This document shows positions 1-64,000 of a stretch of DNA of 64,000 nucleotides, in pieces. The DNA lies in IMG/VR virus record IMGVR_UViG_3300032322_002561, positions 1-64,000 of that record, one strand, 5' to 3'. Position numbers and translations under genes: made by a program. How positions within the stretch are numbered: the stretch's first letter is position 1; every line of letters begins with the position of its first letter. The notes under the pieces are model-generated. The model saw only the letters and a program-made list of their open reading frames with translations. It was not told where the DNA came from and made no database searches.

Positions 1-359
1 TCTAATACACGTCTTGAGAATTGTTCGCGAGCTTCTATGTAACTACATTCAGCCTTGGACCTACAGTAGTATAATATTTCGCGAGTGAAGTTGCCTGCGC
101 CTAAGCGTTCTACGTCTTGGTTTAGTTCTGTGTTGCTGCCGTAGTATGTCTGCCAGTCTGATTCGATTTTGCCACGTATTCGTTTGCGTTTCTTGTTGCC
201 ATTCTTGAGTTTTACTGTCTTGTATGTTGTTCTACTAAATTTTGCTAGTTTTTTTCCAATATACTTCCTGCCGGTCAAGTTATTTGTGATCAAATAAACA
301 AAACCAACACAATCTTCGGGCAGGGTATCAACTGTTTTGCTTTCGAATAGCCATGACAT
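1..359 (-). CDS. GIY-YIG family endonuclease (runs off the window start)
   Basis: Hand translation from ATG at 359: MSWLFESKTVDTLPEDCVGFVYLITNNLTGRKYIGKK...YYGSNTEL...FTREILYYC...IEAREQF. GFVY/YIG motifs plus conserved Arg/Glu. Absent from the ORF track. Confidence 0.85.
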   Translation of the reverse strand, partial: MSWLFESKTVDTLPEDCVGFVYLITNNLTGRKYIGKKLAKFSRTTYKTVKLKNGNKKRKRIRGKIESDWQTYYGSNTELNQDVERLGAGNFTREILYYCRSKAECSYIEAREQFSRRVL

Positions 360-371
360 TTGTATTCATAG

Positions 372-1472
372 TTAGTTGGTTTCCCAGCCCACTGCGTAAT
401 TTTCGTCTACTACCTTGCTTGAACATTTTTGTCTACACTCTACCCAGGTCTTGTCGCTGTTGCGAAATCCTTGACTGCACAGATTCCAAAGTGGATCGGC
501 AATGATTTCCTCAAAACTGCGATTATTCAAATTCATTTTGTCACGGTGTTGAGCAAAAAAACTATGCTCCCAGGCAATGGTTTTGTTTCCTTCGCTGAGA
601 GTATGATATGGAAAACTCAACCAACTGCAGGGGAAAACCACGCCTTCGGCATTGACATATATGCCGCGGTTGCCAATTTCACATAAGGGAATTATGGGCG
701 ACTCGGCATATTTGTGCGATATTTCTATGTATTTTTGTCGATTGTGTGTTAGATATTCTAAGATGTTTTGTGTACGCCCGCTTAGATTCACAGTGTGTCG
801 CTCATATCTATGACTGGCACTAATCCACTCAGACCTTGGTTGCAGGCTATCTTGCGCACCGCCATAGCCGCCATATTTGTTGCCAAACTTGGTGCTTTTG
901 GTAATTTGTAATCCGTCCATGCCCAGGGCCTGTGCCTGCGCAGTGATGCGAGCTATGTGATCCTGATTGAAACTGAACATTATCATGGCCCAGTTCATGA
1001 ACACTGCCTTGTTGACTTGTCGCACAGTGGTAATGCCAGTCATGATACTGTCAAAATCGCTATTGACTCTGTAAAGATTGTTGGTGGCATTGTCGTAGCC
1101 ATCAATGCTGAAATTTATGGTATCCCGATCATTCAGCACCGAGGCCAATTCAGCCCACCACTCGGCCTTTTTGTAACTGCCATTGGTTATGGTAAAGATA
1201 TGAATTTTGGGATTAATAGACTTGATGTACCTACAGATGTCTATGTATTCTTTGCAGTAGATGGGATCGCCCACGTCACCACACATGGTGACTCGACGCA
1301 CTTCGGTCTGTAACCGCTCGGGTGTAAAAAATTTTTTCACAAAATCCAAGGTCATATTTTTGTTCAACCAAGGAGTATCCGGGTGTTCAGTTCTTGGACA
1401 CCGCGGACACCGTACTGCACAGACCGCACTGGGTTCCAGATGCCAGTGATAAAATTGCCAGTTTATAGCCAT
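372..1472 (-). CDS. Radical SAM protein with C-terminal twitch/SPASM-like domain
   Basis: CAVRCPRC (CxxxCxxC), CGDVGDP, ITNG, and C-terminal CEIGNRGIYVNAEGVVFPC...ECRQKC. Confidence 0.9.
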   Translation of the reverse strand: MAINWQFYHWHLEPSAVCAVRCPRCPRTEHPDTPWLNKNMTLDFVKKFFTPERLQTEVRRVTMCGDVGDPIYCKEYIDICRYIKSINPKIHIFTITNGSYKKAEWWAELASVLNDRDTINFSIDGYDNATNNLYRVNSDFDSIMTGITTVRQVNKAVFMNWAMIMFSFNQDHIARITAQAQALGMDGLQITKSTKFGNKYGGYGGAQDSLQPRSEWISASHRYERHTVNLSGRTQNILEYLTHNRQKYIEISHKYAESPIIPLCEIGNRGIYVNAEGVVFPCSWLSFPYHTLSEGNKTIAWEHSFFAQHRDKMNLNNRSFEEIIADPLWNLCSQGFRNSDKTWVECRQKCSSKVVDENYAVGWETN

Positions 1473-1981
1473 AAATCAACTCGTTTAATGGTATAATCCG
1501 CACTGAGTTGCACAATCTTTTCGGCCACTTCTGTTGTGGATAATTTTGGTACATTGTGATGAGCAATCATGTCAGTGTCTATGGGTCCTGGATTAAACAT
1601 CTTTATGTCACACTTTGCTGTTGGCCACATGCCATCACACATGCCTTGCAGTATCTGTTTGTGTGTGCGATAGTGCCAGTATTCGCGGTCTTTGTTGATT
1701 TCTATACGTGGTTGTGTGATAGCTTTGCTGCCAATGTTTACAATGCATTTTGTCTGGTCCTGTTGCCAGCAATCAAAAAAATATTCTAACACTGCACACT
1801 GACCCCAACCATCATAGGCACAATTATACACACGATCAAAATCCTTGAACTCATAGCCCCACTGCGCAACGGCAAGTATGTTGTGACCGGTTGATCTCGA
1901 CACACAAACCACATGGTCCAATGCGTGAACATGGGACAAAGCCTGCGCTAACCCTTTTGTGCCAGTGATCAAAATCTTCAT
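1463..1981 (-). CDS. Minimal short-chain dehydrogenase/reductase-like Rossmann protein
   Basis: N-terminal KILITGTKGLA, IVNIGS, YRTHK (YxxxK), PGPIDTDM. Confidence 0.7.
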   Translation of the reverse strand: MKILITGTKGLAQALSHVHALDHVVCVSRSTGHNILAVAQWGYEFKDFDRVYNCAYDGWGQCAVLEYFFDCWQQDQTKCIVNIGSKAITQPRIEINKDREYWHYRTHKQILQGMCDGMWPTAKCDIKMFNPGPIDTDMIAHHNVPKLSTTEVAEKIVQLSADYTIKRVDLWL

Positions 1982-3498
1982 CAGTGGTCACCTAACTCTT
2001 CTATTTTTTCACGCGGTGCAGTTTTATTATAGTAGGTATTGCAGATTATTTTCAGTATTTCTAATTCTTCGCGAGCACGAGTAATTGGGTAACCCAACTT
2101 GGCACTGTGCTCTTGAACCTCTAGTCGACGTCGTATGCGCTCTTTGAAAGTAAGTTCAGGATTGTTGAGATTGATCCAGTTACGCCCATAAATCCAATCT
2201 TGGTCATGACCTTCTACAGCCATGATTTTTAAATCTGGCCATTCAGGCACAATGTTCAATTTATCCTGTTGTAACTCCAGTCTACTACCATGATCGAGAC
2301 TGCCGGTGTAGCCCCATCTAATGACCATAATGGTACCAGCCAGCATGTACACCTGATAACGCTCTAGAAATTCCAGCATTTCTTTGTGATCTGCTAGAGT
2401 TTCTGTGGGATAACCAATAAACATCAAAAACACATTGTTTATACCATACTTGGCACACATGCGTATGTGATGATCAAGGTCTTCGTTGTCAAATTCTTTA
2501 CCCATGGCTTCTCTTATTCGCCAACTAGCATGCTCAACACCACATACCAAAACACCAGCGCCGGATTGTGCCATTTTGTCATAGAATCTTTCAGGCATGT
2601 CCTTGCGTTTTCTTATGTTGAATTGACTCAGCCAACTGGGCTTGAATTCGTTATCTTGTTGTTTTAATTCAATCAAACTGTCCAGCAAATTTTCAAATTC
2701 TGGCAAAACTCCGTTAATGACTGAGTCAGTAAATTGTATTACCTGCACATTGTGTGATTGATATTGAGTGTATATTTCCTTGGCTACATCAGATCCACGT
2801 CGGTATCGATACTTGGGCCAACGATGTGGTACATCACAAAATTTGCATTTCCTTACGCATCCTCTGCTGGCTGTGACATAGATGCCCGGATCTCTATGAT
2901 AGATATAGTGTTCAGGTTCAATTTGATCGTACACCGGGTACGGGATAGCGTCAAGATCTGCAATTTGTTCAGTGGGTTCCCAATCTATGCCGGGTCCCGC
3001 TGTCACGCCTTTCAAAAAATGATCAAACACCACTTCGCCGTCACCCGACAACACATGATCAATCAATTGCTTGTTGTAAAGATGCCTGCCAAAAGTGACA
3101 TCGCCATAAGGTGTGGTCAAACCCTGCCCACCACTGACTACTGCGACATCAATCAAAGGTCGCAGTCGTGTGATAAGGATCTCGGCAAATCTTGTGCTGA
3201 ATTTGCTGAATACACTGAGACAAATCAAATCATGTTTGGCGTCTACAATACGATTGATCTGTTGGGATAGCCAGATATCAAAAGATTCTGGCAACATTTG
3301 GTCTTGATCAACTCGCCACTTGCGTTCGCACAGCAACCAGTCGTGTTGATTTAGAGCATGATACAGCGCCAAGTTAAAATCATAAATTTTGTAATTTACT
3401 GAATTTTGTTTCATGACACCGGCCAAGGCCGCTGCGGCTGCAGGAGGTCTTTCAAGCTCTTGACTGGGGCACACTATAAAAGCTACATTTTTATACAT
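1981..3498 (-). CDS. Cobalamin-binding (class B) radical SAM enzyme, putative methyltransferase
   Basis: N-terminal B12-binding-like domain (PPAAAAALAG...DFN...VVSGG), SRGCVRKCKFC, FTDS, GVEH, FIGYPTET. Confidence 0.88.
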   Translation of the reverse strand: MYKNVAFIVCPSQELERPPAAAAALAGVMKQNSVNYKIYDFNLALYHALNQHDWLLCERKWRVDQDQMLPESFDIWLSQQINRIVDAKHDLICLSVFSKFSTRFAEILITRLRPLIDVAVVSGGQGLTTPYGDVTFGRHLYNKQLIDHVLSGDGEVVFDHFLKGVTAGPGIDWEPTEQIADLDAIPYPVYDQIEPEHYIYHRDPGIYVTASRGCVRKCKFCDVPHRWPKYRYRRGSDVAKEIYTQYQSHNVQVIQFTDSVINGVLPEFENLLDSLIELKQQDNEFKPSWLSQFNIRKRKDMPERFYDKMAQSGAGVLVCGVEHASWRIREAMGKEFDNEDLDHHIRMCAKYGINNVFLMFIGYPTETLADHKEMLEFLERYQVYMLAGTIMVIRWGYTGSLDHGSRLELQQDKLNIVPEWPDLKIMAVEGHDQDWIYGRNWINLNNPELTFKERIRRRLEVQEHSAKLGYPITRAREELEILKIICNTYYNKTAPREKIEELGDH

Positions 3499-4090
3499 TG
3501 ATTATTTGTTTTATTTCGTCTATTAGGTCTTGATGACTGTCCAAACTGCCTATGTAGGCTTCGTCTCGATAGTCATCTTTGCCCTGATGTGTTTTTACAT
3601 GCACGAAGCGTCGCTGTTGCCGGTACCACCACCAAAAGTTTTTCTTAGAAGGCAGTGTGGCAAAATAAAAATTTCCTGGAAAATGCCAGATCAACTGACT
3701 TTGAAGTTGTGTGGGTGCATTGGGTTGCTGCTGTATAAAACCTGGAAAATAGTCAGGTCTATAGTGCCCTTCGGACAGCATCCACGAACTCATCAGGATA
3801 TCGTTGACGTGCATTGTAGTTATCTCAAGACTTTGATCTGACGTGATATGGCCGTTGTTATCAACCACAGTGTGGTGTTGACTTTTGTTGTAGTAGTGAA
3901 TTATAAGTTGATTTTGTTCCTGTGCAAGATCTAGAGTGAATCTGCACCGCGGATTGGTATTGGTTATTTTTTGATCCAATACAAGTTGATCATTTTCATA
4001 TATTTTTATCGCCGGCCACTCTACGCTGAATTGGGGACAAAAAGTCAAGCACACTTCAAGTGGACTGTCTATATTGACATGTTTGATCAT
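3491..4090 (-). CDS. Hypothetical protein (beta-rich), coupled between gp46 and the B12 radical SAM
   Basis: 199-aa ORF overlapping both neighbours; no motif recognised. Confidence 0.65.
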   Translation of the reverse strand: MIKHVNIDSPLEVCLTFCPQFSVEWPAIKIYENDQLVLDQKITNTNPRCRFTLDLAQEQNQLIIHYYNKSQHHTVVDNNGHITSDQSLEITTMHVNDILMSSWMLSEGHYRPDYFPGFIQQQPNAPTQLQSQLIWHFPGNFYFATLPSKKNFWWWYRQQRRFVHVKTHQGKDDYRDEAYIGSLDSHQDLIDEIKQIINV

Positions 4091-5850
4091 GATATATCAA
4101 TGTCAGTATTGTAACTGGTAAAACCGCCTTCTTTGATGACCTTGAGTATGTTTTCTACACGACCACTTAACTCGTCTCGGTGGCTGACCAGCCAAATTGA
4201 TTTGTGCCGTTCGCGACTCATGTGTTTGAGCAAGGCCAAGCTATTCTCTACACCCTGTGTGTCCAAGCCCGAGTCAATCATTTCGTCTATGAACAACACA
4301 TTGATGGGCTGGTACAAACTTTCAAACACATCGCGGAAAGCCCACGACATAGAAAGAATCAACCTGTTGCGTTCGCCACGACTTAAATTGTCAAAATCCA
4401 GTTCACGTCCTAGCTCTTCAATGCTGACAGTGAGATCGTTTTGGAACACCACAGTGTGCGGCAGGCCAATACGATCCAAGTAATGCGTGAGTCTGGCATT
4501 GAGATAACTCAGGTTCTGTTCAATGATCTTCTTGCGCACAAAGCTATCTTTGCTGGTCAACAGTTTGAGCAAAAACTCTTGATGTTCCTGTAATTTTGTG
4601 AGTTCATTGAGCGTGTCATAGCTCACAGTCTGCAGGGCCTGCCCTTGCATGTCCGCTATCTGCTCACCATAAGGATCTGTTTCGGCCTGCTTGTCTGTCA
4701 ACTGGTTTTCCAAGACCGCTAAACTGCTACGATGATGTATGGCATCCTCTTCCTTGTCATAGAACATAGACGGTGGTTTACCTAACGTGCCCAAGGAGGC
4801 GTGGGCAGTCTCAAGTTCTGAAAGGAGCTGTGCATGTTCCTGGCACGCTTCTCGCGCTCTTGCCAGATCAGTCTGTTTACCTTCCAAGACCTGTTGGTGC
4901 TTACTGTCGTGGAAAGCCTGCCCGCAGGTGTGACATGTGTGACTTTCAAGAGTCGCAATCTCCTTGCCAAGCTTCTCAATGCTTTTGTTCTCGCGATCTT
5001 TATCAAGCTTCGTGCGGGAGATCTGTCCAGCCAGGTCGTTAAGATCCTTGCGCTTCTGATCCCATACTTTGTGTGCCTTGTGGGCCTTGACCTCGGCTTC
5101 AATGTCGATCTTCTTGAGCTCTTCGAGCGCGGTCGTGAGTTTTTCAATCTCTTCTTCATGTTTGGTGGTCCATAGTTGTTGCCGCCTACGCAAGGCTTCG
5201 ATCTGTTCTTCTATGCGCTTGTTGGCTTCTTGCACAGCACGTATGCGGAATTCTTCTTGCTGTATGCTTTCTTTGGTCAGTCTGTTTTGTTCTTTGATGG
5301 CATCTGCACGCTCACTGAGCAAGGTTATGCCTAGCAGTTGTTCAATGATGGTTCTTTGATCATTGGCTTTGAGGCTCAAGAAAGGCTCAGTATACGTGTT
5401 CAAGGCCAAGATGTGTTTGAACATGTCATGACTGAGACCCAGAACATGTTCGATGGCATCCTGTGTTTCACGACTGTCGCCCTGTGCTTCATCGGTAATG
5501 GCTTGTTCTTCATTGTTGACATAGAACTTGAGGACGTTGGGTTTACGACCACGCTCGATCTTATATTCCTTGCCGGCCACCAAAAAATCCAAACTGACCA
5601 ACATGTTCTTGCCGTTGGTCTTGTTGACCAGATTGTCTTTGCGAATGTTGCTGAGAGCCTGACCGTACAAGGCATAGCTGAGAGCGTTGATGATTGTGGT
5701 CTTGCCTGTGCCGTTTCTGCTACCGTCGCCACCCAGGTCCAGATTTTCTCCTAGGACCAAGGTTAGATCTCTACGATCAAAGTCTACGGCCTGGGTGTTG
5801 TTGCCCACACTCATGAAGTTTTTAACTGTAAGATTTTTTATCTGTATCAT
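4087..5850 (-). CDS. gp46: Recombination endonuclease ATPase subunit (SbcC/Rad50-like, T4 gp46 homologue)
   Basis: Walker A NGTGKTT, coiled coil with zinc hook CHTC, signature LSRGE, Walker B LFIDE, VSH. Confidence 0.95.
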   Translation of the reverse strand: MIQIKNLTVKNFMSVGNNTQAVDFDRRDLTLVLGENLDLGGDGSRNGTGKTTIINALSYALYGQALSNIRKDNLVNKTNGKNMLVSLDFLVAGKEYKIERGRKPNVLKFYVNNEEQAITDEAQGDSRETQDAIEHVLGLSHDMFKHILALNTYTEPFLSLKANDQRTIIEQLLGITLLSERADAIKEQNRLTKESIQQEEFRIRAVQEANKRIEEQIEALRRRQQLWTTKHEEEIEKLTTALEELKKIDIEAEVKAHKAHKVWDQKRKDLNDLAGQISRTKLDKDRENKSIEKLGKEIATLESHTCHTCGQAFHDSKHQQVLEGKQTDLARAREACQEHAQLLSELETAHASLGTLGKPPSMFYDKEEDAIHHRSSLAVLENQLTDKQAETDPYGEQIADMQGQALQTVSYDTLNELTKLQEHQEFLLKLLTSKDSFVRKKIIEQNLSYLNARLTHYLDRIGLPHTVVFQNDLTVSIEELGRELDFDNLSRGERNRLILSMSWAFRDVFESLYQPINVLFIDEMIDSGLDTQGVENSLALLKHMSRERHKSIWLVSHRDELSGRVENILKVIKEGGFTSYNTDIDIS

Positions 5851-5857
5851 TAGTTAT

Positions 5858-5886
5858 AATATAACAAAAACAGCCAACAAAGTCAA
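5858..5886 (-). promoter_or_regulatory. Sigma70-like promoter for gp46 (TTGACT-N17-TATATT, extended -10 TG), near-leaderless
   Basis: Minus strand TTGACT 5886-5881, 17-nt spacer, TGnTATATT ending 5858, ATG 7 nt later, no SD. Confidence 0.6.
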
Positions 5887-6413
5887 TTACTGAGTTTTTC
5901 TGACAGCAAAGCCAGCTCTCTACGTTTGAGATCAATCAAATTATGGTAGTTGTGTTCTAGTCGGTTCTGATTCAAACGCATATATTGTTGTATCTCCACC
6001 AGTGGAAGACTACAAAAATCTCTGATGGTTTTAGATACTGCCAAAAATCTTGATTCGCTATCGACAATAGAATCGTAGGTTTCGTCGATGAGATCTGACC
6101 AAGTCTCAAACCCTTTGCGTTTTAAAAGATCCAAGGTGTTTGGGGCACCCACTATAATAAACATACGTTTGCAGGATATTGGACGCAGGGTTTTTTCGCT
6201 GATATAAGGGTACGGATAGTCAAACACAGTCTCAACCACAATATCAAGTGCAATGTATTGATAAAAATTGGCCTGGAATCTGGTTTGATTAGCTTGACCA
6301 GCCACAATGTGAGAAGAAATAGATTGCTTGGGAGGAGTACAATCAATCGATGATCCGTAAACAAACTTATCGTTGCACCTAGAGTCTGACGGAGAAACAG
6401 TGATGATGTACAT
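5883..6413 (-). CDS. GT10-like glycosyltransferase family, C-terminal half
   Basis: LDIVVET...YISEKTLRPI...FIIVG...LKRKGFETW...IDETYD motif, shared with five full-length paralogues in the window. Confidence 0.65.
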   Translation of the reverse strand: MYIITVSPSDSRCNDKFVYGSSIDCTPPKQSISSHIVAGQANQTRFQANFYQYIALDIVVETVFDYPYPYISEKTLRPISCKRMFIIVGAPNTLDLLKRKGFETWSDLIDETYDSIVDSESRFLAVSKTIRDFCSLPLVEIQQYMRLNQNRLEHNYHNLIDLKRRELALLSEKLSN

Positions 6414-6955
6414 TATATTTTAATGGTCATTGCTATATGCGTGGTAATCAAATCTTTGACAGCATTATATACAGCATAGCGATGGCTACGACGCGATCCT
6501 GCCATCATGCATATTGCATGCGTGTCAATGCTGTCAATATTGACTTCCACGCTGTTATATTCTTTAGAACTGTAGTTGCCTGGATTGATAAAAGTTTCTA
6601 TCACTGTGGGCCGATCATTTGGGTGTGATCGACTTAATAACTGATCTATTTCTTGACCTATGCCAAAGTGATTGGTGTAGAATAACATAGTGTATAGCGG
6701 AAGATTCAAAGAACACCATACAGTAAAAAGATTATTGAGATTTATACCATGACCATGCCAGTAAAAATCAGTATCAAACTGCACTATTACATATCTGTCA
6801 TTGGAGGCATAGTGTTCTTTTTTTGTAGCGGACAATCGCGAAATTAGCGATTCAATTTTACCACAGTCAAAACTTTTAGTTCCAATAATGTCTATTAAGT
6901 TGTAATGTTTTTCTAGTACTTTTTTAAAATCTTTATCCAGCAACGGTTCAACCAT
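6413..6955 (-). CDS. Hypothetical protein, probable N-terminal half of a split GT10-like gene
   Basis: 180 aa ending in CMMAGSRRSHR, matching the mid-protein R..HR motif of the paralogues; TAATG overlap with the next ORF; AT-rich. Confidence 0.55.
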   Translation of the reverse strand: MVEPLLDKDFKKVLEKHYNLIDIIGTKSFDCGKIESLISRLSATKKEHYASNDRYVIVQFDTDFYWHGHGINLNNLFTVWCSLNLPLYTMLFYTNHFGIGQEIDQLLSRSHPNDRPTVIETFINPGNYSSKEYNSVEVNIDSIDTHAICMMAGSRRSHRYAVYNAVKDLITTHIAMTIKI

Positions 6956-6956
6956 G

Positions 6957-7970
6957 TCACAATCCCTGATATATTTTTAACAAAAGTTTTGGATCGTAGA
7001 ATTCACTTTCAATATTGGTGAGCTGATCAGTAACAATTTGATCCACACTTTCAAATTTTACTTCGCCTGGGGCCATGTCAGTATCTACATCGGTCTTTTT
7101 TACAGGAATTAGGGCCATTTCTCTCAATGCATAATCTTTGATAAAAGTGTCTTTGATAAAACCGGCTTCTTCGTAGCTGATATCAATGTCCAGTTGCACA
7201 CGTACATGCATGTTAGGTGCCAGCAAGGTGGGCGCATTGTCAATAACTTCACTAAGTTTGAGCACACGATACAGGGGTTGGCCTGGCCACGCATGATATT
7301 CAGGAGCACCGCCCCATTCCAGGATCATCATGCCACGTGCGGCATCGCCTGCATCAGCATAGTTGTGTGGGAAACAGTTGCCTATATAGTGGATGTTCTT
7401 TTTCTGCTGACGCAAGTGGAAATGTCCTGAAAACACCTTGTCGAACTGACCAAAGTGATCCATTTGAATCTCTCCATGATCGGGCATTTCCACCATGGCG
7501 TTCATCTTGAAATGCGGCAGTTCAAAGTGCCCAAACATGTACTGACCTCGGAGTTTGGGTATGCGTTTGTGATCATCTCCGACCAGCCATGGAGCAATTA
7601 CCACATCACCATCTTGGAACCAGTCATTGACGATCTGGATGTTGGGTATGTGTCGCGCCCACTCTGTGCTGTAGATATCACGTTTGTCACGATAGTACAA
7701 GTCGTGATTGCCCGGAATAAAGTAAAAGCGATCAAAAGCCGCACTCAATTTCTCCAAACTACGCAGACTGTACTGCAAGGTCTGCATGTTGATTGCGGCA
7801 CGCTGGTGGCTCCAGTCTCCTAGGAACATGCCGGTTTCACACCCATTTGCTTTTGCAGTGGCAATAAACCAATCAATAAAATCACTACAATCTTGATTGT
7901 GTTGTAGGCTGTTTGACTTTAGGCCAAAGTGTATGTCCGTGCAGACTGCTACTTTTTTAAATAAACTCAT
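6957..7970 (-). CDS. gp47: Recombination endonuclease nuclease subunit (SbcD/Mre11-like, T4 gp47 homologue)
   Basis: Metallophosphoesterase motifs DIHFG, GDWSH, GNHD, GHFE, SGHFH. Confidence 0.95.
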   Translation of the reverse strand: MSLFKKVAVCTDIHFGLKSNSLQHNQDCSDFIDWFIATAKANGCETGMFLGDWSHQRAAINMQTLQYSLRSLEKLSAAFDRFYFIPGNHDLYYRDKRDIYSTEWARHIPNIQIVNDWFQDGDVVIAPWLVGDDHKRIPKLRGQYMFGHFELPHFKMNAMVEMPDHGEIQMDHFGQFDKVFSGHFHLRQQKKNIHYIGNCFPHNYADAGDAARGMMILEWGGAPEYHAWPGQPLYRVLKLSEVIDNAPTLLAPNMHVRVQLDIDISYEEAGFIKDTFIKDYALREMALIPVKKTDVDTDMAPGEVKFESVDQIVTDQLTNIESEFYDPKLLLKIYQGL

Positions 7971-7976
7971 TGAACT

Positions 7977-8005
7977 AGTATACTAGTCTTCAGATATAAT
8001 CACAA
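7977..8005 (-). promoter_or_regulatory. Sigma70-like leaderless promoter for gp47 (TTGTGA-N17-TATACT-N6-ATG)
   Basis: Minus strand TTGTGA 8005-8000, TATACT 7982-7977, ATG at 7970; the -10 lies inside the 14-bp palindrome 7974-7987. Confidence 0.55.
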
Positions 8006-8891
8006 CCTCACTGGCAATCATGTTTGGATTTTTCTTGCCTGAGTTTTGACGTGTCCATGACGGATTGAGTCCGTTCATTTCTAAAATGTCATCGCGAATG
8101 TTTTGATTTTTCTTTTCCAGATTCAAGATCCTGGTAAAGCTGTTGGTAATGGCCGCGGTGTAGTAGGCAAAAGGATTTTGACTCTTGCTCTCATCAAACT
8201 GTAGACCAATCTGGCTGAGCTGTAGGAGTGCTTGTCCACGCATTTCCTCGTTGTAGGTATAGCCACGCCAGTTGCTACGTGTGGCATAGCGTTCACATAG
8301 TTTCATGAACATCATGGCCAGCTTGCGTGTCATTTGTCCGTGTTCGCGACAAAATTCTCCGTGCTCAAGATCGCCCCGCCAATGACTCTTGCCCACTAGA
8401 AATGGCTGTTTGTTTTCGTCTAGGCGATAGTGATAGAACGGGGGAAAGTTGAGTCGCACATGAGTGGGATCCAAGATTGGTTCATCCACAATGTCGTCTA
8501 GGCTTGCATCCATGGGATCATCGAGTTCAAGAATGTCTTCAATTTTCTTTTTCTTGGTCTGTGTCTTGGGCACTTTCTTGGGTGCCATGGGTATGTGTTC
8601 CCAGCAGGTTACTCGAAACACTAGATCAGTGTTGGGGATTTTTTTTGGGTCAATCACTGTGCCAGTTTCACGCTTGATGCGATCTGCGCGATTTCTACGT
8701 GCTTCGGCTATGGTTCTTTGATTGATCTTTTCCACTGTGGGCAGGATGATGTCATACTGATGATCAAGCACAGAGTCTCGATATGTGCAATATGTGTTTT
8801 TACTCAAGTGTATTTCTTTTAAAATATCTCGATTGTTGAGATAATTTACTTTGGGTGATGTTTTTGGAATCGCTACAGGTGGTGTTACCAT
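7983..8891 (-). CDS. gp55: Sigma factor for late transcription (T4 gp55 homologue) with a large internal insertion
   Basis: NYLNNRDILKEI N-terminus; WRGYTYNEEM...FDESKSQNPFAYYTAAITNSFTRILNLEKKNQNIRDDILE; adjacent to gp47; AGGAG SD. Confidence 0.88.
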   Translation of the reverse strand: MVTPPVAIPKTSPKVNYLNNRDILKEIHLSKNTYCTYRDSVLDHQYDIILPTVEKINQRTIAEARRNRADRIKRETGTVIDPKKIPNTDLVFRVTCWEHIPMAPKKVPKTQTKKKKIEDILELDDPMDASLDDIVDEPILDPTHVRLNFPPFYHYRLDENKQPFLVGKSHWRGDLEHGEFCREHGQMTRKLAMMFMKLCERYATRSNWRGYTYNEEMRGQALLQLSQIGLQFDESKSQNPFAYYTAAITNSFTRILNLEKKNQNIRDDILEMNGLNPSWTRQNSGKKNPNMIASEVVIISED

Positions 8892-8911
8892 CTAAAATTT
8901 CTCCTAGCAAG

Positions 8912-8919
8912 TATTTATT
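8912..8919 (-). promoter_or_regulatory. Late-promoter-like AATAAATA upstream of gp55
   Basis: Minus strand AATAAATA 8919-8912, followed by the AGGAG SD (8905-8901) and ATG 8891. Confidence 0.5.
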
Positions 8920-8974
8920 GTAGCACAAAAACGACACTTGTCAACCGTTCTTAAACTACGTGGTTAAAAAAATG

Positions 8975-8982
8975 GTTAAATA
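8975..8982 (+). promoter_or_regulatory. T4-type late promoter (GTTAAATA)
   Basis: TAAATA core 18 nt before ATG 9001, with an AAGGA SD between. Confidence 0.6.
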
Positions 8983-9000
8983 CACTACAAGGACCACGAC

Positions 9001-10230
9001 ATGGCAACAACATTTTTTCCTGAAGATCAAGATCCAGACCTGGACCCTGAACTGCCGCAACCAGAGCAAGAGCAGTTTGTGGAAGAATTCACGCCTGAGC
9101 CCTTGACTGTCCCCCCAGGAGCCGATCCTGATGAAGAATTTGTAGAAAGTTTTGAGCCACTTAATCAAGAGTTGCCCGAGGATCAATTTGTTGAGCGTGA
9201 TGGGCTTTTTGTGTTGGCATCCGAAGCAGAACCAGTGCCCGACGAGGATGGATTTATAGAAACCCCGGGTGGCTTGAGAGTACTGAAAGAGGATCTGGAT
9301 GCCGAGCAGGACGAAGCTGTATTCCGTCAACAACAGGAAGACCAAGGAGTACCACAAGCCCTGAATGTTGACAGCGAAGAAAGCCTCAATCAGCTTAATA
9401 TTCAGGCCAAGGTCAAACAAGCGCAAGACCAAGCCACAATACAGCAAAGATACAATCAGACCACTCAGGGCGATTGGCGTGTACGCATACGTTTGGCACC
9501 AGGCGCCAATTATCTCTACAATGACACCACCAATGCTCTGCTGGCTCCATTGCGTGCCAGTAATGGTGTTATATTTCCTTATACGCCCACAATAAGCACC
9601 AGTTTCAATGCCAACTATGACAAGTATGATTTGACACACAGCAATTATCGTGGCTACTTTTACAAAAACAGCAACGTGGGCGACATACAAATCATTGGAG
9701 AATTCACAGCTCAGGACACTGCCGAAGCCGAATATCTCTTGGCCACAATTGTGTTTTTTAGATCAGTCACCAAGATGTTCTACGGCAAAGACACTTTTCG
9801 TGGAGCACCTCCGCCCTTGGTAGAACTGTCGGGAATGGGCCAATATCAGTTCAACAATCATCCTTGCCTGTTGGCCAGCTTCAATTACAGCCTGCCCAAA
9901 GATGTTGATTACATTAGAGTCACGCCCAACAATCAAGGCATAAATCTAAGCCCCAGACGCAATCAAGTCAGTAGCAGTCCTGGTAGCACCATACAAAGCG
10001 TGTTGCGCAGATTGGAAACAATTGGTGTTCCGAGGGGCGCAGTTGGACAACCCGGCGACCTGGGTGTGGTGACCAGCACAGTAAATGGTACTGGACAAAG
10101 TACCTACGTGCCTACCAAGATGGAAATTCAAATTACCTTGTTGCCAGTTCAGACTCGCCAACAAGTCAGTCAACAATTCAGTGTCAAGAATTTTGCCAAT
10201 GGTAACTTACTCAAGGGAGGATTCTGGTAA
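9001..10230 (+). CDS. Baseplate/tail-tube initiator-like protein with acidic N-terminal extension
   Basis: GVIFPYTPTI...THSNY...FTAQ...FFRSVTKMFYG...PPPLVELSGMGQYQF tube-like domain; first gene of the baseplate cluster. Confidence 0.65.
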   Translation: MATTFFPEDQDPDLDPELPQPEQEQFVEEFTPEPLTVPPGADPDEEFVESFEPLNQELPEDQFVERDGLFVLASEAEPVPDEDGFIETPGGLRVLKEDLDAEQDEAVFRQQQEDQGVPQALNVDSEESLNQLNIQAKVKQAQDQATIQQRYNQTTQGDWRVRIRLAPGANYLYNDTTNALLAPLRASNGVIFPYTPTISTSFNANYDKYDLTHSNYRGYFYKNSNVGDIQIIGEFTAQDTAEAEYLLATIVFFRSVTKMFYGKDTFRGAPPPLVELSGMGQYQFNNHPCLLASFNYSLPKDVDYIRVTPNNQGINLSPRRNQVSSSPGSTIQSVLRRLETIGVPRGAVGQPGDLGVVTSTVNGTGQSTYVPTKMEIQITLLPVQTRQQVSQQFSVKNFANGNLLKGGFW

Positions 10231-10529
10231 TGGCCAACTATGACGCAACCAGTCCCTATTATCTAACTCAGTACAGTCAGTTCTTTTTGGATGTCATGAT
10301 CAATCGACCAATTCCGCAGGAAAGTGATGACTTGCAACTGACCATTAATCTTACCTATCAGTATAGACCCGATCTTCTGGCCTATGACTTGTATGGTACA
10401 GGGTCTTTATGGTGGGTGTTTTATCAACGCAATCCCAATACTTTGACCAAACCTCCCTTAGACTTCAAGGCTGGCACCAAAATATATCTTCCAAAAGAAT
10501 CTACTCTGAAATCAACTCTGGGCTACTAA
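10230..10529 (+). CDS. gp53: Baseplate wedge subunit (gp53-like, LysM-like)
   Basis: YRPDLLAYDLYGTGSLWWVFYQRN...G..IYLP motif, 99 aa. Confidence 0.8.
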   Translation: MANYDATSPYYLTQYSQFFLDVMINRPIPQESDDLQLTINLTYQYRPDLLAYDLYGTGSLWWVFYQRNPNTLTKPPLDFKAGTKIYLPKESTLKSTLGY

Positions 10530-10532
10530 GGC

Positions 10533-13520
10533 ATGGCAGATCCAATCATTCCAGACACGCTATCAGACGGCGACGGCGATCTTGGACTAGATCCAGAAAC
10601 CATCACTCTTGAACAGAGTCAAGGTGTAAACGAATACGAATCTGAACTACAAGGCGAATTGTTGCAGGAACCGTTGCAGTTGCCGCCCGGTGCTGAACCC
10701 GATGAAGTCACAGCTCTAGATGAAAGTGATGGTCCCATACTGCTCAACGAGCAAGCTCCCAATCTTACCACATCAGCCGGCGCTGGAGCCAATGATGACA
10801 ATCAGGGACTTGGTGCCTCCTTGGGATTTTTTAACAACAATGGCTCGCCCAGCAGATCAGGCTCAACCGGAGCCACGGGCAAAATTACACCACAACCCAA
10901 TGTGTTGGATCGTTTTGCCACTTATACCTATACAGCCAGCGTGTATCTCATGAGTCCAGAGCAGTTGGACATATACACAAAAACTGGCAAGCGTTCGGTG
11001 CAAGGCTATAATCTTTTGTTTCAAAGTGGTGGAGCACCCAACAACATTGGTGGAGCCCAAGGAGCTCTCAGTGCTGAAGGGTTAGCAGCCAGTCTGGGGC
11101 TTGAAGGAGCCACTAGTCCAAGCACACCCACATCACAGCAGACAGATTCAGGACGCAATCCTTTTTTTCCCTTGGACTATTACATAGACTCTATTACCTT
11201 GAACAACAGTCTGTTTGGTCGCAGCACCAATGCCGCTCACAGCACTGTGGACATGAAATTTACTGTGGTTGAACCCAATGGCATTACCCTAATTGACAAC
11301 ATGTATCGTGCTGTGCAGGATATTGCACCACGCACAGCCGCTGGTAGTATAAACTATGCTGCTGCAGTGTATCTCATGGTGATAAGATTTTACGGACAAG
11401 ATCTCAACGGTGTTGTACAACGTGTGGGTGCGGCCGATCCAGGCACTGGTCTCAGTGATCCCAACGCTGTGGTAGAAAAATTTATTCCCTTCAAAATTAA
11501 AGAAATAAAATTCAGTGTCAGCAACAAGTTGGTTACCTATGATTTTGAAACAGCTCCAATTGGTCAAATGATTGGAGCCGGCACACGTCGCGGCACAATA
11601 CCGGCCGATATTGAACTCAGTGCCACCACGGTGGGGAAAATGCTTACTGGTGATGTTGAATACAGTTCAGCCACCAGCAGTTCCAATGCTCCAGGAGCCA
11701 GCACCACAGCAGCCAATACCACACCCACAGATGGACGTGCCAGCTCCACACAGCCAAACAATGAAACTCCAGAATCACCACCCAAGGCCAACAATGCACC
11801 CAATACCAAACGCACAATCAAGCAAGGCCTCATGGCGGCCATGAACGAATTTCAAAAAGAACTAGTCAAGAAAAAAATTTACGATGTGGCCGATGAATAC
11901 ATCTTGGAATTTGCCAACGGGGCTGAAGCCATACGCGATGGTAAAATTTCTAAGCCCGACAAGAAAGTCAACAAAAGTGCCACGCCCATGAGCGAAGCAC
12001 CCAGCCAAAACAGTCAAACTGCCAGCCCTGACAAAAGTGCCATGGATGTAACTGCACGCAACTGGGGTGTCACAGCCGGCATGCAACTGGTACAAGTGAT
12101 TGATTTAATCATACGCAACAGCAGTTACATCACTGACCAGGCCTTAGTCACCATTGACGAAGATTCTGGCAAGCCAGTGCCCAATCCCAAGGCTGGCACA
12201 CGCGGCATGAAGTGGTACAACATACTCATGGAAACCACACAGTTGGACTATGACAAAAAACGCAACGACTTTGCCTATAGAATCAAGTACATCATAGTGC
12301 CTTATACCTTGACCGACTTTGACAGTCCCTATTTCCCCATTGGCAATTTTAGAGGCCTGCACAAACGCTATCCCTATTGGTTCACCGGTGAAAACACACA
12401 GGTCTTGGACTATCAGGCTTCGTTCAACAAACTTTATGTGCTCACTGTGTCAGGACCACCTGGTAGCACCGGCTTGGAAAATGTACGCAAAAAGTACACC
12501 TCCAGCATGCGAGACATTGCCTATTATCAGTATCAAGCACGCAGTACAGAATCGGCTCAGGGAGCCGAGGGCAAGGCCAACGAACTGGCAGCGTCGGCGG
12601 CCGAGTACTTGTATAATCCCAGCGACAATGGCAATGCCAAGATAAGAATCATAGGCGATCCAGCCTGGATACAACAGGGCAGTGTGGCCAATTCTATTGA
12701 TCCCAAATCACTCAAATACGGACCATTTTTACCGGATGGTACCATCAATTTTGATGTCAATGACATAATGTTCGAAATCGCCTGGCAAAAACCGCAAGAC
12801 TATGATCTAGCATCTGGCATAGCCGATCCCTACAAGGCCACCAGTCGCACATTTGGCGATCGAACACCCATACAAAGCGTGGTATATCGTGCCAAGAGTG
12901 TGGTCAGCGAATTCAAGCAAGGTCGTTTTGAAACCACGTTGGAAGGCACCTTGTATCAGTATCCAGTGCCCAGCGGAGCAAACAAGGCTTCGACCGCCAG
13001 CAATCCTGTGCCTAATACTTCAATAAATTCTGCCGACCTGGTCAATGATGGCAGCGATGGTGAATCTAACTCCTCTGGCTTGAGTTCAGAGCTGGTGCGT
13101 GAACCCTTGGATGAACAAACTGGCAACACTGGCGATAGAATCAGCGGAGACCAATTCCAAGGCGAGGAAGAACTAGTGCAACTGGGCTATAATGATTTCA
13201 GTCAAAGTGCTGAATACGAAAATTATGGTGGCCCTGGGCTTGTAGCCGAGCCCGATCTTGCCAGTATTGATCCAGGAACTGGATCGGGAGAATTTGTGGC
13301 AGACTCGCCCACCAGTGCTGACACAGCCTCACCTGCCGAACCCGATGCCGAAGTAGAAAGCAACGGTGTTATTGTGGGCACAGGAACCGGACAAGCTATT
13401 CCGGTCAGTGGTAGATTAAGCGCGGCTCAGCGTGCGGAGATAAATCAAAACACACTGGGTTTTGATATAGAACTCAATCCAGTACCGGTAAATCCACAAA
13501 TCATTGCAAGAGATTGGTAA
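10533..13520 (+). CDS. Baseplate hub-like protein with acidic disordered termini
   Basis: Position between gp53 and gp5; C-terminal IRIIGDPAWI...YRAKSVVSEFKQGRFETTLEG hub-like motifs. Confidence 0.6.
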   Translation: MADPIIPDTLSDGDGDLGLDPETITLEQSQGVNEYESELQGELLQEPLQLPPGAEPDEVTALDESDGPILLNEQAPNLTTSAGAGANDDNQGLGASLGFFNNNGSPSRSGSTGATGKITPQPNVLDRFATYTYTASVYLMSPEQLDIYTKTGKRSVQGYNLLFQSGGAPNNIGGAQGALSAEGLAASLGLEGATSPSTPTSQQTDSGRNPFFPLDYYIDSITLNNSLFGRSTNAAHSTVDMKFTVVEPNGITLIDNMYRAVQDIAPRTAAGSINYAAAVYLMVIRFYGQDLNGVVQRVGAADPGTGLSDPNAVVEKFIPFKIKEIKFSVSNKLVTYDFETAPIGQMIGAGTRRGTIPADIELSATTVGKMLTGDVEYSSATSSSNAPGASTTAANTTPTDGRASSTQPNNETPESPPKANNAPNTKRTIKQGLMAAMNEFQKELVKKKIYDVADEYILEFANGAEAIRDGKISKPDKKVNKSATPMSEAPSQNSQTASPDKSAMDVTARNWGVTAGMQLVQVIDLIIRNSSYITDQALVTIDEDSGKPVPNPKAGTRGMKWYNILMETTQLDYDKKRNDFAYRIKYIIVPYTLTDFDSPYFPIGNFRGLHKRYPYWFTGENTQVLDYQASFNKLYVLTVSGPPGSTGLENVRKKYTSSMRDIAYYQYQARSTESAQGAEGKANELAASAAEYLYNPSDNGNAKIRIIGDPAWIQQGSVANSIDPKSLKYGPFLPDGTINFDVNDIMFEIAWQKPQDYDLASGIADPYKATSRTFGDRTPIQSVVYRAKSVVSEFKQGRFETTLEGTLYQYPVPSGANKASTASNPVPNTSINSADLVNDGSDGESNSSGLSSELVREPLDEQTGNTGDRISGDQFQGEEELVQLGYNDFSQSAEYENYGGPGLVAEPDLASIDPGTGSGEFVADSPTSADTASPAEPDAEVESNGVIVGTGTGQAIPVSGRLSAAQRAEINQNTLGFDIELNPVPVNPQIIARDW

Positions 13521-13523
13521 CAC

Positions 13524-15023
13524 ATGGCAGAAGAGATACAACGCAGTCGCGGTAGACCTGGAAATTATCGACAAGATCGCGGTGGCACACCAGCCGAATA
13601 TGGTCCCTATCTGGGCATTGTAAAAAACAACGTGGACCCAACTCGGTCAGGACGTTTACAGGTTTACATTGAAGCCTTTGGAGATGGCGGCGAAAAAGAC
13701 GACAACAAGTGGACCACAGTCAGTTATTTGCCGCCGTTTTATGGAGCCACACCCCCGGGCGGCAGCGCACGCGAAGGCACTGGCGGATATCCAGGCAATC
13801 AAAACAGCTATGGCATGTGGTTTACCCCTCCCGATGTGGGAGTAACTGTGGTTTGTATATTTGTCAATGGTGATCGCAGTCAGGGCTATTACATAGGTGC
13901 TGTACCAGAAAACGGCATCAACCACATGGTGCCAGCTATAGGTGCCGAAGCCAAGTACATTCCGGGCAATGCCAATCAGAAAACATATTTTGCTAATGCA
14001 CCCTTGATGCCAGTTACAGAAATCAACAACAACAACATCAAGATTGATAACAACGCAAGATTTTTTGATCAACCCAAACCCATACAAAGTGTGGTAGCTG
14101 CCAGTTTTTTCCAACAAGGTGTGGCCAAAGATATCGAGCGCGGCCCCATACGCAGTAGCAGTCAACGTGAAAGTCCCAGTGCTGTGTTTGGCATCAGTAC
14201 TCCGGGCATTCCCATTTATCAAGGCGGACTAACACCCAAGGACGCCAGACAAAAACTCAATTCAGGCACAGTCAAGCCCAACGACATCAACGTGATTGGT
14301 CGCATGGGTGGGCATACATTTGTCATGGACGATGGCGACATCGATGGCAACAATCAACTGTTTAGATTGCGCACAGCCAAAGGTCATCAGATCATGATGA
14401 ATGACACAGGAAATTTTTTACAAATCATGCATGCCAACGGACAAACCTGGATTGAACTAGGTGTGGAAGGCACTGTGGATGTATTCAGTACCAACAGCGT
14501 GAACATACGCACTCAAGGCGATCTCAATTTGCATGCCGATCAAGACATCAACATGTATGCCGGGCGTGACATAAAAATGAAAAGCGCAGCCAGTACCACA
14601 ATAGAATCTGCAGTGAACTTGTCTATGATTGCGCAGGCTTCGGTAGCCATATACAGCAAGGCCACAGTGGCAGTCAAGGCCGATGGTAGCTTGGCCTTGC
14701 AAAGCGAAGGCGGAAGCTGGAATGGAGGTGGAAGTTTGGCATTCACTGGCGGCGGAATTGATTTAAATGGACCAGCAGCGGCTTCTGTGGTGGCGCCAAC
14801 TCCCATACAAAAAACCACGCTGGATGACACAACATTTAATACCAGCACAGGTTGGCAGGTAGAAGCCGCAGCCTTGGAAAGCATTGTGTCTAGAGCACCC
14901 ACACATGAGCCCTATCCCTATCACAACAAGGGTGTCGATGCACGAGTAACATTTGAGGAAGGATCTGCACCACCGCCAGCCAGTGAACCTGTGCCGTCTG
15001 GTGTGGAGATACAGGCGCTATGA
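13524..15023 (+). CDS. gp5: Baseplate central spike (gp5/VgrG-like OB fold plus beta-helix, no lysozyme domain)
   Basis: GIVKNNVDPTRSGRLQVYI...WFTPPDVGVTVVCIFVNGD...YIGAVP; GHTFVMDD; RTAKGHQIMMND; beta-strand repeats. Confidence 0.85.
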   Translation: MAEEIQRSRGRPGNYRQDRGGTPAEYGPYLGIVKNNVDPTRSGRLQVYIEAFGDGGEKDDNKWTTVSYLPPFYGATPPGGSAREGTGGYPGNQNSYGMWFTPPDVGVTVVCIFVNGDRSQGYYIGAVPENGINHMVPAIGAEAKYIPGNANQKTYFANAPLMPVTEINNNNIKIDNNARFFDQPKPIQSVVAASFFQQGVAKDIERGPIRSSSQRESPSAVFGISTPGIPIYQGGLTPKDARQKLNSGTVKPNDINVIGRMGGHTFVMDDGDIDGNNQLFRLRTAKGHQIMMNDTGNFLQIMHANGQTWIELGVEGTVDVFSTNSVNIRTQGDLNLHADQDINMYAGRDIKMKSAASTTIESAVNLSMIAQASVAIYSKATVAVKADGSLALQSEGGSWNGGGSLAFTGGGIDLNGPAAASVVAPTPIQKTTLDDTTFNTSTGWQVEAAALESIVSRAPTHEPYPYHNKGVDARVTFEEGSAPPPASEPVPSGVEIQAL

Positions 15024-16168
15024 GTCAATACACATTTATTGATCCAGACACCGGCAGAGAATTCACGGTCAAGGGCGGTTCAGGTCTTACAGAAGCACAG
15101 GCCTTTGACATTTACAATCAACAACGTGACACTGGTGCGCTGGTAAATCTCAAACCCGGGGACATACTCAGTGCCGCCAGTCAAGTTTCTGCGGGATTCG
15201 CAGGGGCCTTGTCGCAAGTGGCACAGGGCTTGGCCGGTATTGCAGGAAGTGCCACTGGAGCCCTGGGCGGCGCCATAAACAAAGTCAAACAAACAGCCAC
15301 TGGTCTTATTTCAGCACCAACCTTGAGCAATGGACTAACCGGTGCGTTGGGTACAGCTCGCAGTGTGGCCAGTCAGGCCTTGTCTGGGATAGCCACGGCT
15401 GCCAAGTCTTTGCCAGTCACAAATGGTATCACAGTGGCCAACTACGCCAAGCAGGCCACAGCCTTGATGCCAATCAAGGGCGTTGTGTCCAATATTACAG
15501 CATTGTCGTCACTGCCGGTAACAGGACTCACCAACAACAATGTTACTGCCACCTTGGCACAGGCGCAAAAGCTTACTGGACAATCATCCTCGGCAATTTC
15601 AAACTCCCTGGGTGTAGGCAAATATGGTCTTAGTTGCACACAACTAGAACTAGCAGGGGTGGTCAAACCAGGCACCTATAGCAAGTACTTGGCATCAGGC
15701 ACTGGCAATCTTACATCGGTGTTAAACAGTCCGGCTGTGTGGACTGGTAAAAATGGCATCAAAAATGTGGATAATCTTTTGAGTTCCACAGTGAGTCAAG
15801 ACAAAATACAACAAACGCTCATGACCAATGGTCTACAGAGTGTGGCACAATTGGGCATTCCGGTGAGTCAGTTAAATCCACAACAGTTGGCAGGCACTGC
15901 TCTTAATGCGGCCAAATCTGCTGCGGACACAGTGTCCTGGGCCACCGGTGCCCTGGGCGGTTCAGCTAAGACAGAATATGATACCACTGCTAGAGATGCG
16001 GCTTATGCCGTGGATTTCAGTGAGGAAAAAATTGACACTGCCATGAGTGATCAAGAAGTTCCTCCTGCAGCCACACAAACAGTAGATCGTAACACACTTG
16101 ATGCCGCGGTGAATCGTATCATAGGTAACAAGAAAATCCCCACAGTTGATTATACCAGTGATGCCTGA
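15020..16168 (+). CDS. Virion protein, Ala/Gly-rich with a degenerate lysozyme-like segment
   Basis: ATGA-coupled to gp5; GVGKYG...LELAGVVKPG...WTGKNGI segment. Confidence 0.55.
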   Translation: MSQYTFIDPDTGREFTVKGGSGLTEAQAFDIYNQQRDTGALVNLKPGDILSAASQVSAGFAGALSQVAQGLAGIAGSATGALGGAINKVKQTATGLISAPTLSNGLTGALGTARSVASQALSGIATAAKSLPVTNGITVANYAKQATALMPIKGVVSNITALSSLPVTGLTNNNVTATLAQAQKLTGQSSSAISNSLGVGKYGLSCTQLELAGVVKPGTYSKYLASGTGNLTSVLNSPAVWTGKNGIKNVDNLLSSTVSQDKIQQTLMTNGLQSVAQLGIPVSQLNPQQLAGTALNAAKSAADTVSWATGALGGSAKTEYDTTARDAAYAVDFSEEKIDTAMSDQEVPPAATQTVDRNTLDAAVNRIIGNKKIPTVDYTSDA

Positions 16169-16170
16169 TC

Positions 16171-16178
16171 TATAAATA
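16171..16178 (+). promoter_or_regulatory. T4 late promoter consensus TATAAATA
   Basis: Exact consensus, 5 nt before the gp25 ATG. Confidence 0.8.
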
Positions 16179-16183
16179 TTGAC

Positions 16184-16558
16184 ATGACCACATTTATTGG
16201 ATTCAACACCATTGGACAACGCAAAAAATTCACCCTAGTGGATTTTCCCTTAATTCAACGCGATTTGCTCAATGCTTTTAACATACGTCAAGGCGAGTTG
16301 CCTGGTAGACCAGCCTATGGAACTGTGATGTGGGACTTTATTTTTGAAAATCAAATTGAAGAACTACAACGCAACGTTGAGATTGAAGTACAACGAGTGG
16401 CCGGCGGCGATCCTAGGATCCAAGTCAGCAACGTACAGGTATTCCCACAAGAAAACGGTTTGTTGATACAGTTACAAATCACTATTTTACCCACCACTAA
16501 CGCAGAAATTCTCAGCATATTTTTTGATCTGCAACAACGTCGTGCCAGCTACATCTAA
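16184..16558 (+). CDS. gp25: Baseplate wedge subunit (gp25/GPW family)
   Basis: LIQRDLLNAFNIRQGELPGRPAYGTVMWDFIFE...DPRI motif, 124 aa. Confidence 0.9.
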   Translation: MTTFIGFNTIGQRKKFTLVDFPLIQRDLLNAFNIRQGELPGRPAYGTVMWDFIFENQIEELQRNVEIEVQRVAGGDPRIQVSNVQVFPQENGLLIQLQITILPTTNAEILSIFFDLQQRRASYI

Positions 16559-16579
16559 AACTCTGCCGTTTTAGATCTC

Positions 16580-16587
16580 AATAAATA
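16580..16587 (+). promoter_or_regulatory. Late promoter (AATAAATA)
   Basis: TAAATA core in the 50-nt gap before gp6. Confidence 0.65.
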
Positions 16588-16608
16588 CTGTCAACAAGGC
16601 TGGTATAC

Positions 16609-19600
16609 ATGGCAAAAACCACAAGACAAACTGCAATATTTGGCGTAGAGGACTGGAAGCAGATCTATCAAACCTATCGTGAGGCTGATTTCCAGAGTTA
16701 TGATTTTGAAACTCTGCGCAAGAGCTTTATTGATTATCTGCGCCTGTACTATCCTGAAACTTTCAATGATTATATTGAAAGCAGCGAGTTTATTGCCCTG
16801 CTAGATGTGATTGCATTTATGGGTCAAAGTCTGGCCTTTCGCACCGACCTAAACACACGTGAAAATTATCTAGACACCGCCGAACGCAGGGATTCGGTCA
16901 CACGTTTGGCCAACTTGATCAGCTATACTGCCAAACGCAACACAGCCGCTTCAGGATTCTTAAAAGTGTTTAGTGTGCAGACCACAGAAAATGTGATAGA
17001 CTACACCGGCACCAATCTCAGCAATGTCACAGTGGATTGGGCAGATCCCACTAATCCAGACTGGCAGGAGCAATTTACCACAATTATCAATGCGGCCTTG
17101 GTAGACAGTCAAAAAATTGGTCGCCCTGCTAATCGTCAAACCATTCTGGGTGTGCGAACCGACGAATACAGCATTAATCTTGTGCCTGGGTTTTTGCCAG
17201 TGATTCCCTATAATGCCACCATAGATGGCATTGCCATGCCTTTTGAAGCTGTAACTTCAACATCGGTAGATCGTGACTACATTTATGAACCTTCTCCAGT
17301 GGCCAGTTCGGTGTTTAATGTGCTGTACAAAAATGATCAACTGGGATTTGACAGTGCTAATACTGGCTATTTCTTTTATTTCAAACAGGGCACACTACAA
17401 AACCAAGACTTCAATCTCAGCGAGCGCATAGCCAATCGAACTGTGAACATCAACATAGAAGGCATCAACAACGAAGATCGTTGGCTGTTTCAACTAGACA
17501 ACGTGGGCAATATTTCGCGTGAGTGGACCTATGTGGAAAATATCTATTCTGCAGCCGTGGAACAAACGGCCGGTCTAAGACCCATTTACTCTACCACAAG
17601 TCGTGCCAACGATCAAATCACCATGGTATTTGGCGATGGTGTTTTCAGTGAAATTCCTGTGGGCATATTCCGCGCCTATGTGCGTGCTTCAAACGGCTTG
17701 CAGTATATTATCAACCCAGAAGAAATGCAAAACGTTGTGTTGCCTATAAGTTATATCAGTCGGTCTGGCAATCTAGAAACCATTACCTTTACTTGCGGCA
17801 TCACAAGACCTGTCAGCAATGCACAAAGTCGAGAACCCATTGCAGAAATCAAGCAACGTGCACCAGCTAGATACTACACACAGAATCGCATGGTCAACGG
17901 TGAAGACTATAATTTGTTTCCGTTTACCTTGTACAACAGCATCATAAAGAGCAAGGCTGTGAATCGTGCCAGCATTGGCACCAGCAGATATCTTGACCTA
18001 GTGGACAATACCGGCAAGTACAGTTCAACCAACAGTTTTGGCAGCGATGGCGGATTATGGAATCAAGACATACTGCCCACAATCTTGTTTTCTTGGACCA
18101 ATCGCAATGAAATTGCCGATGTAATCACCAATCAAATTCAGCCCAAGATCTTGGAAAGCACCATGAAGCAATTTTATTATGCAAACTTCCCAAGGCAATT
18201 GGTCAACAAATTTGATTTTGTATGCCAATCTACCACAGCTACCTTGAACACAATCACAACCAGTAGCACAGAATTTTTTGCTTTGGCTGCTAAAGGACAA
18301 ATTGTGGCAGGCTCGCCCATAGTGTTTACAGACACCTTGGGTGGACTCACTGCTGGGTTGCCATATTTTGTACGCACCATCAATGCTACAAATTCAACTT
18401 TTACAGTCAGCACGGCTCCCAATGGACAAAACAGTATTTTGACCACGGCCACGGGTGCCATGAATGCCACAGTGACCTTGACCACAGGCGGCACAAACTG
18501 GAATCAAAGCACTACATTGGCAAACGAAACCACAGGGTTTTTTAGAAATGCCGCACTAGAACCAGTGTCGGTGGGTGAATCCAATTCCACTGTGGTAAAA
18601 TATGCTGTGGTTGGCAGCCTTATAAGATTTACGCCACCCACAGGCTACTACTTTGATGTCAACAATAGATTGCAACTGGGAGTGCCAACTAGAGCCGGAG
18701 AAAGTTTGGAAATTTGGGCCAGCCCCATACGCATCATAGGCGATGGCGATGGCGATGGTCTGGGCAATTTGTCTGATGGAAGTGGACCAGTGATCTTGAA
18801 CAATTTTGTGCCAACTGGTGCTATCATGGACATTGTTATTCCAGTGTTTGCCACAGATCTTCCACTGAGTATTCAAACACAAATGACCGAACAATTTTTG
18901 TTGTTTAGAAATTTTGGTCTTGGCTACGACAACGACGGTTCAATAACCGGAGTACCATACTCGTGGTACTTGATAACATCTACCAATCTTGATGTAGATG
19001 CCACCTGGAGCGAACAGTATGCTGGCAATACCACTGGAGCCAATTTAGATGCAAGTTGGCTGATTCAATTTGTAGTGGTAAATCAAAATTATACCATAAC
19101 CTTTCGTGGACTCAGCTACAGCTTTGGCAGTGTGCTACAAACACGCTTCTTTTTCTATGATGGACAACAAATATATGACAGTCGCACCGGTACAGTGATC
19201 AAGGACTATATCAATGTGCTGGCTGTAAATACTCGGCCAGACTCTGCCTTGCCCTTGAGTGGCGATATCATAATGAACATAACTGGTCAGCCAGTTGAAA
19301 GTGATGGCTATGTTGATGACTTCCAGGTTCAAGTGGGATTCAGAGACAGCGACAATGATGGCATTCCTGACAATCCAGATTTCTTTGATGAGATTGTGGC
19401 GGCCAATATTAACTCCAATCAAAAATATGTGTTTTTTCAACAGACCGTGGATTTTGATAACTTACAACGTTATCTCTTGGTAGAACCTGGAGTAGTCAAC
19501 AGTGATTATGCCACGCTGGATGATATTGAAGCAGAAAAATTCAAATGGAGTCCGGGTCAGGTATTTTATGCATATACCGAAAATACATTCTATCGACTCA

Positions 19601-20304
19601 GTAGAGAAGTCACAGGCAATTTGATCTTGACCGAAGTCACAGGATGGCTGGCTCGTGTTGGACGACAAAGTTTGTACTATCAGTATCGACACAATTCGCC
19701 CTTGACTAATCGTATTGATCCAGGCACCACCAACATCATTGACCTTTACGTGGTCACACAGGAATACTACACAGCCTATCAGAACTGGTTGCGTGATACT
19801 ACCAATACCATACTGGAACCCGAACAACCCAGCATAGATGATCTTAACACAGCTTATCAAAATCTCAACGACTACAAGATGCTGAGTGACAACGTGGTCC
19901 TTAACTCTGTAACATTTAAACCCCTGTTTGGCGCCAAGGCCGAGGCCACACTGCGTGCCACCGTCAAGGTGATTCGTGCGCAAGGATCAACTGCCAGCAC
20001 CAGTGAAATAAAAAGTTCTGTAGTGGCACAAATGAACAGCTATTTCAGCATAGATAAATGGAATTTTGGAGATACATTTTACTTTTCAGAACTGGCAGCT
20101 TTTCTGCATAGACAATTGGGTAGCATTGTAAGCAGTGTGGTTCTAGTACCTCTGGATCCTGAAAAATCCTTTGGCGACTTGTATGAAATACGCAGTCAGC
20201 CCAATGAAATTTTTGCCAATGCTGCTACAGTCGACAACATTGACGTGATTGAAGCTTTGACCAGCACCAATCTACGCACAGCCCCAGGTAGTGGAGTGAT
20301 TTAA
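16609..20304 (+). CDS. gp6: Baseplate wedge protein (gp6/baseplate J family)
   Basis: DFETLRKSFIDYL...FNDYIESS...LLDVIAF...ENYLDTAERRDSV...ISY; ITMVFGDGVF; AP..Y.TQNRMVNGEDY. Confidence 0.9.
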   Translation: MAKTTRQTAIFGVEDWKQIYQTYREADFQSYDFETLRKSFIDYLRLYYPETFNDYIESSEFIALLDVIAFMGQSLAFRTDLNTRENYLDTAERRDSVTRLANLISYTAKRNTAASGFLKVFSVQTTENVIDYTGTNLSNVTVDWADPTNPDWQEQFTTIINAALVDSQKIGRPANRQTILGVRTDEYSINLVPGFLPVIPYNATIDGIAMPFEAVTSTSVDRDYIYEPSPVASSVFNVLYKNDQLGFDSANTGYFFYFKQGTLQNQDFNLSERIANRTVNINIEGINNEDRWLFQLDNVGNISREWTYVENIYSAAVEQTAGLRPIYSTTSRANDQITMVFGDGVFSEIPVGIFRAYVRASNGLQYIINPEEMQNVVLPISYISRSGNLETITFTCGITRPVSNAQSREPIAEIKQRAPARYYTQNRMVNGEDYNLFPFTLYNSIIKSKAVNRASIGTSRYLDLVDNTGKYSSTNSFGSDGGLWNQDILPTILFSWTNRNEIADVITNQIQPKILESTMKQFYYANFPRQLVNKFDFVCQSTTATLNTITTSSTEFFALAAKGQIVAGSPIVFTDTLGGLTAGLPYFVRTINATNSTFTVSTAPNGQNSILTTATGAMNATVTLTTGGTNWNQSTTLANETTGFFRNAALEPVSVGESNSTVVKYAVVGSLIRFTPPTGYYFDVNNRLQLGVPTRAGESLEIWASPIRIIGDGDGDGLGNLSDGSGPVILNNFVPTGAIMDIVIPVFATDLPLSIQTQMTEQFLLFRNFGLGYDNDGSITGVPYSWYLITSTNLDVDATWSEQYAGNTTGANLDASWLIQFVVVNQNYTITFRGLSYSFGSVLQTRFFFYDGQQIYDSRTGTVIKDYINVLAVNTRPDSALPLSGDIIMNITGQPVESDGYVDDFQVQVGFRDSDNDGIPDNPDFFDEIVAANINSNQKYVFFQQTVDFDNLQRYLLVEPGVVNSDYATLDDIEAEKFKWSPGQVFYAYTENTFYRLSREVTGNLILTEVTGWLARVGRQSLYYQYRHNSPLTNRIDPGTTNIIDLYVVTQEYYTAYQNWLRDTTNTILEPEQPSIDDLNTAYQNLNDYKMLSDNVVLNSVTFKPLFGAKAEATLRATVKVIRAQGSTASTSEIKSSVVAQMNSYFSIDKWNFGDTFYFSELAAFLHRQLGSIVSSVVLVPLDPEKSFGDLYEIRSQPNEIFANAATVDNIDVIEALTSTNLRTAPGSGVI

Positions 20305-23300
20305 TGGCACGCACACGGTCAGTAGATTTTTTACCAGAAATATTTAGAACCGAAGCCAACAAACAATTTTTGTCGGCTACATTGGACAATCTCATTCAAG
20401 AACCCAAGTTCAAAAAGACTCAGGGGTTCATTGGACGCACTGTGGGACCTGGTGTCAACCCCAATGACAAATACGTGGTTGAACTTGATAAAACCAGAGC
20501 TGACTATCAGCTTGAACCGGGTGTAGTCAGTCTTAGACCCGACACCAACGAAATACAAGAAGTAATAACCTATCCTGGCATGGCCGATGCCATATCATTT
20601 CAAGGTGGTCAGGGAAATCGTGCCGATCGCCTGTACGAGAGTGATTACTATACTTGGGATCCGTTTGTAGACTTTGACAGTTTTGTAAACTACAGCCAGT
20701 ATTATTGGGTGCCCAACGGACCAGACGCAGTTGATGTGTCGGCCACGGGTGTTCCCATTACCAACAGTATCACAGTCACACGTGAAAATGGCGTGTACAC
20801 ATTCAGCGGAGTAGTAGGCGACAATCCAACTCTGGAACTAGTGCGTGGCGGAAATTACACCTTCAACGTGGCACAAAACGACAAAGAAACTGTGAACTAT
20901 CGTGTGACCAACAAAGGCAACAGCAGTTACACAATTGATTATCAAGACAATCCTTCCTTGACCTTGGTGCGTGGTAACACCTATGTGTTCAATCTAACTC
21001 TGCAGGGAATTTTTCCGTTTTGGATCAAGACACAGCCGGTGTTGGGCTTGGCCAATGCCTTTAATACTGGAGTCAGTCGAAATGGTAGTACCATAGGTTT
21101 AATTACCTTTACAGTACCACAAGACGCCCCCGACACTCTGTACTATATTGCAGAAAATCAAATCAACATGCAGGGCGTGCTCAACATTGTAGACGGCATA
21201 CCAGGCACAGGGCCAGGCTTTTGGATTCAGACCAGTCCTGGTGTTACGGGGCAAGTCCCCACAGCACCAAATATTTCCAGCAGAGATGTGTTTGGAGTCA
21301 TTAACAACGGTGAGGATCTTGGCACAGTAACGTTTAATGTACCCCTCAAAACAGCACAACAATACTACTATGATCTTCCAGATTTTGGCACACCTGTAGA
21401 TCTTGTGACAGATTTGAAATTTGATCAGATCAATAATCAACGCTTGGATGTGTTTCTGGCCGAATATGGCGGCATTGACGGTGTCAGTGCTTTGGCCAAT
21501 AGAACCTTGATTTTCACCAACCCATTGACTGATGCTGTTGACGGTGGCTGGCAACGCACAACAAGATTTGACCCTTTAGGTCAGGATGTTGCCAACAATG
21601 GTTTGTTGGGCAGTTTTGATTCCACTCTGTACAGTCAAACTTCAGAGATACCTGTAGATCAACGTTATCAACTGTATCAAATTACCTTGGATATCAGCAA
21701 CGGATATGCTTATATGCAGTTGAATCGCATTGCCGATATTCCTGTATTGAACAAATTTACTATAAGATACGGCGATGTGTACAGCAGTACTAACTGGCTC
21801 AAAGACAGCAGCGGAAGATTTCAACAGATACCGTTGCTGACTGCTGTGAATGATATTCTATACTATCAAGACGGTAATGACCCTGAAATTTTTGGCGAAA
21901 TAAAGCTGATAGATGTAGAGGGAAGAACCACGCTTGACATCAACGATATCATTGGTAAAAAGAATTATACCAGCCCCAACGGTGTAGTATTCACCAATGG
22001 ATTAAAGGTAGTTTTTCGTGGTCTAGTTGAGCCTCCCAACTATAGCTCGGGCAGTGTAGTATTTGAATGTTCGGCCACGGCTGATGAAATCAATGCTATA
22101 ACCACAACCAACACAGACATACTGTATGTGGGTCAGGAAGTTTCGTTCCAGGCACCCACACTGGGCGGTCTTGTAGCTGGACAAACCTACTATGTGCAAA
22201 GCATTGTAAATCAGTTTCAGTTCACTGTGAGTGACATGATCGGTGCTGGTGCTGTGGCCTTGTCCACAGCCACAGGGCTCATGACAGCGGTCAGTGTGAA
22301 TTATCGTGAATATTATGTAGCCGGTGTTGGCACTGAAATAAATTTGATTCCGGTCACAGAACTTAATCTATATGAACCCTATGTGACTGATGCCAACGAC
22401 AGCACCGTGATTCGGGAACCCGCAACACCCGACTATATCACTATAGATCGAAACAGCATGAGCCGCAATCCCTGGAGTAGAAGCAATCGCTGGTTCCATG
22501 TAGATGTGATCAATGCCACGGCTGCCTACAACAACACTGTGCCAATACTGGACAACAATCGTAGAGCCAAACGTCCAATTTTGCAATTTAGACCCAACAT
22601 CAGACTGTTTAACATGGCACCTGAGTGTGTGGAACCAGTGGATATCATAGATTTTGTAGTGGCCGATGCATTTGGTACTGTGCAAGGCAGCACCGGATAT
22701 ACCGTAGACGGATATGAATTGGTCAATGGTAGTCGCATTATTTTTGCAGCAGACACCGATGCCGAAGTGCGCAACAAAATTTGGTTGGTAGAATTTATCA
22801 TACCCAACAGCGCCACCCTGATCACGGCAGATAATTTGTCGCCTGGGTTGGTGTACACAATTATATCGTTAGGCAACACCGATTGGAACGCAGTGGCTGG
22901 CACCACTGGAATCAGCTATGCTGTTGGCAACATTATCACTGTGGCAGAAGTTGGAACTGGTACTGGTCTGGCTGAATTTAATCAGCCTGTGATTAATTTG
23001 ACATTGGCTCCAGATGGTGTTGTTGCGCCAGATCGTGCCACACATACCATGAATGGTGAAACTGGACAAGGCATTTCATATTGGTATGATGGGGTTGAGT
23101 GGATAGTGGCTCAACAAAAACTTGGTGTCAATCAGGCACCCTTGTTCAATGTGTACGACGCGGATGGAGTCAGCTTCAGTGATCAAATAAAATATCCGTC
23201 CAGCGATTTTGTAGGTAGCAAACTGTTCAGCTATGCACCTGGTGAAACCGGTATTCTTGATCCTGTGTTGCAGATTCCGCTCAAGTATCTTACTCTTGAA

Positions 23301-26300
23301 AACGTGGGCGATATTGTGTTTGATAACAATCTCTACAAGGACACATTTGTTTACACACGTGAAAATGTTAGTGTGACTCTAGACATCAGTTCAGGATCTG
23401 CTAGAGAATACAATGTGTCCATGGGCGTGTCTAGCACAAACGGCATAAACAGTACAACGAGCACGACATCTGTCTCAACTTTGACTGCTACCGGTACTGA
23501 AGAGTTTGCACGTCTTATAGGTTGGCAAAATGCAGTGACTACCAGCAAGACCTACCAGCAGTTTAAATTTATCTATGACGGAACCACGCTCAAACTGGAT
23601 GTGGTTGTGCTTGATCAATTTGCCAGCGCGGTTCCTGTAATAAAAATTTATGTTGGCAGTCAGTTCCAAGACCCCAGCACGTACATCTATGCTACCAACA
23701 CTGACAGCACCACAATTACACTCAACAAAGAGTATGTGCTAGGCGATATTGTTGAAGTCTTGGTGTTGAGTGATCAGGTCAGCAAGGTTGCATTCTATCA
23801 AGTACCCTTGAATTTGGAAAACAATCCGCTGAACATAAACAGTCAAAGTTTTAGTCTGGGCACCATAAGACAGCACTATCAAAGCATCTGTGAAAATTTA
23901 CCAGATATTTCAGGCGCAATTTCTGGGGCCAATAATACCAGAGACTTGGGTGACATTGGACCGTATGGTTTGATTATTTTGCAACAGAGTGCACCGTTGA
24001 CGTTGGCTGGATATTTCTTGCGCAGTGAAAAATACAATATTTTTAATTCTCTAACTTATAACAGCCGAGAGTATATCAAATACAAAAATCAATTGTTGGA
24101 ATCAGTGACCCAACAACAAATTAATTTTCAAACAGCAGGAGAAATATTAGATGCAGCCATAGCTGACATCACCGCTGGTCGAGTAGAAACACAGTCGTTT
24201 TACTGGAGTGACATGTTGCCGTCGGGTGCTGTGTATATTCAAAACACATACACGGTGTCGTTTGTTACTACCAATGTATTTGACACCGTGCAGGTATACA
24301 ACTTTGCTTCAGCCAACTATCTGGGACTCAGTGTGTATGTGAATGACGTGCTTATTACTCGTGGCATGGACTACGTAGTGGCCACTGACGGACCACGTTT
24401 GACTATTATCAAAATGTTAGAAATTGGTGACACAGTGACTATACGTGAATACAGTTCCACTTATGGCACATTCTGTCCCAATACTCCTACCAAAATGGGA
24501 CTGTATCCGGCTTATCTGCCAGAAATAACCACACAACGCACTACCACAGGTGAACAAACTGTCTTGATTGGTCATGATGGTAGTGTCACAAAAACTTTTG
24601 GTGACATACGTGATCAAGTATTGTTGGAGTTTGAAACTCGAATCTACAACAACATCAAACTGGATGGCAACCCTTGTCCCTTGTTAGCAACCAACGTACT
24701 ACCTGGACAGTTCCGTGTCACCGGTTACAGCACAGATGAAATCAACAATATTTTGAACACAGAATTTTTGAGCTTTGTGGCCACTAACAAACTAAACTAT
24801 CGCGAACAAGATTATAATGCCAACAATGAATTCAGCTACAATTATAGTGGTGCTCAAGGCCGACTCGACAACAAAAATTTGCTAGGGGCCTGGCGTGGTA
24901 TCTACAGATACTATTATGACACGCAACAACCAGAATCTACGCCTTGGCAAATGCTGGGCTTCAGTGAAAAACCTGTCTGGTGGGACGTGACTTATGGCAC
25001 TGTACCCTACACCAGTGAAAACTTTGTGTTATGGGATGACTTAGAAGCTGGCTTGGTGCGTGATCCAGCTGGTGCTTATATTTTGCCTGAATACGCACGC
25101 CCAGGCCTAAGCGAAGTCATACCCACTGGTGATGAAGGACAATTATTGAGCCCATTCAACAGCGTGGTAGGCACTTTTGATCAAAATCAATTCCGCAAGA
25201 GTTGGAGCCTAGGAGATGGATCTCCAGTGGAAGCTTCGTGGTGGAACAGTTCTAGTTATCCATTTGCAGTCATGCGCTTGTTGGCTCTTACAAGACCGGC
25301 CAAGTTTTTTGCCTTGTTTGCTGATAGAGATTTATATCGTTACAACACAGAGTTTGATCAGTTCTTGTACAATAACCGCTATAGATTGGATGCCAACGGC
25401 GTTGAAGTTTACGGCGACGGTATCAGCAAGGCCAGTTATATCAATTGGATAGTTGACTACAATCGACAAAGCGGTTTAAACAGCACGGAATTATTAACCA
25501 ATGACTTGGCCAATCTTGATGTGAGGTTGTGCTACAGAATGGCCAGCTTCTCAGACAAGAAATTCATAAAGCTATTCACTGAAAAATCCAGTCCAGAGTC
25601 TACCAATACCAGTTTCCTGATTCCAGACGAAAGCTATGCCTTGCTGTTGTACAAAAATCAACCATTTGATCGAGCCAGTTACAGTTCAGTGCTGATACAA
25701 CAAGTTCCGGGCGGATATGCAGTGTTTGGCTACAGCACCTATCAGCCCTATTTTAACATCTTGCAAAGCCAGGCCACTGGAAAACTACGAACCATTAGCA
25801 CAGCTGGAGTCAGTGTGCGAGTTCCTACCTTCTACACCAGTCGTGTTGCACAGATACCATATGGTTATGTGTTCACTGACATCACAGCAGTCAGTGACTT
25901 TTTGTTGAGTTATGGCAAGTATCTTGAAGGGCAAGGACTTAGCTTTACCAACACTGCCAATGGTTATCAGCTGGACTGGAATCAAATGGTAACTGAATTC
26001 CTGTACTGGAGTCAACAGGGTTGGGAAGACAATTGTCTTATTGCTATCAATCCCTTGGCACTCAAGCTCAGTGTCAGTAAACCCTTTGCCGTGGTTGACG
26101 ATATACAGGCACAGACTTCAGAAAATATTTTATTGGATCAAAACCGCAAAGAGTTACCTACTCGCAATCTCAATATTGTGCGCATGGGCAATGAATTCAC
26201 AGTGGAGCCAGCCAATGATCAAACCCTAAGTTTTATAGATCTAAAATATACCAGCTACGAACACATGATTGTGCTAGACAATGTGTCAGTATTTGGTGAT

Positions 26301-29300
26301 TTGATCTACAATCCCCCTACCGGAGCCAGGCAAAGTCGTCTTAATCTTGTAGCTGTGACCACTACCGAGTGGAACGGCAGTGTGGATGCTCAAGGCTTCA
26401 TAATAAATCAGGACAATGTGGAGCCCTGGAGCGGTCATAGAACCTATGCCAAGGGCGAAATTGTCAAGTACAAAGACAACTATTGGTCAGCTGCTACAAT
26501 TGTTCAGCCCAGTGAAGTTTTTGATTTTAATGACTGGTTGCAGAGCGATTACACACAGATTGAACTTGGACTTTTACCCAACCTTGCCAACAAAGCCGAT
26601 CAATTGGTCAATTCCTACAACATTAACACAGCCAATCTTGAACGCGATACGGATCTATTAAGCTATGGATTGATTGGATTCCGACCAAGGCAGTACCTGG
26701 CCGCAATTAATCTTGACGATGTAAGCCAGGTCAACGTTTATCGACAGTTCTTGGGCACCAAAGGCACGCTGTTGTCAGCTGAATTATTCAAACAGGTCAA
26801 TCTAGGCAAAGAGTTAGCCGAATATGAAATTTTTGAAAATTGGGCAGTGCAACGAGCTGTGTACGGTGCCAATGCCAATCGCAGCTATTTTGAATTACGG
26901 TTAAATCGAGCTTTGCTCAACGCCAGTCCCAGTCTGGTGCAAGTTGTGGCATCTCAACAAACCAGTGAAGCTGATCAGTCCATACAAGTGGGCGATATTT
27001 GGCGTCAAAGTTACAAAATCAACAGCCCGGACATATTGCCTACCACGGTAGCTGTACCCGCAGACACTGCCTTGCCCACAGCTGGCTATGTGAATCTTGA
27101 CGATGTTGATATCACAGTGTTTGACATCAGTGACAGTGCCAGCCTTGAAGCCAATCTAAACGAAATTGGTGTTGGTACCAGTATCTGGGTAGCCAAGGTC
27201 AACAATTACGACTGGGACATATATCGTGCCGAAGCTGTACCGGGCACTATAAGTCACGTATGCGATAATCTTGACGGTACCAGTCGTGTGATTTTTACTC
27301 TGCAACATGGTATCACAGTTGGACAACAGGTTATTATAAGATTTTTTGACAGTGAAGTTGATGGAGTTTACACAGTTCTAAGTGTCAGTAATCTCAATAC
27401 CATCAACATAGCATTTAGGTTTACAGGCAGTAGAACCGTGGTGAATGGTATCGGCTTGGCCTTTACACTGCAAACCATGAGAGTTGCACAGGCCAGTGAT
27501 GTGATTGACCTGCCTTATGCCAATCAAATTGCAGATGGAACCACAACCTGGGTCGACGACGATGGCAACGGTCGTTGGGTAGTTTTGCAAAAACAAAACG
27601 TATTCACACCGGTTAGTGAGCTTTCACCACAGATACTGGATGCAGAAGAAAATTACGGAGTGGTGGTAAAACAAGCAATTGACAAATTTGCTGCATTTGT
27701 TGGCAGTCCACGTTATGGTTTTGGCACAGGTACTCAAACGGGTGCTGTTTACACCTATGTAAACAACTTTGGCACTGCTTATCAACCTATTAGTCCTGTG
27801 GAAAGTGGTGATGCCATAATCACTCTTGCTACTACGGGTGTTAGAAATCTTGGAGCCAGCATCGCAGTGGGTAGTCAGGCCTGGCTAGCAGCCGGTGCTC
27901 CAGGTAGTCTGGGCGGTGCTGGCCAAACCAACAGTGGGTATGTCACTGTGATTTATCGAGATTACAACACATATCAGGCAGGTGACAATCCCTATGTGGT
28001 ATGGCAATTACTGACCACACCTGGTAACATCAACACTGATCAAGGTCGTTTTGGTGCTGGCATAACCATGTGTGCCAACGAAAACTGGTTGTATGTGGCA
28101 GAGCCAGATGTAAATCGTGTTTATGCTTACAACCGCATAAATTACCAATATCAGTTTTTGTCGGCCTTGGGTGACGGCATCACCACAAGCTATGACATTA
28201 GCAACAACATACAAATTGACGAAGCCACACAGATTCAAGTCACAGTGAATGGTGTGTTACAGGTATTAAACGTGAACTACACAGTGAATATTTCATTTAC
28301 CACTGTGACCTTTACCACAGTCCCCAGCGCAGGTTCTGCTGTGCTAATTGCAAGACCATTCTTGTTACAGCTGGATTACGCTCAGTATTACAGCTTGACT
28401 GCCACTGGAGCGACAACTGGTACAGGTGCCTTGTTTTCAATCAATCGCATACGTGGCACCGTAGAAGTTGGTATTCAAGCCGGCGGTTCAGGTTATACCA
28501 ATGGTGAGACACTGACTATACCAGCCACCAGTTTTGGAGGAGGATCTTCGCCAGCCAACGATGTTACCTTTGTTATAACTGTGGTAGCTGGCAAAATTGT
28601 TCAGCTGACCGGTGTTTCCTATACTCCGCCTGCCTTGCAGAGCACATTTAGTTTGAATGAACTTTTCTTCACTGCTACCACCTTAAACAGTTTTACAGTG
28701 TTGGTAAATGATGTGATACAAAGGCCACACATTGACTACACCTTCAATGCTGGCACGCAGGATTTATCATTCCTTGTAAATCCAGGTGCCGGAGCAATTA
28801 TAAAAGTTCGTGCTGACAGTTATTTTAACTACGTGGGAGAAATCCCCACAGCTGGACTTGGTTTGCAACCTGGAGATGATTTTGGCGCCGCATTGAGTTG
28901 CACCACAGATGGTAGACAAGTCATGATTGGTGCTCCCAACTGCACCGTTGATGGCGAAGTTGAAGCCGGTTGTGTATATGTGTTTGACAGAAATGTTCAA
29001 CATTTTATCTACACACCGAGCTCCACACCTACCTTTGTGCTGGCTGGTTCAGGATTGACGCCGCTGGCTGTGAGTGTGAATGGTCAGTATTTGATTGATG
29101 AAGCCACTACAATTGTAGGCAATCCAGGCACGTACAGTGTCAGCGGTAGCACAGTGACTATCAATCAAACACTGAATGTGGGTGACAGTATTGAAATAGA
29201 AACAGACCAGTTTCGTCTATTGCAACGAATCACACAGGAACAGCCTGCACAGTACAGCAACTTTGGACAAGCAGTTGATCTATGCTCGTATAATTGCAGT

Positions 29301-32300
29301 CTTTATGTTGGAGCTCCAAACAGTAGTCTACAGGTCATTAAAGGTGGCGTGGTTGAGCGCGAAATAAATCAAGCACGTGTTTATGGTATTATAACCTCCA
29401 CAGTGTCCAATCCCACGCTTACAGCTGGTGATACCCTGCGGGTCAACAATGTTGATGTGATTATACCATCTGCCCCAAACAACAATATTGTGGGCTTGGC
29501 CAGTGCTATTAATTCTACCGCTCCAAATGCCACAGCCACAGTTACCTCAGCTGGATATCTGACCATATCTGTGACCAATATTGATGCGGCTGTGCCCGGA
29601 AACTTGTTGCAAGTGGCACCAGGCAGTGTGGGTTCAGCTTGGGCGGCCTTGGGCTTTGATATATTCAGTTACACACAAACCATATTAAGTCCCTACGCAG
29701 TTGATTTTGCTGGGTTTGGAACCAGCATTAGCTTGGACGAAACAGCAACAACCTTGATAGTAGGTGCTCCACAAGGCACCATGTATCTCATCACAATTTT
29801 TGATGATGGTACCACAGATTTTGATGCCAATGCCACAACCTTCTTTACAACCATATTGCAAAGCGGTGCGGTGTATACTTACAACTTGTTGAATTCTGCC
29901 AACAGCAGTGCCAGCAATCCTGACAAGTTTGTGTTTGGTGAACAAATCAGTATCACTGATGTGGCCTATCTTGATCAGCTGGGAGCGTCAGTGGACTACT
30001 TGAGTGGCAGTCTTTGGTTGGGTGCGCCCGGCAGTGATGTGGGCGACAGCAGCACCAGTAACTATGGAAAAGTGTTTGTTTGGCAAAATGCTGAACGACA
30101 AATGACCTGGATTCCAAAATACATTCAACAACCCACTGTGGATGTAAGACTGTTGAATTCAATATTTCTGTATGATAGAATAACATCTTCAACCACGGAG
30201 TTCTTGGATTTCTTCAATCCCTTGCAAGGAAAAATTCTTGGCGCTGCCCGACAAAATATTGACTATATTGGTGCCGTTGATCCAGCATTTTACAACGTGG
30301 GTCCACAAAATATTCTTGGGACCACATGGGCCGCCAATCACGTGGGAGAAATTTGGTGGGATATCAGCACGGTGAGATTTATTGATCCCAATCAGGATTC
30401 CATTGTGTATGCATCAAGACGTTGGGGACAAATTTTTCCTGGCAGCACAGTTGACATCTATCAGTGGATCGTGAGCACGGTTCCGCCAGCTGAATATGCT
30501 GGCCCTGGAACTCCAGCCAGTCTTGTAAGCTATACTATTAACACAGTGCTCAGTGATGATGGCTCATTCAACACGCAGTATTTTTACTGGGTACGCGGAT
30601 TACCCACAGTGGCCACACAAAAAGGCAAGACACTCAGTACCAACAGTATCAGCAACTATATTGCTGATCCACGTTCTACGGGCATAGCCTATCTTGCACC
30701 CATAAACTCCAGCACTTTTGCATTGTACAACTGTGAGAATCTTATAGAAGCACAGGACACTATTCTCAACATTGAGTTTGATCAACAACTCAACAACGAC
30801 AATGTACACGTTGAATATGAGCTGGTGGCGCAGGACAAATCCAACAGTTTCTTGAGTGACAATCTGTATAGAAAACTGCAGGACAGTTTCTGTGGTGTTG
30901 ACAGCTTTGGAAATCTAGTTCCAGATCCTACCTTGAGTCCTGCAGAACGGTACGGAGTACAATTTAGACCCAGACAAAGCATGTTTGTCAACAGATTTGT
31001 TGCACTCAAGAACTATATCACTCGAGTGAATTCAATTCTGCGTCAGTATCCTGTGAGTGAAAATAGAGTTTTGTCATTGTTGAACAGCAAAGAGCCACTG
31101 CCAGGAGTCAACAGTGGCCTCTACAATGCCAGTGTACCCACCAGAGAAATACTAGATTTCCAAAACATCTATGCCGTGCCACTGGGCTACAAGTATCTTG
31201 TGGTCAGCGATGATACCAATCGCGGTTTATGGACCATATATCAGGTCAGCCCCAATCCCACGATCTTGGACAGTTTCACCAGCACAGGATCTTTCATAAG
31301 CGGCAATACTCTCAACATTGGAGTATTGACTTCTGGAACCATTACCGTGGGTCAACTTGTGACTGGCATTGGAGTTGAAAGTGGCATTATTATTGTCAGC
31401 AACATTAATGGTGGCAGCTCAAGTGGATCAGTTTGGGTTATAAGCAAAATAACCAATGTGCCCACAACCAATATCAATGGTGCCGCACCACGTGAATTGA
31501 TACTGTTCAGGGTACAAAACTTCAACACACCTGATTACTGGAGTTATATTGATTGGTATTTGCCCGGTTACAACAGCAGTATCAAGCCCGTGGCCGAAGT
31601 CAATAACTTTTCTGAATTGACTACCTTGAATGTACCTATAGGTAGCAGTGTGCAGGTTAAAGCCAATGCACAAGGCAAATTTGAAATTTACCTACGCACC
31701 GATGTGGGTTACGAGCGTGTGGCCCTGCAGGATGGAACCATAGAAATTTCTGCTGAAATTTATGACTATGCATTGGGACGTTTTGGTTTTGACCTTGAAG
31801 TGTTTGACGCACAATATTTTGATCAAGAACCCGTGATTGAAACAAGAAAAATAATTCAGGCTATTAATGAAGAATTATTTGTTGGTGATCTAGAAATAGA
31901 AAGAAATCGAGCTTTGGTGTTGATGTTCAACTATGTGTTGAGTGAATTTTCAGCACCTGAGTGGTTGGTCAAAACCAGCCTGATTGATGTGGCGCACAAA
32001 ATTCGCGAACTGTTACCGTTCCAAAATTTCAGTCCAGACAATCAAGAATTTGTAGTGGACTATATTCAAGAAGTAAAGCCTTACCATGTGCAAGTTCGTG
32101 AATTCAATTTGCAATACTTTGGCAGTGATACCTTTCTAGGGGATCTTGTAGATTTTGATTTGCCAGCCTACTATGACACTACATTGCCAGTACCACAATT
32201 TGTGAGTCCTGTGTTGACTCCTTACGCCATAGCCACCAATGATGTAAGCAATGTATTAAGCAATGTTCCGCCCACCAGTCAGTTATGGGAAACTTGGCCT

Positions 32301-35300
32301 TATAATCAGTGGTTTGCCAACTACCTTTTGACCCTGACATCAGTGCGAGTGGCACGCCAGGGTTCTGGATACACCACTGTACCACAGATTACATTTGAGG
32401 GCGGTGGCGCAACTACACAAGCCACTGGAGTGGCTGTGATAAACAGCGTGGGTCAGGTTGTAGCCATCAATGTGACCAACCCCGGCAGCGGCTATAGATC
32501 AAGACCCACAGTCAATATCACAGGTGGTAATGGCTCCGGTGCAGAAGCCTACGCTGTGCTTGACAATCCCTTGGTTCGCGAATTCAAAACTACAATAAGA
32601 TATGATCGAGTCCAATATCAAACCAGCGTGCAAACCTGGAACAGCGAATCAACCTATTTAAATGGAACACTGGTTCGTTATGACAATCAAGTTTGGTCAG
32701 CCAGCAACATCGACGGCAGTTCTGCAGTGACCGGACCCACGTTTGATCTTGAAAACTGGACCCTGGTAGATGCAGCCACATATCAATATCCAGGATCTGG
32801 AGCAAACACTGGTCTAACCGGTGTAGATCGCACAGCAGGTTTGTATGTGCCTGGATTTAACAATCCTGGTCTAGACCTCCCACTCTTGGTTGACGGTATT
32901 GATTATCCAGGAGTACAGGTCTGGGGTGATTATTTCACTGGTACAGAGCAACTTGATGCCATATATCAAAGCAGTTTTAGTGATGTGTTTTTGGGTACCA
33001 GACCATCAGATATCAATATAGATGGTGGACAATTTGTAGGACCCTACGAAGGGCATGCTCCAGAAGAATTGGTTAATGGCAGTGAATATGACACGCTGGA
33101 TTTGAGAGTTTATACAAGGCCCGGCAGTGACTGGCAACTAGACGGTCATGGATTCCAGATAAAAAATATCAACTATATCTATCGTCCTGTCACCAGCAGT
33201 AGTCTTAGCTATGCTGGCCAGGTTGAACACCCTGTGGAACTTGTGGTCAGTAATCAAACCACAGGTAAAGTTTACAATTTTGGTGTGGATTATTTTATCA
33301 ACTATGCCACACAAAGAGTGGAAATTGTGGCTGGCAAGGCCTCCACGGGCGACATCATCAACATCAGTGTGTATGAACTAGGTGGCGGCGCTCAACTTTA
33401 TAGAGTAAATTACGTTGGTGATGAAATTCCTGAAGGCGAGTTTTTTGTTCCGGTGAGCAGTGCTGAAATACTGACTATAGCGGTGTTTGTCAACGGTGAT
33501 ATTTCACCAATTCCAAGCTGGGAGCCCTACATAGATGTGCCAGCCTGGGACATCCTTGAAGCCTATCCAGTCAACAGCATTGTTGAGGACTCAGGCACAT
33601 ATTACCAGGCCATTGACACTGTGCCAGCAGGTACCAGCATAGCTGATCAAGATTACTGGGTAGTCTACGTTCCAACCTTGTTGAGCAAGGTCACCATGCC
33701 AAATCCTCCGCTGTCTGTTGAAGGTGTTTCTGTAGTAGTGTTTGGCTATAACTATGTGGCAGCAAATCAACTCATTCGTGGACGTCAATACACTATTAGT
33801 AGCGTGGGCAACACCGAGTGGACCACGCTTGGAGCTGTCAACGATAATGTGGGCACCACATTTATAAGAAATAACATTGATCTAGGATCTTATGGTACTG
33901 GAGTGGCCACCACCAACTTTACCTGGAGTGTGCCAGTCACTCAGCAGGCCACTGTGACACCGGCCGTGATCAACATTGGTGGTGTACAACTTGTCAATGA
34001 AATGACTGGTACCAATCCTGCCAATATTATTGTCAATGTGAATGGAATCAGACTTATTCCTCCCGCTGGTATTGAGTGGATTGGCGACGGAAGCAGTGTG
34101 AGTTTTGGTTTGCCACAACGTCTGGGCGCCAGTTTCCAGCAGAGCACTATTAATGCTACGCAAGACATTCAGGTCTGGATTGATGCCATACCGCAAAGTC
34201 AGGCCGCAGGCGATTACTCGGTGACTAACTGGGATGGCAGCAACACTCCAGGTCGACAAGTGGTGTTTGCTATCCCCCCAGTACCTGGCGCAAGAATTTT
34301 AATTTCTGTCAGTACTTTGGCTGACTACAAGGTAATCACCAACAATATTGGTCCATTCCTGGCCTTGAACATAGCACCAACACTGGGCGATTTGATCAGC
34401 ATCACCAGCTGGAATGATACCAGCCAACAAAATTTGTTGACTCAAGTGTTTGTAGGACCCATTGTGTTAGGCACAATTATTGAAGAACCTTTTGACAGCG
34501 GAGACTTTGATGCTGGCCTAATCACAGGCGGACCAGGCACATTTGACTACAGCGTGGGTGCCAGTGTGGCAACCAATCAACTGTATCTTGAAGGCACAGA
34601 CATCACTGGCACCAGATTGTGGGTGACCTTGAATGGTGAACGTCTGTTTGAAGGTCAAGATTTTGTGATCACCAACAACGAAATAGTGTTGGCTCAAGGC
34701 GCCATAGCACTCAGCGATGTCTTGGCAGTAACACAATTTACTAACAGTGTGGTACCTGAAAGCTGTGCTTTCCGTGTGTTCCAAGACATGCGTGGCACAC
34801 AAGCCACATATAGAATAACTTTGGCAACCACCACGGTGTTGACTCAGGATCTTGCTGCAGATGACGACGTCATCTATGTTGAAAATGCAAGACTTTTAAC
34901 AGAGCCCAATCTAGTTGAGGGACGTCTCGGTATCATCACCATCAATGGTGAAAGAATCATGTATCGAGTGCGTGACATTGCCAACAACACCTTGAGTGAG
35001 CTACGTCGTGGCACAGCAGGCACAGCCGCAGCTCCGCATCAAGCTGGAGTAGATGTCTATGACCTGGGCCGCGGAAATATCCTGGCACCACAATATCAGG
35101 ATTTTGTTGAAAAAGATTCCACGTACGGGGATGGCAGTACCACAGTATTTGATGCGCCAAGTTTGACCACGTTTGATTTTGGCGATAGCTCTAGTATATT
35201 TGTTGAAAGTATTGAAGTCTATGTGGGCGGAACACGTCAATACACGCTGGGACCCAATCGTTTTGGTGACATTATTCCATGCCAATATCCCTATACCGTA

Positions 35301-35501
35301 GTAGATGTAAATCCTGTGACCATTGAATTTTATACCGATAGTGATCCAATTGAACCAGTGTTGCCACCACCACCCGGTGTAGAAATTACAATTTTACAAC
35401 GTAAAGGGCTGGGCTGGTACGGCCCCGGCGTAGAGGAAACCACTGGAAGAGCCCTGCAAGAAACCAACACTGCGCAAGCAAGGTTTTTGACTGATAGATA
35501 A
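20304..35501 (+). CDS. Giant multidomain baseplate/structural protein (gp7-like), 5065 aa
   Basis: Uninterrupted ORF after gp6; RSVDFLPEIFRT N-terminus; FG-GAP-like blades, GSGYT repeats, multiple beta modules. Confidence 0.8.
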   Translation: MARTRSVDFLPEIFRTEANKQFLSATLDNLIQEPKFKKTQGFIGRTVGPGVNPNDKYVVELDKTRADYQLEPGVVSLRPDTNEIQEVITYPGMADAISFQGGQGNRADRLYESDYYTWDPFVDFDSFVNYSQYYWVPNGPDAVDVSATGVPITNSITVTRENGVYTFSGVVGDNPTLELVRGGNYTFNVAQNDKETVNYRVTNKGNSSYTIDYQDNPSLTLVRGNTYVFNLTLQGIFPFWIKTQPVLGLANAFNTGVSRNGSTIGLITFTVPQDAPDTLYYIAENQINMQGVLNIVDGIPGTGPGFWIQTSPGVTGQVPTAPNISSRDVFGVINNGEDLGTVTFNVPLKTAQQYYYDLPDFGTPVDLVTDLKFDQINNQRLDVFLAEYGGIDGVSALANRTLIFTNPLTDAVDGGWQRTTRFDPLGQDVANNGLLGSFDSTLYSQTSEIPVDQRYQLYQITLDISNGYAYMQLNRIADIPVLNKFTIRYGDVYSSTNWLKDSSGRFQQIPLLTAVNDILYYQDGNDPEIFGEIKLIDVEGRTTLDINDIIGKKNYTSPNGVVFTNGLKVVFRGLVEPPNYSSGSVVFECSATADEINAITTTNTDILYVGQEVSFQAPTLGGLVAGQTYYVQSIVNQFQFTVSDMIGAGAVALSTATGLMTAVSVNYREYYVAGVGTEINLIPVTELNLYEPYVTDANDSTVIREPATPDYITIDRNSMSRNPWSRSNRWFHVDVINATAAYNNTVPILDNNRRAKRPILQFRPNIRLFNMAPECVEPVDIIDFVVADAFGTVQGSTGYTVDGYELVNGSRIIFAADTDAEVRNKIWLVEFIIPNSATLITADNLSPGLVYTIISLGNTDWNAVAGTTGISYAVGNIITVAEVGTGTGLAEFNQPVINLTLAPDGVVAPDRATHTMNGETGQGISYWYDGVEWIVAQQKLGVNQAPLFNVYDADGVSFSDQIKYPSSDFVGSKLFSYAPGETGILDPVLQIPLKYLTLENVGDIVFDNNLYKDTFVYTRENVSVTLDISSGSAREYNVSMGVSSTNGINSTTSTTSVSTLTATGTEEFARLIGWQNAVTTSKTYQQFKFIYDGTTLKLDVVVLDQFASAVPVIKIYVGSQFQDPSTYIYATNTDSTTITLNKEYVLGDIVEVLVLSDQVSKVAFYQVPLNLENNPLNINSQSFSLGTIRQHYQSICENLPDISGAISGANNTRDLGDIGPYGLIILQQSAPLTLAGYFLRSEKYNIFNSLTYNSREYIKYKNQLLESVTQQQINFQTAGEILDAAIADITAGRVETQSFYWSDMLPSGAVYIQNTYTVSFVTTNVFDTVQVYNFASANYLGLSVYVNDVLITRGMDYVVATDGPRLTIIKMLEIGDTVTIREYSSTYGTFCPNTPTKMGLYPAYLPEITTQRTTTGEQTVLIGHDGSVTKTFGDIRDQVLLEFETRIYNNIKLDGNPCPLLATNVLPGQFRVTGYSTDEINNILNTEFLSFVATNKLNYREQDYNANNEFSYNYSGAQGRLDNKNLLGAWRGIYRYYYDTQQPESTPWQMLGFSEKPVWWDVTYGTVPYTSENFVLWDDLEAGLVRDPAGAYILPEYARPGLSEVIPTGDEGQLLSPFNSVVGTFDQNQFRKSWSLGDGSPVEASWWNSSSYPFAVMRLLALTRPAKFFALFADRDLYRYNTEFDQFLYNNRYRLDANGVEVYGDGISKASYINWIVDYNRQSGLNSTELLTNDLANLDVRLCYRMASFSDKKFIKLFTEKSSPESTNTSFLIPDESYALLLYKNQPFDRASYSSVLIQQVPGGYAVFGYSTYQPYFNILQSQATGKLRTISTAGVSVRVPTFYTSRVAQIPYGYVFTDITAVSDFLLSYGKYLEGQGLSFTNTANGYQLDWNQMVTEFLYWSQQGWEDNCLIAINPLALKLSVSKPFAVVDDIQAQTSENILLDQNRKELPTRNLNIVRMGNEFTVEPANDQTLSFIDLKYTSYEHMIVLDNVSVFGDLIYNPPTGARQSRLNLVAVTTTEWNGSVDAQGFIINQDNVEPWSGHRTYAKGEIVKYKDNYWSAATIVQPSEVFDFNDWLQSDYTQIELGLLPNLANKADQLVNSYNINTANLERDTDLLSYGLIGFRPRQYLAAINLDDVSQVNVYRQFLGTKGTLLSAELFKQVNLGKELAEYEIFENWAVQRAVYGANANRSYFELRLNRALLNASPSLVQVVASQQTSEADQSIQVGDIWRQSYKINSPDILPTTVAVPADTALPTAGYVNLDDVDITVFDISDSASLEANLNEIGVGTSIWVAKVNNYDWDIYRAEAVPGTISHVCDNLDGTSRVIFTLQHGITVGQQVIIRFFDSEVDGVYTVLSVSNLNTINIAFRFTGSRTVVNGIGLAFTLQTMRVAQASDVIDLPYANQIADGTTTWVDDDGNGRWVVLQKQNVFTPVSELSPQILDAEENYGVVVKQAIDKFAAFVGSPRYGFGTGTQTGAVYTYVNNFGTAYQPISPVESGDAIITLATTGVRNLGASIAVGSQAWLAAGAPGSLGGAGQTNSGYVTVIYRDYNTYQAGDNPYVVWQLLTTPGNINTDQGRFGAGITMCANENWLYVAEPDVNRVYAYNRINYQYQFLSALGDGITTSYDISNNIQIDEATQIQVTVNGVLQVLNVNYTVNISFTTVTFTTVPSAGSAVLIARPFLLQLDYAQYYSLTATGATTGTGALFSINRIRGTVEVGIQAGGSGYTNGETLTIPATSFGGGSSPANDVTFVITVVAGKIVQLTGVSYTPPALQSTFSLNELFFTATTLNSFTVLVNDVIQRPHIDYTFNAGTQDLSFLVNPGAGAIIKVRADSYFNYVGEIPTAGLGLQPGDDFGAALSCTTDGRQVMIGAPNCTVDGEVEAGCVYVFDRNVQHFIYTPSSTPTFVLAGSGLTPLAVSVNGQYLIDEATTIVGNPGTYSVSGSTVTINQTLNVGDSIEIETDQFRLLQRITQEQPAQYSNFGQAVDLCSYNCSLYVGAPNSSLQVIKGGVVEREINQARVYGIITSTVSNPTLTAGDTLRVNNVDVIIPSAPNNNIVGLASAINSTAPNATATVTSAGYLTISVTNIDAAVPGNLLQVAPGSVGSAWAALGFDIFSYTQTILSPYAVDFAGFGTSISLDETATTLIVGAPQGTMYLITIFDDGTTDFDANATTFFTTILQSGAVYTYNLLNSANSSASNPDKFVFGEQISITDVAYLDQLGASVDYLSGSLWLGAPGSDVGDSSTSNYGKVFVWQNAERQMTWIPKYIQQPTVDVRLLNSIFLYDRITSSTTEFLDFFNPLQGKILGAARQNIDYIGAVDPAFYNVGPQNILGTTWAANHVGEIWWDISTVRFIDPNQDSIVYASRRWGQIFPGSTVDIYQWIVSTVPPAEYAGPGTPASLVSYTINTVLSDDGSFNTQYFYWVRGLPTVATQKGKTLSTNSISNYIADPRSTGIAYLAPINSSTFALYNCENLIEAQDTILNIEFDQQLNNDNVHVEYELVAQDKSNSFLSDNLYRKLQDSFCGVDSFGNLVPDPTLSPAERYGVQFRPRQSMFVNRFVALKNYITRVNSILRQYPVSENRVLSLLNSKEPLPGVNSGLYNASVPTREILDFQNIYAVPLGYKYLVVSDDTNRGLWTIYQVSPNPTILDSFTSTGSFISGNTLNIGVLTSGTITVGQLVTGIGVESGIIIVSNINGGSSSGSVWVISKITNVPTTNINGAAPRELILFRVQNFNTPDYWSYIDWYLPGYNSSIKPVAEVNNFSELTTLNVPIGSSVQVKANAQGKFEIYLRTDVGYERVALQDGTIEISAEIYDYALGRFGFDLEVFDAQYFDQEPVIETRKIIQAINEELFVGDLEIERNRALVLMFNYVLSEFSAPEWLVKTSLIDVAHKIRELLPFQNFSPDNQEFVVDYIQEVKPYHVQVREFNLQYFGSDTFLGDLVDFDLPAYYDTTLPVPQFVSPVLTPYAIATNDVSNVLSNVPPTSQLWETWPYNQWFANYLLTLTSVRVARQGSGYTTVPQITFEGGGATTQATGVAVINSVGQVVAINVTNPGSGYRSRPTVNITGGNGSGAEAYAVLDNPLVREFKTTIRYDRVQYQTSVQTWNSESTYLNGTLVRYDNQVWSASNIDGSSAVTGPTFDLENWTLVDAATYQYPGSGANTGLTGVDRTAGLYVPGFNNPGLDLPLLVDGIDYPGVQVWGDYFTGTEQLDAIYQSSFSDVFLGTRPSDINIDGGQFVGPYEGHAPEELVNGSEYDTLDLRVYTRPGSDWQLDGHGFQIKNINYIYRPVTSSSLSYAGQVEHPVELVVSNQTTGKVYNFGVDYFINYATQRVEIVAGKASTGDIINISVYELGGGAQLYRVNYVGDEIPEGEFFVPVSSAEILTIAVFVNGDISPIPSWEPYIDVPAWDILEAYPVNSIVEDSGTYYQAIDTVPAGTSIADQDYWVVYVPTLLSKVTMPNPPLSVEGVSVVVFGYNYVAANQLIRGRQYTISSVGNTEWTTLGAVNDNVGTTFIRNNIDLGSYGTGVATTNFTWSVPVTQQATVTPAVINIGGVQLVNEMTGTNPANIIVNVNGIRLIPPAGIEWIGDGSSVSFGLPQRLGASFQQSTINATQDIQVWIDAIPQSQAAGDYSVTNWDGSNTPGRQVVFAIPPVPGARILISVSTLADYKVITNNIGPFLALNIAPTLGDLISITSWNDTSQQNLLTQVFVGPIVLGTIIEEPFDSGDFDAGLITGGPGTFDYSVGASVATNQLYLEGTDITGTRLWVTLNGERLFEGQDFVITNNEIVLAQGAIALSDVLAVTQFTNSVVPESCAFRVFQDMRGTQATYRITLATTTVLTQDLAADDDVIYVENARLLTEPNLVEGRLGIITINGERIMYRVRDIANNTLSELRRGTAGTAAAPHQAGVDVYDLGRGNILAPQYQDFVEKDSTYGDGSTTVFDAPSLTTFDFGDSSSIFVESIEVYVGGTRQYTLGPNRFGDIIPCQYPYTVVDVNPVTIEFYTDSDPIEPVLPPPPGVEITILQRKGLGWYGPGVEETTGRALQETNTAQARFLTDR
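27648..30085 (+). repeat. Seven FG-GAP-like beta-propeller blades within the giant protein
   Basis: NYG..FVGSP; NLG..AAGAPG; RFG..YVAEP; DFG..MIGAP; NFG..YVGAP; GFG..IVGAP; QLG..WLGAPG. Confidence 0.75.
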
Positions 35502-35505
35502 CACG

Positions 35506-35513
35506 GATAAATA
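35506..35513 (+). promoter_or_regulatory. Late promoter (GATAAATA)
   Basis: TAAATA core 7 nt before ATG 35521. Confidence 0.6.
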
Positions 35514-35520
35514 ATACACC

Positions 35521-35676
35521 ATGTCGAATACAGTACCAAATAAACCAAATTCAGTGCCCAGCACAAACACCAATAAAACCCGTCGTCCCAATGAAGCCGG
35601 TGCATTTCATGTGCAAGCACATGTGAAAATTTTTGATCCTGCTACCAAGACAGTTTACGTGGAGAAACGAGCATGA
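35521..35676 (+). CDS. Small 51-aa virion-associated protein (not in ORF track)
   Basis: MSNTVPNKPNSVPSTNTNKTRRPNEAGAFHVQAHVKIFDPATKTVYVEKRA*; own late promoter; ATGA overlap with 35673. Confidence 0.7.
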   Translation: MSNTVPNKPNSVPSTNTNKTRRPNEAGAFHVQAHVKIFDPATKTVYVEKRA

Positions 35677-36278
35677 TTCAGCCAGGATTTGCACGCATTG
35701 AGGGATTCGTAAAAATACATGATCCTGTCACAGGCGAAGTCCTGGTAGACAAAAAGAATGCCATTCACTACGAAAATATTTCTATCGCTCTAGCTCAAAC
35801 TCTTAGTGATAGAAATCTTGGGTACATCTACAGCATGGCCTTTGGCAACGGTGGCAGCAGTGTGGATCCCACAGGAGTTATCACATATCTGCCGCCCAAT
35901 ACTACGGGACAAAATGCCGACTTGTACAACGAAACCTACAGCAAAGTAGTCAACGACAATTCGGCATCAAATACCGATCCTGAAAACAACAAAATGACAG
36001 TGTTGCACACCCCGGGCACAGTCTATACTGATATTTTAGTGACCTGTTTGTTGGATTATGGTGAGCCACCAGAACAACAGGCATTTGACAACAGCACCAA
36101 TTTCAACGGGGAATTTGTGTTTGATGAACTTGGGCTCAAATCATGGAACGGCGCCGTGGATAATTTGCGCTTGATCACCCATGTTATTTTTCACCCGGTT
36201 CAGAAGAGTTTGAATAGGCAGATACAAATTGATTACACTTTGCGCATTCAAACCCTGAGCAACATAAACGCTGTATAA
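35673..36278 (+). CDS. Baseplate/tail-fibre attachment protein
   Basis: MAFGNGG...VTCLLDYGEP...FVFDELGL...LITHVIFHPVQKSLNRQIQIDYTLRI; sits between the giant protein and the fibre gene. Confidence 0.6.
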   Translation: MIQPGFARIEGFVKIHDPVTGEVLVDKKNAIHYENISIALAQTLSDRNLGYIYSMAFGNGGSSVDPTGVITYLPPNTTGQNADLYNETYSKVVNDNSASNTDPENNKMTVLHTPGTVYTDILVTCLLDYGEPPEQQAFDNSTNFNGEFVFDELGLKSWNGAVDNLRLITHVIFHPVQKSLNRQIQIDYTLRIQTLSNINAV

Positions 36279-36290
36279 ATATGGTATAAT
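36274..36290 (+). promoter_or_regulatory. Late promoter TATAAATA (36274-36281) with an adjacent extended -10 TGGTATAAT (36282-36290)
   Basis: Exact T4 late consensus overlapping the stop codon, followed by TGnTATAAT and an AGGA SD before ATG 36308. Confidence 0.7.
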
Positions 36291-36307
36291 AGGAACAGGT
36301 AACTGAC

Positions 36308-38107
36308 ATGGCATATACAATTACACTAACTGATGGCACCTTGTTTGCCACAGTCGCAGACGGTACTGTTAATCAGACCGCTGGATTTTCAAGCACTGCA
36401 CCACTTACTCTTATCGGTAAAAACTACGCAGGTTACGGTGATTTCTTAGATGAAAACTTTATTCGCTTGCTTGAAAACGGCAGCAATACCACAGCCCCGC
36501 CCTCTCCACTAACTGGGCAACTTTGGTGGGACAAAGCCAACAATCTTTTAAAGGTCTACAACGGCGCCACTTTCAAAACCATATCTGCAGCCACAGCTAG
36601 TTCCACAGCACCTGCCTCCAATGTGGTTGGTGATCTATGGTATGACACAGTAAATCAACAGTTGAAAGTATGGACTGGTAGTGCCTTTTTAGTCATTGGT
36701 CCTGCATATTCAGCTGGGCAAGGTACTTCGGGCGCTATCCCTGAAACCATTACTGACTCTGTAGGTGCCACCAAGTTTATTACCAGTTTATATGTCAATA
36801 ACAATCGTGTTGGTATTGTGTATGACACTAGTTCGTTTGTACCTCAGGCCAGTCTACAATCTACCTTCCCCACAATTTTTCCTGGTATCACACTGACCAC
36901 CACAAACAGTGCTCAGTTTGCAGGCACCGCCAACAATGCTACCTATCTCAACAGTTTGACCTCCAGTCAGTTCATGCGCAGTGATACCAACACCAGTACC
37001 ACTGGTGTGTTGCGTGTGCTCAATAATTCAGGCATGTTTGTGGGTGCAGGTAATGCTACCAATATCACACAAAGCGGCAACGATGGTCTTATTAGCGGTA
37101 CAATCAGCACAGGTAATGTTATAATTCAAGCCAACGTGGGCGGAGTGCCATATGTTGTGGCTACAGCTCAGGGTGCCAGCGGTAACCTGGCCATTGGTAA
37201 CGCAGCCACAGTGGGCACCACACTCAGTGTAGGCGGCAACATTACTGGCGGCAATTTGGTCACAGCAGGAGTCATCACAGCCACAGCCAATATCACTGGT
37301 GGAAATATTTTGACAGCGGCTCTAGTGCAAGGCGGAAATGTCAGCGCAGTTGCCAACGTACAGGGCGGCAATCTACGCACCTCGGGCATAATCAGTGCTA
37401 CTGGCACAATTACTTCGGCAGCAAATATTTCTGGTCAATTCTTTATAGGTAACGGTAGCCAACTTACTGGTTTAAGTGCTGCGGTTAGTGTACAAAAGAT
37501 ATCCAGCGGCACTTCAGAAGTCAACATTGGTGTACCTAACGGCAATGCCAATGTATCAATCGCAGGTACCTCCAACGTGGCAGTGTTTACCACAACTGGT
37601 GCTATCCTAACTGGCTTGAGTGTGCCCAGCATTGACAAAACAGGTACCAACGCCGTGGGTAATATTGGATCAGTCAGCAACTACTTTAACCGCATATTTG
37701 CCACAGCAACTACAGCACTCTACGCTGACGTGGCCGAGCGATTTGAAGCAGATGAAATTCTTGAAGCCGGTACTGTGGTTGAACTGGGCGGCGCTAAAGA
37801 AATTACTCGTGCTCAACAGGAATTAAGTGAGAATGTGTTTGGAGTCATAAGTACACGTGCAGCTTATTTGATGAATGGTGGTGCTGGCAATGACCATACA
37901 CATCCCCCAGTGGCAATGACAGGACGTGTACCAGTACAAGTTATTGGTACTGTACGCAAAGGCGATCGTTTGGTCTCAGCTGGCAATGGAATAGCCAGAA
38001 GTGCCAAGATTGGTGAAGCCACTGCATTCAATGTGATTGGCAGAGCATTAGTGGACAAGCACACGCCAGATCTTGGAACACTAGAAGCCATTGTCACAAT
38101 AAAATAA
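36308..38107 (+). CDS. Tail fibre protein with C-terminal autocleaving intramolecular chaperone (peptidase G2-like)
   Basis: LIGKNYAGYG...PLTGQLWWD anchor; GNITGGNL-type beta repeats; YADVAERF...GVIST...VAMTGRVPVQV...KGDRLVS. Confidence 0.85.
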   Translation: MAYTITLTDGTLFATVADGTVNQTAGFSSTAPLTLIGKNYAGYGDFLDENFIRLLENGSNTTAPPSPLTGQLWWDKANNLLKVYNGATFKTISAATASSTAPASNVVGDLWYDTVNQQLKVWTGSAFLVIGPAYSAGQGTSGAIPETITDSVGATKFITSLYVNNNRVGIVYDTSSFVPQASLQSTFPTIFPGITLTTTNSAQFAGTANNATYLNSLTSSQFMRSDTNTSTTGVLRVLNNSGMFVGAGNATNITQSGNDGLISGTISTGNVIIQANVGGVPYVVATAQGASGNLAIGNAATVGTTLSVGGNITGGNLVTAGVITATANITGGNILTAALVQGGNVSAVANVQGGNLRTSGIISATGTITSAANISGQFFIGNGSQLTGLSAAVSVQKISSGTSEVNIGVPNGNANVSIAGTSNVAVFTTTGAILTGLSVPSIDKTGTNAVGNIGSVSNYFNRIFATATTALYADVAERFEADEILEAGTVVELGGAKEITRAQQELSENVFGVISTRAAYLMNGGAGNDHTHPPVAMTGRVPVQVIGTVRKGDRLVSAGNGIARSAKIGEATAFNVIGRALVDKHTPDLGTLEAIVTIK

Positions 38108-38119
38108 AAGGAAACTAGA

Positions 38120-39088
38120 ATGACGTATGTAGCTGGTGGTTTGATTCAAGCCACAGATTATAATGGGTTTGTAAGTACCACTGCAGGGGCAAACGTCAAC
38201 GCCACATGGAGTACCGGAGTAAGCGATGCTGGATACGGTCAATCGGCATTGGCCACAGTGTCTGCTGCCACCACAGTAACTGCCACACAGTGGGCCAGCC
38301 TGGTCAATACTATTACCTCTATGGCCAATCATCAAGGTACTGTTCCAAGTGCATCAAGAACTGCACCAGTGACTGGCAATCTAATACAAATTTTTGCTGG
38401 TATAAACACAGACCTTACCAATTTGTACAGTAATCGTGGAAACGCAATTGCATCTGGAGCACAGTTCACAGGCTGGACCGGCACAAATTCTAAAACCACT
38501 ACCACCACTGGTGCAACCTGGACCATTACCTTTACCAATACCATTACATTTGCCAGTGTTGATGCTGCCAGATATTTTTGGAACGCTGGTGGCCTTGTCA
38601 AAATTGACGTAAGCAAAACAGCCACTGGACAAACTGGTGATCCTGAGTGGAATGATCTTGCCAATACTTTGTGTGGTGATATCTGGATTTCAGGTCGTAT
38701 TGCTGGTGGTGCACAAACCATTGGTGGTGTAATTTATACCGGAGTGACCAAGATTGGTGGCACAGGCACTCCAGCAACTTTGGCAACCACATCTGGTTGG
38801 TATAATTTGACCACAACAGATACCATAATTTACAAACAGTTTGCTGACACGGCACCCTATACCAGCAACTTTATTCAACATTCGGCTCGCACAGCCGGTT
38901 CAGGAACTCAGCTTATTATCACTACATTATGGTCAGCCAGCGACGGAGATCCAATTTCGGGCGGCACTGCCAGCTCGGGTGCAACTCCTGGTACAGCACC
39001 CACTACAATTGTAACTTACTACCCGCCTAGCACCACTTACCTGACTCAAACCTGGGGAATCCCTGCAGTAGCAGCCACCACGGTTTAA
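38120..39088 (+). CDS. Virion structural (tail/fibre-associated) protein
   Basis: Thr/Gly-rich, MTYVAGGLIQATDYN start, ARYFWNAGG motif; last gene of the late operon. Confidence 0.6.
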   Translation: MTYVAGGLIQATDYNGFVSTTAGANVNATWSTGVSDAGYGQSALATVSAATTVTATQWASLVNTITSMANHQGTVPSASRTAPVTGNLIQIFAGINTDLTNLYSNRGNAIASGAQFTGWTGTNSKTTTTTGATWTITFTNTITFASVDAARYFWNAGGLVKIDVSKTATGQTGDPEWNDLANTLCGDIWISGRIAGGAQTIGGVIYTGVTKIGGTGTPATLATTSGWYNLTTTDTIIYKQFADTAPYTSNFIQHSARTAGSGTQLIITTLWSASDGDPISGGTASSGATPGTAPTTIVTYYPPSTTYLTQTWGIPAVAATTV

Positions 39089-39107
39089 TCAAAACAGCCG
39101 TAAATTC

Positions 39108-39136
39108 TTTACTTTTACAGCAGTATCTTGTATAAT
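39108..39136 (+). promoter_or_regulatory. Sigma70-like leaderless promoter (TTTACT-N17-TATAAT-N6-ATG) heading the glycan operon
   Basis: TTTACT 39108-39113, TATAAT 39131-39136, ATG 39143. Confidence 0.65.
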
Positions 39137-39142
39137 CAGAAG

Positions 39143-39448
39143 ATGAATACCAACGACTTGATAAATCACGCCCGTGCTAGATTTGACCATGAAGTGGCAC
39201 GACGTGTGTTAAAGGAAAAGTACGAAGCCAAAATGTTGTTTGCCCATTGTGGTGGAATGTTCCGGGCTGGTCCAGAATTGATCAACATCTTAAATTGTTG
39301 TACTTGTAACAAGGCTGTGATTTTAGATTTATATGAAACTCCGGTGAGTGTGGATGTTCTTGAACTTAAAAAGTTGGCCGAGCAACGCTGGCAAGAACAA
39401 ATGACTGCCTGGCAAATCGAATTTGAGGAAACATCAAAAAAAAGATGA
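39143..39448 (+). CDS. Hypothetical protein (about 101 aa)
   Basis: Start reassigned to ATG 39143; ATGA-coupled to the next gene. Confidence 0.7.
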   Translation: MNTNDLINHARARFDHEVARRVLKEKYEAKMLFAHCGGMFRAGPELINILNCCTCNKAVILDLYETPVSVDVLELKKLAEQRWQEQMTAWQIEFEETSKKR

Positions 39449-40248
39449 CCACGGGTGCATTGATATTTGCCTTCAACAATGAAAAAATTGATTATGTAAG
39501 TTTGGCTGCTTGGAACGCAAAAAACATACAACGCCATCTGGGCATTGGCACAGCAGTTGTTACCGATGCAGACACTGTTCCTGATGCGTTTGAACATGTG
39601 ATCAAAATTGATCCTGATATGACAAACACCGAGTCAAGATATTTTGAAGATATCAAAACTTCGGTAACCTGGCATAATCGCAATCGCATGGACGCATTTG
39701 AGGTGTCGCCATGGCAAAAAACTATTTTGCTAGATGCTGATTATGTGGTGGCCAGCAACAGTCTATTGCCAACACTGGAATGCAAGCAGGATTTTTTGTG
39801 CTACAAGGATGCATATGATGTTTCGCACGTGACTGATTTTAGTGGCCTCAACTCCTTTGGTTCCATGTGTTTGCCCATGTGGTGGGCCACGGTAGTTGTG
39901 TTTGAGAGGTCACGCAAAGCAAAAATGATATTTGACTGTATGAAAATGATTAAACAACATTGGTCACACTATAGAAATCTGTACGGCATACAAAAAAAGA
40001 CCTACCGAAATGACTTTGCCTTGAGCATAGCCCTGGGCATAGTAAGTGGACAAACCTGGCGGGCAGAATCGTTGTCAGGTAGCATGGCCTCAGTCATGCC
40101 TGAACATGAATTAACACAGCTGGATACGGATCACTATCAAATACGGTATCAGAATCGTGATAACCAACCGCGCACAATATCTTGGAAAAACATGGACTTT
40201 CATGCCATGGGCAAAAGCCACCTGGAGGCCATAATTGCGTCCCATTGA
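39445..40248 (+). CDS. GT-A fold glycosyltransferase (GT8-like)
   Basis: SPWQKTILLDADY (DxD), AVVTD, MWWATVVVF. Confidence 0.7.
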   Translation: MTTGALIFAFNNEKIDYVSLAAWNAKNIQRHLGIGTAVVTDADTVPDAFEHVIKIDPDMTNTESRYFEDIKTSVTWHNRNRMDAFEVSPWQKTILLDADYVVASNSLLPTLECKQDFLCYKDAYDVSHVTDFSGLNSFGSMCLPMWWATVVVFERSRKAKMIFDCMKMIKQHWSHYRNLYGIQKKTYRNDFALSIALGIVSGQTWRAESLSGSMASVMPEHELTQLDTDHYQIRYQNRDNQPRTISWKNMDFHAMGKSHLEAIIASH

Positions 40249-40987
40249 AGAACAAGGCTACCTTGTGGTGGCCACACAACATTATGTTCACAACGCTGTA
40301 AAATTGATAGAAAGCTTTAGGCAACAACATGCCACGGCGCGAGTGTGTCTGCTGACTGACCAAGCTCTTGAGCACAAACTTTTTGATCATGTTAGAATCA
40401 TAGACAATCCCAATCTTGAAAATGCCTGGGCCAATGACTGGCAAGTATTTCGAAAATCTCCATTTAGAGAAACCATCAAACTTGAAGCTGACATGTTGAT
40501 AGCATCACCTATTGATCACTGGTGGTCTTTGTTTAGACATCGTGATGTTGTTATCAGCACCGGTTGCCGTAACTGGCACGGTGAACTCAGCACAGCTAGA
40601 CAATATCGTAAAACTTTTGATGCCAATTGTTTGCCTGATGTCTATAATGCCATCACCTACTGGCGTTTGAGTCAAACAGCCAAGGAATTTTTTGATTGTG
40701 TTCGTGACATATTTGAAAACTGGGAACATTATAAAAAGCTGATTAAATTTCCTGAGTCAGTGCCCAGTACCGATTTGGTTTATGCCATGGCGGCGGTAAT
40801 TGTAGGGCAAGACAAAGTTACCATGCCCTTTACAACATACCCACAGGTGGTGCACATGAAGTCGCATCATGCTGGCACACAAGGCAGGGATTGGACCAAA
40901 GAATTGGTATGGGAAATGGATCCATTGCGCATAAACACTGTGGCACAGTGGGGAGCCTTTCACTATCATGTCAAGGATTGGATATGA
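40235..40987 (+). CDS. GT-A fold glycosyltransferase (GT8-like), paralogue of 39445
   Basis: SPFRETIKLEADM (ExD variant), CLLTD, VYNAITYW. Confidence 0.65.
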   Translation: MRPIEEQGYLVVATQHYVHNAVKLIESFRQQHATARVCLLTDQALEHKLFDHVRIIDNPNLENAWANDWQVFRKSPFRETIKLEADMLIASPIDHWWSLFRHRDVVISTGCRNWHGELSTARQYRKTFDANCLPDVYNAITYWRLSQTAKEFFDCVRDIFENWEHYKKLIKFPESVPSTDLVYAMAAVIVGQDKVTMPFTTYPQVVHMKSHHAGTQGRDWTKELVWEMDPLRINTVAQWGAFHYHVKDWI

Positions 40988-41325
40988 ATCTTGAAGAATT
41001 AGTAGATATTTTAACCAACACCCCAAAACCGCAACCGGTATTTTATCGTCTTTATCATGACGACCATGGCAATGCCTTGTTTTACAGTATGCAAGATGTG
41101 CCGGGCAAATATATTGAAATTGATCGCGATACCTATGCAAAAAACAGCATGCGGGTGAGAGTAGTCAATGGAGAATTACAAGAAGTGGCCTGGCGAACGG
41201 TCACTAAACTTGTGCCAAGCACTAGTGGTACCGCCTGTCACAAAACCAATGTGGCCGTGGTAGTTGATACAGATACCAACATAAAATGGAGTATGAAATG
41301 CACAGAGTTGATGTCGCAGACTTAG
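40984..41325 (+). CDS. Hypothetical protein
   Basis: Start reassigned to the ATGA overlap at 40984; FYRLYHDD.G..LFYSM. Confidence 0.6.
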   Translation: MNLEELVDILTNTPKPQPVFYRLYHDDHGNALFYSMQDVPGKYIEIDRDTYAKNSMRVRVVNGELQEVAWRTVTKLVPSTSGTACHKTNVAVVVDTDTNIKWSMKCTELMSQT

Positions 41326-42224
41326 ACTGTATATTTTTAACATATGATGAACCAAATCGCGAGGAAAATTGGGTCAAAATTAAGAACATGGTACCATGGG
41401 CCCAGCGTGTGGATGGTGTTAAAGGGTCTGACGCCGCTCACAAAGCCGCCGGCGAAGCAAGTAGTACCGAGCGTTTTATTCTTATTGATGGCGACAACAT
41501 TCCAGATTCTGCGTTCTTCAATCTCACACTAGAATTCCCCACAGCAGAATACGAGCAGGCAGTGTTTCGTTGGCGTGCAAGAAATCATATCAACGGACTC
41601 ATGTACGGCAACGGTGGTTTGAGTTCGTGGACTCGTACCTTTGTCAAGAATATGCGCACACACGAAGCCACTGACGGGCGCAGTGAAACCGAAGTTGAAT
41701 TTTGTTTTGATCCCCTGTATTGGCCCATGTATAACTGTTATTCAACCACGTATCCCAATGGTTCGGCATTTCAGGCCTGGCGTGCAGGATTTCGTGAAGG
41801 TGTCAAGATGTGCCTGAACAAAGGTGCTCGTCCCACCGTGGACGAATTCCGTGAACGAGTACATCATAGAAATCTTGATCACCTGACCATATGGCACAAC
41901 GTAGGTGCTGATGTTGACTACGGATTATGGGCCATGGCTGGTGCCAGGCAGGGCACTTACATGACCATGTTGACCGGCTGGGATCATCGTGAGGTTCAAG
42001 ATTTTGATAAACTTGCTGAGTTATGGAAAACTGTGGCCAACACTGATCCACGCTTGCTGGCCAATCGCGTGGGGCCTGATCTTGGCGGCGAGTTAGATTT
42101 GCCAATGAGCATGCTAGATGTTGATCAAAGCAAGTTCTTCAAACATCACTATCGAAGTAATTGGCACAATATGTCGGTCATGACTAGAGAAATTGATGTA
42201 ATAAGACAGCAGGAAGGTTGGTAA
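41298..42224 (+). CDS. GT-A fold (GT2-like) glycosyltransferase
   Basis: CIFLTYDEPN...GVKGSDAAH...FILIDGDN (DxD)...INGLMYGNGG; GGAG SD before ATG 41298. Confidence 0.7.
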   Translation: MHRVDVADLDCIFLTYDEPNREENWVKIKNMVPWAQRVDGVKGSDAAHKAAGEASSTERFILIDGDNIPDSAFFNLTLEFPTAEYEQAVFRWRARNHINGLMYGNGGLSSWTRTFVKNMRTHEATDGRSETEVEFCFDPLYWPMYNCYSTTYPNGSAFQAWRAGFREGVKMCLNKGARPTVDEFRERVHHRNLDHLTIWHNVGADVDYGLWAMAGARQGTYMTMLTGWDHREVQDFDKLAELWKTVANTDPRLLANRVGPDLGGELDLPMSMLDVDQSKFFKHHYRSNWHNMSVMTREIDVIRQQEGW

Positions 42225-42233
42225 AACAGTATC

Positions 42234-43178
42234 ATGCCCGAGCAAAATTATCTTGAACTCAAGTTAGAAAATGATTTATTACTGGAAACCTCAGAGTTTG
42301 TGAAGTTTTGTGTGGCTCATCAACAACAACATATTGTGCTACGGGTCAACAACGAAGCTCACTGTTTAACTTATTGTGGCGTGTATGATATTCTTGATCA
42401 GTTTGATTTTGCTTCTGTAACCATAATAACTGCCAATGCCTTGGAACAGCATCCGCAATACAAAATTGAAAAAAAAGTATGGACGCACTGGCTTCAAAAT
42501 ATTAAAACATTTGATTTTAATTATGATTATGCCTGGAATGAACAGAAACTGTTTGGGTGTTTTTATGGTAGACCCAGTGCGCCAAGACTGGGTATTGCCA
42601 CACACTTGGCTCAGCATCATTCCAGCCGATCACTTATACGCACCAAATTTGATTTTGAACGAGAAGAATCTCGAAAACTTTTTGATTTGCAAAGACTGTT
42701 TGCCTGGCAACCAGAAATTATAAATCATTTACATTTGCTGAACAATCAACAATATATTGGTGATCAATACTATGATCGCGGTCACTACGATCAAGCCAAC
42801 ACTCTCAGTCACATGTATAAACATTTTTTGATTGACATTGTAGCGGAACCAGTTTGCGAAGGGCAAAGTTTTTACCCCACTGAAAAAGTTGTACGAGCCA
42901 TGTTGTGTAAGCGGCCATTTATTGTCATGGCATCACAAAATTATTTGGAATACTTGCGTCAAATGGGGTTTCATACATTTTTTGAATTTTGGAATGAAGA
43001 ATACGATGCTTATGATGCCAAGAATCGCTACATGAAAATACTAGATCTGATAGATCATTTGGCCAAAAAAACACATGCTGAAATGGTAGATCTTTATTAT
43101 GCAATGACCTTTCAGCTAGAGCATAATTATAAGTTGATTGTCAGTCAATCTTATACCACAAAAATTTTACCAATATAA
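42234..43178 (+). CDS. GT10-like (GT-B) glycosyltransferase-family protein
   Basis: IDIVAEP...YPTEKVVRAM...RPFIVM...LRQMGFHTF...EEYD. Confidence 0.6.
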   Translation: MPEQNYLELKLENDLLLETSEFVKFCVAHQQQHIVLRVNNEAHCLTYCGVYDILDQFDFASVTIITANALEQHPQYKIEKKVWTHWLQNIKTFDFNYDYAWNEQKLFGCFYGRPSAPRLGIATHLAQHHSSRSLIRTKFDFEREESRKLFDLQRLFAWQPEIINHLHLLNNQQYIGDQYYDRGHYDQANTLSHMYKHFLIDIVAEPVCEGQSFYPTEKVVRAMLCKRPFIVMASQNYLEYLRQMGFHTFFEFWNEEYDAYDAKNRYMKILDLIDHLAKKTHAEMVDLYYAMTFQLEHNYKLIVSQSYTTKILPI

Positions 43179-43179
43179 C

Positions 43180-44208
43180 ATGTCCAAACAAGTATTGATC
43201 ACAGGCGGTGCTGGTTTCATTGCACATCACATGATTGAGCATATCATACAGACCACGACCTGGAACGTGATTTGCCTGGATCGTCTTGATTTCAGCGGAA
43301 ATTTAAATCGTCTGCACGAGATATTAGCAAAATTTTTGCCGCAAGATCAAAGTCGAGTCAAGATTGTGTATCATGATCTCAAAGCTGAAATTAATTCTAT
43401 GATTGCGGCCGATATCGGGCAGGTAGACTATGTGTTGCATCTTGCGGCCAGTAGTCATGTTGATCGTAGCATATCAAGACCCATGGATTTTGTCATGGAC
43501 AACGTGGTTGGTACTGTGAATTTGTTGCAGTGGGCCAGAACACAAAACAATTTAGAAAAATTCATGTATTTCAGCACGGATGAAATTTTTGGTCCTGCAC
43601 CTGCTGGTGTGGCCTACAAAGAACGAGATAGGTACAACTCTACAAATCCTTATTCAGCCAGCAAGGCTGCTGGCGAGGAAATGTGTGTGGCTTTTGAAAA
43701 CACCTATGGCCTACCCATAGTGATCACACATACCATGAATGTGTTTGGTGAGCGGCAACATCCAGAAAAATTTATTCCACTGTGTGTGCGCAAGGTCCTG
43801 GCTGGTGAAACCATCAAGATTCACAGCAACAAGGACCGCACACAAGCTGGTAGCAGACACTACATTCATGCCAAGGATGTGGCTGCAGGTGCCATGTTTA
43901 TTTTAAATGTCAGCCCTGACAATGTAGTTAAAGATTACGGCGGAGCTCGGTGTCCCAAATTTAATTTGGTAGGTGCTGAAGAAATTGATAATCTTGCTCT
44001 GGCTCAATTGGTGGCGCAGTCTGTGGGGAAACCTTTGCATTATGAACTTGTGGATTTTCACAGCAGTCGCCCAGGGCATGATCTTAGATATGCACTCAAC
44101 GGTGATTTCATGGCTTCCCTGGGCTGGAAGCCAACAATCAAACTGTCGGATCGCATTCAGCAAGTGGTAGCATGGACCCTGCAAAATCCGCAATGGATAC
44201 AATCATGA
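43180..44208 (+). CDS. rmlB: dTDP-glucose 4,6-dehydratase
   Basis: ITGGAGFI, HLAASSHVDRS, STDE, YSASK, HPEKFIP, RPGHDLRY; start reassigned to ATG 43180. Confidence 0.92.
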   Translation: MSKQVLITGGAGFIAHHMIEHIIQTTTWNVICLDRLDFSGNLNRLHEILAKFLPQDQSRVKIVYHDLKAEINSMIAADIGQVDYVLHLAASSHVDRSISRPMDFVMDNVVGTVNLLQWARTQNNLEKFMYFSTDEIFGPAPAGVAYKERDRYNSTNPYSASKAAGEEMCVAFENTYGLPIVITHTMNVFGERQHPEKFIPLCVRKVLAGETIKIHSNKDRTQAGSRHYIHAKDVAAGAMFILNVSPDNVVKDYGGARCPKFNLVGAEEIDNLALAQLVAQSVGKPLHYELVDFHSSRPGHDLRYALNGDFMASLGWKPTIKLSDRIQQVVAWTLQNPQWIQS

Positions 44209-45056
44209 CCAAGCCTGTGTTACCTTTTGTGGAAATCATGGCCACACAGGCCTGCAATATCAGTTGTACAGGTTGTACAAATTACAGTGATCTCAATCAC
44301 AAAGGATGGTTGTCCTGGGAACAAGCTCGAGCACAAATTACGCCATGGCTACAACGAGTCGACATTCCTGATTTTGGTATTCTTGGTGGAGAACCTTTGT
44401 TGAATCCTGAAATACGCGACTGGATCCGTGGCATAAGAGAACTCATGCCCAAGGCACAGATAAGATTTACCACAAATGGGTTATTGTTAGACAAGAATCT
44501 TGATATCGTTGATTTAGCAGCAGAAGTGGGAAACATTGTTTTTAAAATTGGAGTACACACAGACAGTTTAGCCATTGAACAAACAATTGATTATATTTTA
44601 AATAGATTTGATTGGCAACCAGTGACCGAGTTTGGTATCAATCGGTTACTCACTAAAAACAAATTTAGATTTCAAATAAATCGGCCAACTACTTTTTGGA
44701 AAAGTTTTCGAGGTGACTATACAAACATGCAACCTCACAACAGTAATCCAGCCGAGGCTTTTTCAATTTGTTGCCAGAAGACTTGTCCATTACTATATCA
44801 AGGAAAAATATACAAATGCAGCACCAGTGGTTTACTGTTAGATGTGTTAGAAAAATTTGGGCACCAAGACAACACCGAGTGGCTTCCGTTTATTAGCCAA
44901 GGATTACAGCCAGATTGCACAGATCAACAATTACAAGAATTTTTGAATAATTTTGGACGTCCACACAAGATCTGTGGCCAATGTCCAACACAAAAAGATC
45001 TGGGCAGTAAAATAGTGCATCTACAAAACGTGCATACCAAAAAAATCAAATCATGA
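44205..45056 (+). CDS. Radical SAM protein with C-terminal Cys cluster
   Basis: CNISCTGC, LGGEPLL, TTNG, C..TC.LLYQGKIYKC...ICGQC. Confidence 0.88.
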   Translation: MTKPVLPFVEIMATQACNISCTGCTNYSDLNHKGWLSWEQARAQITPWLQRVDIPDFGILGGEPLLNPEIRDWIRGIRELMPKAQIRFTTNGLLLDKNLDIVDLAAEVGNIVFKIGVHTDSLAIEQTIDYILNRFDWQPVTEFGINRLLTKNKFRFQINRPTTFWKSFRGDYTNMQPHNSNPAEAFSICCQKTCPLLYQGKIYKCSTSGLLLDVLEKFGHQDNTEWLPFISQGLQPDCTDQQLQEFLNNFGRPHKICGQCPTQKDLGSKIVHLQNVHTKKIKS

Positions 45057-46102
45057 ACACGTGCTTGCCAATATCTGTACAAACACAAGATCGAAAAATT
45101 TATCGTAAAGATAGATTAGTTGCGGCCTTTTTTCAAGCACGAGAACAGAATAAAAATTTAGAAATAGATTTTTACCCTGAGGGTAGTTGTGCCACGTCAT
45201 TGCGATTGTATGAAATTTTGGATGAACTTTGTGAAAAATACAATTTTGATAAATCACGAATCACAATCAAAACTGCCAATCTTTTAGAACAACATGATCA
45301 CTACCGTATAGTTTGTGTTCCTAGTTACTGGTATGAGATTCGGGAAATCCAGGCCTGGGTGACCAAGAATTCCATAGATACTGGAATTATGCCCACGCGG
45401 CATTTTGGTTGCTTTGTGAGTAGAAGTACCTGGTCCAGACTATGGGTTTCCACGTATCTTAACAAACATCACGCAGATAAAACTTTGCAAACTTATCACT
45501 ATGATCGTACCAGACAAAACTACAATGGCAACGGCTATGTGGGTCTTGATGATCTTTTTCAGTTTGGTTGCAATATCATACCTGACTGTGCAAATTTTTT
45601 GACCACGTGTCCTAGAACCATTGATCTTGATTTTTTAAAAACGTATAAAAATGCAAAATCGTTATTTCAGCACGGCGACAGTTACTATCCAATTCAAGTA
45701 CCTGCCAACATGAATTTGCTGAACTACTATCATGACATATTTGTAGACATTGTTACAGAACCAAATGTCATGGGCACAAACTTTTTAGTCACTGAAAAAC
45801 TTTGGAGATGCATTGTGGCCAGGAGACCTTTTATTGTGCTTGGTACTGCAAACTATTTGCATAATTTGAGAAAGTTGGGATTTGACACTTTTTATCAGTA
45901 CTGGGACGAGAGTTATGATGGACAAATTGGACAAACCAGAATTGGTCATATGCTAGAAGTTATTGACAGGTTGGCGACTTGGGATACTGAACAATGCAGT
46001 CAGACACTCAACCGCATGCAACCCATACTTGATCATAATTTACAAGTTTTTAAATCGCTTGATTACAACAAACTTGCCAAGGTATTTGACATCAATGACT
46101 GA
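45053..46102 (+). CDS. GT10-like glycosyltransferase-family protein
   Basis: VDIVTEP...VTEKLWRCI...RPFIVLG...LRKLGFDTF...DESYD. Confidence 0.6.
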   Translation: MNTCLPISVQTQDRKIYRKDRLVAAFFQAREQNKNLEIDFYPEGSCATSLRLYEILDELCEKYNFDKSRITIKTANLLEQHDHYRIVCVPSYWYEIREIQAWVTKNSIDTGIMPTRHFGCFVSRSTWSRLWVSTYLNKHHADKTLQTYHYDRTRQNYNGNGYVGLDDLFQFGCNIIPDCANFLTTCPRTIDLDFLKTYKNAKSLFQHGDSYYPIQVPANMNLLNYYHDIFVDIVTEPNVMGTNFLVTEKLWRCIVARRPFIVLGTANYLHNLRKLGFDTFYQYWDESYDGQIGQTRIGHMLEVIDRLATWDTEQCSQTLNRMQPILDHNLQVFKSLDYNKLAKVFDIND

Positions 46103-47489
46103 TAAATCAGATTTTTACTCAGCCGCCGAACACATGCGTGATGTGCTAGGCAAAGGCATGTGCCTGGCCAAGTGGAAACAGGTAAGCCTGCACTTGCCTA
46201 CCGGACTCAATAATTCATGTTATCACCCACCTTTGCATGAAATACCAGCTGATTTGTTGACTTCCAATCCCAGTGCCTTGCACAACACTCCTTACAAAAA
46301 ACAGCAAAGACAGATCATGCTACGTCAAGAACGTCCGCAAGAATGCAGTTATTGTTGGGCCATGGAAGACAACGGCAAACTCAGTGACAGACATTATAGA
46401 AGTGGTGAGCCTTGGGCTGCCAAAGATTTTGATACGATCATAAATTCCACAGGAGATGAAGATGTTTTACCTAGTTATGTTGAAGTCAATTTTAATCATG
46501 CTTGTAATCTTAAATGTAGTTACTGTAGTCCACAATTCAGTTCAACCTGGCAGCAAGAAGTGGATCAGCTTGGCGCTTATCCTACTAGCACTCAACACAA
46601 TGATCCTGATTATTTTAGGGGTCGCCGTAAGCCTATTCCTGTTCGCGAACATAATCCATACGTAGAAGCCTTTTGGCAGTGGTGGCCTACTTTGTATCCA
46701 GAGTTAGAACATTTTAGAATGACTGGTGGTGAGCCGCTCATGGACCGGAATACCTATCGTGTGTTTGATTATGTGCTAGAGAATCCTAGCAAAAAATTGC
46801 ATCTAAATGTGACCAGTAATTTCACTGTGGAAGAAAATTTGTGGAAAAAATACAAAGACTATGTGCGAAGGCTGTGTGACACTGATGATGTCAAACTGGA
46901 ACACTTCATGCAGTATGTCAGTCTTGATGCCTGGGGCGCACAGGCCGAATACATCAGACACGGTCTAGATTTTGAATTGTTGTGGGATCGAGTCAATCAA
47001 TACCTGGAAGAAATACCTTATAGAAACAGTTTGACATTTATAGTGACCATGAACAATTTGAGTGTAACCACACTGGCAAATTTGTTTGCTGGCATCCTTG
47101 GGTTAAGACAAACCTACAGCAAAACCTATCAACGTGTATGGTTTGACACACCAGTATTGCGTCAACCAGAGTGGCAAAGTCTACAGATTCTACCTGAAAG
47201 TTATGCTGAAAAATTAGAACACTTGTGGGCCTGGATGATTCGACAAACAGAACGTCCTGAAGATCCATTTCACGGTTTCAAGGATTATGAAATTGCCCGG
47301 CTGGATCGAGACATAGCCTGGATGCGTAGTGGTCAGAACCTGGACCCTGCAGTATTACAGTCCAGAAAAGCTGACTTTTACAGATTTTTCAACGAACATG
47401 ATCGCAGGCGCGGCACTGACTTTTTGAAGACTTTTCCTGACATGGCCTCTTGGTGGAAGGAGTGCGAATATCATGCTAGGCAATCATAA
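46095..47489 (+). CDS. Radical SAM protein with N-terminal twitch/SPASM-like domain (subtype A)
   Basis: CLAKW...SCYHP...CSYCW; CNLKCSYC; TGGEP; start reassigned to ATG 46095. Confidence 0.9.
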   Translation: MTDKSDFYSAAEHMRDVLGKGMCLAKWKQVSLHLPTGLNNSCYHPPLHEIPADLLTSNPSALHNTPYKKQQRQIMLRQERPQECSYCWAMEDNGKLSDRHYRSGEPWAAKDFDTIINSTGDEDVLPSYVEVNFNHACNLKCSYCSPQFSSTWQQEVDQLGAYPTSTQHNDPDYFRGRRKPIPVREHNPYVEAFWQWWPTLYPELEHFRMTGGEPLMDRNTYRVFDYVLENPSKKLHLNVTSNFTVEENLWKKYKDYVRRLCDTDDVKLEHFMQYVSLDAWGAQAEYIRHGLDFELLWDRVNQYLEEIPYRNSLTFIVTMNNLSVTTLANLFAGILGLRQTYSKTYQRVWFDTPVLRQPEWQSLQILPESYAEKLEHLWAWMIRQTERPEDPFHGFKDYEIARLDRDIAWMRSGQNLDPAVLQSRKADFYRFFNEHDRRRGTDFLKTFPDMASWWKECEYHARQS

Positions 47490-48585
47490 AGTGGTTGTTG
47501 ACGAGTGGGCTGAAGTCTGGGACCTACTACGGCCTTATGCAGATGCAAGTTTTTGGCGTTGGGAAGACGTACCGCTTGATCCAGATACCATATATGTTGT
47601 GGGACGAGTGGTACTCAAACAAAATTGGATCAGTATTACTGAGTGGGCAAAGCGTCATCCTGGTAAGATAATTTTTAGTAATCCAGCCGAAGGTAGTCAA
47701 ACCATACTGTTACAGTTACAACGCATGCGCATTGTTGATTTGGTAAAAAATGGTTCGATAGGTTTGTTGACTTCAGGAGATCTTGAACCAGGCTGGAAAT
47801 ATTGTCAAACCGACTGTTACTTTTCCAATATTGTAGAATATTTAGAAAACATAGATGCCCACACATATTCAAGTCAGGTTAGAGAAAAAATTCAAAAACC
47901 TTATAATTTTTTGATGCTGAATGGTCGACTACGGCCACATCGTAAGGCCTTGATCGACGCACTGCGTGAAAAAAATTTATTGGATCGGGCCCTATGGACC
48001 AATCTTGGCAGCAGAGTTGAAATGGAGTTTACCAGTCAACTGCAAACCAACAAATTAGAATCCATAAGATTGTTGCCGCCCGAATACGAAATTGAGCGTG
48101 CAAGGCCCAATCTAACTGCCAGCATGTACACTGACGGTGGATTTGTCAAACACCAATTATTCAATAATACCTGGGGCGATGCCATTGTAAATCCACAGGC
48201 CTATATTGACACCTATTTTAGTCTAGTTACGGAAACCATATTTGATTATCCTTACACTTTTAGAACAGAAAAAATTTGGAAACCCATGATCATGCAACAC
48301 CCCTTTGTGGTGGCGGCCAACACAGGTTATTATCGAGATTTGCGAAAAGCTGGGTTCCGTACTTTTGATCATTTAATTGATGAAAGTTTTGATCAAATTG
48401 ACAACAGTGCCGACAGAATTTCGCGTATAATACAAGTTGTTGATGCAATAATTTCTAATGGTGCAGATGAATTCTTAAAAGCCAGTGAAGATGTATGTAA
48501 ATATAACTATCTGCACCTGCGCGAACACAATCAACGTGAGCGTGATCAATTGCCTATGAAATTAACCCAGTATATCAATGAATGA
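47473..48585 (+). CDS. GT10-like glycosyltransferase-family protein
   Basis: LNGRLRPHR; FSLVTET...RTEKIWKPM...HPFVV...LRKAGFRTF...IDESFD. Confidence 0.6.
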   Translation: MLGNHKVVVDEWAEVWDLLRPYADASFWRWEDVPLDPDTIYVVGRVVLKQNWISITEWAKRHPGKIIFSNPAEGSQTILLQLQRMRIVDLVKNGSIGLLTSGDLEPGWKYCQTDCYFSNIVEYLENIDAHTYSSQVREKIQKPYNFLMLNGRLRPHRKALIDALREKNLLDRALWTNLGSRVEMEFTSQLQTNKLESIRLLPPEYEIERARPNLTASMYTDGGFVKHQLFNNTWGDAIVNPQAYIDTYFSLVTETIFDYPYTFRTEKIWKPMIMQHPFVVAANTGYYRDLRKAGFRTFDHLIDESFDQIDNSADRISRIIQVVDAIISNGADEFLKASEDVCKYNYLHLREHNQRERDQLPMKLTQYINE

Positions 48586-49918
48586 TTTAGAATTTCGTCG
48601 TCAAGTATTGGACACTAAAAGTGCCAGCTTTTGTGCGGCCAAATGGTACAATGCCACCATATGGTTGGGCTCAGGTCAGACCACTAGTTGCCATCATCCA
48701 CCAGCACACACTATTGGAGAAGAGTTTCGAATCAACCCGCGGGCAATTCATAACACTGCTCAAAAAAAAGAAGATCGTCGCATGATGTTGGCTGGTGAAA
48801 GACCACCTGGATGCGAGTACTGCTGGAAGATCGAAGACATGGGCGTGGATGCTGTGAGTGATCGTGTGTACAAAAGCAAAATTTATCCTATCGAGGCCCT
48901 GGATCAAGCATTTGGCACACCGGTCGAAGCCGACGTGAATCTTCGCACGCTGGAAATTGCTTTCGATCGCACTTGTCAATTTGCCTGCTCGTACTGTAAT
49001 CCAGCGTTCAGTAGCACCTGGGTCAAGGACATCAAGAACAACGGAGCCTATGAAAATTTAATCAGCGACGGGCGCAATCATTTTACACACGAACACGACA
49101 GTGCTCAACTCTATCGCTTTGGCGAAACCAATCCCTATGTTGAAGCCTTTTTTGCCTGGTGGGAAACAGACCTGCATCGTACTTTGCAAGAATTAAGAAT
49201 CACTGGCGGTGAACCAACCATGAGTGGCGAGCTATGGAAGTTGATTGATTGGTTCAAAGACAATCAAGGCAAGAGCCAAACACGCTTGGCCATCAACTCA
49301 AATCTGGGCATGGATCGTCTCCGGTTGTTGGACTTTATCAAACGTGTGGAAGGTATTCCGCACCTGGAAATTTACACCAGCATGGAAGCCACTGATGCTC
49401 AAGCCGAATACATCAGAGATGGTCTGGATTACGATCTATGGATGCACAATGTACAAGAATTGTTGGAACACGATGACATACGTGCTGTGCATTGTATGTG
49501 TACTATCAACGCCCTGTGCCTGGACAGCCTACCAGATCTGCTGGATCAATTGATGCGACTCAAACAGGTTTATACCCGTGAGCGTGTGAACTTTACATTG
49601 AACATATTGAGATTCCCCAGCTTCCAGAGTGCCCTGGTCCTGCCAGATGCCATACGTACACAGTACAGACACAATCTTGAAACCTGGTTGAAACTCAATC
49701 AAGCCAATCCCTTGTTGCACGAGCATGAAATCAATCACATGCAGAGATTGATCGACTATCTTGATGTGGTCAAGACCCCGCACAGTGACACATTTGAAAT
49801 GCCAAAACTGCACAACGATTTTAAAAAATTCTATCAACAATATGATCAACGACGCAACAAAAACTTTGTTGATACTTTTCCTAACCTAGCCGATTGGTTC
49901 AATGACATACCAGTATAA
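48578..49918 (+). CDS. Radical SAM protein with N-terminal twitch/SPASM-like domain (subtype A)
   Basis: CAAKW...SCHHP...CEYCW; CQFACSYC; TGGEP. Confidence 0.9.
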   Translation: MNDLEFRRQVLDTKSASFCAAKWYNATIWLGSGQTTSCHHPPAHTIGEEFRINPRAIHNTAQKKEDRRMMLAGERPPGCEYCWKIEDMGVDAVSDRVYKSKIYPIEALDQAFGTPVEADVNLRTLEIAFDRTCQFACSYCNPAFSSTWVKDIKNNGAYENLISDGRNHFTHEHDSAQLYRFGETNPYVEAFFAWWETDLHRTLQELRITGGEPTMSGELWKLIDWFKDNQGKSQTRLAINSNLGMDRLRLLDFIKRVEGIPHLEIYTSMEATDAQAEYIRDGLDYDLWMHNVQELLEHDDIRAVHCMCTINALCLDSLPDLLDQLMRLKQVYTRERVNFTLNILRFPSFQSALVLPDAIRTQYRHNLETWLKLNQANPLLHEHEINHMQRLIDYLDVVKTPHSDTFEMPKLHNDFKKFYQQYDQRRNKNFVDTFPNLADWFNDIPV

Positions 49919-51161
49919 CAGTGCAGACCTAGTCAAGCCGGTAGAGCTGACTGAACGTGAAGAATTTTTACTAAAAGATAGTAAAACATTCTGCATCTAT
50001 CCTTGGATACACTTGCATGCCTATCCCACAGGTGAAGCCTATCCTTGTTGCCATGCTGAAATGAAACCCGGGGTTGTAGGAAACTGTCGCGAAAAAACCC
50101 TGGCAGAGATATGGGTTGACGAACCCATGCAACGACTACGCAAAGACATGCTGACAGAAACACCCAACCCGGCATGCACAAGATGTTATGAACAAGAACA
50201 AGCCGGATTCTTCAGTGGCAGAAAAAGTGCCAACAAGCATCACGGACACCATATCAAGAAGTTGGAATCAAATCCATTTGAGATGACCTACTGGGACATA
50301 CGATTCAGTAACTTGTGCAATCTCAGTTGTCGTAGTTGCGGGCATATTTTCAGTAGTAGTTGGTACCAAGATCAAGCTGTGCTGGCTGGCCCTGAATGGA
50401 AGAGCAACAATAAGCCTTTGAACTATGCTGGACGTACCGAAACCGACATCTGGGAACAATTGATTCCGCATCTTGATCATGTGGAACAGATTTACTTTGC
50501 CGGTGGCGAACCGCTCATGATGGAAGAGCATTACAACATTCTTGAGGAACTAGAACGCCGTGGCAGGTTTGATGTGCGTTTGATTTACAACACCAACTTC
50601 ACACACGTCAAGCTCAAAGATCGCTGGGTGTTTGATTATTGGAAAAAGTTTAAATCAGTGGCAGTGGGTGCCAGCTTGGATGCCATGGGTCTGCGTGCCG
50701 AATACATTAGGAAAGGCACAGTATGGAAGACGGTTGAAAACAATCGACGCCAGATGCTGTTGGAATGTCCACATGTGGACTTTTATATCAGCCCCACCCT
50801 CAGTATATTAAATGCCTGGCACCTGCCCGATTTCCATCGTGACTGGAGCGAAAAAGGTCTGATCAGACCACAGGATCTCAACGTGAACATACTGCAAGAC
50901 CCGGCCTACTATCGCATAGATATCGCACCTACGGAATACAAACAGAAGTTGCGTAAAAAGTTTGAAGAACATCTGGCATGGTTACAATCACAAGACATGT
51001 TGAATCGTGCCAGCGTGGGATTTGAAAGTGCCATAAACTTCTTGATGAACACTGACAACACTGCACTGATACCCAAGTTTTGGGACAAGACCAATCAACT
51101 TGATAGCATACGCAATGAAAATCTATTGCGAGTCATTCCTGAACTTGAGGCTCTTAAATGA
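49902..51161 (+). CDS. Radical SAM protein with N-terminal twitch/SPASM-like domain (subtype B)
   Basis: CIYPW...PCC...CTRC; CNLSCRSC; AGGEP; YNTN. Confidence 0.9.
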   Translation: MTYQYNSADLVKPVELTEREEFLLKDSKTFCIYPWIHLHAYPTGEAYPCCHAEMKPGVVGNCREKTLAEIWVDEPMQRLRKDMLTETPNPACTRCYEQEQAGFFSGRKSANKHHGHHIKKLESNPFEMTYWDIRFSNLCNLSCRSCGHIFSSSWYQDQAVLAGPEWKSNNKPLNYAGRTETDIWEQLIPHLDHVEQIYFAGGEPLMMEEHYNILEELERRGRFDVRLIYNTNFTHVKLKDRWVFDYWKKFKSVAVGASLDAMGLRAEYIRKGTVWKTVENNRRQMLLECPHVDFYISPTLSILNAWHLPDFHRDWSEKGLIRPQDLNVNILQDPAYYRIDIAPTEYKQKLRKKFEEHLAWLQSQDMLNRASVGFESAINFLMNTDNTALIPKFWDKTNQLDSIRNENLLRVIPELEALK

Positions 51162-52378
51162 ACTTGCCACACGATCAATTTTGTGTATTACCTTGGATCA
51201 GCTTAGAAGCCAGTCCCATTGGCACTGTGAGACCTTGTTGTTTAGCTGACGACGAAATTGTAGATGAACAAGGCGAAAAATTCAATTTGTCTTCAGCCAA
51301 CTTTGGAAGCATACAATCTAGTCGTCACATGACACAGCTCAGACAAGATTTCTTGTCGGGTAAAAAACCACAAACTTGTAGAAAGTGTTGGAACGAAGAA
51401 CGTGCTGGTCGTACCAGCAAACGCATGCACACTCTTGACAGACTCAAACATATTTTGCCCGATCAGGAGTGGACGCAGGATGCCAAACCCTTGATGTTCT
51501 TGGATCTCAAATTGGGCAATATCTGTAATTTGAAATGTAGAATTTGTGGCTCCTGGAGCTCCAGTCAATTTGCCACAGAAGAATTGGCTGACATGCCTTT
51601 GGAAACCGACAAAAAAACTACCTTTCCCTATCAAATGTTGCGTGCGGGATCATGGCCCAGAGACAACAAACAATTTTGGCAACAAATTGACCAGCACCTA
51701 CACGATATTAGGTACATTGAATTCACTGGTGGTGAACCATTCATGATTCAAGAACACTTTGACATGTTGCAAGGCATAGTAGATCGCGGCATTGCGCATC
51801 AAGTGGAAATACACTACAACACCAATGGCACTCAATGGCCCGAACAGGCCGAACAAATATGGCAACATTTTCGCACAGTGGAAATTGCATTCAGCATCGA
51901 TGACATTGGTGAAAGATTTGAATATCAACGTAGCAACGCTGTCTGGACTGAAGTATGTGCGAATCTTGAAAAATTCAACAAGTTAAAACAGCGACATTCA
52001 AATATTGTGCTACAAATTTGTACCACAGTGAATGTTTTCAACATACGGTATCTTGATCAAGTGGCTGCTTGGATTGACTCTCATAAAGAAAATTTTAACT
52101 TTGTGTACTGGAATATCATGCATGATGCCTGGTATTTCAGTATTTCTACCTTGCCAGACACAGTGAAAAAATCCTTGACAGAATACTTGACGTCTGTTGC
52201 GATACCAGAACAGTACAAATCAGAAATTCAAGGCATAATTGAATTTATGAATCGTGGTGCTTCCACAGATGGATTCATGTTAAAATTAAAAATAAAAGAT
52301 CTAGATCGCAAGCGCGGTCAAAATCTTGCTCTAGTAGAGCCAGAGTTTGCTCAATTGATTGACTATGCCGGCCCCTAA
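51158..52378 (+). CDS. Radical SAM protein with N-terminal twitch/SPASM-like domain (subtype B)
   Basis: CVLPW...PCC...CRKC; CNLKCRIC; TGGEP; YNTN. Confidence 0.9.
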   Translation: MNLPHDQFCVLPWISLEASPIGTVRPCCLADDEIVDEQGEKFNLSSANFGSIQSSRHMTQLRQDFLSGKKPQTCRKCWNEERAGRTSKRMHTLDRLKHILPDQEWTQDAKPLMFLDLKLGNICNLKCRICGSWSSSQFATEELADMPLETDKKTTFPYQMLRAGSWPRDNKQFWQQIDQHLHDIRYIEFTGGEPFMIQEHFDMLQGIVDRGIAHQVEIHYNTNGTQWPEQAEQIWQHFRTVEIAFSIDDIGERFEYQRSNAVWTEVCANLEKFNKLKQRHSNIVLQICTTVNVFNIRYLDQVAAWIDSHKENFNFVYWNIMHDAWYFSISTLPDTVKKSLTEYLTSVAIPEQYKSEIQGIIEFMNRGASTDGFMLKLKIKDLDRKRGQNLALVEPEFAQLIDYAGP

Positions 52379-53672
52379 GCAAAGACCTGAAACCCTGTGC
52401 ATGGCTCCGTGGACGCATACCTATCTTAGTCCACAGACCGAACGGCGCATGTGTTGTGCCAGCCGAGAACCTGCGCAAAACTTTGAGCAGTACATAGACA
52501 CGTCCTCAGGCACAGGCGAATATAGTCCCGTGGCTCTTGATGAACACTGGAATAGTGAACACATGAGAAGTGTGCGACTGCGTATGATGCGTGGGGAAAC
52601 CCTGCCCGAATGTGAAGTATGCAACAACAAGTTATTGAACACTGATGTATATCGAGACTATTTCAATAGACTGTTCGAGCACAAGTATGAGGAATGCATG
52701 CGTGCTACGGATCGCTATGGATTTACCAAGGTGCGCCCTGTGAGCTGGGATTATAGATTCAGTAACCTATGTAATTTTAAATGCAGAATGTGTGGAGACA
52801 TGTTGAGCTCTAGCTGGGAAACTGAACAGCGTCAACATGACATGATTGACTGGTCAGATAAAAAAAATACCTGGATGCGTCCTGAGGTTCGTGAACGTAT
52901 TTCACTCTATCAAGACACGCAAATTGAACATGAATTTGCACTGGCTGTGGAACAACATCGAGTAGAAGAAGTGTATTGGGTCGGTGGTGAGCCACTCATG
53001 TATGAACAGCACTGGCGTTATATGCGTCGTATCATCGAACTAGGCGATGGTCCTCGAGTGTATGCCAGATACAACACAAATCTCAGCAGGATAGACTACA
53101 AAGGAACAAATCTTTACACAGACATTTTGGCACACATACGTGATTGGCAGATATGTGCCAGTCTGGATGGGACTGGAGCCACCGGTGAATACATTAGAAC
53201 AGGCTTAAACTCTGAATCCTGGTTGGCAAATTTTGTGCAAGGTCGTCGGCTGGCCTCTCATCGCAGGCAAATGCGTATAGACTTTACTTTGACTTTGCCA
53301 GGACTTTTCCAAGTCGAGAACATAAACAGTCTTGCACAAAGTCTAGATGTAGATGTTCTAGCCAAGGTTGTTTTCAGTTTTACACCAGACATTATCATGA
53401 GTCCTTTGGCCTTGCCTAGACAGTTATTAGACGATACAGTAGACCGTTTGGCGGATCGTATACCAGCCGGTGCCTTGAAGGATGTGTTGTTACAGCTCAA
53501 ACAGCGACCTACATTTGCGGAACAATGGCCCACTGAGTGGCAGGCTGGACTTGCAAAAGGCAAGCGTCGTGTGTTAAAATTAGAACAAATACGTGGTGAT
53601 ACCTATACCATGGCAGATATACTCAGACCCAATCAGGAAATATATGACTGGTACCAAGCAATCGCTACTTGA
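52365..53672 (+). CDS. Radical SAM protein with N-terminal twitch/SPASM-like domain (subtype B)
   Basis: CMAPW...MCC...CEVC; CNFKCRMC; VGGEP; YNTN. Confidence 0.9.
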   Translation: MPAPKQRPETLCMAPWTHTYLSPQTERRMCCASREPAQNFEQYIDTSSGTGEYSPVALDEHWNSEHMRSVRLRMMRGETLPECEVCNNKLLNTDVYRDYFNRLFEHKYEECMRATDRYGFTKVRPVSWDYRFSNLCNFKCRMCGDMLSSSWETEQRQHDMIDWSDKKNTWMRPEVRERISLYQDTQIEHEFALAVEQHRVEEVYWVGGEPLMYEQHWRYMRRIIELGDGPRVYARYNTNLSRIDYKGTNLYTDILAHIRDWQICASLDGTGATGEYIRTGLNSESWLANFVQGRRLASHRRQMRIDFTLTLPGLFQVENINSLAQSLDVDVLAKVVFSFTPDIIMSPLALPRQLLDDTVDRLADRIPAGALKDVLLQLKQRPTFAEQWPTEWQAGLAKGKRRVLKLEQIRGDTYTMADILRPNQEIYDWYQAIAT

Positions 53673-54699
53673 TGTTGTAGAAATAGATCTAGGTACCGCA
53701 GAAGATCGTTTGCGTGTGTATGCCAACATCTATGACAACAGTCTCAGTCGCAAATGGCTAGCGGCCTTGAATGATTTGCTGATCAATCAATACCACCTGG
53801 AAAAGAACTACTGTTTTTTTGGATTTGCCGATGGTCCCAGGAACGGACCTTATCTGTTAGAACAAATCAATAACAGTATACAAGCTATTAACAAGTCCGG
53901 TATAGGCTATCACATTGACGATTATTTTGATATGGCCAACAGTGTGGATGAGTCAGACGATGTTGATCACAATCATTTCAATCAACTACACAGATACTTT
54001 GAAGACTTGCAAGGCGGCAGTGGCCACATCAGTGATTACTACTGGCAAGCTGACAACGCCACACGTTGGCATATTAGACAACTGAACTTGTTGTGCCATG
54101 AATTTGAAAGTTGGCAACTGAGCTGGCGGAAAAAACACACGGCACCGATGTGGCAACGACCCAGCCAACTCATGTGCTGGCTGAGTGCGCCACGTTTTGT
54201 TTTAGATGAAGCGGATTACGAACTGTTTGGCATAGAAACAATAAATCGTAGCCTGGGCGGAGTATATGTAGGCGTCAACAAAGCAGTTGGCAAACATCAC
54301 TGGGAAGTGTTTCAGGATGAAGGCCGCGACAGCAGGATAGGCGAGCTGACTACTACCAGCCTTAAAGCTCAAACTGAAGCCGCTGGAGACTTTGACATAG
54401 AGTGGGCCAACAATCCAGGCACATTTCCTTGGCAGATAAAACAACTAAAAGAGTTTCGCGAATGGCTAACGGTCAATGGCTTTGATCCCGAAGATCGTAG
54501 CTTGACCATTGGACATCCGCAGGTGGGACAAGTGGATTTAATCCGCAGTTTTGGCTCGGAAGATTATCAAGAGATTTGGGCGCAGTTAAATACTCATTTA
54601 AATGTGCATGCTATTCGCACCAGCACTGCACGTGCCACTTATGAATATTTGTGGTCTGACCCAGACTACATGCAACAACAACTGAGGAACATGAAATGA
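53644..54699 (+). CDS. Hypothetical protein (His/Glu-rich, LHRYFE and LCHEFE motifs)
   Basis: About 351-aa ORF coupled on both sides; start uncertain. Confidence 0.7.
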   Translation: MTGTKQSLLDVVEIDLGTAEDRLRVYANIYDNSLSRKWLAALNDLLINQYHLEKNYCFFGFADGPRNGPYLLEQINNSIQAINKSGIGYHIDDYFDMANSVDESDDVDHNHFNQLHRYFEDLQGGSGHISDYYWQADNATRWHIRQLNLLCHEFESWQLSWRKKHTAPMWQRPSQLMCWLSAPRFVLDEADYELFGIETINRSLGGVYVGVNKAVGKHHWEVFQDEGRDSRIGELTTTSLKAQTEAAGDFDIEWANNPGTFPWQIKQLKEFREWLTVNGFDPEDRSLTIGHPQVGQVDLIRSFGSEDYQEIWAQLNTHLNVHAIRTSTARATYEYLWSDPDYMQQQLRNMK

Positions 54700-54797
54700 A
54701 ATGGATTCGTAATCTCATCGAACGTATACGTCTTGAAATACGCTATAGAAAAAAACTAAAAGAACTACGCAAACGCGATCCGTTCATTTATAAATGA
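54696..54797 (+). CDS. Small basic 33-aa protein ending DPFIYK (not in ORF track)
   Basis: MKWIRNLIERIRLEIRYRKKLKELRKRDPFIYK*; ATGA overlaps at both ends. Confidence 0.65.
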   Translation: MKWIRNLIERIRLEIRYRKKLKELRKRDPFIYK

Positions 54798-54952
54798 TCA
54801 CTCCTTGTGTAAACATCTGTATCATGACCAATGGCGTGTGCGAAGGGTGTGGTCGCACCATTGATGAAATTGCAGAGTGGACCTTGTATACCGATCAAGA
54901 GCGGCTGACAATCATGCAAAGACTAGGACATGAGCAACATACTGGGAATTAG
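54794..54952 (+). CDS. DUF1289-like small Fe-S protein (not in ORF track)
   Basis: MITPCVNICIMTNGVCEGCGRTIDEIAEW...ER: the PC...C...C.GC.RT.DEI..W pattern. Confidence 0.85.
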   Translation: MITPCVNICIMTNGVCEGCGRTIDEIAEWTLYTDQERLTIMQRLGHEQHTGN

Positions 54953-56384
54953 TGCTGGATTTCATGATGCTGCTGTTACAGTAATTGATCGCCATGGCGA
55001 CATACTGTTTGCTGCACACAGTGAGCGTTTTAGCAAGAAAAAAAATGATGCCAATCTGCATCCTAATCTCATGATGGACGCTATGCATTACGGTGATATC
55101 AATCACATTGCGTACTATGAACGTCCCTGGCTAAAACAATTACGTAGACTACGAAGTGGCGAAGGCATACAGTGGGATCAACTCACTGTCAAACAAATAT
55201 TAACAAAACAACTGGGGTCAGCTGTGTGGCCTCAAATAAGCACTCACAATCATCACCTGTGCCATGCGGCTGCAGGTTTTCAAACCAGCCCATATGATCG
55301 TGCCACATGTGTGGTCATAGATGCCATTGGCGAATTTGACACAGTTTCAATCTGGGGAGCAGAATATGATAGTAAAAATCAAGCAAAGTATAAGAAACTT
55401 TGGAGCCAGAGTTACCCGAGGAGCATCGGGCTCTTTTATAGTGCAATTACTCAGCGAGTTGGCCTACACCCGCTAGATGAGGAATACATCACCATGGGCA
55501 TGTCCGCTTGGGGTCAGCCACGATATGTAGCGGAATGTCGCGCCCTGTTGGCGGATAACCTGCACATAGGCATAGACCCCAACTGGTTGCCTGACGCAGT
55601 CAATGAAGACATAGCTGCATCAGCACAGATTTTAACAGAAGAATTGATATATACGATTATACGTCGTGCTAAGGATTTTGATTGGAGCACCAATCTGGTG
55701 TACCAAGGCGGCGTGGCTTTGAACTGTCTTGCTAATAGAAAACTCGGTGAATATTTTGAAAACATTTGGATCATGCCTGCTCCTGGCGATAGTGGCAATA
55801 GTCTTGGCGCTGCCGCATTGGCCCACGGAAAACGTTTACGCTGGAGGCATGCGTTTCTTGGCCACGAAATCCCAGGAGAATATCCTGTTGGCGCCGTCGT
55901 TGATCATCTACTATCAAATCAGATCGCTGGAGTTGCTAGTGGACGAGCCGAGTTTGGACCTCGAGCCCTGGGAAACCGAAGCCTCCTCGCCGACCCCCGA
56001 GGAATACATATAAAGGATCAAGTCAATGCGATCAAACGCCGCCAAAAGTTTAGACCATTTGCGCCAGTTATCCTCTCAGAGCATGTGGATGAATTTTTTG
56101 ATATGCCCCGGGGTTGGAGTAGCAGTCCTTATATGCAGTCAATCGCAACTTGTCGCCGTCCTGACTTATTTCCTGCTATCTGTCATGTGGACAACACTAG
56201 CCGAGTACAGACTGTTGCGGCTGACGGCTCAGGCATTAGACGTCTCTTAGAGGCCTGGTATGCACGCACAGGCTGTCCCATGTTGCTGAACACCAGCTTG
56301 AACATACGCGGTGAACCCATGGTCAATGATCGTCGAGATGCAGATAGATTCGAACAACTATACGGTGTGAAAGTTTTTAGTTAA
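54930..56384 (+). CDS. O-carbamoyltransferase (NodU/CmcH/TobZ family)
   Basis: GFHDAA, ERFS, HHLCHAA, DAIGE, GGVALNC, EFGPRALGNRS, FRPFAP, RVQTV, LLNTSLN. Confidence 0.95.
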   Translation: MSNILGISAGFHDAAVTVIDRHGDILFAAHSERFSKKKNDANLHPNLMMDAMHYGDINHIAYYERPWLKQLRRLRSGEGIQWDQLTVKQILTKQLGSAVWPQISTHNHHLCHAAAGFQTSPYDRATCVVIDAIGEFDTVSIWGAEYDSKNQAKYKKLWSQSYPRSIGLFYSAITQRVGLHPLDEEYITMGMSAWGQPRYVAECRALLADNLHIGIDPNWLPDAVNEDIAASAQILTEELIYTIIRRAKDFDWSTNLVYQGGVALNCLANRKLGEYFENIWIMPAPGDSGNSLGAAALAHGKRLRWRHAFLGHEIPGEYPVGAVVDHLLSNQIAGVASGRAEFGPRALGNRSLLADPRGIHIKDQVNAIKRRQKFRPFAPVILSEHVDEFFDMPRGWSSSPYMQSIATCRRPDLFPAICHVDNTSRVQTVAADGSGIRRLLEAWYARTGCPMLLNTSLNIRGEPMVNDRRDADRFEQLYGVKVFS

Positions 56385-57406
56385 AGATAAGTTTCAAGAC
56401 CGCCACGTCTGCGTAAATCCTGAGTGCAACAACTTATGCCACCATCCCAAAAATAACTGTGACGCAGTTCTGAAATAATAGGGTTGATTCGGTGACGTTT
56501 GCAGTAATCAAATACTTCGCGATTGTAGGCACTGAATATCACATTTTCTTCATCTAGCACAAGACAGTTGACATCAAACACCGTTTCAGCCACAAAGCCA
56601 GTCCACTTGTTCAAATAGGTGTCTACAAATTGAGTGAACTCAGGTGTGGGAGTTTGTCCTTGCACATACCAGGCCCCAGGATTTGATTCGTATTTGAACT
56701 TGCCTACCTCCATGGCGGCCCAAATTGAACTATCCCAGATTTTACATATATCCCAGCCAGGAAAATCTCTGGCAAGATCAAGATTAACATCGTGCTTGCT
56801 GCTCAACAACACGCCTGGCTTGAGAATAGCAAACACGGCATCGCCGTGACCATCTGTGACAGCTTCGTGTATTCTATACTCTGGCCCCAGCACATTGTCC
56901 ACAATCCAGCGTGTTTGTTCTGGCTTCAAGAAATCACTGTTGTCAAAAAACACATCACGGCCCACACGCACAATACACGAAGCCGACGCACCATTCAAGA
57001 TACAATCTGGATCCCAAGCACTGCGATGTGGGTTAACCACCGATTCTGAAAACTTGGTGCAGACCTTGTCCAGTTCTGGCACTGCCAACACACGCAACAA
57101 ACGATCACCTAGAGTAATTTGCCAATCTCTGGGAGTCAAGGGCGGTAGTGGAGCTCCCCCGCCTTCGGTTTGAAACCACACAAATTCATCTTTGTTAGGC
57201 AGTTCAGGTCTGTGAACCAGGGCACCATACTGTTCAATTGTACGTTGCAGATTGTCAAGATCTTCCTGGGTTTCAGCCAGGATCTGTTGTAGTTGACAGC
57301 GTACCTGAGCATTGTCAATGAAATCAAAGTAATCGGGCGTGTAAGCACGACCCACAATGACTTCTTCAAGTGGTTGCCACGAGGTGTATGAATTAACTTT
57401 GGCCAT
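56381..57406 (-). CDS. Amidinotransferase-family (pentein) protein
   Basis: VNSYTSWQPLEEVIVGR, PRD, RVGRD, GHGDA, C-terminal GGISCCTQD. Confidence 0.85.
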   Translation of the reverse strand: MAKVNSYTSWQPLEEVIVGRAYTPDYFDFIDNAQVRCQLQQILAETQEDLDNLQRTIEQYGALVHRPELPNKDEFVWFQTEGGGAPLPPLTPRDWQITLGDRLLRVLAVPELDKVCTKFSESVVNPHRSAWDPDCILNGASASCIVRVGRDVFFDNSDFLKPEQTRWIVDNVLGPEYRIHEAVTDGHGDAVFAILKPGVLLSSKHDVNLDLARDFPGWDICKIWDSSIWAAMEVGKFKYESNPGAWYVQGQTPTPEFTQFVDTYLNKWTGFVAETVFDVNCLVLDEENVIFSAYNREVFDYCKRHRINPIISELRHSYFWDGGISCCTQDLRRRGGLETYL

Positions 57407-58589
57407 GGATTTTTTGATGCAAGTTATTTAAACGATCTAATTTTGATGTTGCAAATAGTCGTTGATTGTGATCAAGATCCGCCTGGCACTGTTTGTATAG
57501 ACTATCTAGACCCTGACTATGCGCCTGTTTGATAGCTTCGCACAATTTGATCCATCTATGAGTGTGATTGGGTTCTAGATCATATGTGTTATCTAACACA
57601 TCGTCAAACACTCGATATCCTAGATCACGCAATTGTTGTAGACTGCCAGCACCGCCAGCAACAAAAAACAACTGACCATGTTTGATGGGTTTAAATGTTT
57701 TTTCCGTGATAAAAGCACCGCCGCTTTGATCTACATCAAATTGACTTTCTAACACAATGTTGCAATAGCTGTCAACATGGTATTTGAATACGGTAATTCC
57801 ATGATCATTGCGTTGATCCTGCGTGAGATCGTCGCTGAAGTAGGGTGTTTGTGATACAAACTTCTCCAGTGACCAACGCAATTGTGAAATACTGTCAATC
57901 TCCAGCGGGTTGTCGCAGGTGCTGTCTTGATCAGTGGGTTTTTCGCAGTAACTCCAGTAACTGTTTTCCAACAAATTGTTTTTTTTCAAATCAGCCATGA
58001 TTGTGGCTCGCCACCATTTGTGCAGTCTAGACAGCACTGTGAAATCTTTCGAACGTGGTCGTGTGTGTATGGGCAAAGGTGCTTCACGGTTACGAGCATG
58101 ATACCAAAGTTCAAAATCTACAAAATACACAAAATTTTCTAGATTCTCGGCTGCGCTGTTGCTGCTCACAAACACATAACAATTTTTAGGTAGTGCATGT
58201 TGTTGCACCAAGCTGTCAAGTCTTGATTTTATGCGTTGCGGGTTGTCGCCCTCATGATACAAAAATAACACACGCAGTTGATGTTGTTTGAGTCGGTTGC
58301 GCACAGCAGACCCCATGAGTTCAAAATAGTCAATTTCAAAATCAAAAAATCCTATACCAATGGGATAAAAAGTATTTTCTGGCAGTGATGATTGCAGTTC
58401 ATGAATATTGATTTTGGCTCCATGTACTTGACAATATTCTTCCAGGCGCAAGGGAATGGTGTAGGGCCAGTGTTGTCCAAATTCTCTCCAGCTTTGAGTA
58501 TACGGCCGGCCCTGATGTCGAGCTAGAGCTGGATATATTTTGCCCTTGATGGTTCTGTCTGCTACAAAATTAAATTCTAAATTCATCAA
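57393..58589 (-). CDS. GT10-like glycosyltransferase-family protein
   Basis: CNIVLES...FITEKTFKPI...LFFV...LRDLGYRVF...DNTYD. Confidence 0.6.
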   Translation of the reverse strand: MMNLEFNFVADRTIKGKIYPALARHQGRPYTQSWREFGQHWPYTIPLRLEEYCQVHGAKINIHELQSSLPENTFYPIGIGFFDFEIDYFELMGSAVRNRLKQHQLRVLFLYHEGDNPQRIKSRLDSLVQQHALPKNCYVFVSSNSAAENLENFVYFVDFELWYHARNREAPLPIHTRPRSKDFTVLSRLHKWWRATIMADLKKNNLLENSYWSYCEKPTDQDSTCDNPLEIDSISQLRWSLEKFVSQTPYFSDDLTQDQRNDHGITVFKYHVDSYCNIVLESQFDVDQSGGAFITEKTFKPIKHGQLFFVAGGAGSLQQLRDLGYRVFDDVLDNTYDLEPNHTHRWIKLCEAIKQAHSQGLDSLYKQCQADLDHNQRLFATSKLDRLNNLHQKIHGQS

Positions 58590-59667
58590 ACATTCCTAAA
58601 AGTTCGGTCCAAAGCCGTTGACTAAATCCACCGTTGTAAAAATGATCAAAGTTATGCTCTACCACGGGCAAGCATCTGCGGTGTATTTCTTGACGCTCTT
58701 GCTGGCTCAAATTGTCAAGGTCTTTAAGTAATTTTACAATCTTTTCCATGCGCAGTCTATCATCGATTTCTTCATCATAGCTTTCATCAAATATGTCACC
58801 AAAGGTTTGGAATCCATATTCACGCATGTATGCCAAACTGCCTGCTGGTGCTACCAACACAAAAGGCATTTCTAGAGCAATGGCCTTGAAAGTTTTTTCT
58901 GTGATATGCAAACGGCGTCCAAAATATACAGTTTCTGTGGCCACGTATATCAAACTGTCAGCAGACTCTTCAAAATTGGTAAGCCAACAGCTGGCCATGT
59001 GTTGTGTGTCCTCGCCGCTGAACAATCTTGGCAATGTGGCTGCGGCAAACACTTGCTCAATGTCGGGATATATGTTATTATACTTAGAAGCAACTTGTGC
59101 TATATCAATGTTTTCGTACACACATGTTCTTGGAGCACTGATATGATTGTGCGCTAGATCATGTTTGAACACGTTATAAAGAAACAATACTCTATGATCA
59201 CGCTTGCCACCTACTATGCGATTGGGACTGATAAAAGTACGACTGGGTCGACGATTGCGAGCTCGAGCGATCAGAAAGGTTTTATCGTATCCACGGAACC
59301 AGTCCTGACTGGCCCAGCCGTGGAAAAAGTAGTAATGTGGAGTCCAGCCATACTGTTTGCACATAGCATCCACAAATTCTCCGCGTTCACTGACCACAAT
59401 GTGTCCAGGTGGTGTGTTTGGATATAAAATATCTCGATTACGTCTTTTTACATCTTGAAACAGGGGTTCGTGTAGATCCAGCCACACTGGTTCTTGATCA
59501 TGCATGTAAACATAGTCGGTTTCTATGATGTCATCCCTACCAAGATTAAATAAATGATCCTTGTCAGTGTGCCCAAACGGGTCACAAAAAAACAATCTTG
59601 TGCCTGGTCTGTGTTGTGCAAACCAAGGCCAAAATGTATGGTTGTAAATTTCATCAATTCTAATCAT
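58570..59667 (-). CDS. GT10-like glycosyltransferase-family protein
   Basis: KRDHR; IYVATET...HITEKTFKAI...MPFVLV...MREYGFQTF...DESYD. Confidence 0.6.
   Translation of the reverse strand: MIRIDEIYNHTFWPWFAQHRPGTRLFFCDPFGHTDKDHLFNLGRDDIIETDYVYMHDQEPVWLDLHEPLFQDVKRRNRDILYPNTPPGHIVVSERGEFVDAMCKQYGWTPHYYFFHGWASQDWFRGYDKTFLIARARNRRPSRTFISPNRIVGGKRDHRVLFLYNVFKHDLAHNHISAPRTCVYENIDIAQVASKYNNIYPDIEQVFAAATLPRLFSGEDTQHMASCWLTNFEESADSLIYVATETVYFGRRLHITEKTFKAIALEMPFVLVAPAGSLAYMREYGFQTFGDIFDESYDEEIDDRLRMEKIVKLLKDLDNLSQQERQEIHRRCLPVVEHNFDHFYNGGFSQRLWTELLGMFDEFRI
59546..59552 (+). promoter_or_regulatory. Possible internal late promoter TTAAATA for the 998-aa gene
   Basis: 113 nt upstream of ATG 59666, inside the antisense gene. 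Confidence 0.3.
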
Positions 59668-62662
59668 GTTTGACGTATTTTATATTGGGACTAAACCAAA
59701 TTTGTTTGCGCATGAGAAACCGTGTCGTGATATCACGCATGCACAGGAATTAAGTGGCACACGTTTTTGTTGGGTAGTGGATTATTTAACCGACTACACA
59801 GGCTTTGATTTTTTATGGGAACCCCCGCCCTGGCAGGCAGATTTTACACATGTTTGGCCCAGTCAGTGGGATCAGTACCATGCGGCATATTTGATTCCAA
59901 AACATGCCACAAGTCTTGATTATCACGCACACACCCAAACTCTTTGGCCCAAAAAGTTTCTAGACAATTATCAAACATTGGTGCCTTGTCAGTTTGATTA
60001 TTCATGGGTGCCACACCCGTGGGAACCACCATACATTTATGTGTTTGGTAATCAACACTATGCCAGCACCATCATGCCCACGGTGGAATATTATACACCA
60101 GGTGCCACAGAACGAAAGTTTGTTGATGACATAGCGGCTAGACTGTTGCCCTGTCGTGATAATTGGGAAATTCTTGAACCCATAGACCAAGAATCCTGGG
60201 ACTGGTCTTGGAGACCCGATCCAGGAGAACCTGCCTATATCTATGTGTTTGGCAATCAATGGAATCCGCCTGAATTCAAAGCCAGCGTGCGTTATGTTGT
60301 GCCCGGTGCCACACAAGTCAAATACATGGATCAGCGTACACGTCGACTACCACAGCCCGAACTGTTCCGTCACAATTTGCCTGTAGCAAAATTTGACTAC
60401 TCATGGGAACCCAATCCGTTTGATCCGCCCATGACCTATGTGTTTGGAAATCAATGGAATCCAGCAGTGCTAGAGCCCACGATAGTTTACAGCACTGGCG
60501 GCACAGAAATCAAGTATGTGGATGACATTGTGGCCACGATAGCCCAGGAAATGACATCATGGACTCTGTTAGACGATATAGAAACATTTGATTACAGTTG
60601 GAGACCCAATCCCACAGATCCGCCTTATATCTATGTGTTTGGAAATCAGTGGCTGACTCCTGAGCAACGTCCGGCTTTGCGTTATGCTGTGCCTGGAGCC
60701 ACTGAAATCAAATACATGCACGAACCTCGTGCTAGACGTGTAGGCAATCCTGAACTGTTTGTGCAATTGTATCCTTGTAACTTTGACTGGTCATGGGAAC
60801 CTGACCCTGGAAGCCCGCCTTATATCTACGTGTTCGGCAATCAATACTACCCCGCTGAAGTCATGCCCACAGTAGAATATCATGCGCCAGGTGCCACCGA
60901 GCGGAAATACATGGACGTGCCCGCACAGCTATTGCCGGATGACACATCGGCCTGGAAACTGTTGCATACCTGTGAATGGGACAAAACCTGGCGTCCAGAA
61001 CCAGGAAGTCCGGCCTACATTTATGTGTTTGGTAATCAGTGGTGGCCAGCAGAAAAAATGCCCACAGTAGAATATCACATGCAGGGTGCCACGGAACGCA
61101 AGTACATGACAGCGCCTGTGGCTCAACTACCTGTAGACATGACACAGTGGCATGTGCCCGAGGGCGTAGACGTGCGTGACATGGATTTTTCTTGGGTGCC
61201 CGATCCTGGTGAACCGCCTTACATATATCAGTTCGCTACACAACATCAAAAAACTGGTGGACCACAATACCGTGTGCCAGGCGCTGTTGAAGTCAAATAC
61301 TTGGATATGATGCGTGCCACAGTCACTAAAGAAGCTGTGCCCATATTTGAAATTGATCACTTGGATGGCAATGCCGGGCAGATTCCCAATACGGTGCGCC
61401 GCGTGCGTTACTTTGACAACTATCGAGACACCTTGATTCGCTTGGCTAAAAACCTCAAAGGCGAATACGAACATATATGGGTGTGCAGTAGCGTTTGTGA
61501 TTACACAGACTTTGACTTTAGTTGGCATCCAGAAATCTGGCAAAGCACCATGTTACATGTGTTTGCGTCAGACGGGGAAAAGTTTGGTGACACATTTTAC
61601 ATGCATGTGCCTACCTTTGCTGAACGTGCTGAGAAAAAAGAGTTGTTAGAATGGTACAGTGTAAACTATGTGTCACGTCGGAACGTGCCACGCAGGCCCT
61701 TGCCGATGATACAACACAATCATGACACACATGTCGAAGCAGTCAAAACCATGACATGGTCTGGGCCTTTGGCAGTGTTTGCCACAGAACCTGTAGAGCG
61801 AATTCCTCCTGTGCCACTATGGCGAGAAAAGACTAAAACGGTTGTGCCACTGAGTAAGGGTGCTAGTCAAGTCATAGTGCCCAAGGTGGCAGTGCCCTAT
61901 ATCAAAACTCAGTTGTATGATTATCCCTACATAGACAAGACACAACGACATCTTTGCAAAGAACAACCCTTGGACATAGTCTTCATTGACAACGGCGAAC
62001 CCAATGCTGAATCTAATTATCAGCACCTGGTGGAAGTGGCCAGCCTGACTTGGCGCAATCGTATACACCGCAGTACAGGAGTCACAGGCCGTGTGGCCGC
62101 ATATCATGCCGCAGCTGAACTAAGTAGCACACCTTGGTTTTTTGCTGTGTTTGCCAAGTTGCGTGTTGATAAAGATTTTGATTGGTTATGGCAACCAGAC
62201 CGTATGCAGGAACCCAAGCACTATATCTTCCATGCGTTTAATCCTGTGAATGGCTTGGAGTATGGGCACCAGGCCATGATTGCCTACAACAAACGATTGG
62301 TCCTGGCCAACCCAGGCACAGGACTTGACTTTACCTTGGATTCAGCACACGAAGTAGTGCCTATACTATCAGGTACGGCCCACTATACAGATTCGGCTTG
62401 GATGGCCTGGCGCACTGCGTTCCGCGAAGTAATCAAACTGCGTCACAGTTTGCCCAATGTAGAAAACGAATACAGATTAAACAAGTGGCTACAAGAAAAC
62501 AACGACAATGATCGTGCGATGTACAGTCATTTGGGTGCGCAGGATGCTGTGGAGTATTACGAATCTGTTAAAGGGGATGAAACAGAACTACGCAAGAGCT
62601 ATGACTGGGCCTGGTTGGCCAGTTATGCTTTGATCAAACGCAATCTAACAGCGAGTCAATAA
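59666..62662 (+). CDS. 998-aa protein: tandem about 65-aa W/Y/P-rich repeats plus a C-terminal GT-A-like domain lacking DxD
   Basis: Seven FDxSWxPxPxxPxYIYVFGNQ repeats; C-terminus aligns by eye to the 41298 GT (IVFIDNGEPNAE..., NPVNGLEYGH..., AWRTAFREVIKL). Confidence 0.85.
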   Translation: MFDVFYIGTKPNLFAHEKPCRDITHAQELSGTRFCWVVDYLTDYTGFDFLWEPPPWQADFTHVWPSQWDQYHAAYLIPKHATSLDYHAHTQTLWPKKFLDNYQTLVPCQFDYSWVPHPWEPPYIYVFGNQHYASTIMPTVEYYTPGATERKFVDDIAARLLPCRDNWEILEPIDQESWDWSWRPDPGEPAYIYVFGNQWNPPEFKASVRYVVPGATQVKYMDQRTRRLPQPELFRHNLPVAKFDYSWEPNPFDPPMTYVFGNQWNPAVLEPTIVYSTGGTEIKYVDDIVATIAQEMTSWTLLDDIETFDYSWRPNPTDPPYIYVFGNQWLTPEQRPALRYAVPGATEIKYMHEPRARRVGNPELFVQLYPCNFDWSWEPDPGSPPYIYVFGNQYYPAEVMPTVEYHAPGATERKYMDVPAQLLPDDTSAWKLLHTCEWDKTWRPEPGSPAYIYVFGNQWWPAEKMPTVEYHMQGATERKYMTAPVAQLPVDMTQWHVPEGVDVRDMDFSWVPDPGEPPYIYQFATQHQKTGGPQYRVPGAVEVKYLDMMRATVTKEAVPIFEIDHLDGNAGQIPNTVRRVRYFDNYRDTLIRLAKNLKGEYEHIWVCSSVCDYTDFDFSWHPEIWQSTMLHVFASDGEKFGDTFYMHVPTFAERAEKKELLEWYSVNYVSRRNVPRRPLPMIQHNHDTHVEAVKTMTWSGPLAVFATEPVERIPPVPLWREKTKTVVPLSKGASQVIVPKVAVPYIKTQLYDYPYIDKTQRHLCKEQPLDIVFIDNGEPNAESNYQHLVEVASLTWRNRIHRSTGVTGRVAAYHAAAELSSTPWFFAVFAKLRVDKDFDWLWQPDRMQEPKHYIFHAFNPVNGLEYGHQAMIAYNKRLVLANPGTGLDFTLDSAHEVVPILSGTAHYTDSAWMAWRTAFREVIKLRHSLPNVENEYRLNKWLQENNDNDRAMYSHLGAQDAVEYYESVKGDETELRKSYDWAWLASYALIKRNLTASQ
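59783..59789 (-). promoter_or_regulatory. Possible internal late promoter (G)TTAAATA for the minus-strand cassette
   Basis: 115 nt upstream of ATG 59667; same octamer as at 8975. Confidence 0.3.
59993..61320 (+). repeat. Seven tandem about 195-nt coding repeats
   Basis: Recurrent TATGTGTTTGG(T/C/A)AATCA; GCCCACAGTAGAATATCA occurs in two units. Confidence 0.9.
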
Positions 62663-63710
62663 CATACTCAACTTCTAGATCTGTCAGTTCAGGATAGATA
62701 GGCAAACACAGGGTTCTGCGACTCAAGGCCGACGCAACACTGAGTACATCGGGTCCTGGAAATTCATCGTAAGCTGGTAGCTCATGCAAGGGTTCCCAAG
62801 ACAAAATCTTGGTTTCAATTCTGCGTATTTCAAGATTGCGTTGTAGGATATCACGCTTGTCTACATCAATCACAAACTTGTTGACAGCATGAGTTCTATG
62901 ATTGGTCTCGTCTATGAGACTGCGTGCTCGAGTACCACGCAAGCGTTCCAGCCAATACCCTGCAATTTTACTACGTCTGCGTTGCCAGTCATCTAAGTAC
63001 CGGGTTTTGACCATGAGTTGGGCACAGTCAACTTCACTCATTCTTGAATTGGTGCCAATCATTTGATGATTTGGTTTACCATTGTTGCGCCAACTTCGTG
63101 CAAAATCCAACATATTAATATCATCAGTAACTATGGCACCACCGTTGCCGTAACTGTTGAAATTTTTCATAGGGTCAAAACTTATGGCTGTTACATTGCC
63201 CACACGTCTACATGCATCACTGAGCCAGTGCTGAGCACCATCTTCAATTATGATAGCATTGTTGTTCAAGTATTCGTGTTTGTTGATGCTTTGCCCATAC
63301 AAGCCCACGGCCACTGTGGCCTGTACACTTTGTTCACGATCAATTTTCTTATGATCCATTTGACCGTAGGCATCGGTATCTACTATGGTCACAGTCCAGC
63401 CAGCACGTTGAAAGGCATTTATAGTGGCCACATAAGTCATGGCCGGTATCAACACACGCGGTGGCCTAGGCATGTAACCTTGAGTGGCATAATATTCGGC
63501 AATGATTTCCAAGGCTTGTGTGCCCGAATGACAGGTTACAGCATATTTGGTACCGTTCTTTTTGGCTAGCCAATTTTCTAATTCGGCTGTGTAGTTGCCG
63601 TCCATGAGTCGACCACTGCGTAAAACTTCATCAGTGGCATCTAGTATTTCTGTTCTGAGATTGTTATACTGTTTTTTGATTCCAGTAAACGGAATTTGCA
63701 AGCCATTCAT
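62634..63710 (-). CDS. DegT/DnrJ/EryC1/StrS-family PLP-dependent sugar aminotransferase
   Basis: SGTQAL, PAMTYVAT, IEDGAQ, SFDPMKNFNSYGNGG (catalytic Lys), GTNSRMSE, LCLPIYP; start reassigned to ATG 63710. Confidence 0.93.
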   Translation of the reverse strand: MNGLQIPFTGIKKQYNNLRTEILDATDEVLRSGRLMDGNYTAELENWLAKKNGTKYAVTCHSGTQALEIIAEYYATQGYMPRPPRVLIPAMTYVATINAFQRAGWTVTIVDTDAYGQMDHKKIDREQSVQATVAVGLYGQSINKHEYLNNNAIIIEDGAQHWLSDACRRVGNVTAISFDPMKNFNSYGNGGAIVTDDINMLDFARSWRNNGKPNHQMIGTNSRMSEVDCAQLMVKTRYLDDWQRRRSKIAGYWLERLRGTRARSLIDETNHRTHAVNKFVIDVDKRDILQRNLEIRRIETKILSWEPLHELPAYDEFPGPDVLSVASALSRRTLCLPIYPELTDLEVEYVIDSLLDCV

Positions 63711-64000
63711 GATATATTTGAAATCCTTGTTCGACATCTACCTGTGGATCATATCCAAAATCTCGCTGTGCTGCTTCTATATTTAACGCACCGCGGCTGG
63801 GGAAATCCGCATCTTTGTCGTGAATTTCAATGCGCCCGCGACCTATCAACTCAACTATTTTTTGTGCGGCTTGTAAAAGTGTAACACTGTGACTCTTGGT
63901 GATGTTGTATGTTTTGTTTACTGCGTTTAAACTCAGTGCGGCACCCATTATGCCACGAGCGGCATCATCTACATAGGTAAAGTCCAAGGTTTCAGAAGCA
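63664..64000 (-). CDS. NAD-dependent NDP-sugar epimerase/dehydratase, C-terminal part (5' end outside window)
   Basis: ETLDFTYVDDAARG...YNI...RGALNI..A...FGY.P.V.VEQG. Confidence 0.85.
   Translation of the reverse strand, partial: ASETLDFTYVDDAARGIMGAALSLNAVNKTYNITKSHSVTLLQAAQKIVELIGRGRIEIHDKDADFPSRGALNIEAAQRDFGYDPQVDVEQGFQIYHEWLANSVYWNQKTV

What the first reader, a model, noticed from the sequence alone, without database searches (positions are those of the whole stretch)
39143..64000. Phage-encoded glycan build-and-tailor system resembling an aminoglycoside pathway, directly after the tail-fibre genes
Seen: about 25 kb holding RmlB, a DegT aminotransferase, an NDP-sugar epimerase, an amidinotransferase, an O-carbamoyltransferase, 3 GT-A enzymes plus a pseudo-GT, 5 GT10-like proteins and 6 radical SAMs. 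A further radical SAM, a B12 radical SAM and an SDR lie at 372-3498. Established: RmlB plus a DegT-type enzyme yields 4-amino-4,6-dideoxyhexoses (VioA/WecE chemistry; mimiviruses use this logic for fibre glycans). StrB1-type amidinotransferases, TobZ carbamoyltransferase, BtrN-type radical SAM dehydrogenases and GenK-type B12 methylases are aminoglycoside tailoring chemistries. Inference: the phage makes an unusual amino/guanidino/carbamoyl-decorated oligosaccharide for its virion or fibres, for the host surface (superinfection exclusion), or for its DNA. Phage carbamoyltransferases are also known to modify 5-hydroxymethylcytosine. I know of no described phage pathway with this full combination.
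Basis: partly seen in the sequence, partly recalled or inferred. Interest (0 to 1): 0.9.

Follow-up and report, generated by a model that had tools for sequence, protein, structure and literature searches.

The report
Jumbo-phage sugar-building and sugar-tailoring gene cluster
A widespread group of uncultured giant phages carries, always directly behind its baseplate and fibre genes, a ~25-kb block of soluble enzymes that looks built to assemble and heavily decorate an unusual sugar chain, most likely on the virus particle itself, though neither product nor target has been seen.

Summary
Window 39.4-64 kb, running on to about 64.65 kb of the parent 236-kb IMG/VR contig, encodes:
- an RmlB-type 4,6-dehydratase, a DegT aminotransferase and a GalE-like SDR;
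- an amidinotransferase and a NovN/TobZ-type O-carbamoyltransferase;
- six radical SAM enzymes, five of them paralogues of NCBIfam N_Twi_rSAM;
- five paralogues of a large unannotated family whose model has a GT-B fold;
- two GT8-like proteins, one GT2-like protein, and a 998-aa protein with 7 beta-rich repeats ahead of GT-A-like domains;
- one conserved orphan protein.

The gene order giant structural protein, three fibre-like genes, then the GT and radical SAM genes is kept in 80 of 80 related phage loci. The downstream core is kept in about 70 of 80.

No gene product has a membrane segment, so a lipid-carrier surface-polysaccharide route is unlikely.

Best reading (about 0.45): late cytoplasmic glycosylation of virion baseplate or fibre proteins with an amino, guanidino and carbamoyl-decorated glycan. 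Rivals are a soluble aminoglycoside-like metabolite, DNA or nucleotide modification, and host-surface remodelling.

"GT10", "BtrN-type" and "GenK-type" are analogies, not memberships, and no aminocyclitol enzymes were found. The chemistry of the radical SAM family is unknown. I rate this a new variant of a known kind, of high interest.

The parts
35673..39088 (+). Three conserved structural or fibre-like genes that immediately precede the cluster: 35673-36278, 36308-38107 and 38120-39088. They are candidate glycan acceptors.
   Evidence: 36308 matches PHROG 'virion structural protein' families and 35673 matches phrog_11259. 38120 is 28% Ser+Thr and 24% Gly+Ala with almost no Cys. They are present upstream of the GT genes in 78-80 of 80 loci. 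An exact TATAAATA lies at 36274.
39128..39448 (+). Small conserved ORF of 106 aa, Cys-rich, function unknown.
   Evidence: Present in 80 of 80 D1-anchored loci. No family hit.
39445..40248 (+). C1, a GT8-like GT-A candidate with an LLDADY motif.
   Evidence: Paralogue of 40235. The family profile A8 hits glycogenin-1 at E = 0.002 with the DxD aligned. Present in 80 of 80 loci. A homologue lies next to the structural genes in RsoM2USA.
40235..40987 (+). C2, a paralogue of C1 with an EAD variant of the motif.
   Evidence: (phrog_1903).
40891..41325 (+). Small ORF of 144 aa, unknown function, present in 48 of 80 relatives.
   Evidence: The only hit is a sub-threshold Fe-ADH match.
41286..42224 (+). 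D1, a GT2-like GT-A glycosyltransferase candidate with TYDEPN and IDGDN motifs.
   Evidence: Homologous to residues 760-962 of the 998-aa protein, whose model matches GT-A glycosyltransferases. Present in 80 of 80 loci. 40% identical to RsoM2USA ORF350.
42234..43178 (+). B1, a member of the unannotated GT-B-like family. It lies in the variable slot.
43138..44208 (+). NDP-hexose 4,6-dehydratase (RmlB-like). It lies in the variable slot.
   Evidence: GGAGFIA, STDEIFG, YSASK. Seen in only 8 of 80 D1-anchored loci.
44172..45056 (+). Small radical SAM of 294 aa with a C-terminal Cys-rich tail. It lies in the variable slot.
   Evidence: Pfam Radical_SAM 9.5e-13. Sequence. Seen in 3 of 80 loci.
45053..46102 (+). 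B2, a GT-B-like family member. It lies in the variable slot.
45963..47489 (+). T1, a radical SAM with an N-terminal twitch domain.
   Evidence: NF033640 8e-96, above cut-off. The CX3CX2C motif and N-terminal Cys are conserved.
47473..48585 (+). B3, a GT-B-like family member that belongs to the core.
48578..53672 (+). T2 to T5, four tandem radical SAMs with N-terminal twitch domains (48578-49918, 49902-51161, 51158-52378, 52359-53672).
   Evidence: NF033640 scores of 8e-91, 2e-117, 1.5e-99 and 4e-83, all above the cut-off of 170 bits. Each has its own orthologue at 64-84% identity in relatives.
53593..54699 (+). U368, a conserved orphan protein. The true start is probably near 53644, giving about 351 aa.
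   Evidence: No Pfam, NCBIfam, PHROG or PDB match. More than 6000 database clusters, all 'hypothetical'. Conserved His, Glu and Asp columns.
54930..56384 (+). O-carbamoyltransferase of the NodU/CmcH family, like NovN, GdmN and TobZ.
56381..57406 (-). Amidinotransferase, the most conserved gene of the core at about 84% identity.
57393..59667 (-). B4 (57393-58589) and B5 (58570-59667), GT-B-like family members.
   Evidence: The B5 model has pLDDT 87, and all top PDB matches are GT-B glycosyltransferases. Family invariants are R159, E245, T256-E257-K258 and N339.
59666..62662 (+). 998-aa protein. Seven beta-rich repeats of about 65 aa (residues about 110-560) precede two GT-A-like domains. The last domain lacks the DxD found at the aligned position in D1.
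   Evidence: Repeat number is 0-7 among orthologues.
62634..63737 (-). DegT/DnrJ/EryC1-type PLP aminotransferase.
63664..64000 (-). 3' part of a GalE-like SDR (epimerase or reductase type). The gene runs to contig position 64650, beyond the window.
372..3498 (-). Distant accessory genes: a radical SAM/SPASM (372-1472), a 172-aa ORF (1463-1981) and a class-B radical SAM (1981-3498).
   Evidence: In one related contig a homologue of the class-B enzyme sits between T1 and T2 (L088). Membership of the system is not shown here.
5883..6413 (-). Bs, a stand-alone copy of the C-terminal domain of the B family (176 aa).

Best explanation
This is a late-expressed, wholly cytoplasmic glycosylation system. 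It builds a heavily tailored oligosaccharide on proteins of the phage particle, most likely the giant 5065-aa baseplate or fibre protein and/or the Ser/Thr-rich fibre-like proteins encoded just upstream.

Proposed steps:
1. Host NDP-hexose is converted to a 4-keto-6-deoxy intermediate by the RmlB-type dehydratase where it is present, or otherwise by host supply.
2. The DegT enzyme transaminates it to an amino-deoxy sugar. The GalE-like SDR adjusts its configuration.
3. The amidinotransferase converts an amine to a guanidine.
4. The carbamoyltransferase caps a hydroxyl.
5. Five distinct radical SAM enzymes with N-terminal twitch domains carry out further radical edits on the sugar nucleotides or on sugars already attached. 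Candidates are oxidation, epimerisation, deoxygenation and C-C chemistry.
6. Five or six GT-B-like and three or four GT-A-like transferases assemble the chain on the soluble acceptor. The repeat-bearing 998-aa protein may act as a transferase or scaffold that docks on a repetitive target.

Shown: the enzyme families and their catalytic motifs, GT folds for two of the families, the absence of membrane components, and the invariant linkage to the structural genes.

Inferred: the order of steps, the substrates, the acceptor and the timing.
For: 1. The enzyme inventory is confirmed with catalytic motifs.
2. The B5 model has a GT-B fold and the 998-aa protein and D1 domain have a GT-A fold. The C family gives a weak match to the self-glucosylating GT8 glycogenin with the DxD aligned.
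3. No predicted membrane segment occurs in any of the 22 cluster proteins, and no Pfam match suggests a Wzx, Wzy, ABC-transporter or lipid-carrier-priming enzyme. The acceptor is therefore soluble.
4. The order giant protein, 35673, 36308, 38120, 39128, C1, C2, D1, T1, B3, T2 and onward, all on one strand, holds in 80 of 80 loci. The core from T1 to DegT holds in about 70 of 80 loci at 40-86% identity.
5. The same outline occurs in RsoM2USA at only 30-40% identity: giant ORF361, then an SDR, C, C, D1, T and a D1-like gene. A marine contig (L116) shows fibre-gene homologues followed by C, C, D1, T, T.
6. Gene overlaps are tight. An exact T4-type late-promoter octamer lies at 36274, just upstream of 36308, and the phage encodes a gp55-like late sigma factor.
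7. The adjacent protein 38120 is 28% Ser+Thr.
8. Precedent exists. Virions of the jumbo phage XacN1 contain at least two glycoproteins (PMC5852040). The GT-A domains resemble the mycobacteriophage Che8 glycosyltransferase.
9. Relatives of the T family sit in sugar contexts in bacteria. In Poseidonocella they lie with FdtA, an NDP-hexose 2,3-dehydratase and an EryCIII-like GT. In a Bdellovibrionales genome they lie with a GT2, a UDP-glucose dehydrogenase and a PMT_2 protein.
Against: - No glycan, glycoprotein or transcript has been observed for this phage. The linkage to structural genes is guilt by association.
- In RsoM2USA the carbamoyltransferase and one T gene lie about 95 kb from the structural module. 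The tailoring core can therefore be separated from the virion genes.
- Some bacterial T arrays have no sugar genes nearby. One is a stand-alone T2-T4-T5-T2 set beside an integrase and a type IV secretion system. Another has 11 or more T genes with an amidinotransferase and an Asp/Arg hydroxylase. The T enzymes may therefore act on something other than sugars.
- The count of the late-promoter octamer is not above chance (2 against 1.4 expected).
- RsoM2USA virion proteomics did not report glycoproteins.
- XacN1 showed no detectable C or D1 homologues in my searches.
Confidence: 0.45

Rival explanations
1. The cluster makes a soluble aminoglycoside-like or pseudo-oligosaccharide metabolite in the infected cell. 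The product would carry guanidino and carbamoyl groups and would be released at lysis or act inside the cell. It could inhibit competitors or host functions, or act as a signal.
For: - Amidinotransferase, O-carbamoyltransferase, DegT and radical SAM enzymes are typical of secondary-metabolite tailoring. The closest solved relatives are NovN, GdmN and TobZ, and StrB1, SxtG and AGAT.
- T homologues occur inside a PKS and deoxysugar gene cluster in Poseidonocella.
- All proteins are soluble.
- Iyer et al. proposed a metabolite role for cyanophage carbamoyltransferase clusters (PMC7824862). The S-SCSM2R authors labelled a DegT-like, radical SAM and amidinotransferase trio 'antibiotic synthesis genes' (PMC12801897).
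- T, AmidT and CarbT co-occur in Bdellovibrionota without GTs.
Against: - No aminocyclitol-forming enzyme (2-deoxy-scyllo-inosose synthase or inositol-phosphate synthase type), no exporter and no self-resistance gene was detected.
- Nine or ten glycosyltransferase-like proteins are many for a small molecule.
- The cluster is embedded in the structural-gene block in 80 of 80 relatives.
- The repeat number of the 998-aa protein varies, which fits a macromolecular partner better.
Confidence: 0.2
2. The cluster hypermodifies phage DNA or its nucleotide precursors. Sugars would be added to a modified base and then carbamoylated or amidinated, protecting the genome from host nucleases.
For: - Phage carbamoyltransferases can convert 5hmC to 5-carbamoyloxymethylcytosine (PMC8670742).
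- The phage DNA glucosyltransferases are GT-B proteins of similar size (my own knowledge).
- ThyX lies two genes beyond the cluster end.
- Twitch-domain radical SAMs include enzymes that act on nucleotides, and T proteins give weak core matches to MoaA and viperin models.
- Some bacterial T arrays lie in mobile islands beside defence-type genes.
Against: - No ThyA-type hydroxymethylase, base-exchange enzyme, kinase or dNTP-processing gene of the known hypermodification pathways lies in the 76 kb examined. DNA-active carbamoyltransferases co-occur with ThyA-type genes, whereas those next to glycosyltransferases were on unmodified contigs (PMC8670742).
- The cluster is co-oriented with late structural genes, whereas DNA modification is needed during replication.
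- An RmlB, DegT and SDR set points to NDP-amino-sugar chemistry.
- The remaining 160 kb of the contig was not examined.
Confidence: 0.15
3. The cluster remodels the host cell surface (LPS, capsule or S-layer glycan) during infection, blocking superinfection or altering adsorption.
For: - This is the usual interpretation of NDP-sugar and GT clusters in cyanophages and other large phages (PMC7824862).
- In S-SCSM2R the amidinotransferase homologue lies among KdsA, KdsB and GT genes.
Against: - No membrane-spanning protein is present, and no Pfam match suggests a flippase, polymerase, ligase, ABC exporter or lipid-carrier transferase.
- The set is strictly conserved and orthologous across the clade. 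Surface-antigen loci are usually sporadic and polymorphic.
- Host machinery could in principle take over export, so this reading is not excluded.
Confidence: 0.08
4. The radical SAM array is a protein- or peptide-maturation system (RiPP-like or structural-protein cross-linking or hydroxylation), and the sugar genes are a separate neighbouring function.
For: - SPASM and twitch radical SAMs are best known as peptide maturases, and weak matches to such families appear.
- One Bdellovibrionota array includes an Asp/Arg hydroxylase and no sugar genes.
- A stand-alone four-gene array exists.
Against: - T and B (GT-B-like) genes are physically interleaved and co-conserved (T1-B3-T2, with extra B genes between T4 and T5 in relatives).
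- No RiPP recognition element, leader-peptide-like small ORF, protease or exporter was found.
- Other bacterial contexts are sugar-related.
Confidence: 0.08

Closest known systems
Phage- and giant-virus-encoded virion glycosylation: mycobacteriophage capsid and tail glycosylation, chlorovirus PBCV-1 Vp54, mimivirus fibril glycans made with viosamine and bacillosamine pathways, and XacN1 virion glycoproteins
   Same: - Virus-encoded soluble glycosyltransferases and NDP-amino-sugar enzymes lie next to structural genes.
- The GT-A domains resemble the Che8 glycosyltransferase.
- Glycoproteins were detected in virions of the jumbo phage XacN1 (PMC5852040).
   Different: - Those systems have one to a few GTs and conventional sugar enzymes.
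- None is known to me to combine five or six radical SAMs, an amidinotransferase, a carbamoyltransferase and an unannotated GT-B family.
- No glycoprotein has been shown for this clade.
Aminoglycoside and deoxysugar tailoring pathways: StrB1 amidinotransfer, TobZ/NovN carbamoylation, DesI/DesII, BtrN, GenK
   Same: The same enzyme superfamilies are present: DegT aminotransferase, 4,6-dehydratase, amidinotransferase, NodU/CmcH carbamoyltransferase, twitch-type and class-B radical SAMs.
   Different: - No aminocyclitol-forming enzyme is present.
- The radical SAMs carry the auxiliary-cluster domain at the N-terminus and belong to the uncharacterised family NF033640, not to the BtrN or DesII families.
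- All specific equivalog cut-offs are missed.
- The setting is a phage late structural operon.
The interchangeable 'five radical SAM plus glycine amidinotransferase' module of Campylobacter phages CP220 and CPt10 (PMC2853527), and the DegT-like, radical SAM and amidinotransferase genes of cyanophage S-SCSM2R (PMC12801897)
   Same: - Large T4-like phages carry a block with about five radical SAM genes and an amidinotransferase of unexplained function.
- The S-SCSM2R amidinotransferase is a detectable homologue at 28% identity and sits among GT genes.
   Different: - The CP220 and CPt10 radical SAMs are not detectable relatives of the T family by tblastn.
- Those modules lack the B-family GTs and the carbamoyltransferase, and are not reported next to fibre genes.
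Cyanophage carbamoyltransferase-containing sugar and amino-acid modification clusters (Iyer et al. 2021, PMC7824862)
   Same: - A jumbo-phage cluster centred on NodU/CmcH carbamoyltransferases, predicted to decorate a polysaccharide or make a metabolite.
- Cyanophage carbamoyltransferases are 28-30% identical to this one.
   Different: Those clusters carry halogenases, 2OG oxygenases, HAD phosphatases and methylases. They lack radical SAM arrays, an amidinotransferase and the B-family GTs.
5hmC carbamoyltransferase DNA modification (MetaGPA study, PMC8670742)
   Same: The same carbamoyltransferase family, also found in phages.
   Different: The DNA-modifying enzymes co-occur with ThyA-type hydroxymethylases and deaminases. 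Here the neighbours are GTs and sugar enzymes, which that study found on unmodified contigs.

Membership tests
dTDP-glucose 4,6-dehydratase (RmlB, extended SDR); ORF 43138-44208 | NAD-binding GxxGxxG, catalytic YxxxK, and the Thr-Asp-Glu dehydratase motif | tested here: met
   GGAGFIA, YSASK and STDEIFG are present. Pfam Epimerase/GDP_Man_Dehyd scores 1e-49.
dTDP-glucose 4,6-dehydratase (RmlB, extended SDR); ORF 43138-44208 | Score above the curated equivalog cut-off (TIGR01181, 365 bits), which would imply dTDP-glucose specificity | tested here: not met
   243.8 bits. The nucleotide specificity is therefore open.
DegT/DnrJ/EryC1 sugar aminotransferase; ORF 62634-63737 | Full-length Pfam match above cut-off, and the PLP-binding lysine | tested here: met
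   PF01041 6e-55 over positions 3-359 of 360. SFDPMKN is present. All equivalog models (PseC, WecE, DesI, ArnB) fall below cut-off, so regiochemistry is unknown.
Amidinotransferase (AGAT, StrB1, SxtG); ORF 56381-57406 | Sequence relationship to solved members, and the Cys-His-Asp catalytic triad | tested here: inconclusive
   E-values run from 9e-14 to 1e-9 against AGAT, StrB1, SxtG and HsvA. The catalytic Cys and His are aligned, but the Asp region is not covered by the alignment. There is no Pfam or NCBIfam hit.
NodU/CmcH O-carbamoyltransferase (TobZ, NovN); ORF 54930-56384 | Both the Carbam_trans_N and Carbam_trans_C domains above cut-off | tested here: met
   3e-36 and 1.6e-47. NovN 4e-47 and TobZ 2e-31. 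The acceptor is not testable with these tools.
N_Twi_rSAM (NF033640); T1-T5 | Full-length score above the curated cut-off (170 bits), the CX3CX2C motif, and N-terminal auxiliary-cluster cysteines | tested here: met
   280-393 bits for all five. Invariant cysteines are C9, C27, C74 and C77, plus C123, C127 and C130.
BtrN-type radical SAM dehydrogenase | Radical SAM core followed by a C-terminal twitch domain, with similarity to BtrN | tested here: not met
   In T1-T5 the SPASM/twitch match is N-terminal to the core. No BtrN match appeared in the PDB search.
GenK-type cobalamin radical SAM methyltransferase; ORF 1981-3498 | An N-terminal B12-binding domain plus a radical SAM core | tested here: inconclusive
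   It hits many class-B radical SAM NCBIfam models (3.7e-21 to 1e-6), all far below cut-off. Pfam B12-binding was not detected.
GT10 alpha-1,3-fucosyltransferase; B1-B5 | A match to the GT10 family model, or to FucT structures | tested here: not met
   There is no Pfam hit even at E = 10 and no PDB sequence or profile hit. No fucosyltransferase is among the top 50 fold matches. The invariant R...E...TEK pattern resembles the GT10 donor-binding motif as I recall it. That is a lead, not a test.
GT-B fold glycosyltransferase superfamily; B family | Two Rossmann-like domains, with top structural neighbours that are GT-B enzymes | tested here: met
   The B5 model has pLDDT 87 and pTM 0.86. All 18 matches at E <= 1e-3 are GT-B or GT-B-like proteins (OtsA, SdgB, BshA and others). 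TM-scores are only about 0.39. Only one member was modelled.
GT-A fold glycosyltransferases; D1 and the 998-aa protein | GT-A fold and a DxD motif | tested here: met
   Fold matches include K4CP, WrtF, ArnC, GtrB, RmlT and SunS at 2e-4 to 1e-2, and viral GT-A proteins. D1 has IDGDN. The aligned position in the C-terminal domain of the 998-aa protein reads VFAKL, with no DxD, so that domain may be non-catalytic.
GT8 (glycogenin-like) GT-A; C1 and C2 | Profile similarity with the DxD aligned | tested here: inconclusive
   Profile A8 against glycogenin-1 gives E = 0.002 over 110 residues, with DAD aligned.
Lipid-carrier surface polysaccharide pathway (Wzx/Wzy- or ABC-dependent) | A membrane phosphoglycosyltransferase, flippase or transporter, polymerase, or ligase | tested here: not met
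   No hydrophobic 19-residue segment (mean Kyte-Doolittle >= 1.6) occurs in any cluster protein, and no such Pfam family was found.
Aminoglycoside biosynthetic gene cluster | An aminocyclitol-forming enzyme (2-deoxy-scyllo-inosose synthase or inositol-phosphate synthase type) | tested here: not met
   None was detected. The only related signal is a 36-residue, sub-threshold Fe-ADH match in the 144-aa ORF 40891.
Phage 5hmC-based DNA hypermodification | A ThyA-type pyrimidine hydroxymethylase with the modifying enzymes | tested here: inconclusive
   None lies in the window or in the next 12 kb; only ThyX was found. About 160 kb of the contig was not examined.

The most novel reading that the evidence does not exclude
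The five orthologous radical SAMs with N-terminal twitch domains are a new class of sugar-editing enzymes. Together with an amidinotransferase and a carbamoyltransferase they let a virus make cationic guanidino- and carbamoyl-sugars. These could be displayed on its giant baseplate fibres as a new kind of receptor-binding or shielding glycan. Even more novel, they could be released as a phage-made aminoglycoside-like compound. The same radical SAM toolkit is amplified to 8-11 copies in predatory Bdellovibrionota.
Probability: 0.25. Interest if true: 0.9.

Novelty: new variant of a known kind. Interest (0 to 1): 0.74.

Why it matters
If the product decorates the virion, this would be the most elaborate virus-encoded protein-glycosylation system in a bacteriophage. 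It would extend the "viruses make their own glycans" principle from giant eukaryotic viruses and mycobacteriophages to an abundant environmental phage clade.

Three large protein families would gain a testable biochemical context:
- the N_Twi radical SAMs;
- the B family, with about 14,650 representatives at 50% identity;
- the U368 orphan, with more than 6000 clusters.

Guanidino- and carbamoyl-sugars made by radical chemistry would be new glycobiology and a possible source of enzymes for aminoglycoside-type diversification.

The work also links older unexplained observations of phage genomes unusually rich in radical SAM genes, some with an amidinotransferase beside them. Examples are Campylobacter phages CP220 and CPt10, the cyanophage S-SCSM2R, and a T4-like marine genome with 12 radical SAM genes.

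Tried and rejected
Dead ends:
- A megablast of the 25-kb region against 50,697 phage records found nothing.
- The B5 protein had no tblastn match in cultured phages.
- Pfam, PHROG, NCBIfam and PDB sequence or profile searches for the B family, U368, D1 and the 998-aa protein were empty or sub-threshold. A Pfam scan of 30 distant B-family members was also empty.
- The profile-profile comparison of the C family against the D family was negative. The two GT-A-like families are therefore not detectably related to each other.
- The five-paralogue alignment was too divergent for the genome scan. A three-paralogue alignment worked.
- Sigma-70 promoter and terminator scans were at chance level. TATAAATA with one mismatch was also at chance.
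- There are no tRNAs in the window and no DNA-level tandem repeat in the 998-aa gene.
- Pfam found nothing in the 5065-aa protein.

Readings I rejected:
- Stop-codon read-through or a mis-called fusion as the cause of the 'SPASM before radical SAM' order. The N-terminal arrangement is a defined NCBIfam family, matched end to end.
- CP220-type radical SAMs as members of the T family.
- Host assignment from MAG labels. Haliscomenobacter, Legionellales, Flavobacterium and Porticoccaceae contigs carry near-identical phage clusters, which most likely reflects binning of phage contigs.

Full report
**Source and setting**

The window is the first 64 kb of IMG/VR contig IMGVR_UViG_3300032322_002561, which is 236,309 bp long. 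It is a myovirus-type jumbo phage.
- Pfam and PHROGs identify a gp5/VgrG-like baseplate hub (13524-15023), a gp25-like protein (16184-16558), a gp6-like baseplate wedge (16609-20304, PHROG E = 1.7e-275) and virion structural proteins (9001, 10533, 36308).
- They also identify a gp55-like late sigma factor (7983-8891) and SbcC- and Mre11-like genes.
- A single ORF of 5065 codons (20304-35501) follows the wedge gene. It has no Pfam match. Parts of it resemble ORF361 of Ralstonia jumbo phage RsoM2USA.

**Checking the inventory**

The listed enzymes are there.

- ORF 43138-44208 is an NDP-hexose 4,6-dehydratase. Pfam scores 1e-49 and TIGR01181 2e-72, below the equivalog cut-off. The GGAGFIA, STDEIFG and YSASK motifs are present.
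- ORF 62634-63737 (-) is a full-length DegT/DnrJ/EryC1 aminotransferase with the PLP lysine.
- The partial ORF at the window end continues to contig position 64650. It is an SDR with SSSMVYG and YGIMK, which is the epimerase or reductase type rather than a dehydratase.
- ORF 56381-57406 (-) matches solved amidinotransferases: AGAT at 9e-14, StrB1 at 1.7e-10, and SxtG and HsvA. The catalytic Cys and His are aligned.
- ORF 54930-56384 has both carbamoyltransferase domains. Its best matches are NovN, GdmN and TobZ.

There are six radical SAM genes in the stated interval. Five of them (T1-T5, at 45963, 48578, 49902, 51158 and 52359) are paralogues.
- Pfam places a SPASM-type Cys-rich domain before the radical SAM core in T3-T5, which looked odd.
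- NCBIfam resolves this. All five are end-to-end members of NF033640, 'twitch domain-containing radical SAM protein', at 280-393 bits against a cut-off of 170.
- The N-terminal cysteines and the CX3CX2C motif are invariant.
- No member of this family has a known reaction as far as I could find.

**The GT-like ORFs**

None of them has a Pfam hit.

*B family.* An all-against-all BLAST defines the family as 42234, 45053, 47473, 57393(-) and 58570(-), plus a stand-alone C-terminal domain at 5883-6413(-).
- A profile of 24 members finds 14,653 representatives at E <= 1e-3 among 1.84 billion cluster representatives. Many are tandem duplications.
- Thirty sampled members have no Pfam domain.
- The AlphaFold model of B5 is confident (pLDDT 87, pTM 0.86).
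- Its PDB neighbours are all GT-B glycosyltransferases or close relatives: OtsA, SdgB, BshA, SenB and VldE, at E from 5e-5 upward. TM-scores are about 0.39, as expected when the two domains are hinged differently.
- No fucosyltransferase appears among them. 'GT-B-like' is therefore supported and 'GT10' is not.
- The invariant R...E...TEK pattern recalls the GT10 donor site. I note that only as a lead from memory.

*D1 and the 998-aa protein.* D1 (41286-42224) is homologous to residues 760-962 of the 998-aa protein.
- The model of the large protein (pLDDT 84) matches GT-A enzymes. The K4CP chondroitin polymerase aligns over about 520-580 columns, which suggests two GT-A domains. Other matches are WrtF, ArnC, GtrB, RmlT and the peptide S-glycosyltransferases SunS and ThuS.
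- It also matches viral GT-A proteins, including the mycobacteriophage Che8 glycosyltransferase.
- D1 has a DxD motif (IDGDN).

*C family.* The profile for 39445 and 40235 gives a modest hit to glycogenin (GT8, E = 0.002) with the DxD aligned.

**A repeat protein**

Residues about 110-560 of the 998-aa protein are seven copies of a 65-residue unit, FDYSWxPxPxxPPYIYVFGNQ...PTVEYxxPGATExKYMD.
- Mean pairwise identity is 41%, and the units are predicted to be beta-rich.
- Orthologues carry 0-7 copies.
- The repeats resemble a hairpin that also occurs inside the GT-A-like domains.
- Their role is unknown. A docking module for a repetitive partner is a reasonable guess.

**An orphan**

ORF 53593-54699 (U368) lies between T5 and the carbamoyltransferase in all relatives.
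- It has no match in Pfam, NCBIfam, PHROGs or the PDB, either as a single sequence or as a profile.
- It has more than 6000 database clusters, all unnamed.
- Conserved His, Glu and Asp columns suggest a metal site. This is not tested.

**Conservation**

Anchoring on the carbamoyltransferase gave 296 IMG/VR hits. In the 80 loci fetched, the following block recurs in about 70 loci at 40-86% identity, on contigs up to 364 kb:
- T1-B3-T2-T3-T4-T5-U368-CarbT on one strand;
- AmidT-B4-B5 on the opposite strand;
- the 998-aa protein;
- DegT and the SDR on the opposite strand.

Anchoring on D1 gave 245 hits. In 80 of 80 loci the order is giant protein, 35673, 36308, 38120, 39128, C1, C2, (40891), D1, a variable slot, then T1-B3-T2 and onward.

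RmlB, the small radical SAM, B1 and B2 occupy the variable slot and are absent from most relatives. The 'RmlB plus DegT' logic is therefore not universal in the clade, whereas DegT plus the SDR is.

The T4 orthologue alone has more than 7900 database clusters, so the clade is abundant. Among 50,697 sequenced phage records, only RsoM2USA, Vibrio phages K566 and K567 and a marine single-cell virus have T-family genes.

In RsoM2USA the order is giant ORF361, then an SDR, C, C, D1, T and a D1-like gene, at 30-40% identity. Its carbamoyltransferase and a T2 orthologue lie about 95 kb away.

**What constrains the target**

1. None of the cluster proteins has a hydrophobic segment of transmembrane type, and no lipid-carrier or export enzyme is present. 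The product is therefore made on a soluble acceptor.
2. The cluster is co-oriented with, and tightly packed behind, the baseplate and fibre genes. The only two exact T4-type late-promoter octamers in the window sit just upstream of gp25 (16171) and of 36308 (36274). The count is not above chance, so this is a hint only.
3. The neighbouring 38120 protein is 28% Ser+Thr. The structural proteins are nearly Cys-free, unlike the enzymes.
4. No ThyA-type hydroxymethylase or other known DNA-hypermodification gene lies in the 76 kb seen. ThyX, an FkbM-type methyltransferase, another class-B radical SAM and a class-I methyltransferase follow the cluster. In the MetaGPA study, DNA-active carbamoyltransferases pair with ThyA-type genes, while those beside glycosyltransferases were on unmodified contigs.

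**Bacterial relatives of the T family**

They are concentrated in Bdellovibrionota and often form tandem arrays of up to 8-11 paralogues. Contexts vary.
- A Poseidonocella locus has two B12 radical SAMs, FdtA, an NDP-hexose 2,3-dehydratase, an EryCIII-like GT and a PKS.
- A Bdellovibrionales array lies next to AsnB, a GT2, a UDP-glucose dehydrogenase and a PMT_2 protein.
- Another array has an amidinotransferase and an Asp/Arg hydroxylase but no sugar genes.
- A stand-alone T2-T4-T5-T2 set at 45-50% identity to the phage genes lies beside an integrase and a type IV secretion system.

Sugar or sugar-nucleotide substrates are therefore the best guess for the T enzymes, but this is not secure.

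**Literature**

- Campylobacter phages CP220 and CPt10 carry an interchangeable module with five radical SAM genes and a glycine amidinotransferase, unexplained since 2010 (PMC2853527).
- Cyanophage S-SCSM2R has a DegT-like, radical SAM and amidinotransferase trio labelled 'antibiotic synthesis genes' (PMC12801897). Its second amidinotransferase is a 28% homologue of the one here and lies among GT and Kds genes.
- A T4-like marine genome with 12 radical SAM genes has been noted (PMC5332604).
- Iyer et al. described cyanophage carbamoyltransferase clusters, interpreted as capsule decoration or a metabolite (PMC7824862).
- XacN1 virions contain at least two glycoproteins (PMC5852040).
- I found no paper describing this combination.

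**Verdict**

The cluster is a real, coherent, strongly conserved sugar-building and sugar-tailoring system of an abundant jumbo-phage clade.

My probabilities for the target are:
- virion proteins, about 0.45;
- a soluble metabolite, about 0.2;
- DNA or nucleotides, about 0.15;
- the host surface, about 0.08;
- a separate protein-maturation role for the radical SAM array, about 0.08.

The aminoglycoside resemblance is one of shared enzyme superfamilies only. The system is a new variant of virus-encoded glycosylation with several unannotated families. Its chemistry, above all that of the five radical SAMs, is open.

Noticed in passing
window 20304-35501 (+): A single ORF of 5065 codons directly after the gp6-like baseplate wedge gene. 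It has no Pfam domain, and parts of it resemble RsoM2USA ORF361. It is conserved upstream of the cluster in 77 of 80 relatives and is a candidate giant baseplate or fibre protein.
   Followed up: partly
window 59666-62662 (+), residues about 110-560: Seven tandem beta-rich protein repeats of about 65 aa (FDYSWxPxPxxPPYIYVFGNQ...). Copy number ranges from 0 to 7 among orthologues. No DNA-level tandem repeat is detectable.
   Followed up: partly
window 58570-59667 (-) and 59666-62662 (+): Two divergently transcribed genes whose start codons overlap by 2 bp, leaving no intergenic promoter space. Both convergent junctions also overlap: the carbamoyltransferase and amidinotransferase genes by 4 bp (56381-56384), and the 998-aa gene and DegT by 29 bp (62634-62662).
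   Followed up: no
window 5883-6413 (-): A 176-aa ORF that is only the C-terminal, donor-binding-like domain of the B family. It lies among recombination genes, far from the cluster.
   Followed up: no
window 4087-5850 (-), 6957-7970 (-), 7983-8891 (-): SbcC/Rad50-like ATPase, an Mre11-like phosphoesterase and a gp55-like late sigma factor. These are T4-like replication, recombination and late-transcription features.
   Followed up: no
window 16171-16178 and 36274-36281 (+): The only two exact TATAAATA octamers in 64 kb. Each lies within 35 bp upstream of a structural gene start (gp25-like and 36308). The count is not above chance.
   Followed up: partly
L104/L166, L141/L167, L129, L101 (Bdellovibrionota genomes): Tandem arrays of 7-11 paralogous N_Twi radical SAM genes, sometimes with an amidinotransferase or a carbamoyltransferase. 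Some members are 45-50% identical to phage T1, T2 or T5. Their function in these predatory bacteria is unknown.
   Followed up: partly
L086, L087 (Haliscomenobacter MAG), L088 (Legionellales MAG), L111/L116 (Gammaproteobacteria MED685): Contigs of 40-180 kb filed in bacterial MAGs carry the phage cluster at up to 73% identity, and L116 also has fibre-gene homologues. They are probably phage contigs binned with bacteria, and are unreliable as host evidence.
   Followed up: partly
L084 1-10650 (contig 65.5-76.2 kb, beyond the window): The cluster is followed by ThyX, an FkbM-type methyltransferase, a DUF2201/VWA metallopeptidase-like protein with a MoxR AAA ATPase, a 666-aa class-B radical SAM and a class-I methyltransferase. 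Some of these may belong to the system.
   Followed up: partly
L002 (Vibrio phage K566, VPHK566_0302-0311 and 0322): A cultured 255-kb Vibrio phage has five distant T-family radical SAM genes interleaved with unannotated proteins of 310-420 aa. This layout is reminiscent of the T/B interleaving here.
   Followed up: no

What the first reader, a model, noticed from the sequence alone, without database searches (positions are those of the whole stretch)
42234..59667. Expanded GT10-like family interleaved with radical SAMs
Five full-length paralogues (plus the split copy at 5883-6955) share (D/N/S/Y)xVxE...TEK..(K/R)...PF...L..L...G(F/Y)..(F/W)...(D/E).(Y/F)D, reminiscent of the GT10 fucosyltransferase TEK motif, while their N-halves diverge strongly. 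From 42234 to 49918 the order alternates GT, RmlB, rSAM, GT, rSAM, GT, rSAM, suggesting paired add-a-sugar / modify-it steps. Several of these genes look AT-richer than the structural genes (19/60 GC at 42481-42540), consistent with modular turnover.
Basis: partly seen in the sequence, partly recalled or inferred. Interest (0 to 1): 0.6.

Follow-up and report, generated by a model that had tools for sequence, protein, structure and literature searches.

The report
Phage sugar-building island with radical enzymes
A giant water-borne phage carries about ten copies of an unnamed sugar-transferring enzyme family, scattered through a conserved gene island with five iron-sulfur 'radical' enzymes, which most likely builds an unusual decorated sugar coat whose target is still unknown.

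Summary
The window is the first 64 kb of a 236-kb jumbo myovirus record. Five full-length paralogues, one C-terminal half-gene and four more copies outside the window share the VxE...TEK...PF...G..F...D motif.

An AlphaFold model (pLDDT 90) is a two-domain GT-B glycosyltransferase. GT10 fucosyltransferases are among the tied best structural matches. The GT10 link holds only at motif level: hhalign gives E 7.5e-4 and probability 25%, and Pfam PF00852 does not match. The family has no Pfam, PHROG or NCBIfam model, yet it has more than 15,000 clusters in metagenomes.

The GT-radical SAM link is strongly conserved, but not as one-to-one pairs. The invariant core is:
- a highly conserved GT-A enzyme (41286-42224);
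- five distinct N-terminal-twitch radical SAM lineages (NF033640) in a fixed order;
- an unknown protein (53593-54699).

The TEK GTs are variable, AT-richer accessories, with 0-4 per core. An NDP-hexose dehydratase, aminotransferase, carbamoyltransferase and amidinotransferase complete a sugar-tailoring island just downstream of the baseplate and fibre genes.

The most likely role is assembly of a heavily tailored glycan, probably on virion proteins. The acceptor is inferred, not shown.

The parts
41286..42224 (+). P8like: conserved GT-A-fold glycosyltransferase candidate with invariant LIDGDN (DxD); first gene of the cassette
42234..43178 (+). TEK1: GT-B glycosyltransferase paralogue (314 aa), GC 0.362
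43138..44208 (+). SDR NDP-hexose 4,6-dehydratase-like enzyme (RmlB-like). The true start is probably some 50 nt inside the ORF.
   Evidence: Pfam GDP_Man_Dehyd and Epimerase at 1e-49. TIGR01181 dTDP-glucose 4,6-dehydratase at 2e-72, 244 bits, below the 365-bit cut-off.
44172..45056 (+). Small radical SAM (294 aa), MoaA/viperin-like core, no twitch domain
   Evidence: Pfam Radical_SAM 9.5e-13; weak MoaA, HpnH and viperin matches. Conserved directly next to TEK2-type GTs in many loci.
45053..46102 (+). TEK2: GT-B glycosyltransferase paralogue (349 aa); the copy that was modelled
   Evidence: AF2 pLDDT 90.3. All top PDB matches are GT-B. 153 word-search homologues, none with a Pfam domain and none named beyond 'hypothetical protein'.
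45963..47489 (+). R1: N-terminal-twitch radical SAM. The family match starts at 46152; the listed TTG start overlaps TEK2 and is probably too early.
   Evidence: NF033640 321.5 bits, cut-off 170
47473..48585 (+). TEK3: GT-B glycosyltransferase paralogue (370 aa)
   Evidence: an orthologous copy sits between R1 and R2 in many loci
48578..49918 (+). R2: N-terminal-twitch radical SAM
   Evidence: NF033640 305 bits
49902..51161 (+). R3: N-terminal-twitch radical SAM
   Evidence: NF033640 392.7 bits. Pfam SPASM at residues 31-96, ahead of Radical_SAM at 134-264.
51158..52378 (+). R4: N-terminal-twitch radical SAM
   Evidence: NF033640 333.9 bits
52359..53672 (+). R5: N-terminal-twitch radical SAM
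   Evidence: NF033640 279.6 bits
53593..54699 (+). P4like: conserved protein of unknown fold that closes the core cassette
   Evidence: Present at the end of the cassette in 19 + 16 complete loci. 22 invariant residues. No Pfam, PHROG, NCBIfam, PDB or Atlas relative.
54930..56384 (+). O-carbamoyltransferase (NodU/CmcH type)
   Evidence: Pfam Carbam_trans_C 1.6e-47 and Carbam_trans_N 3.4e-36
56381..57406 (-). P5like: amidinotransferase
   Evidence: Profile against PDB: AGAT 7.7e-25, StrB1 8e-18, SxtG 4e-18; the Cys of the GGxxC(C/L)T block is invariant
57393..58589 (-). TEK4: GT-B glycosyltransferase paralogue (398 aa)
58570..59667 (-). TEK5: GT-B glycosyltransferase paralogue (365 aa)
59666..62662 (+). 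998-aa protein whose C-terminal ~200 residues are a paralogue of P8like (GT-A)
   Evidence: BLASTP of P0008 against residues 760-962: 27% identity, E 2e-12
62634..63737 (-). DegT/PseC-type sugar aminotransferase
   Evidence: Pfam DegT_DnrJ_EryC1 6e-55; NCBIfam PseC 2e-34
63664..64000 (-). Second SDR epimerase/reductase, running off the window end (G000 63664-64650)
   Evidence: Pfam Epimerase 1.6e-41, RmlD_sub_bind 1.6e-22
5883..6413 (-). Stand-alone C-terminal (donor-binding) half of a TEK GT; it has SEK in place of TEK
   Evidence: hhalign against the family profile: probability 99.8%, E 3e-30
6413..6955 (-). ORF upstream of the half-gene, joined by a TAATG overlap; possible diverged N-half, not demonstrated
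   Evidence: Only a non-significant 22-column hhalign match, though it falls on the conserved Arg block. No BLAST relatives.

Best explanation
The 'TEK' proteins are soluble GT-B glycosyltransferases. They belong to a very large phage and metagenome family that has no family model. Their C-terminal nucleotide-sugar-binding domain keeps two blocks that match the GT10 fucosyltransferase donor site: F..S/G R....R, and V.E....TEK...PF..G. Their N-terminal acceptor domains diverge fast.

In this jumbo myovirus, five of about ten copies sit in a ~23-kb sugar island (41.3 to at least 64.6 kb) directly downstream of the baseplate and giant-fibre genes. The invariant core of the island has three parts:
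- a GT-A enzyme (P8like), inferred to be the priming transferase;
- five different N-terminal-twitch radical SAM enzymes, R1-R5, in fixed order, inferred to perform radical tailoring of sugars or NDP-sugars;
- an unknown protein (P4like).

Donor-making and decorating enzymes surround the core: an NDP-hexose 4,6-dehydratase, an aminotransferase, a second SDR, a carbamoyltransferase and an amidinotransferase.

The TEK GTs are the variable, exchangeable elements. They would add different sugars and so vary the glycan between phage lineages.

Shown here: the folds, the family assignments, the conservation and the synteny. Inferred: that the product is a heavily tailored 6-deoxy/amino-sugar glycan, and that it is attached in the cytoplasm to phage virion proteins (fibre or baseplate).
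For: Fold.
- The TEK2 model has pLDDT 90.3.

Motif.
- hhalign of the family profile against 9 bacterial PF00852 proteins aligns V.E..TEK..PF..G on FEN..YxTEK..IPIYWG, E 7.5e-4.
- A greedy extension puts R129 on the invariant GT10 Arg.
- The only GT in a PDB profile search is FUT11, aligned on the same two blocks, but sub-threshold at E 0.8.
- ESM features point to PF00852 clusters with score 0.79, which is a lead only.

Link to nucleotide sugars.
- Natural fusions of the TEK domain exist with an SDR dehydratase and with UDP-glucose dehydrogenase.
- TEK7 lies beside a UDP-glucose dehydrogenase gene.

Synteny.
- In 69 distinct TEK-anchored loci, 62 have rSAMs. 107 of 158 TEK genes abut an rSAM, and 40 loci have a TEK flanked by rSAMs on both sides.
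- In 59 P8like-anchored loci, 58 have N-twitch rSAMs and 45 have a TEK.
- R1-R5 keep their order at 41-78% identity, P8like is mostly 61-75% identical, and TEKs are only 28-65% identical and mobile.

Other points.
- The proteins are soluble: no 19-residue hydrophobic segment.
- Tailoring enzymes are identified.
- In Bacteroidota chromosomes, N_Twi_rSAM genes also occur in tandem, next to GT2, GT11-like, carbamoyltransferase, methyltransferase and SGNH (GDSL-type) genes.
- The island sits right after the baseplate wedge and a 5065-aa protein, on the same strand.
Against: - No biochemical data exist for any member.
- Nothing identifies the acceptor. Position next to structural genes is only circumstantial.
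- TEK is absent from 6 of 16 complete P8like-anchored cores, so the core pathway does not strictly need it.
- The loci are related phages, so part of the synteny is inherited rather than independently selected.
- The function of N-twitch radical SAMs is unknown. They could act on a peptide or protein rather than a sugar.
Confidence: 0.55

Rival explanations
1. The island remodels the host cell surface during infection (O-antigen, capsule or another envelope glycan). This would block superinfection or help release, as proposed for the glycosyltransferase-rich 'host recognition clusters' of aquatic T4-like phages.
For: In pelagimyophages and cyanomyophages, the hypervariable region next to the tail fibres holds GTs, LPS-type sugar genes and radical SAM cassettes. 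That paper proposes host O-chain modification (PMC7029224). Cellular N_Twi_rSAM genes sit in polysaccharide-like clusters. GTs that act on lipid-linked intermediates can be soluble.
Against: No polyprenyl-phosphate transferase, flippase, polymerase or any membrane protein was seen in the island. The cassette is co-oriented and contiguous with late structural genes. The strictly conserved GT-A and five-rSAM core argues for one fixed, phage-defined acceptor rather than diverse host glycans.
Confidence: 0.18
2. The GTs hypermodify phage DNA with sugars, like the T4 alpha- and beta-glucosyltransferases and the more recently described phage DNA-glycan systems. The tailoring enzymes would make unusual donor sugars.
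Confidence: 0.08
3. The island makes a free small molecule, an aminoglycoside-like pseudo-oligosaccharide or nucleoside-sugar compound, used against competitors or host defences.
For: The gene content mirrors aminoglycoside pathways: an amidinotransferase related to StrB1, a carbamoyltransferase, a DegT aminotransferase, an NDP-hexose dehydratase, GTs and twitch-type radical SAMs. A cyanophage with a similar trio was annotated as carrying 'antibiotic synthesis genes' (PMC12801897).
Against: No cyclitol synthase, exporter or resistance gene was recognised. The same enzyme types also decorate protein- and lipid-linked glycans. The location among virion genes is unexplained by this reading.
Confidence: 0.1
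4. The radical SAM set and P4like modify a protein or peptide (RiPP-like or structural-protein maturation). The GTs would be unrelated passengers in a hypervariable region.
For: Most characterised SPASM/twitch enzymes act on peptides. TEK is missing from 6 of 16 complete cores. Small unannotated ORFs occur in some cassettes.
Against: The core always starts with a GT-A enzyme. TEK genes are inserted between specific rSAM genes at recurrent positions. Sugar-nucleotide enzymes are embedded in the island. Outside their own family, the rSAM cores score best with the nucleotide-acting MoaA and viperin.
Confidence: 0.07

Closest known systems
CAZy GT10 alpha-1,3/4-fucosyltransferases (Pfam PF00852; e.g. 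H. pylori FucT 5zoi, FUT9 8d0o, Arabidopsis FUT11 9s6a)
   Same: GT-B fold. Co-linear donor-site blocks: a conserved Arg after a beta-strand, then acidic residue...TEK...hydrophobic strand...G. GT10 has the best sequence identity among the top-ranked structural matches (10-14%). Size is similar (about 310-400 aa).
   Different: There is no match to the PF00852 model. hhalign probability is only 25%. The motif has E-P/T instead of E-N and a longer spacer. The N-terminal domain is unrelated in sequence. The proteins are cytoplasmic phage proteins without a membrane anchor, and the donor sugar is unknown.
NCBIfam NF033640 (N_Twi_rSAM), twitch domain-containing radical SAM protein
   Same: Five window proteins score 280-393 bits, above the 170-bit cut-off. 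They have an N-terminal four-Cys auxiliary-cluster domain and a CxxxCxxC core.
   Different: The family has no assigned reaction. Here five distinct lineages are kept as an ordered set in phages, tied to a GT-A gene.
Virus-encoded virion glycosylation systems (mycobacteriophage capsid/tail-tube glycosylation; PBCV-1 A064R; Mimivirus fibril glycans)
   Same: Virus-encoded soluble GTs and sugar-nucleotide enzymes (4,6-dehydratase, aminotransferase) lie next to structural genes. P8like resembles PBCV-1 A64R and other GT-A enzymes in fold.
   Different: Those systems have no radical SAM set. The acceptor here is untested. The number of paralogous GTs (about 10) is much larger than in mycobacteriophages.
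Host recognition cluster of pelagimyophages and cyanomyophages (PMC7029224)
   Same: A variable region beside tail-fibre genes of aquatic myoviruses that holds GTs, sugar genes and radical SAM cassettes.
   Different: That description is at the level of gene categories. The TEK family, the fixed R1-R5 order, and the P8like and P4like core were not defined there. This phage belongs to a jumbo lineage whose baseplate wedge is about 40% identical to GAP32, CBB and PA5oct phages.
T4 beta- and alpha-glucosyltransferases (DNA-modifying GT-B)
   Different: Identity is 6-9% and rmsd about 6 A. They lack the TEK and Arg blocks. No hydroxymethyl-pyrimidine pathway was found in the record.

Membership tests
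GT-B fold glycosyltransferase superfamily | Two Rossmann-like alpha/beta domains with an inter-domain cleft | tested here: met
   AF2 model at pLDDT 90.3 with two alpha/beta domains. Nearly all of the 50 best PDB representatives are GT-B enzymes, and most span residues 1 to about 345.
GT-B fold glycosyltransferase superfamily | Conserved charged residues in the C-terminal nucleotide-sugar-binding domain | tested here: met
   E248, K249 and G276 are invariant; R129, E236 and D289 are nearly invariant in 52 diverse members.
GT-B fold glycosyltransferase superfamily | Glycosyl transfer from an activated donor | not testable with these tools
   Requires an enzyme assay.
CAZy GT10 / Pfam PF00852 Glyco_transf_10 | Match to the family model above its gathering score | tested here: not met
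   None of 53 members matched at E<=10. No match in a six-frame search of the whole 236-kb record at E<=10.
CAZy GT10 / Pfam PF00852 Glyco_transf_10 | Alpha-1,3-FucT motif (FxxxFEN...YxTEK...IPxxxG) and the upstream conserved Arg | tested here: inconclusive
   Both blocks align co-linearly with 9 bacterial GT10 proteins. Significance is modest: hhalign E 7.5e-4, probability 25%. FUT11 scores E 0.8 in the PDB profile search.
CAZy GT10 / Pfam PF00852 Glyco_transf_10 | Closest structural neighbours are GT10 enzymes | tested here: inconclusive
CAZy GT10 / Pfam PF00852 Glyco_transf_10 | GDP-fucose as donor | not testable with these tools
   The only dehydratase in the window is RmlB-like. A specific search for GDP-fucose synthesis genes was not made.
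NF033640 N_Twi_rSAM | Score above the curated cut-off (170 bits) | tested here: met
   279.6-392.7 bits for the five window proteins. A sixth copy lies at G000 198717-199811.
NF033640 N_Twi_rSAM | CxxxCxxC radical SAM cluster, plus an N-terminal Cys-rich twitch domain | tested here: met
   C139, C143 and C146, and C31, C49, C92 and C95, are invariant in the five paralogues. Pfam SPASM lies N-terminal to Radical_SAM.
GT-A fold glycosyltransferase (for P8like, 41286-42224) | Single Rossmann-like nucleotide-binding domain with a DxD motif | tested here: met
Amidinotransferase family (for 56381-57406) | Sequence match to AGAT/StrB1 with the C-terminal catalytic Cys | tested here: met
   AGAT 7.7e-25 and StrB1 8e-18; C326 is invariant and aligns with the AGAT Cys block.
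T4-type DNA glucosylation system | Hydroxymethyl-pyrimidine synthesis gene (ThyA-like hydroxymethylase) in the same genome | tested here: not met
   PF00303 is absent from the 236 kb held. ThyX is present. The record is about 68% complete, so absence is not proven.
Phage virion glycosylation system | Glycan covalently bound to capsid, tail or fibre proteins | not testable with these tools
   Only the position next to baseplate and fibre genes is seen.

The most novel reading that the evidence does not exclude
A widespread, undescribed phage pathway exists. One conserved GT-A enzyme, five different N-terminal-twitch radical SAM enzymes acting in a fixed series, and an unknown protein build a radical-tailored glycoconjugate, for example on the giant fibre of aquatic jumbo phages. 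A fast-evolving GT10-like GT family then diversifies it between lineages. This would be the first assigned role for the N_Twi_rSAM family and a new kind of virion or infection-stage glycosylation chemistry.
Probability: 0.35. Interest if true: 0.75.

Novelty: new variant of a known kind. Interest (0 to 1): 0.6.

Why it matters
The TEK family has more than 15,000 clusters at 50% identity in metagenomes, no family model and no name. Showing that it is a GT-B glycosyltransferase with a GT10-like donor site gives an annotation handle for thousands of phage genes.

The conserved core of a GT-A enzyme, five N-twitch radical SAMs and P4like was found in at least 571 IMG/VR stretches. It defines a concrete, testable pathway for a radical SAM family that has no known reaction.

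If the product decorates virions, glycan variation becomes a candidate determinant of host range or defence evasion in aquatic jumbo phages.

Tried and rejected
Searches that gave nothing for the TEK proteins:
- Pfam, PHROGs and NCBIfam scans. Only TEK5 had a chance-level S6PP match.
- PDB sequence-profile searches gave no significant hit.
- Megablast of the island and of the wedge gene against 50,697 phage records, and tblastn of TEK2 against them, found no match. The lineage has no cultured close relative in that set.

Scans of genome contigs:
- The TEK2-type pattern found no relative in 185,579 prokaryote genomes.
- A single rSAM query found only two phage-like contigs inside a Haliscomenobacter MAG.

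Other dead ends:
- P4like remained open after the PDB profile and ESM Atlas searches.
- Sampling two members from the big search for context gave only short contigs.
- The look-up of sequencing runs returned coded metagenome runs from one study, with no RNA run and no habitat.

Rejected ideas:
- 1:1 GT-rSAM pairing.
- GT10 membership.
- A membrane-bound pathway.

Not done: complex prediction was not used because no binding claim is made.

Full report
**Context.** The window is bases 1-64000 of a linear IMG/VR virus record of 236,309 bases, estimated about 68% complete.
- It is a jumbo myovirus. 16609-20304 is a baseplate wedge subunit (phrog_10646, E 2e-275), about 40% identical in protein to GAP32, CBB, fHe-Yen9 and PA5oct.
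- 13524-15023 is a baseplate hub, and 20304-35501 is a 5065-aa ORF.
- No nucleotide-level relative exists among 50,697 deposited phage genomes.

**Observation.**
- An HMM built from them recovers the half-gene at 5883-6413 (E 1e-27). It also finds four further copies outside the window, at 92361-93491, 94123-95088, 126806-127900 and 220013-221257. The record therefore holds about ten copies.
- In 52 diverse members, E248, K249 and G276 are invariant. R129, E236, L272, F280, D289 and N329 are nearly invariant.
- N-terminal halves are 17% identical between paralogues and C-terminal halves 26%.
- The gene order GT, SDR, rSAM, GT, rSAM, GT, rSAM is correct.
- The GC remark is correct. 42481-42540 has 19/60 GC. 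TEK genes have GC 0.362-0.438 against an ORF mean of 0.448 (sd 0.038).
- The 'split copy' is only half proven. The C-half matches the family profile at 99.8% probability. The upstream ORF, joined by a TAATG overlap, has no significant similarity to anything.

**What the family is.** No Pfam, PHROG or NCBIfam model matches it.
- The word search found 153 homologues. None carries a Pfam domain or any name beyond 'hypothetical protein'.
- An AlphaFold2 model of TEK2, built on 53 sequences, has mean pLDDT 90.3 and shows two alpha/beta domains.
- Foldseek gives only weak GT-B hits.
- In the viral structure library, the 22 significant matches are 21 uncharacterised proteins, almost all from uncultured phages, and one fusion with UDP-glucose dehydrogenase.
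- ESM Atlas adds a cluster of 705-aa fusions with an SDR dehydratase.
- These two fusion types, and the UDP-glucose dehydrogenase gene beside TEK7, tie the domain to nucleotide-sugar metabolism.
- A profile search of 1.84 billion representatives found 15,130 clusters at E<=1e-3 and 6,865 at E<=1e-30. Many are tandem double-domain proteins of 700-1000 aa.

**Is it GT10?** Pfam PF00852 does not match any of 53 members at E<=10. It also does not match the six-frame translation of the whole record.
- I fetched nine bacterial PF00852 genes and compared profiles. hhalign aligns 42 columns, family V.E..TEK..PF..G on GT10 FEN..YxTEK..IPIYWG, with E 7.5e-4 and probability 25%.
- A greedy extension places the family's R129 block on the invariant GT10 Arg block, co-linearly.
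- The PDB profile search returns Arabidopsis FUT11 on the same two blocks, at E 0.8.
- My reading is that the donor-binding domain is GT10-like and probably distantly related. The family is not a member of GT10 as currently defined.

**The radical SAMs.**
- 44172-45056 is a small MoaA/viperin-like radical SAM.
- The other five (match 46152-47489, then 48578-49918, 49902-51161, 51158-52378, 52359-53672) belong to NCBIfam NF033640, twitch domain-containing radical SAM, at 280-393 bits against a cut-off of 170.
- Their auxiliary-cluster domain is N-terminal (C31, C49, C92, C95) and precedes the CxxxCxxC core.
- A sixth copy lies at 198717-199811.
- None of 14 control genomes has the family, and only 3 of 301 sampled Bacteroidota genomes do.
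- In two of those three genomes, and in a third with sub-threshold matches, the copies stand in tandem. Their neighbours include PhyH dioxygenases, methyltransferases, a GT2-methyltransferase fusion, a weak GT11-like gene, a carbamoyltransferase and GDSL-type (SGNH) proteins. These are polysaccharide-tailoring neighbourhoods.

**Other members of the island.**
- The C-terminus of the 998-aa protein at 59666-62662 is a paralogue of P8like.
- 56381-57406 is an amidinotransferase (AGAT 7.7e-25, StrB1 8e-18).
- 54930-56384 is a carbamoyltransferase, and 62634-63737 is a DegT aminotransferase.
- 43138-44208 is an RmlB-like dehydratase.
- Just beyond the window lie a second SDR, ThyX, an FkbM methyltransferase, another radical SAM, a methyltransferase and a GT4.
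- P4like (53593-54699) remains without any relative of known function.
- None of these proteins has a membrane-spanning segment.

**Synteny test.** IMG/VR holds 469 relatives of TEK2.
- In 69 distinct loci, 62 contain radical SAMs. 107 of 158 TEK genes abut one, and 40 loci have a TEK flanked by rSAMs on both sides.
- In 19 complete cassettes (P8like to P4like), the N-twitch count is 5 in 15 cases. TEK varies from 1 to 4, with no positive correlation (Spearman -0.53).
- Assignment by best match shows that R1-R5 are five separate orthologous lineages, always in the order R1 to R5, at 41-78% identity. TEKs are 28-65% identical and sit at varying positions.
- Those loci were chosen through a TEK gene, so I repeated the test anchored on P8like, which has 571 or more relatives. 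Of 59 distinct loci with at least 8 kb downstream, 58 have N-twitch rSAMs and 45 have a TEK. Of 16 complete cores, 6 have no TEK at all.
- The conserved functional unit is therefore GT-A + R1-R5 + P4like. TEK GTs are frequent, mobile accessories. The adjacency is far from random, but the 'one GT, one modifier' reading is not supported.
- Two contigs of a Haliscomenobacter MAG carry the same island, including the carbamoyltransferase, amidinotransferase and the TEK-TEK tail, and the MAG holds 19 TEK matches.

**Mechanism.**
- Shown: folds, families, conservation and order.
- Inferred:
  - The dehydratase, aminotransferase and SDRs make NDP-4-amino-6-deoxyhexose-type donors.
  - P8like primes a fixed acceptor.
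  - R1-R5 carry out five different radical steps on the sugar or NDP-sugar. Outside their own family, their cores score best with the nucleotide-acting MoaA and viperin.
  - The carbamoyl- and amidinotransferases and the methyltransferases decorate the product.
  - TEK GTs extend the glycan in a lineage-specific way through their divergent acceptor domains.
- The acceptor is unknown. I favour virion fibre or baseplate proteins for three reasons. The island is contiguous and co-oriented with them in all relatives. All its enzymes are soluble. Virus-encoded virion glycosylation has precedents (literature cited).
- Rivals are host-surface remodelling (PMC7029224), DNA glycosylation (no hydroxymethylase found, ThyX present), a free aminoglycoside-like metabolite (compare PMC12801897), and peptide or protein modification by the rSAM set.

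**Verdict.** This is an unannotated, very large GT-B family with a GT10-like donor site. It is embedded as the variable element in a conserved phage glycan island whose fixed core includes five N-twitch radical SAMs of unknown chemistry. I rate it a new variant of a known kind, with interest 0.6.

Noticed in passing
window 20304-35501 (+): A single 5065-aa ORF directly after the baseplate wedge gene. A 5113-aa orthologue in a related contig has only a faint FG-GAP hit. It is a candidate giant fibre and a possible acceptor of the glycan.
   Followed up: partly
window 49902-53672 and 46152-49918: The auxiliary Fe-S (SPASM/twitch) domain lies N-terminal to the radical SAM core, the reverse of the usual order. 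This is a known but uncharacterised NCBIfam family (NF033640).
   Followed up: yes
window 59666-62662 (+): The 998-aa protein has a recurring PTVEY motif (near residues 138, 401 and 464) and a C-terminal domain paralogous to the GT-A protein P8like. The function of the N-terminal 750 residues is unknown.
   Followed up: partly
window 53593-54699 (+): P4like is conserved at the end of every complete cassette, with 22 invariant residues. It has no relative in Pfam, PHROGs, NCBIfam, PDB sequences or ESM Atlas.
   Followed up: partly
L103, L104 (NZ_JBBAKG010000003.1 and NZ_JBBAKG010000001.1): A 6.9-Mb MAG labelled Haliscomenobacter sp. contains two large contigs (148 and 183 kb) with the same phage island, and 19 TEK matches in all. 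Either phage contigs were binned with a bacterium, or this hints that the host is a Bacteroidota member.
   Followed up: partly
window 4087-5850 (-) and 6957-7970 (-): SbcC-like (SMC_N/AAA_23) and SbcD-like (Metallophos) genes flank the TEK half-gene.
   Followed up: no
window 372-1472 (-): Another radical SAM-like ORF, with a weak NF033640-region match (E 2e-8). It lies about 4.4 kb from the TEK half-gene.
   Followed up: no
G000 124286-127900 (L010 4287-7901): A second small module outside the window: a radical SAM with a C-terminal SPASM domain, a weak methyltransferase hit, an ORF with only a sub-threshold DUF6492 hit, then TEK6.
   Followed up: partly
G000 64901-78755 (L115): Downstream of the window lie ThyX, an FkbM methyltransferase, a DUF2201 metallopeptidase/VWA protein, a 666-aa radical SAM, a MoxR-like AAA ATPase, a PstS-like phosphate-binding protein and a GT4 glycosyltransferase.
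   Followed up: partly
proteins P0128-P0146 and others: Many metagenomic members of the TEK family are tandem double-domain proteins of 700-1000 aa. Fusions with an SDR dehydratase and with UDP-glucose dehydrogenase also exist.
   Followed up: partly

What the first reader, a model, noticed from the sequence alone, without database searches (positions are those of the whole stretch)
46095..53672. Array of five radical SAM paralogues with the SPASM/twitch domain at the N-terminus
Each has an N-terminal C-x3-W...(C/S)C...CxxC...(S)xR module before the CxxxCxxC core, the reverse of the usual C-terminal SPASM/twitch order. All cores continue with SS(T/S)W/F after the motif. Two subtypes are visible: A (46095, 48578; C.AKW...SC.HP, CSYC) and B (49902, 51158, 52365; C..PW...CC, C(R)xC). 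Keeping five intact divergent paralogues in a compact genome implies distinct substrates or sequential steps, such as position-specific sugar oxidation or epimerisation, or a hetero-oligomer.
Basis: partly seen in the sequence, partly recalled or inferred. Interest (0 to 1): 0.75.

Follow-up and report, generated by a model that had tools for sequence, protein, structure and literature searches.

The report
Five twitch radical-SAM genes in jumbo phage
A giant freshwater phage carries a conserved operon of five different radical-SAM enzymes of a catalogued but unstudied family whose extra iron-sulfur module sits at the front of the protein, most likely for stepwise tailoring of a sugar-type product, and its relatives carry up to 16 copies.

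Summary
Five + strand ORFs (46095-47489, 48578-49918, 49902-51161, 51158-52378, 52365-53672) each have four invariant N-terminal Cys before the CxxxCxxC core. A non-rSAM gene (47473-48585) interrupts the array.

The architecture is not new. All five score 280-393 bits against NCBIfam NF033640, "twitch domain-containing radical SAM protein" (cut-off 170). I found no characterised member and no solved structure.

What is new is the setting:
- The host genome is a T4-related, RaK2-like jumbo phage (236 kb held; relatives 343-353 kb), not a compact genome.
- The order A1-x-A2-B1-B2-B3 holds in nearly all 80 related viral loci that reach that far.
- Orthologues are 58-85% identical, all seven Cys are invariant, and dN/dS is 0.06-0.10.
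- Near-complete relatives carry 6-16 family members.
- Natural fusions join neighbours in the same order, and one lineage fuses an A-type copy to a GT2 glycosyltransferase.

Neighbours are an NDP-sugar dehydratase/epimerase, a carbamoyltransferase, an amidinotransferase and glycosyltransferase-like paralogues. The best reading is five non-redundant, sequential radical tailoring steps on a sugar or glycan-type substrate. The substrate is unproven, and peptide or protein modification remains a live rival. The hetero-oligomer test gave no answer.

The parts
46095..47489 (+). A1: N_Twi_rSAM paralogue, subtype A (N-terminal Cys 23/42/84/87; core Cys 137/141/144)
   Evidence: NF033640 321.9 bits against cut-off 170. 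All seven Cys invariant in 60 distinct orthologues. dN/dS 0.063.
47473..48585 (+). GTc: 370-aa protein between A1 and A2, one of five in-window paralogues sharing a TEK...PF...G(F/Y)xTF...DExYD motif; possibly glycosyltransferase-like
   Evidence: No Pfam or NCBIfam hit. Its Atlas family is viral only; the nearest named family is GT10 at a weak 0.80. Paralogue alignment A5. No PDB sequence match. Kept between A1 and A2 in nearly all related loci.
48578..49918 (+). A2: N_Twi_rSAM paralogue, subtype A
   Evidence: NF033640 305 bits. Seven Cys invariant in 61 orthologues. dN/dS 0.104. A2-like relatives are fused to a GT2 domain.
49902..51161 (+). B1: N_Twi_rSAM paralogue, subtype B (CC motif)
   Evidence: NF033640 392.7 bits; Pfam SPASM at residues 31-96. 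AF2 model pLDDT 95. dN/dS 0.073.
51158..52378 (+). B2: N_Twi_rSAM paralogue, subtype B
   Evidence: NF033640 333.9 bits; SPASM at 9-78. dN/dS 0.091. B1-like+B2-like single-chain fusions exist.
52365..53672 (+). B3: N_Twi_rSAM paralogue, subtype B
   Evidence: NF033640 279.7 bits; SPASM at 12-87. dN/dS 0.100.
53644..54699 (+). g53593: conserved orphan protein translationally coupled to B3
   Evidence: Follows B3 in nearly all related loci that reach that far. AF2 pLDDT 84. No Foldseek PDB match; only uncharacterised AFDB clusters at TM 0.72-0.75. Weak cyclophilin-like barrel, Z 7-8.
54696..54797 (+). Conserved 33-aa basic peptide ending ...RKRDPFIYK, just upstream of the carbamoyltransferase
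   Evidence: Found in 71 of 80 related loci, always with an ATG start and 33 aa in all but one (35 aa). The tail motif is widespread in viral contigs and tracks the carbamoyltransferase, not the rSAMs. Synonymous codons vary at every position.
54930..56384 (+). NodU/CmcH-type carbamoyltransferase
   Evidence: Pfam Carbam_trans_C 1.6e-47 and Carbam_trans_N 3.4e-36. Conserved downstream in related loci.
56381..57406 (-). Amidinotransferase-family protein
   Evidence: phmmer against PDB: AGAT 8.8e-14, StrB1 1.7e-10, SxtG, HsvA. Atlas clusters are named amidinotransferase.
43180..44208 (+). NDP-sugar 4,6-dehydratase/epimerase (SDR); variable among relatives
   Evidence: Pfam GDP_Man_Dehyd 8.7e-50 and Epimerase 9.5e-50. 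No close orthologue in the related loci, only weak 22-25% SDR matches in some.
44172..45056 (+). Sixth radical SAM in the operon, with ordinary N-terminal CxxxCxxC; not a family member
   Evidence: Pfam Radical_SAM 9.5e-13; NF033640 only 34 bits. Present in only a few relatives.
41286..42224 (+). g41286: conserved first gene of the block; contains an ILIDGDNIP (DxD-like) string; function unknown
   Evidence: 71-79% identical in most related loci. No family hit. Read directly from the sequence.

Best explanation
The five genes are non-redundant members of NCBIfam NF033640 (N-terminal-twitch radical SAM). Each most likely binds the SAM-cleaving [4Fe-4S] cluster on CxxxCxxC. Each most likely also binds one fully Cys-ligated auxiliary [4Fe-4S] cluster on the N-terminal C-x18-C-x41-C-x2-C quartet, which is the BtrN twitch pattern moved to the front of the chain. 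They are co-translated from one tightly coupled operon in the tail-fibre-adjacent accessory island of a roughly 350-kb T4-related, RaK2-like freshwater jumbo phage. I infer that they carry out distinct, successive radical tailoring steps on a nucleotide-sugar or growing glycan. Each step would be C-H abstraction by 5'-deoxyadenosyl radical, followed either by electron loss to the auxiliary cluster (oxidation) or by H-atom return (epimerisation). The product would be further carbamoylated, amidinated and transferred by the neighbouring enzymes. Shown here: family membership, Cys conservation, synteny, purifying selection, fusions and context. Inferred: cluster binding, reaction type, substrate and the destination of the product.
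For: Membership: 280-393 bits against a cut-off of 170. Twitch homology: Pfam SPASM at the N-termini and a profile match to the BtrN twitch, E 2.7e-5. The Cys quartet plus core triad are invariant across six paralogues, 69 family members (the first of the four is nearly invariant there, 90% or more) and 57-63 distinct orthologues of each gene. The AF2 model is confident, pLDDT 95. Non-redundancy: paralogues are 18-34% identical and each is closer to outside representatives than to its neighbours. The order is kept in nearly all 80 viral loci and down to about 41-64% identity in marine relatives. dN/dS is 0.06-0.10. Coupling: stop/start overlaps of -4 to -37 nt at most junctions, at most 9 nt apart at the others. 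Single-chain fusions occur in genomic order: A1-like+A2-like (seen at full length on four or more contigs), B1-like+B2-like and B2-like+B3-like. Sugar context: SDR NDP-sugar dehydratase and carbamoyltransferase and an amidinotransferase. A2-like rSAM-GT2 fusions exist, and one locus interleaves 9 rSAM genes with 4-5 GT2 genes. Other arrays sit beside NTP_transferase, DegT aminotransferase and PMM, or GT2, PIG-L and an ABC ATPase. The carbohydrate rSAMs BlsE and DesII are among the top structural matches, Z 12.8-12.9.
Against: No member of the family has a known substrate in anything I could find. The structural matches are equally good to the peptide maturases SkfB, SuiB and CteB, and to anSME, which modifies a protein residue. 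Some family members are fused to TPR, Sel1 or a subtilase fragment, which points to protein or peptide substrates. The in-window GT-like paralogues have no confirmed glycosyltransferase assignment. The SDR gene has no close orthologue in the related loci. Dispersed extra copies in relatives sit singly among replication and packaging genes with no sugar genes beside them. Fe-S binding is inferred from sequence only. The B1+B2 complex prediction gave no answer.
Confidence: 0.45

Rival explanations
1. The five enzymes are peptide or protein maturases, RiPP-like or acting on virion proteins such as the neighbouring 5065-aa fibre, rather than sugar enzymes.
For: Most characterised SPASM/twitch rSAMs modify peptides, and the top structural matches include SkfB, SuiB and CteB as well as anSME, which modifies a protein residue. 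Family members are fused to TPR, Sel1 and a subtilase fragment. A strictly conserved 33-aa peptide gene lies in the same operon. The island directly follows the baseplate and giant-fibre genes.
Against: The peptide tracks the carbamoyltransferase. Of 49 viral loci with at least 3 kb upstream of it, 33 have no N_Twi rSAM there. Pfam, NCBIfam and PHROGs scans reported no peptide-recognition domain in the five rSAMs or g53593. Direct rSAM-GT2 fusion and nucleotide-sugar neighbours point the other way.
Confidence: 0.25
2. The paralogues form one obligate hetero-oligomeric machine rather than acting as separate enzymes.
For: There is translational coupling along the whole array. Natural single-chain fusions of neighbours occur in genomic order. 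Gene order is nearly fixed across the 80 close loci, with B2 and B3 swapped in some marine relatives.
Against: The B1+B2 prediction scored 0.00, which is no evidence either way. Relatives carry many solitary copies that must work alone. B2 and B3 swap order in marine relatives. This is compatible with, not exclusive of, the best explanation.
Confidence: 0.2
3. The enzymes hypermodify phage DNA or its nucleotide precursors, as several T4-type phages do with sugars and amino groups.
For: The phage is T4-related. Extra family copies in relatives sit beside gp46/47, UvsX-like, helicase and terminase genes. The cores have weak similarity to the nucleotide-binding rSAMs viperin and MoaA. One B1-B2 fusion lies near ThyA and DHFR.
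Against: No thymidylate-synthase/hydroxymethylase family gene occurs in the 236 kb held, which is 68% complete, so this is weak. The core array sits in the tail-fibre accessory island, not the nucleotide-metabolism region. Gaps between T4 core genes are general insertion sites for accessory genes (established knowledge).
Confidence: 0.08
4. The copies are redundant or decaying duplicates with relaxed selection.
For: Tandem paralogy by itself.
Against: dN/dS is 0.06-0.10, as low as or lower than the neighbouring enzymes. All cluster Cys are invariant in 57-63 orthologues each. Orthology is one-to-one across the clade. No stops were found in any window copy.
Confidence: 0.02

Closest known systems
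NCBIfam NF033640, N_Twi_rSAM (twitch domain-containing radical SAM protein)
   Same: All five window proteins, plus a sixth elsewhere in the genome, match end to end above the curated cut-off. They share the domain order N-terminal four-Cys module, CxxxCxxC barrel, helical C-terminal region.
   Different: The family has no assigned function. The phage setting is not part of the family description as far as I could find: a conserved five-gene operon and 6-16 copies per genome.
BtrN (butirosin 2-deoxy-scyllo-inosamine dehydrogenase), the founding twitch-domain rSAM
   Same: The auxiliary-cluster module is homologous at sequence level (E 2.7e-5). The four-Cys spacing is alike: here C-x18-C-x41-C-x2-C, and in BtrN Cys169/187/232/235 by my recollection of the published structure. 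BtrN acts on an amino-cyclitol or sugar-type substrate.
   Different: In BtrN the twitch follows the barrel; here it precedes it. Overall identity is negligible. No dehydrogenase activity is shown here.
anSME, BlsE and DesII (SPASM/twitch or related rSAMs with solved structures)
   Same: These are among the best structural matches to the barrel of the B1 model: Foldseek E about 1e-5, VIA Z 12.7-12.9. BlsE and DesII act on nucleotide-linked sugars.
   Different: The matches cover only residues about 128-385, with TM about 0.4 by query. No solved structure has the N-terminal module. Peptide maturases match equally well.
Radical SAM cassettes in the tail-fibre hypervariable region of pelagimyophages (PMC7029224)
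   Same: T4-like aquatic myophages with glycosyltransferases and radical SAM cassettes next to tail-fibre genes.
   Different: That paper does not identify the family, the N-terminal twitch, the conserved five-gene order or the copy-number expansion.

Membership tests
NCBIfam NF033640 N_Twi_rSAM | Whole-protein HMM score above the curated cut-off (170 bits) with end-to-end coverage | tested here: met
   Scores 321.9, 305.0, 392.7, 333.9 and 279.7 bits; profile positions 1/2 to 386-397 of 398.
NCBIfam NF033640 N_Twi_rSAM | Twitch/SPASM-type Cys module N-terminal to the CxxxCxxC barrel | tested here: met
   Pfam SPASM at residues 9-96 in B1-B3, ahead of Radical_SAM. Four invariant N-terminal Cys in all six paralogues. 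Match to the BtrN twitch. A1 and A2 lack a Pfam SPASM hit but keep the quartet.
Radical SAM superfamily | CxxxCxxC motif, GGE-type SAM-binding motif, partial TIM barrel | tested here: met
   Invariant C137/C141/C144 and GGEP. The AF2 model matches rSAM barrels at Z 10-13.
Radical SAM superfamily | Binds [4Fe-4S] and reductively cleaves SAM | not testable with these tools
   Needs anaerobic biochemistry.
Twitch-domain rSAM (one auxiliary cluster) as opposed to full SPASM (two clusters) | Three or four conserved auxiliary Cys rather than seven or eight | tested here: met
   Only four N-terminal Cys are invariant across the six in-genome copies; across 69 family members three are invariant and the first is nearly so. 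A fifth, the first C of CC, is confined to subtype B.
rSAM sugar dehydrogenase or epimerase (BtrN, NeoN, HygY type) | Demonstrated action on a sugar or cyclitol C-H; for epimerases a Cys H-atom donor | not testable with these tools
   Context only. Each paralogue has at least one further invariant Cys outside the cluster motifs (A1 C261 and C457, A2 C314, B1 C289, B2 C288, B3 C264). These sit at non-equivalent positions and their role is unknown.
RiPP maturase (rSAM-SPASM with precursor peptide) | Dedicated precursor peptide that co-occurs with the maturase, and a peptide-recognition (RRE) domain | tested here: not met
   The only conserved small ORF tracks the carbamoyltransferase and mostly occurs without N_Twi rSAMs. 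Pfam, NCBIfam and PHROGs scans reported no such domain.

The most novel reading that the evidence does not exclude
A widespread clade of roughly 350-kb freshwater jumbo phages has turned one uncharacterised radical-SAM family into its own multi-step radical chemistry toolkit. It has a fixed five-enzyme assembly line plus up to eleven extra copies. With a carbamoyltransferase and an amidinotransferase, it would build a heavily tailored glycan or small molecule of a kind not yet described for any virus. The family's N-terminal auxiliary cluster would represent a circularly permuted twitch architecture with its own chemistry.
Probability: 0.3. Interest if true: 0.8.

Novelty: new member of a known kind. 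Interest (0 to 1): 0.55.

Why it matters
The family is very large: at least 6,763 50%-identity clusters at E<=1e-30. It is catalogued but has no known reaction and no structure. A phage clade that keeps five orthologous copies in fixed order under strong constraint, and expands to 16 per genome, gives a compact defined gene set for finding the family's chemistry. Cultured phages carrying small versions make it testable: Vibrio phages K566/K567 have four family-like genes, and Ralstonia phage RsoM2USA has one (a tblastn match only) plus the carbamoyltransferase and the peptide. It would also show what accessory radical chemistry jumbo phages bring into oxic freshwater hosts, and what the glycosyltransferase and radical-SAM islands beside tail-fibre genes actually make.

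Tried and rejected
- Nucleotide search of the array against cultured phages found nothing.
- Literature searches for an N-terminal twitch or SPASM found nothing specific. RadicalSAM.org only remarks that some SPASM/twitch-cluster members have conserved Cys N-terminal to the barrel.
- The moraphage paper does not look like this lineage: genomes up to 307 kbp and no radical SAM mention.
- Complex prediction for B1+B2 with four clusters gave no answer.
- RNA evidence is weak. No RNA run holds this DNA. Metatranscriptome contigs hold only short 80-90% fragments of relatives, and DNA carry-over is not excluded.
- I first suspected the conserved 33-aa ORF was the rSAM substrate. I rejected it as a specific partner because it follows the carbamoyltransferase.
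- I also considered that its IYK-stop tail encodes the T4 late promoter TATAAATA. I rejected this because Tyr is mostly TAC, the stop is mostly TGA, and synonymous codons vary at every position.
- The DUF1289 small Cys protein looked like a possible redox partner, but it is in only 2 of 80 loci.
- g53593 got no convincing fold match.
- The GT-like paralogues got no PDB sequence match.
- tblastn of the peptide against cultured phages found nothing, possibly because of low-complexity masking.
- I could not read model coordinates, so distances between Cys and clusters in the AF2 model were not measured.
Full report
**What is there**

The interval 46095-53672 holds six + strand genes. Five are radical SAM proteins: A1 46095-47489, A2 48578-49918, B1 49902-51161, B2 51158-52378 and B3 52365-53672. 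One unrelated 370-aa gene, GTc 47473-48585, lies between A1 and A2.

In an alignment of the five plus a sixth genomic copy, the invariant residues include four N-terminal Cys (C23, C42, C84, C87 in A1 numbering) and the CxxxCxxC triad C137/C141/C144. Also invariant are the SS pair after the triad, GGEP and an ExxR motif. Pairwise identity is only 18-34%.

**The architecture is already catalogued**

- All five match NCBIfam NF033640, "N_Twi_rSAM, twitch domain-containing radical SAM protein", from end to end. Scores are 280-393 bits against a curated cut-off of 170.
- Pfam places SPASM (PF13186) at residues 31-96, 9-78 and 12-87 of B1-B3, ahead of the Radical_SAM domain.
- A 69-sequence family profile aligns its positions 9-81 with the C-terminal twitch domain of BtrN, E 2.7e-5.
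- Three of the four N-terminal Cys stay invariant and the first stays nearly invariant (90% or more) across those 69 members. This fits one fully ligated auxiliary cluster (twitch) rather than the two clusters of full SPASM.
- A profile of the six paralogues finds 6,763 50%-identity clusters at E<=1e-30.
- The RadicalSAM.org paper notes that some SPASM/twitch-cluster members have conserved Cys N-terminal to the barrel and that no structures exist (PMC9477430).
- My literature searches found no characterised member.
- The AF2 model of B1 is confident (pLDDT 95, pTM 0.92). Solved structures match only its barrel: anSME, CteB, BlsE, SkfB, SuiB, DesII, viperin and MoaA, with TM about 0.4 and Z up to 13.
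- AlphaFold DB holds the whole fold in cellular proteins at TM 0.80-0.89, one of them named as twitch-containing.

**The genome**

The window is the first 64 kb of a 236,309-bp IMG/VR record that CheckV rates 68% complete. It encodes gp46/47-like nuclease subunits, a gp55-like late sigma factor, and baseplate hub and wedge proteins. The wedge protein is closest, at 30-37%, to phages Phosso, SCTP-2, Atu_ph07 and RaK2.

So this is a T4-related, RaK2-like jumbo phage, not a compact genome. The rSAM operon lies in an accessory island directly after the baseplate genes and a 5065-aa ORF.

**Conservation**

- B1 has thousands of relatives at about 80% identity in metagenomes, some on contigs of 319-344 kb. 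IMG/VR holds 216 relatives.
- In nearly all 80 fetched loci that reach that far, the order is g41286 - (variable) - A1 - GTc - A2 - B1 - B2 - B3 - g53593 - carbamoyltransferase. Orthologues are one-to-one at 58-85% identity. A few loci have extra family copies, or lack GTc.
- Marine relatives at about 41-64% identity keep the array, sometimes with B2 and B3 swapped.
- Nei-Gojobori dN/dS, on pairs with dS 0.05-1, is 0.063, 0.104, 0.073, 0.091 and 0.100 for A1, A2, B1, B2 and B3. That is as low as or lower than the neighbouring enzymes.
- All seven cluster Cys are invariant in 57-63 distinct orthologues of each gene.
- In a FastTree of 183 domains, A1 and A2 fall in one clade of 42 rows and B1-B3 fall outside it. 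Each paralogue is nearer to outside representatives than to its genomic neighbours.

The paralogues are therefore old, distinct and individually maintained.

**Coupling**

Every junction from g41286 to g53593 is tight: most genes overlap by 4 to 37 nt and none is more than 9 nt apart.

Among the best 150 family representatives, about 30 are single chains with two complete modules, each with its own CxxxCxxC. By tree placement several reproduce the genomic order:
- P0122 is A1-like + A2-like. It is seen at full length on at least four independent contigs.
- P0121 and P0126 are B1-like + B2-like. Their DNA translates without a stop.
- P0125 is B2-like + B3-like.

This favours close functional, perhaps physical, coupling. 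A direct B1+B2 complex prediction scored 0.00, which the tool itself says is no evidence either way.

**Expansion**

- The held genome has six family members and 12-13 radical SAM genes in all.
- Five relatives of 316-353 kb, rated 91-100% complete (two with terminal repeats), have 9, 6, 16, 10 and 12 family members above the cut-off.
- In the 16-copy genome, the ten dispersed copies examined sit singly or, in two places, two genes apart. Those with identifiable neighbours lie among core genes: between gp47- and gp46-like genes, and next to the large terminase, a RecA/UvsX-like gene, a DnaB-like helicase and another helicase.
- Multi-copy arrays also occur in bacteria. Examples are six copies in 17 kb in an Elusimicrobia MAG and eight in a Bacteriovoracaceae MAG, and about ten consecutive rSAM genes after a sugar nucleotidyltransferase in another MAG.

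**Evidence on the substrate**

Window neighbours:
- an SDR NDP-sugar 4,6-dehydratase/epimerase and a NodU/CmcH-type carbamoyltransferase;
- an amidinotransferase-family protein, matching AGAT at 8.8e-14 and StrB1 at 1.7e-10;
- five paralogues of a viral-only family sharing a TEK...PF...GFxTF...DExYD motif, whose nearest named family is GT10, only weakly.

Elsewhere in the family:
- A2-like members are fused to a GT2 glycosyltransferase domain.
- That fusion lies in a 16-kb locus where nine rSAM genes are interleaved with four or five GT2 genes.
- A B1-B2 fusion sits beside a DegT-type sugar aminotransferase and phosphomannomutase.
- Bacterial homologues sit with GT2, PIG-L deacetylase and ABC-transporter ATPases.
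- A pelagimyophage study had already noted glycosyltransferases and radical SAM cassettes in the tail-fibre hypervariable region (PMC7029224).

Against a sugar substrate:
- other family members are fused to TPR, Sel1 or a subtilase fragment;
- structural matches to peptide maturases are as good as those to sugar enzymes.

**The peptide lead**

A 33-aa ORF (54696-54797) overlaps the g53593 stop. It reads MKWIRNLIERIRLEIRYRKKLKELRKRDPFIYK.

- It is present in 71 of 80 related loci. It always starts with ATG, is 33 aa in all but one locus (35 aa), and has a nearly invariant tail.
- A pattern search for the tail found at least 120 viral stretches.
- Of 49 with at least 3 kb upstream, only 16 have a family rSAM there, whereas most of these loci (about 50 of 59 listed) carry the carbamoyltransferase.
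- Synonymous codons vary at every position, so selection acts on the protein and not on a T4 late-promoter sequence.
- An unannotated copy lies near the carbamoyltransferase of the cultured Ralstonia phage RsoM2USA.

The peptide is thus a partner of the carbamoyltransferase, not a dedicated rSAM precursor. This lowers the RiPP reading but does not exclude it.

**Other points**

- g53593 is a conserved orphan with no convincing fold match.
- No flavodoxin, 2Fe-2S ferredoxin or thymidylate-synthase-family gene is in the 236 kb held. The enzymes presumably depend on host reductants, and there is no support here for hydroxymethyl-pyrimidine DNA chemistry.
- Metatranscriptome contigs hold only short 80-90% fragments of relatives, which is not proof of expression.
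- The cultured Vibrio phages K566/K567 carry four family-like genes, two above and two below the cut-off, next to a gene with a weak GT8-like (LPS galactosyltransferase) match. This gives an experimental entry point.

**Verdict**

The architecture is a known, curated but uncharacterised family, so the reversed-order novelty claim falls. The claim of five maintained, non-redundant paralogues stands and is strengthened.

The most likely role is sequential radical tailoring of a sugar-type substrate in a phage accessory glycan island (about 0.45). Peptide or protein modification is the main rival (about 0.25). Hetero-oligomer formation is an open, compatible possibility.

Noticed in passing
window 54696-54797 (+); also L173-L252, L091, L094, L153, L299: A 33-aa, very basic peptide gene ending ...RKRDPFIYK. 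Related 33-72-aa versions occur in at least 120 viral contig stretches, in most cases on a contig that also carries a carbamoyltransferase gene. It is under protein-level selection. It is present but unannotated in the cultured Ralstonia phage RsoM2USA. Its function is unknown.
   Followed up: partly
relatives G001-G005 (records holding L024, L037, L072, L055, L027); L293-L298: Relatives of 316-353 kb (91-100% complete) carry 6-16 N_Twi_rSAM genes. Dispersed copies are inserted singly between core genes such as gp47|gp46, and next to terminase, UvsX-like and DnaB-like genes. This is the kind of site where T4-type phages keep mobile or accessory genes.
   Followed up: partly
window 372-1472 (-), 1981-3498 (-); genome 69.7, 104.2, 110.7 kb: Further radical SAM genes of other families, bringing the total to 12-13 in the 236 kb held. 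That is an unusually heavy radical SAM load for a phage.
   Followed up: no
window 20304-35501 (+): A single 5065-aa ORF directly after the baseplate wedge gene, presumably a giant fibre or virion protein. It was not analysed.
   Followed up: no
window 59666-62662 (+): A 998-aa protein with about seven tandem repeats of a W.P.P..P.YIYVFGNQ motif. Homologues co-occur with the carbamoyltransferase and peptide in other viral contigs. No family assignment.
   Followed up: no
window 54794-54952 (+): A 52-aa DUF1289 four-Cys protein (Pfam 64 bits) overlapping the start of the carbamoyltransferase gene. It is present in only 2 of 80 related loci, so it is not a core partner of the rSAMs.
   Followed up: yes
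window 42234-43178, 45053-46102, 47473-48585 (+); 57393-58589, 58570-59667 (-): Five paralogues (19-23% identical) of a viral-only family with an invariant TEK motif. They are possibly GT10-like glycosyltransferases. Atlas relatives include fusions to methyltransferase or SDR epimerase domains.
   Followed up: partly
L089, L090 (NZ_JBBAKG01 contigs 3 and 1): Two contigs of 148 and 183 kb binned in a Haliscomenobacter MAG carry the same operon at 75-76% identity. They are probably phage contigs binned with a bacterium, which is a weak hint of a Saprospiraceae host. Marine MAG contigs L091-L094 look likewise.
   Followed up: no
L104 (Saprospiraceae MAG contig_20): Two N_Twi_rSAM genes sit amid five PhyH-type dioxygenases, a WelO5-like oxygenase, a methyltransferase and an ABC ATPase. 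This is an oxidative tailoring cluster of unknown product.
   Followed up: no
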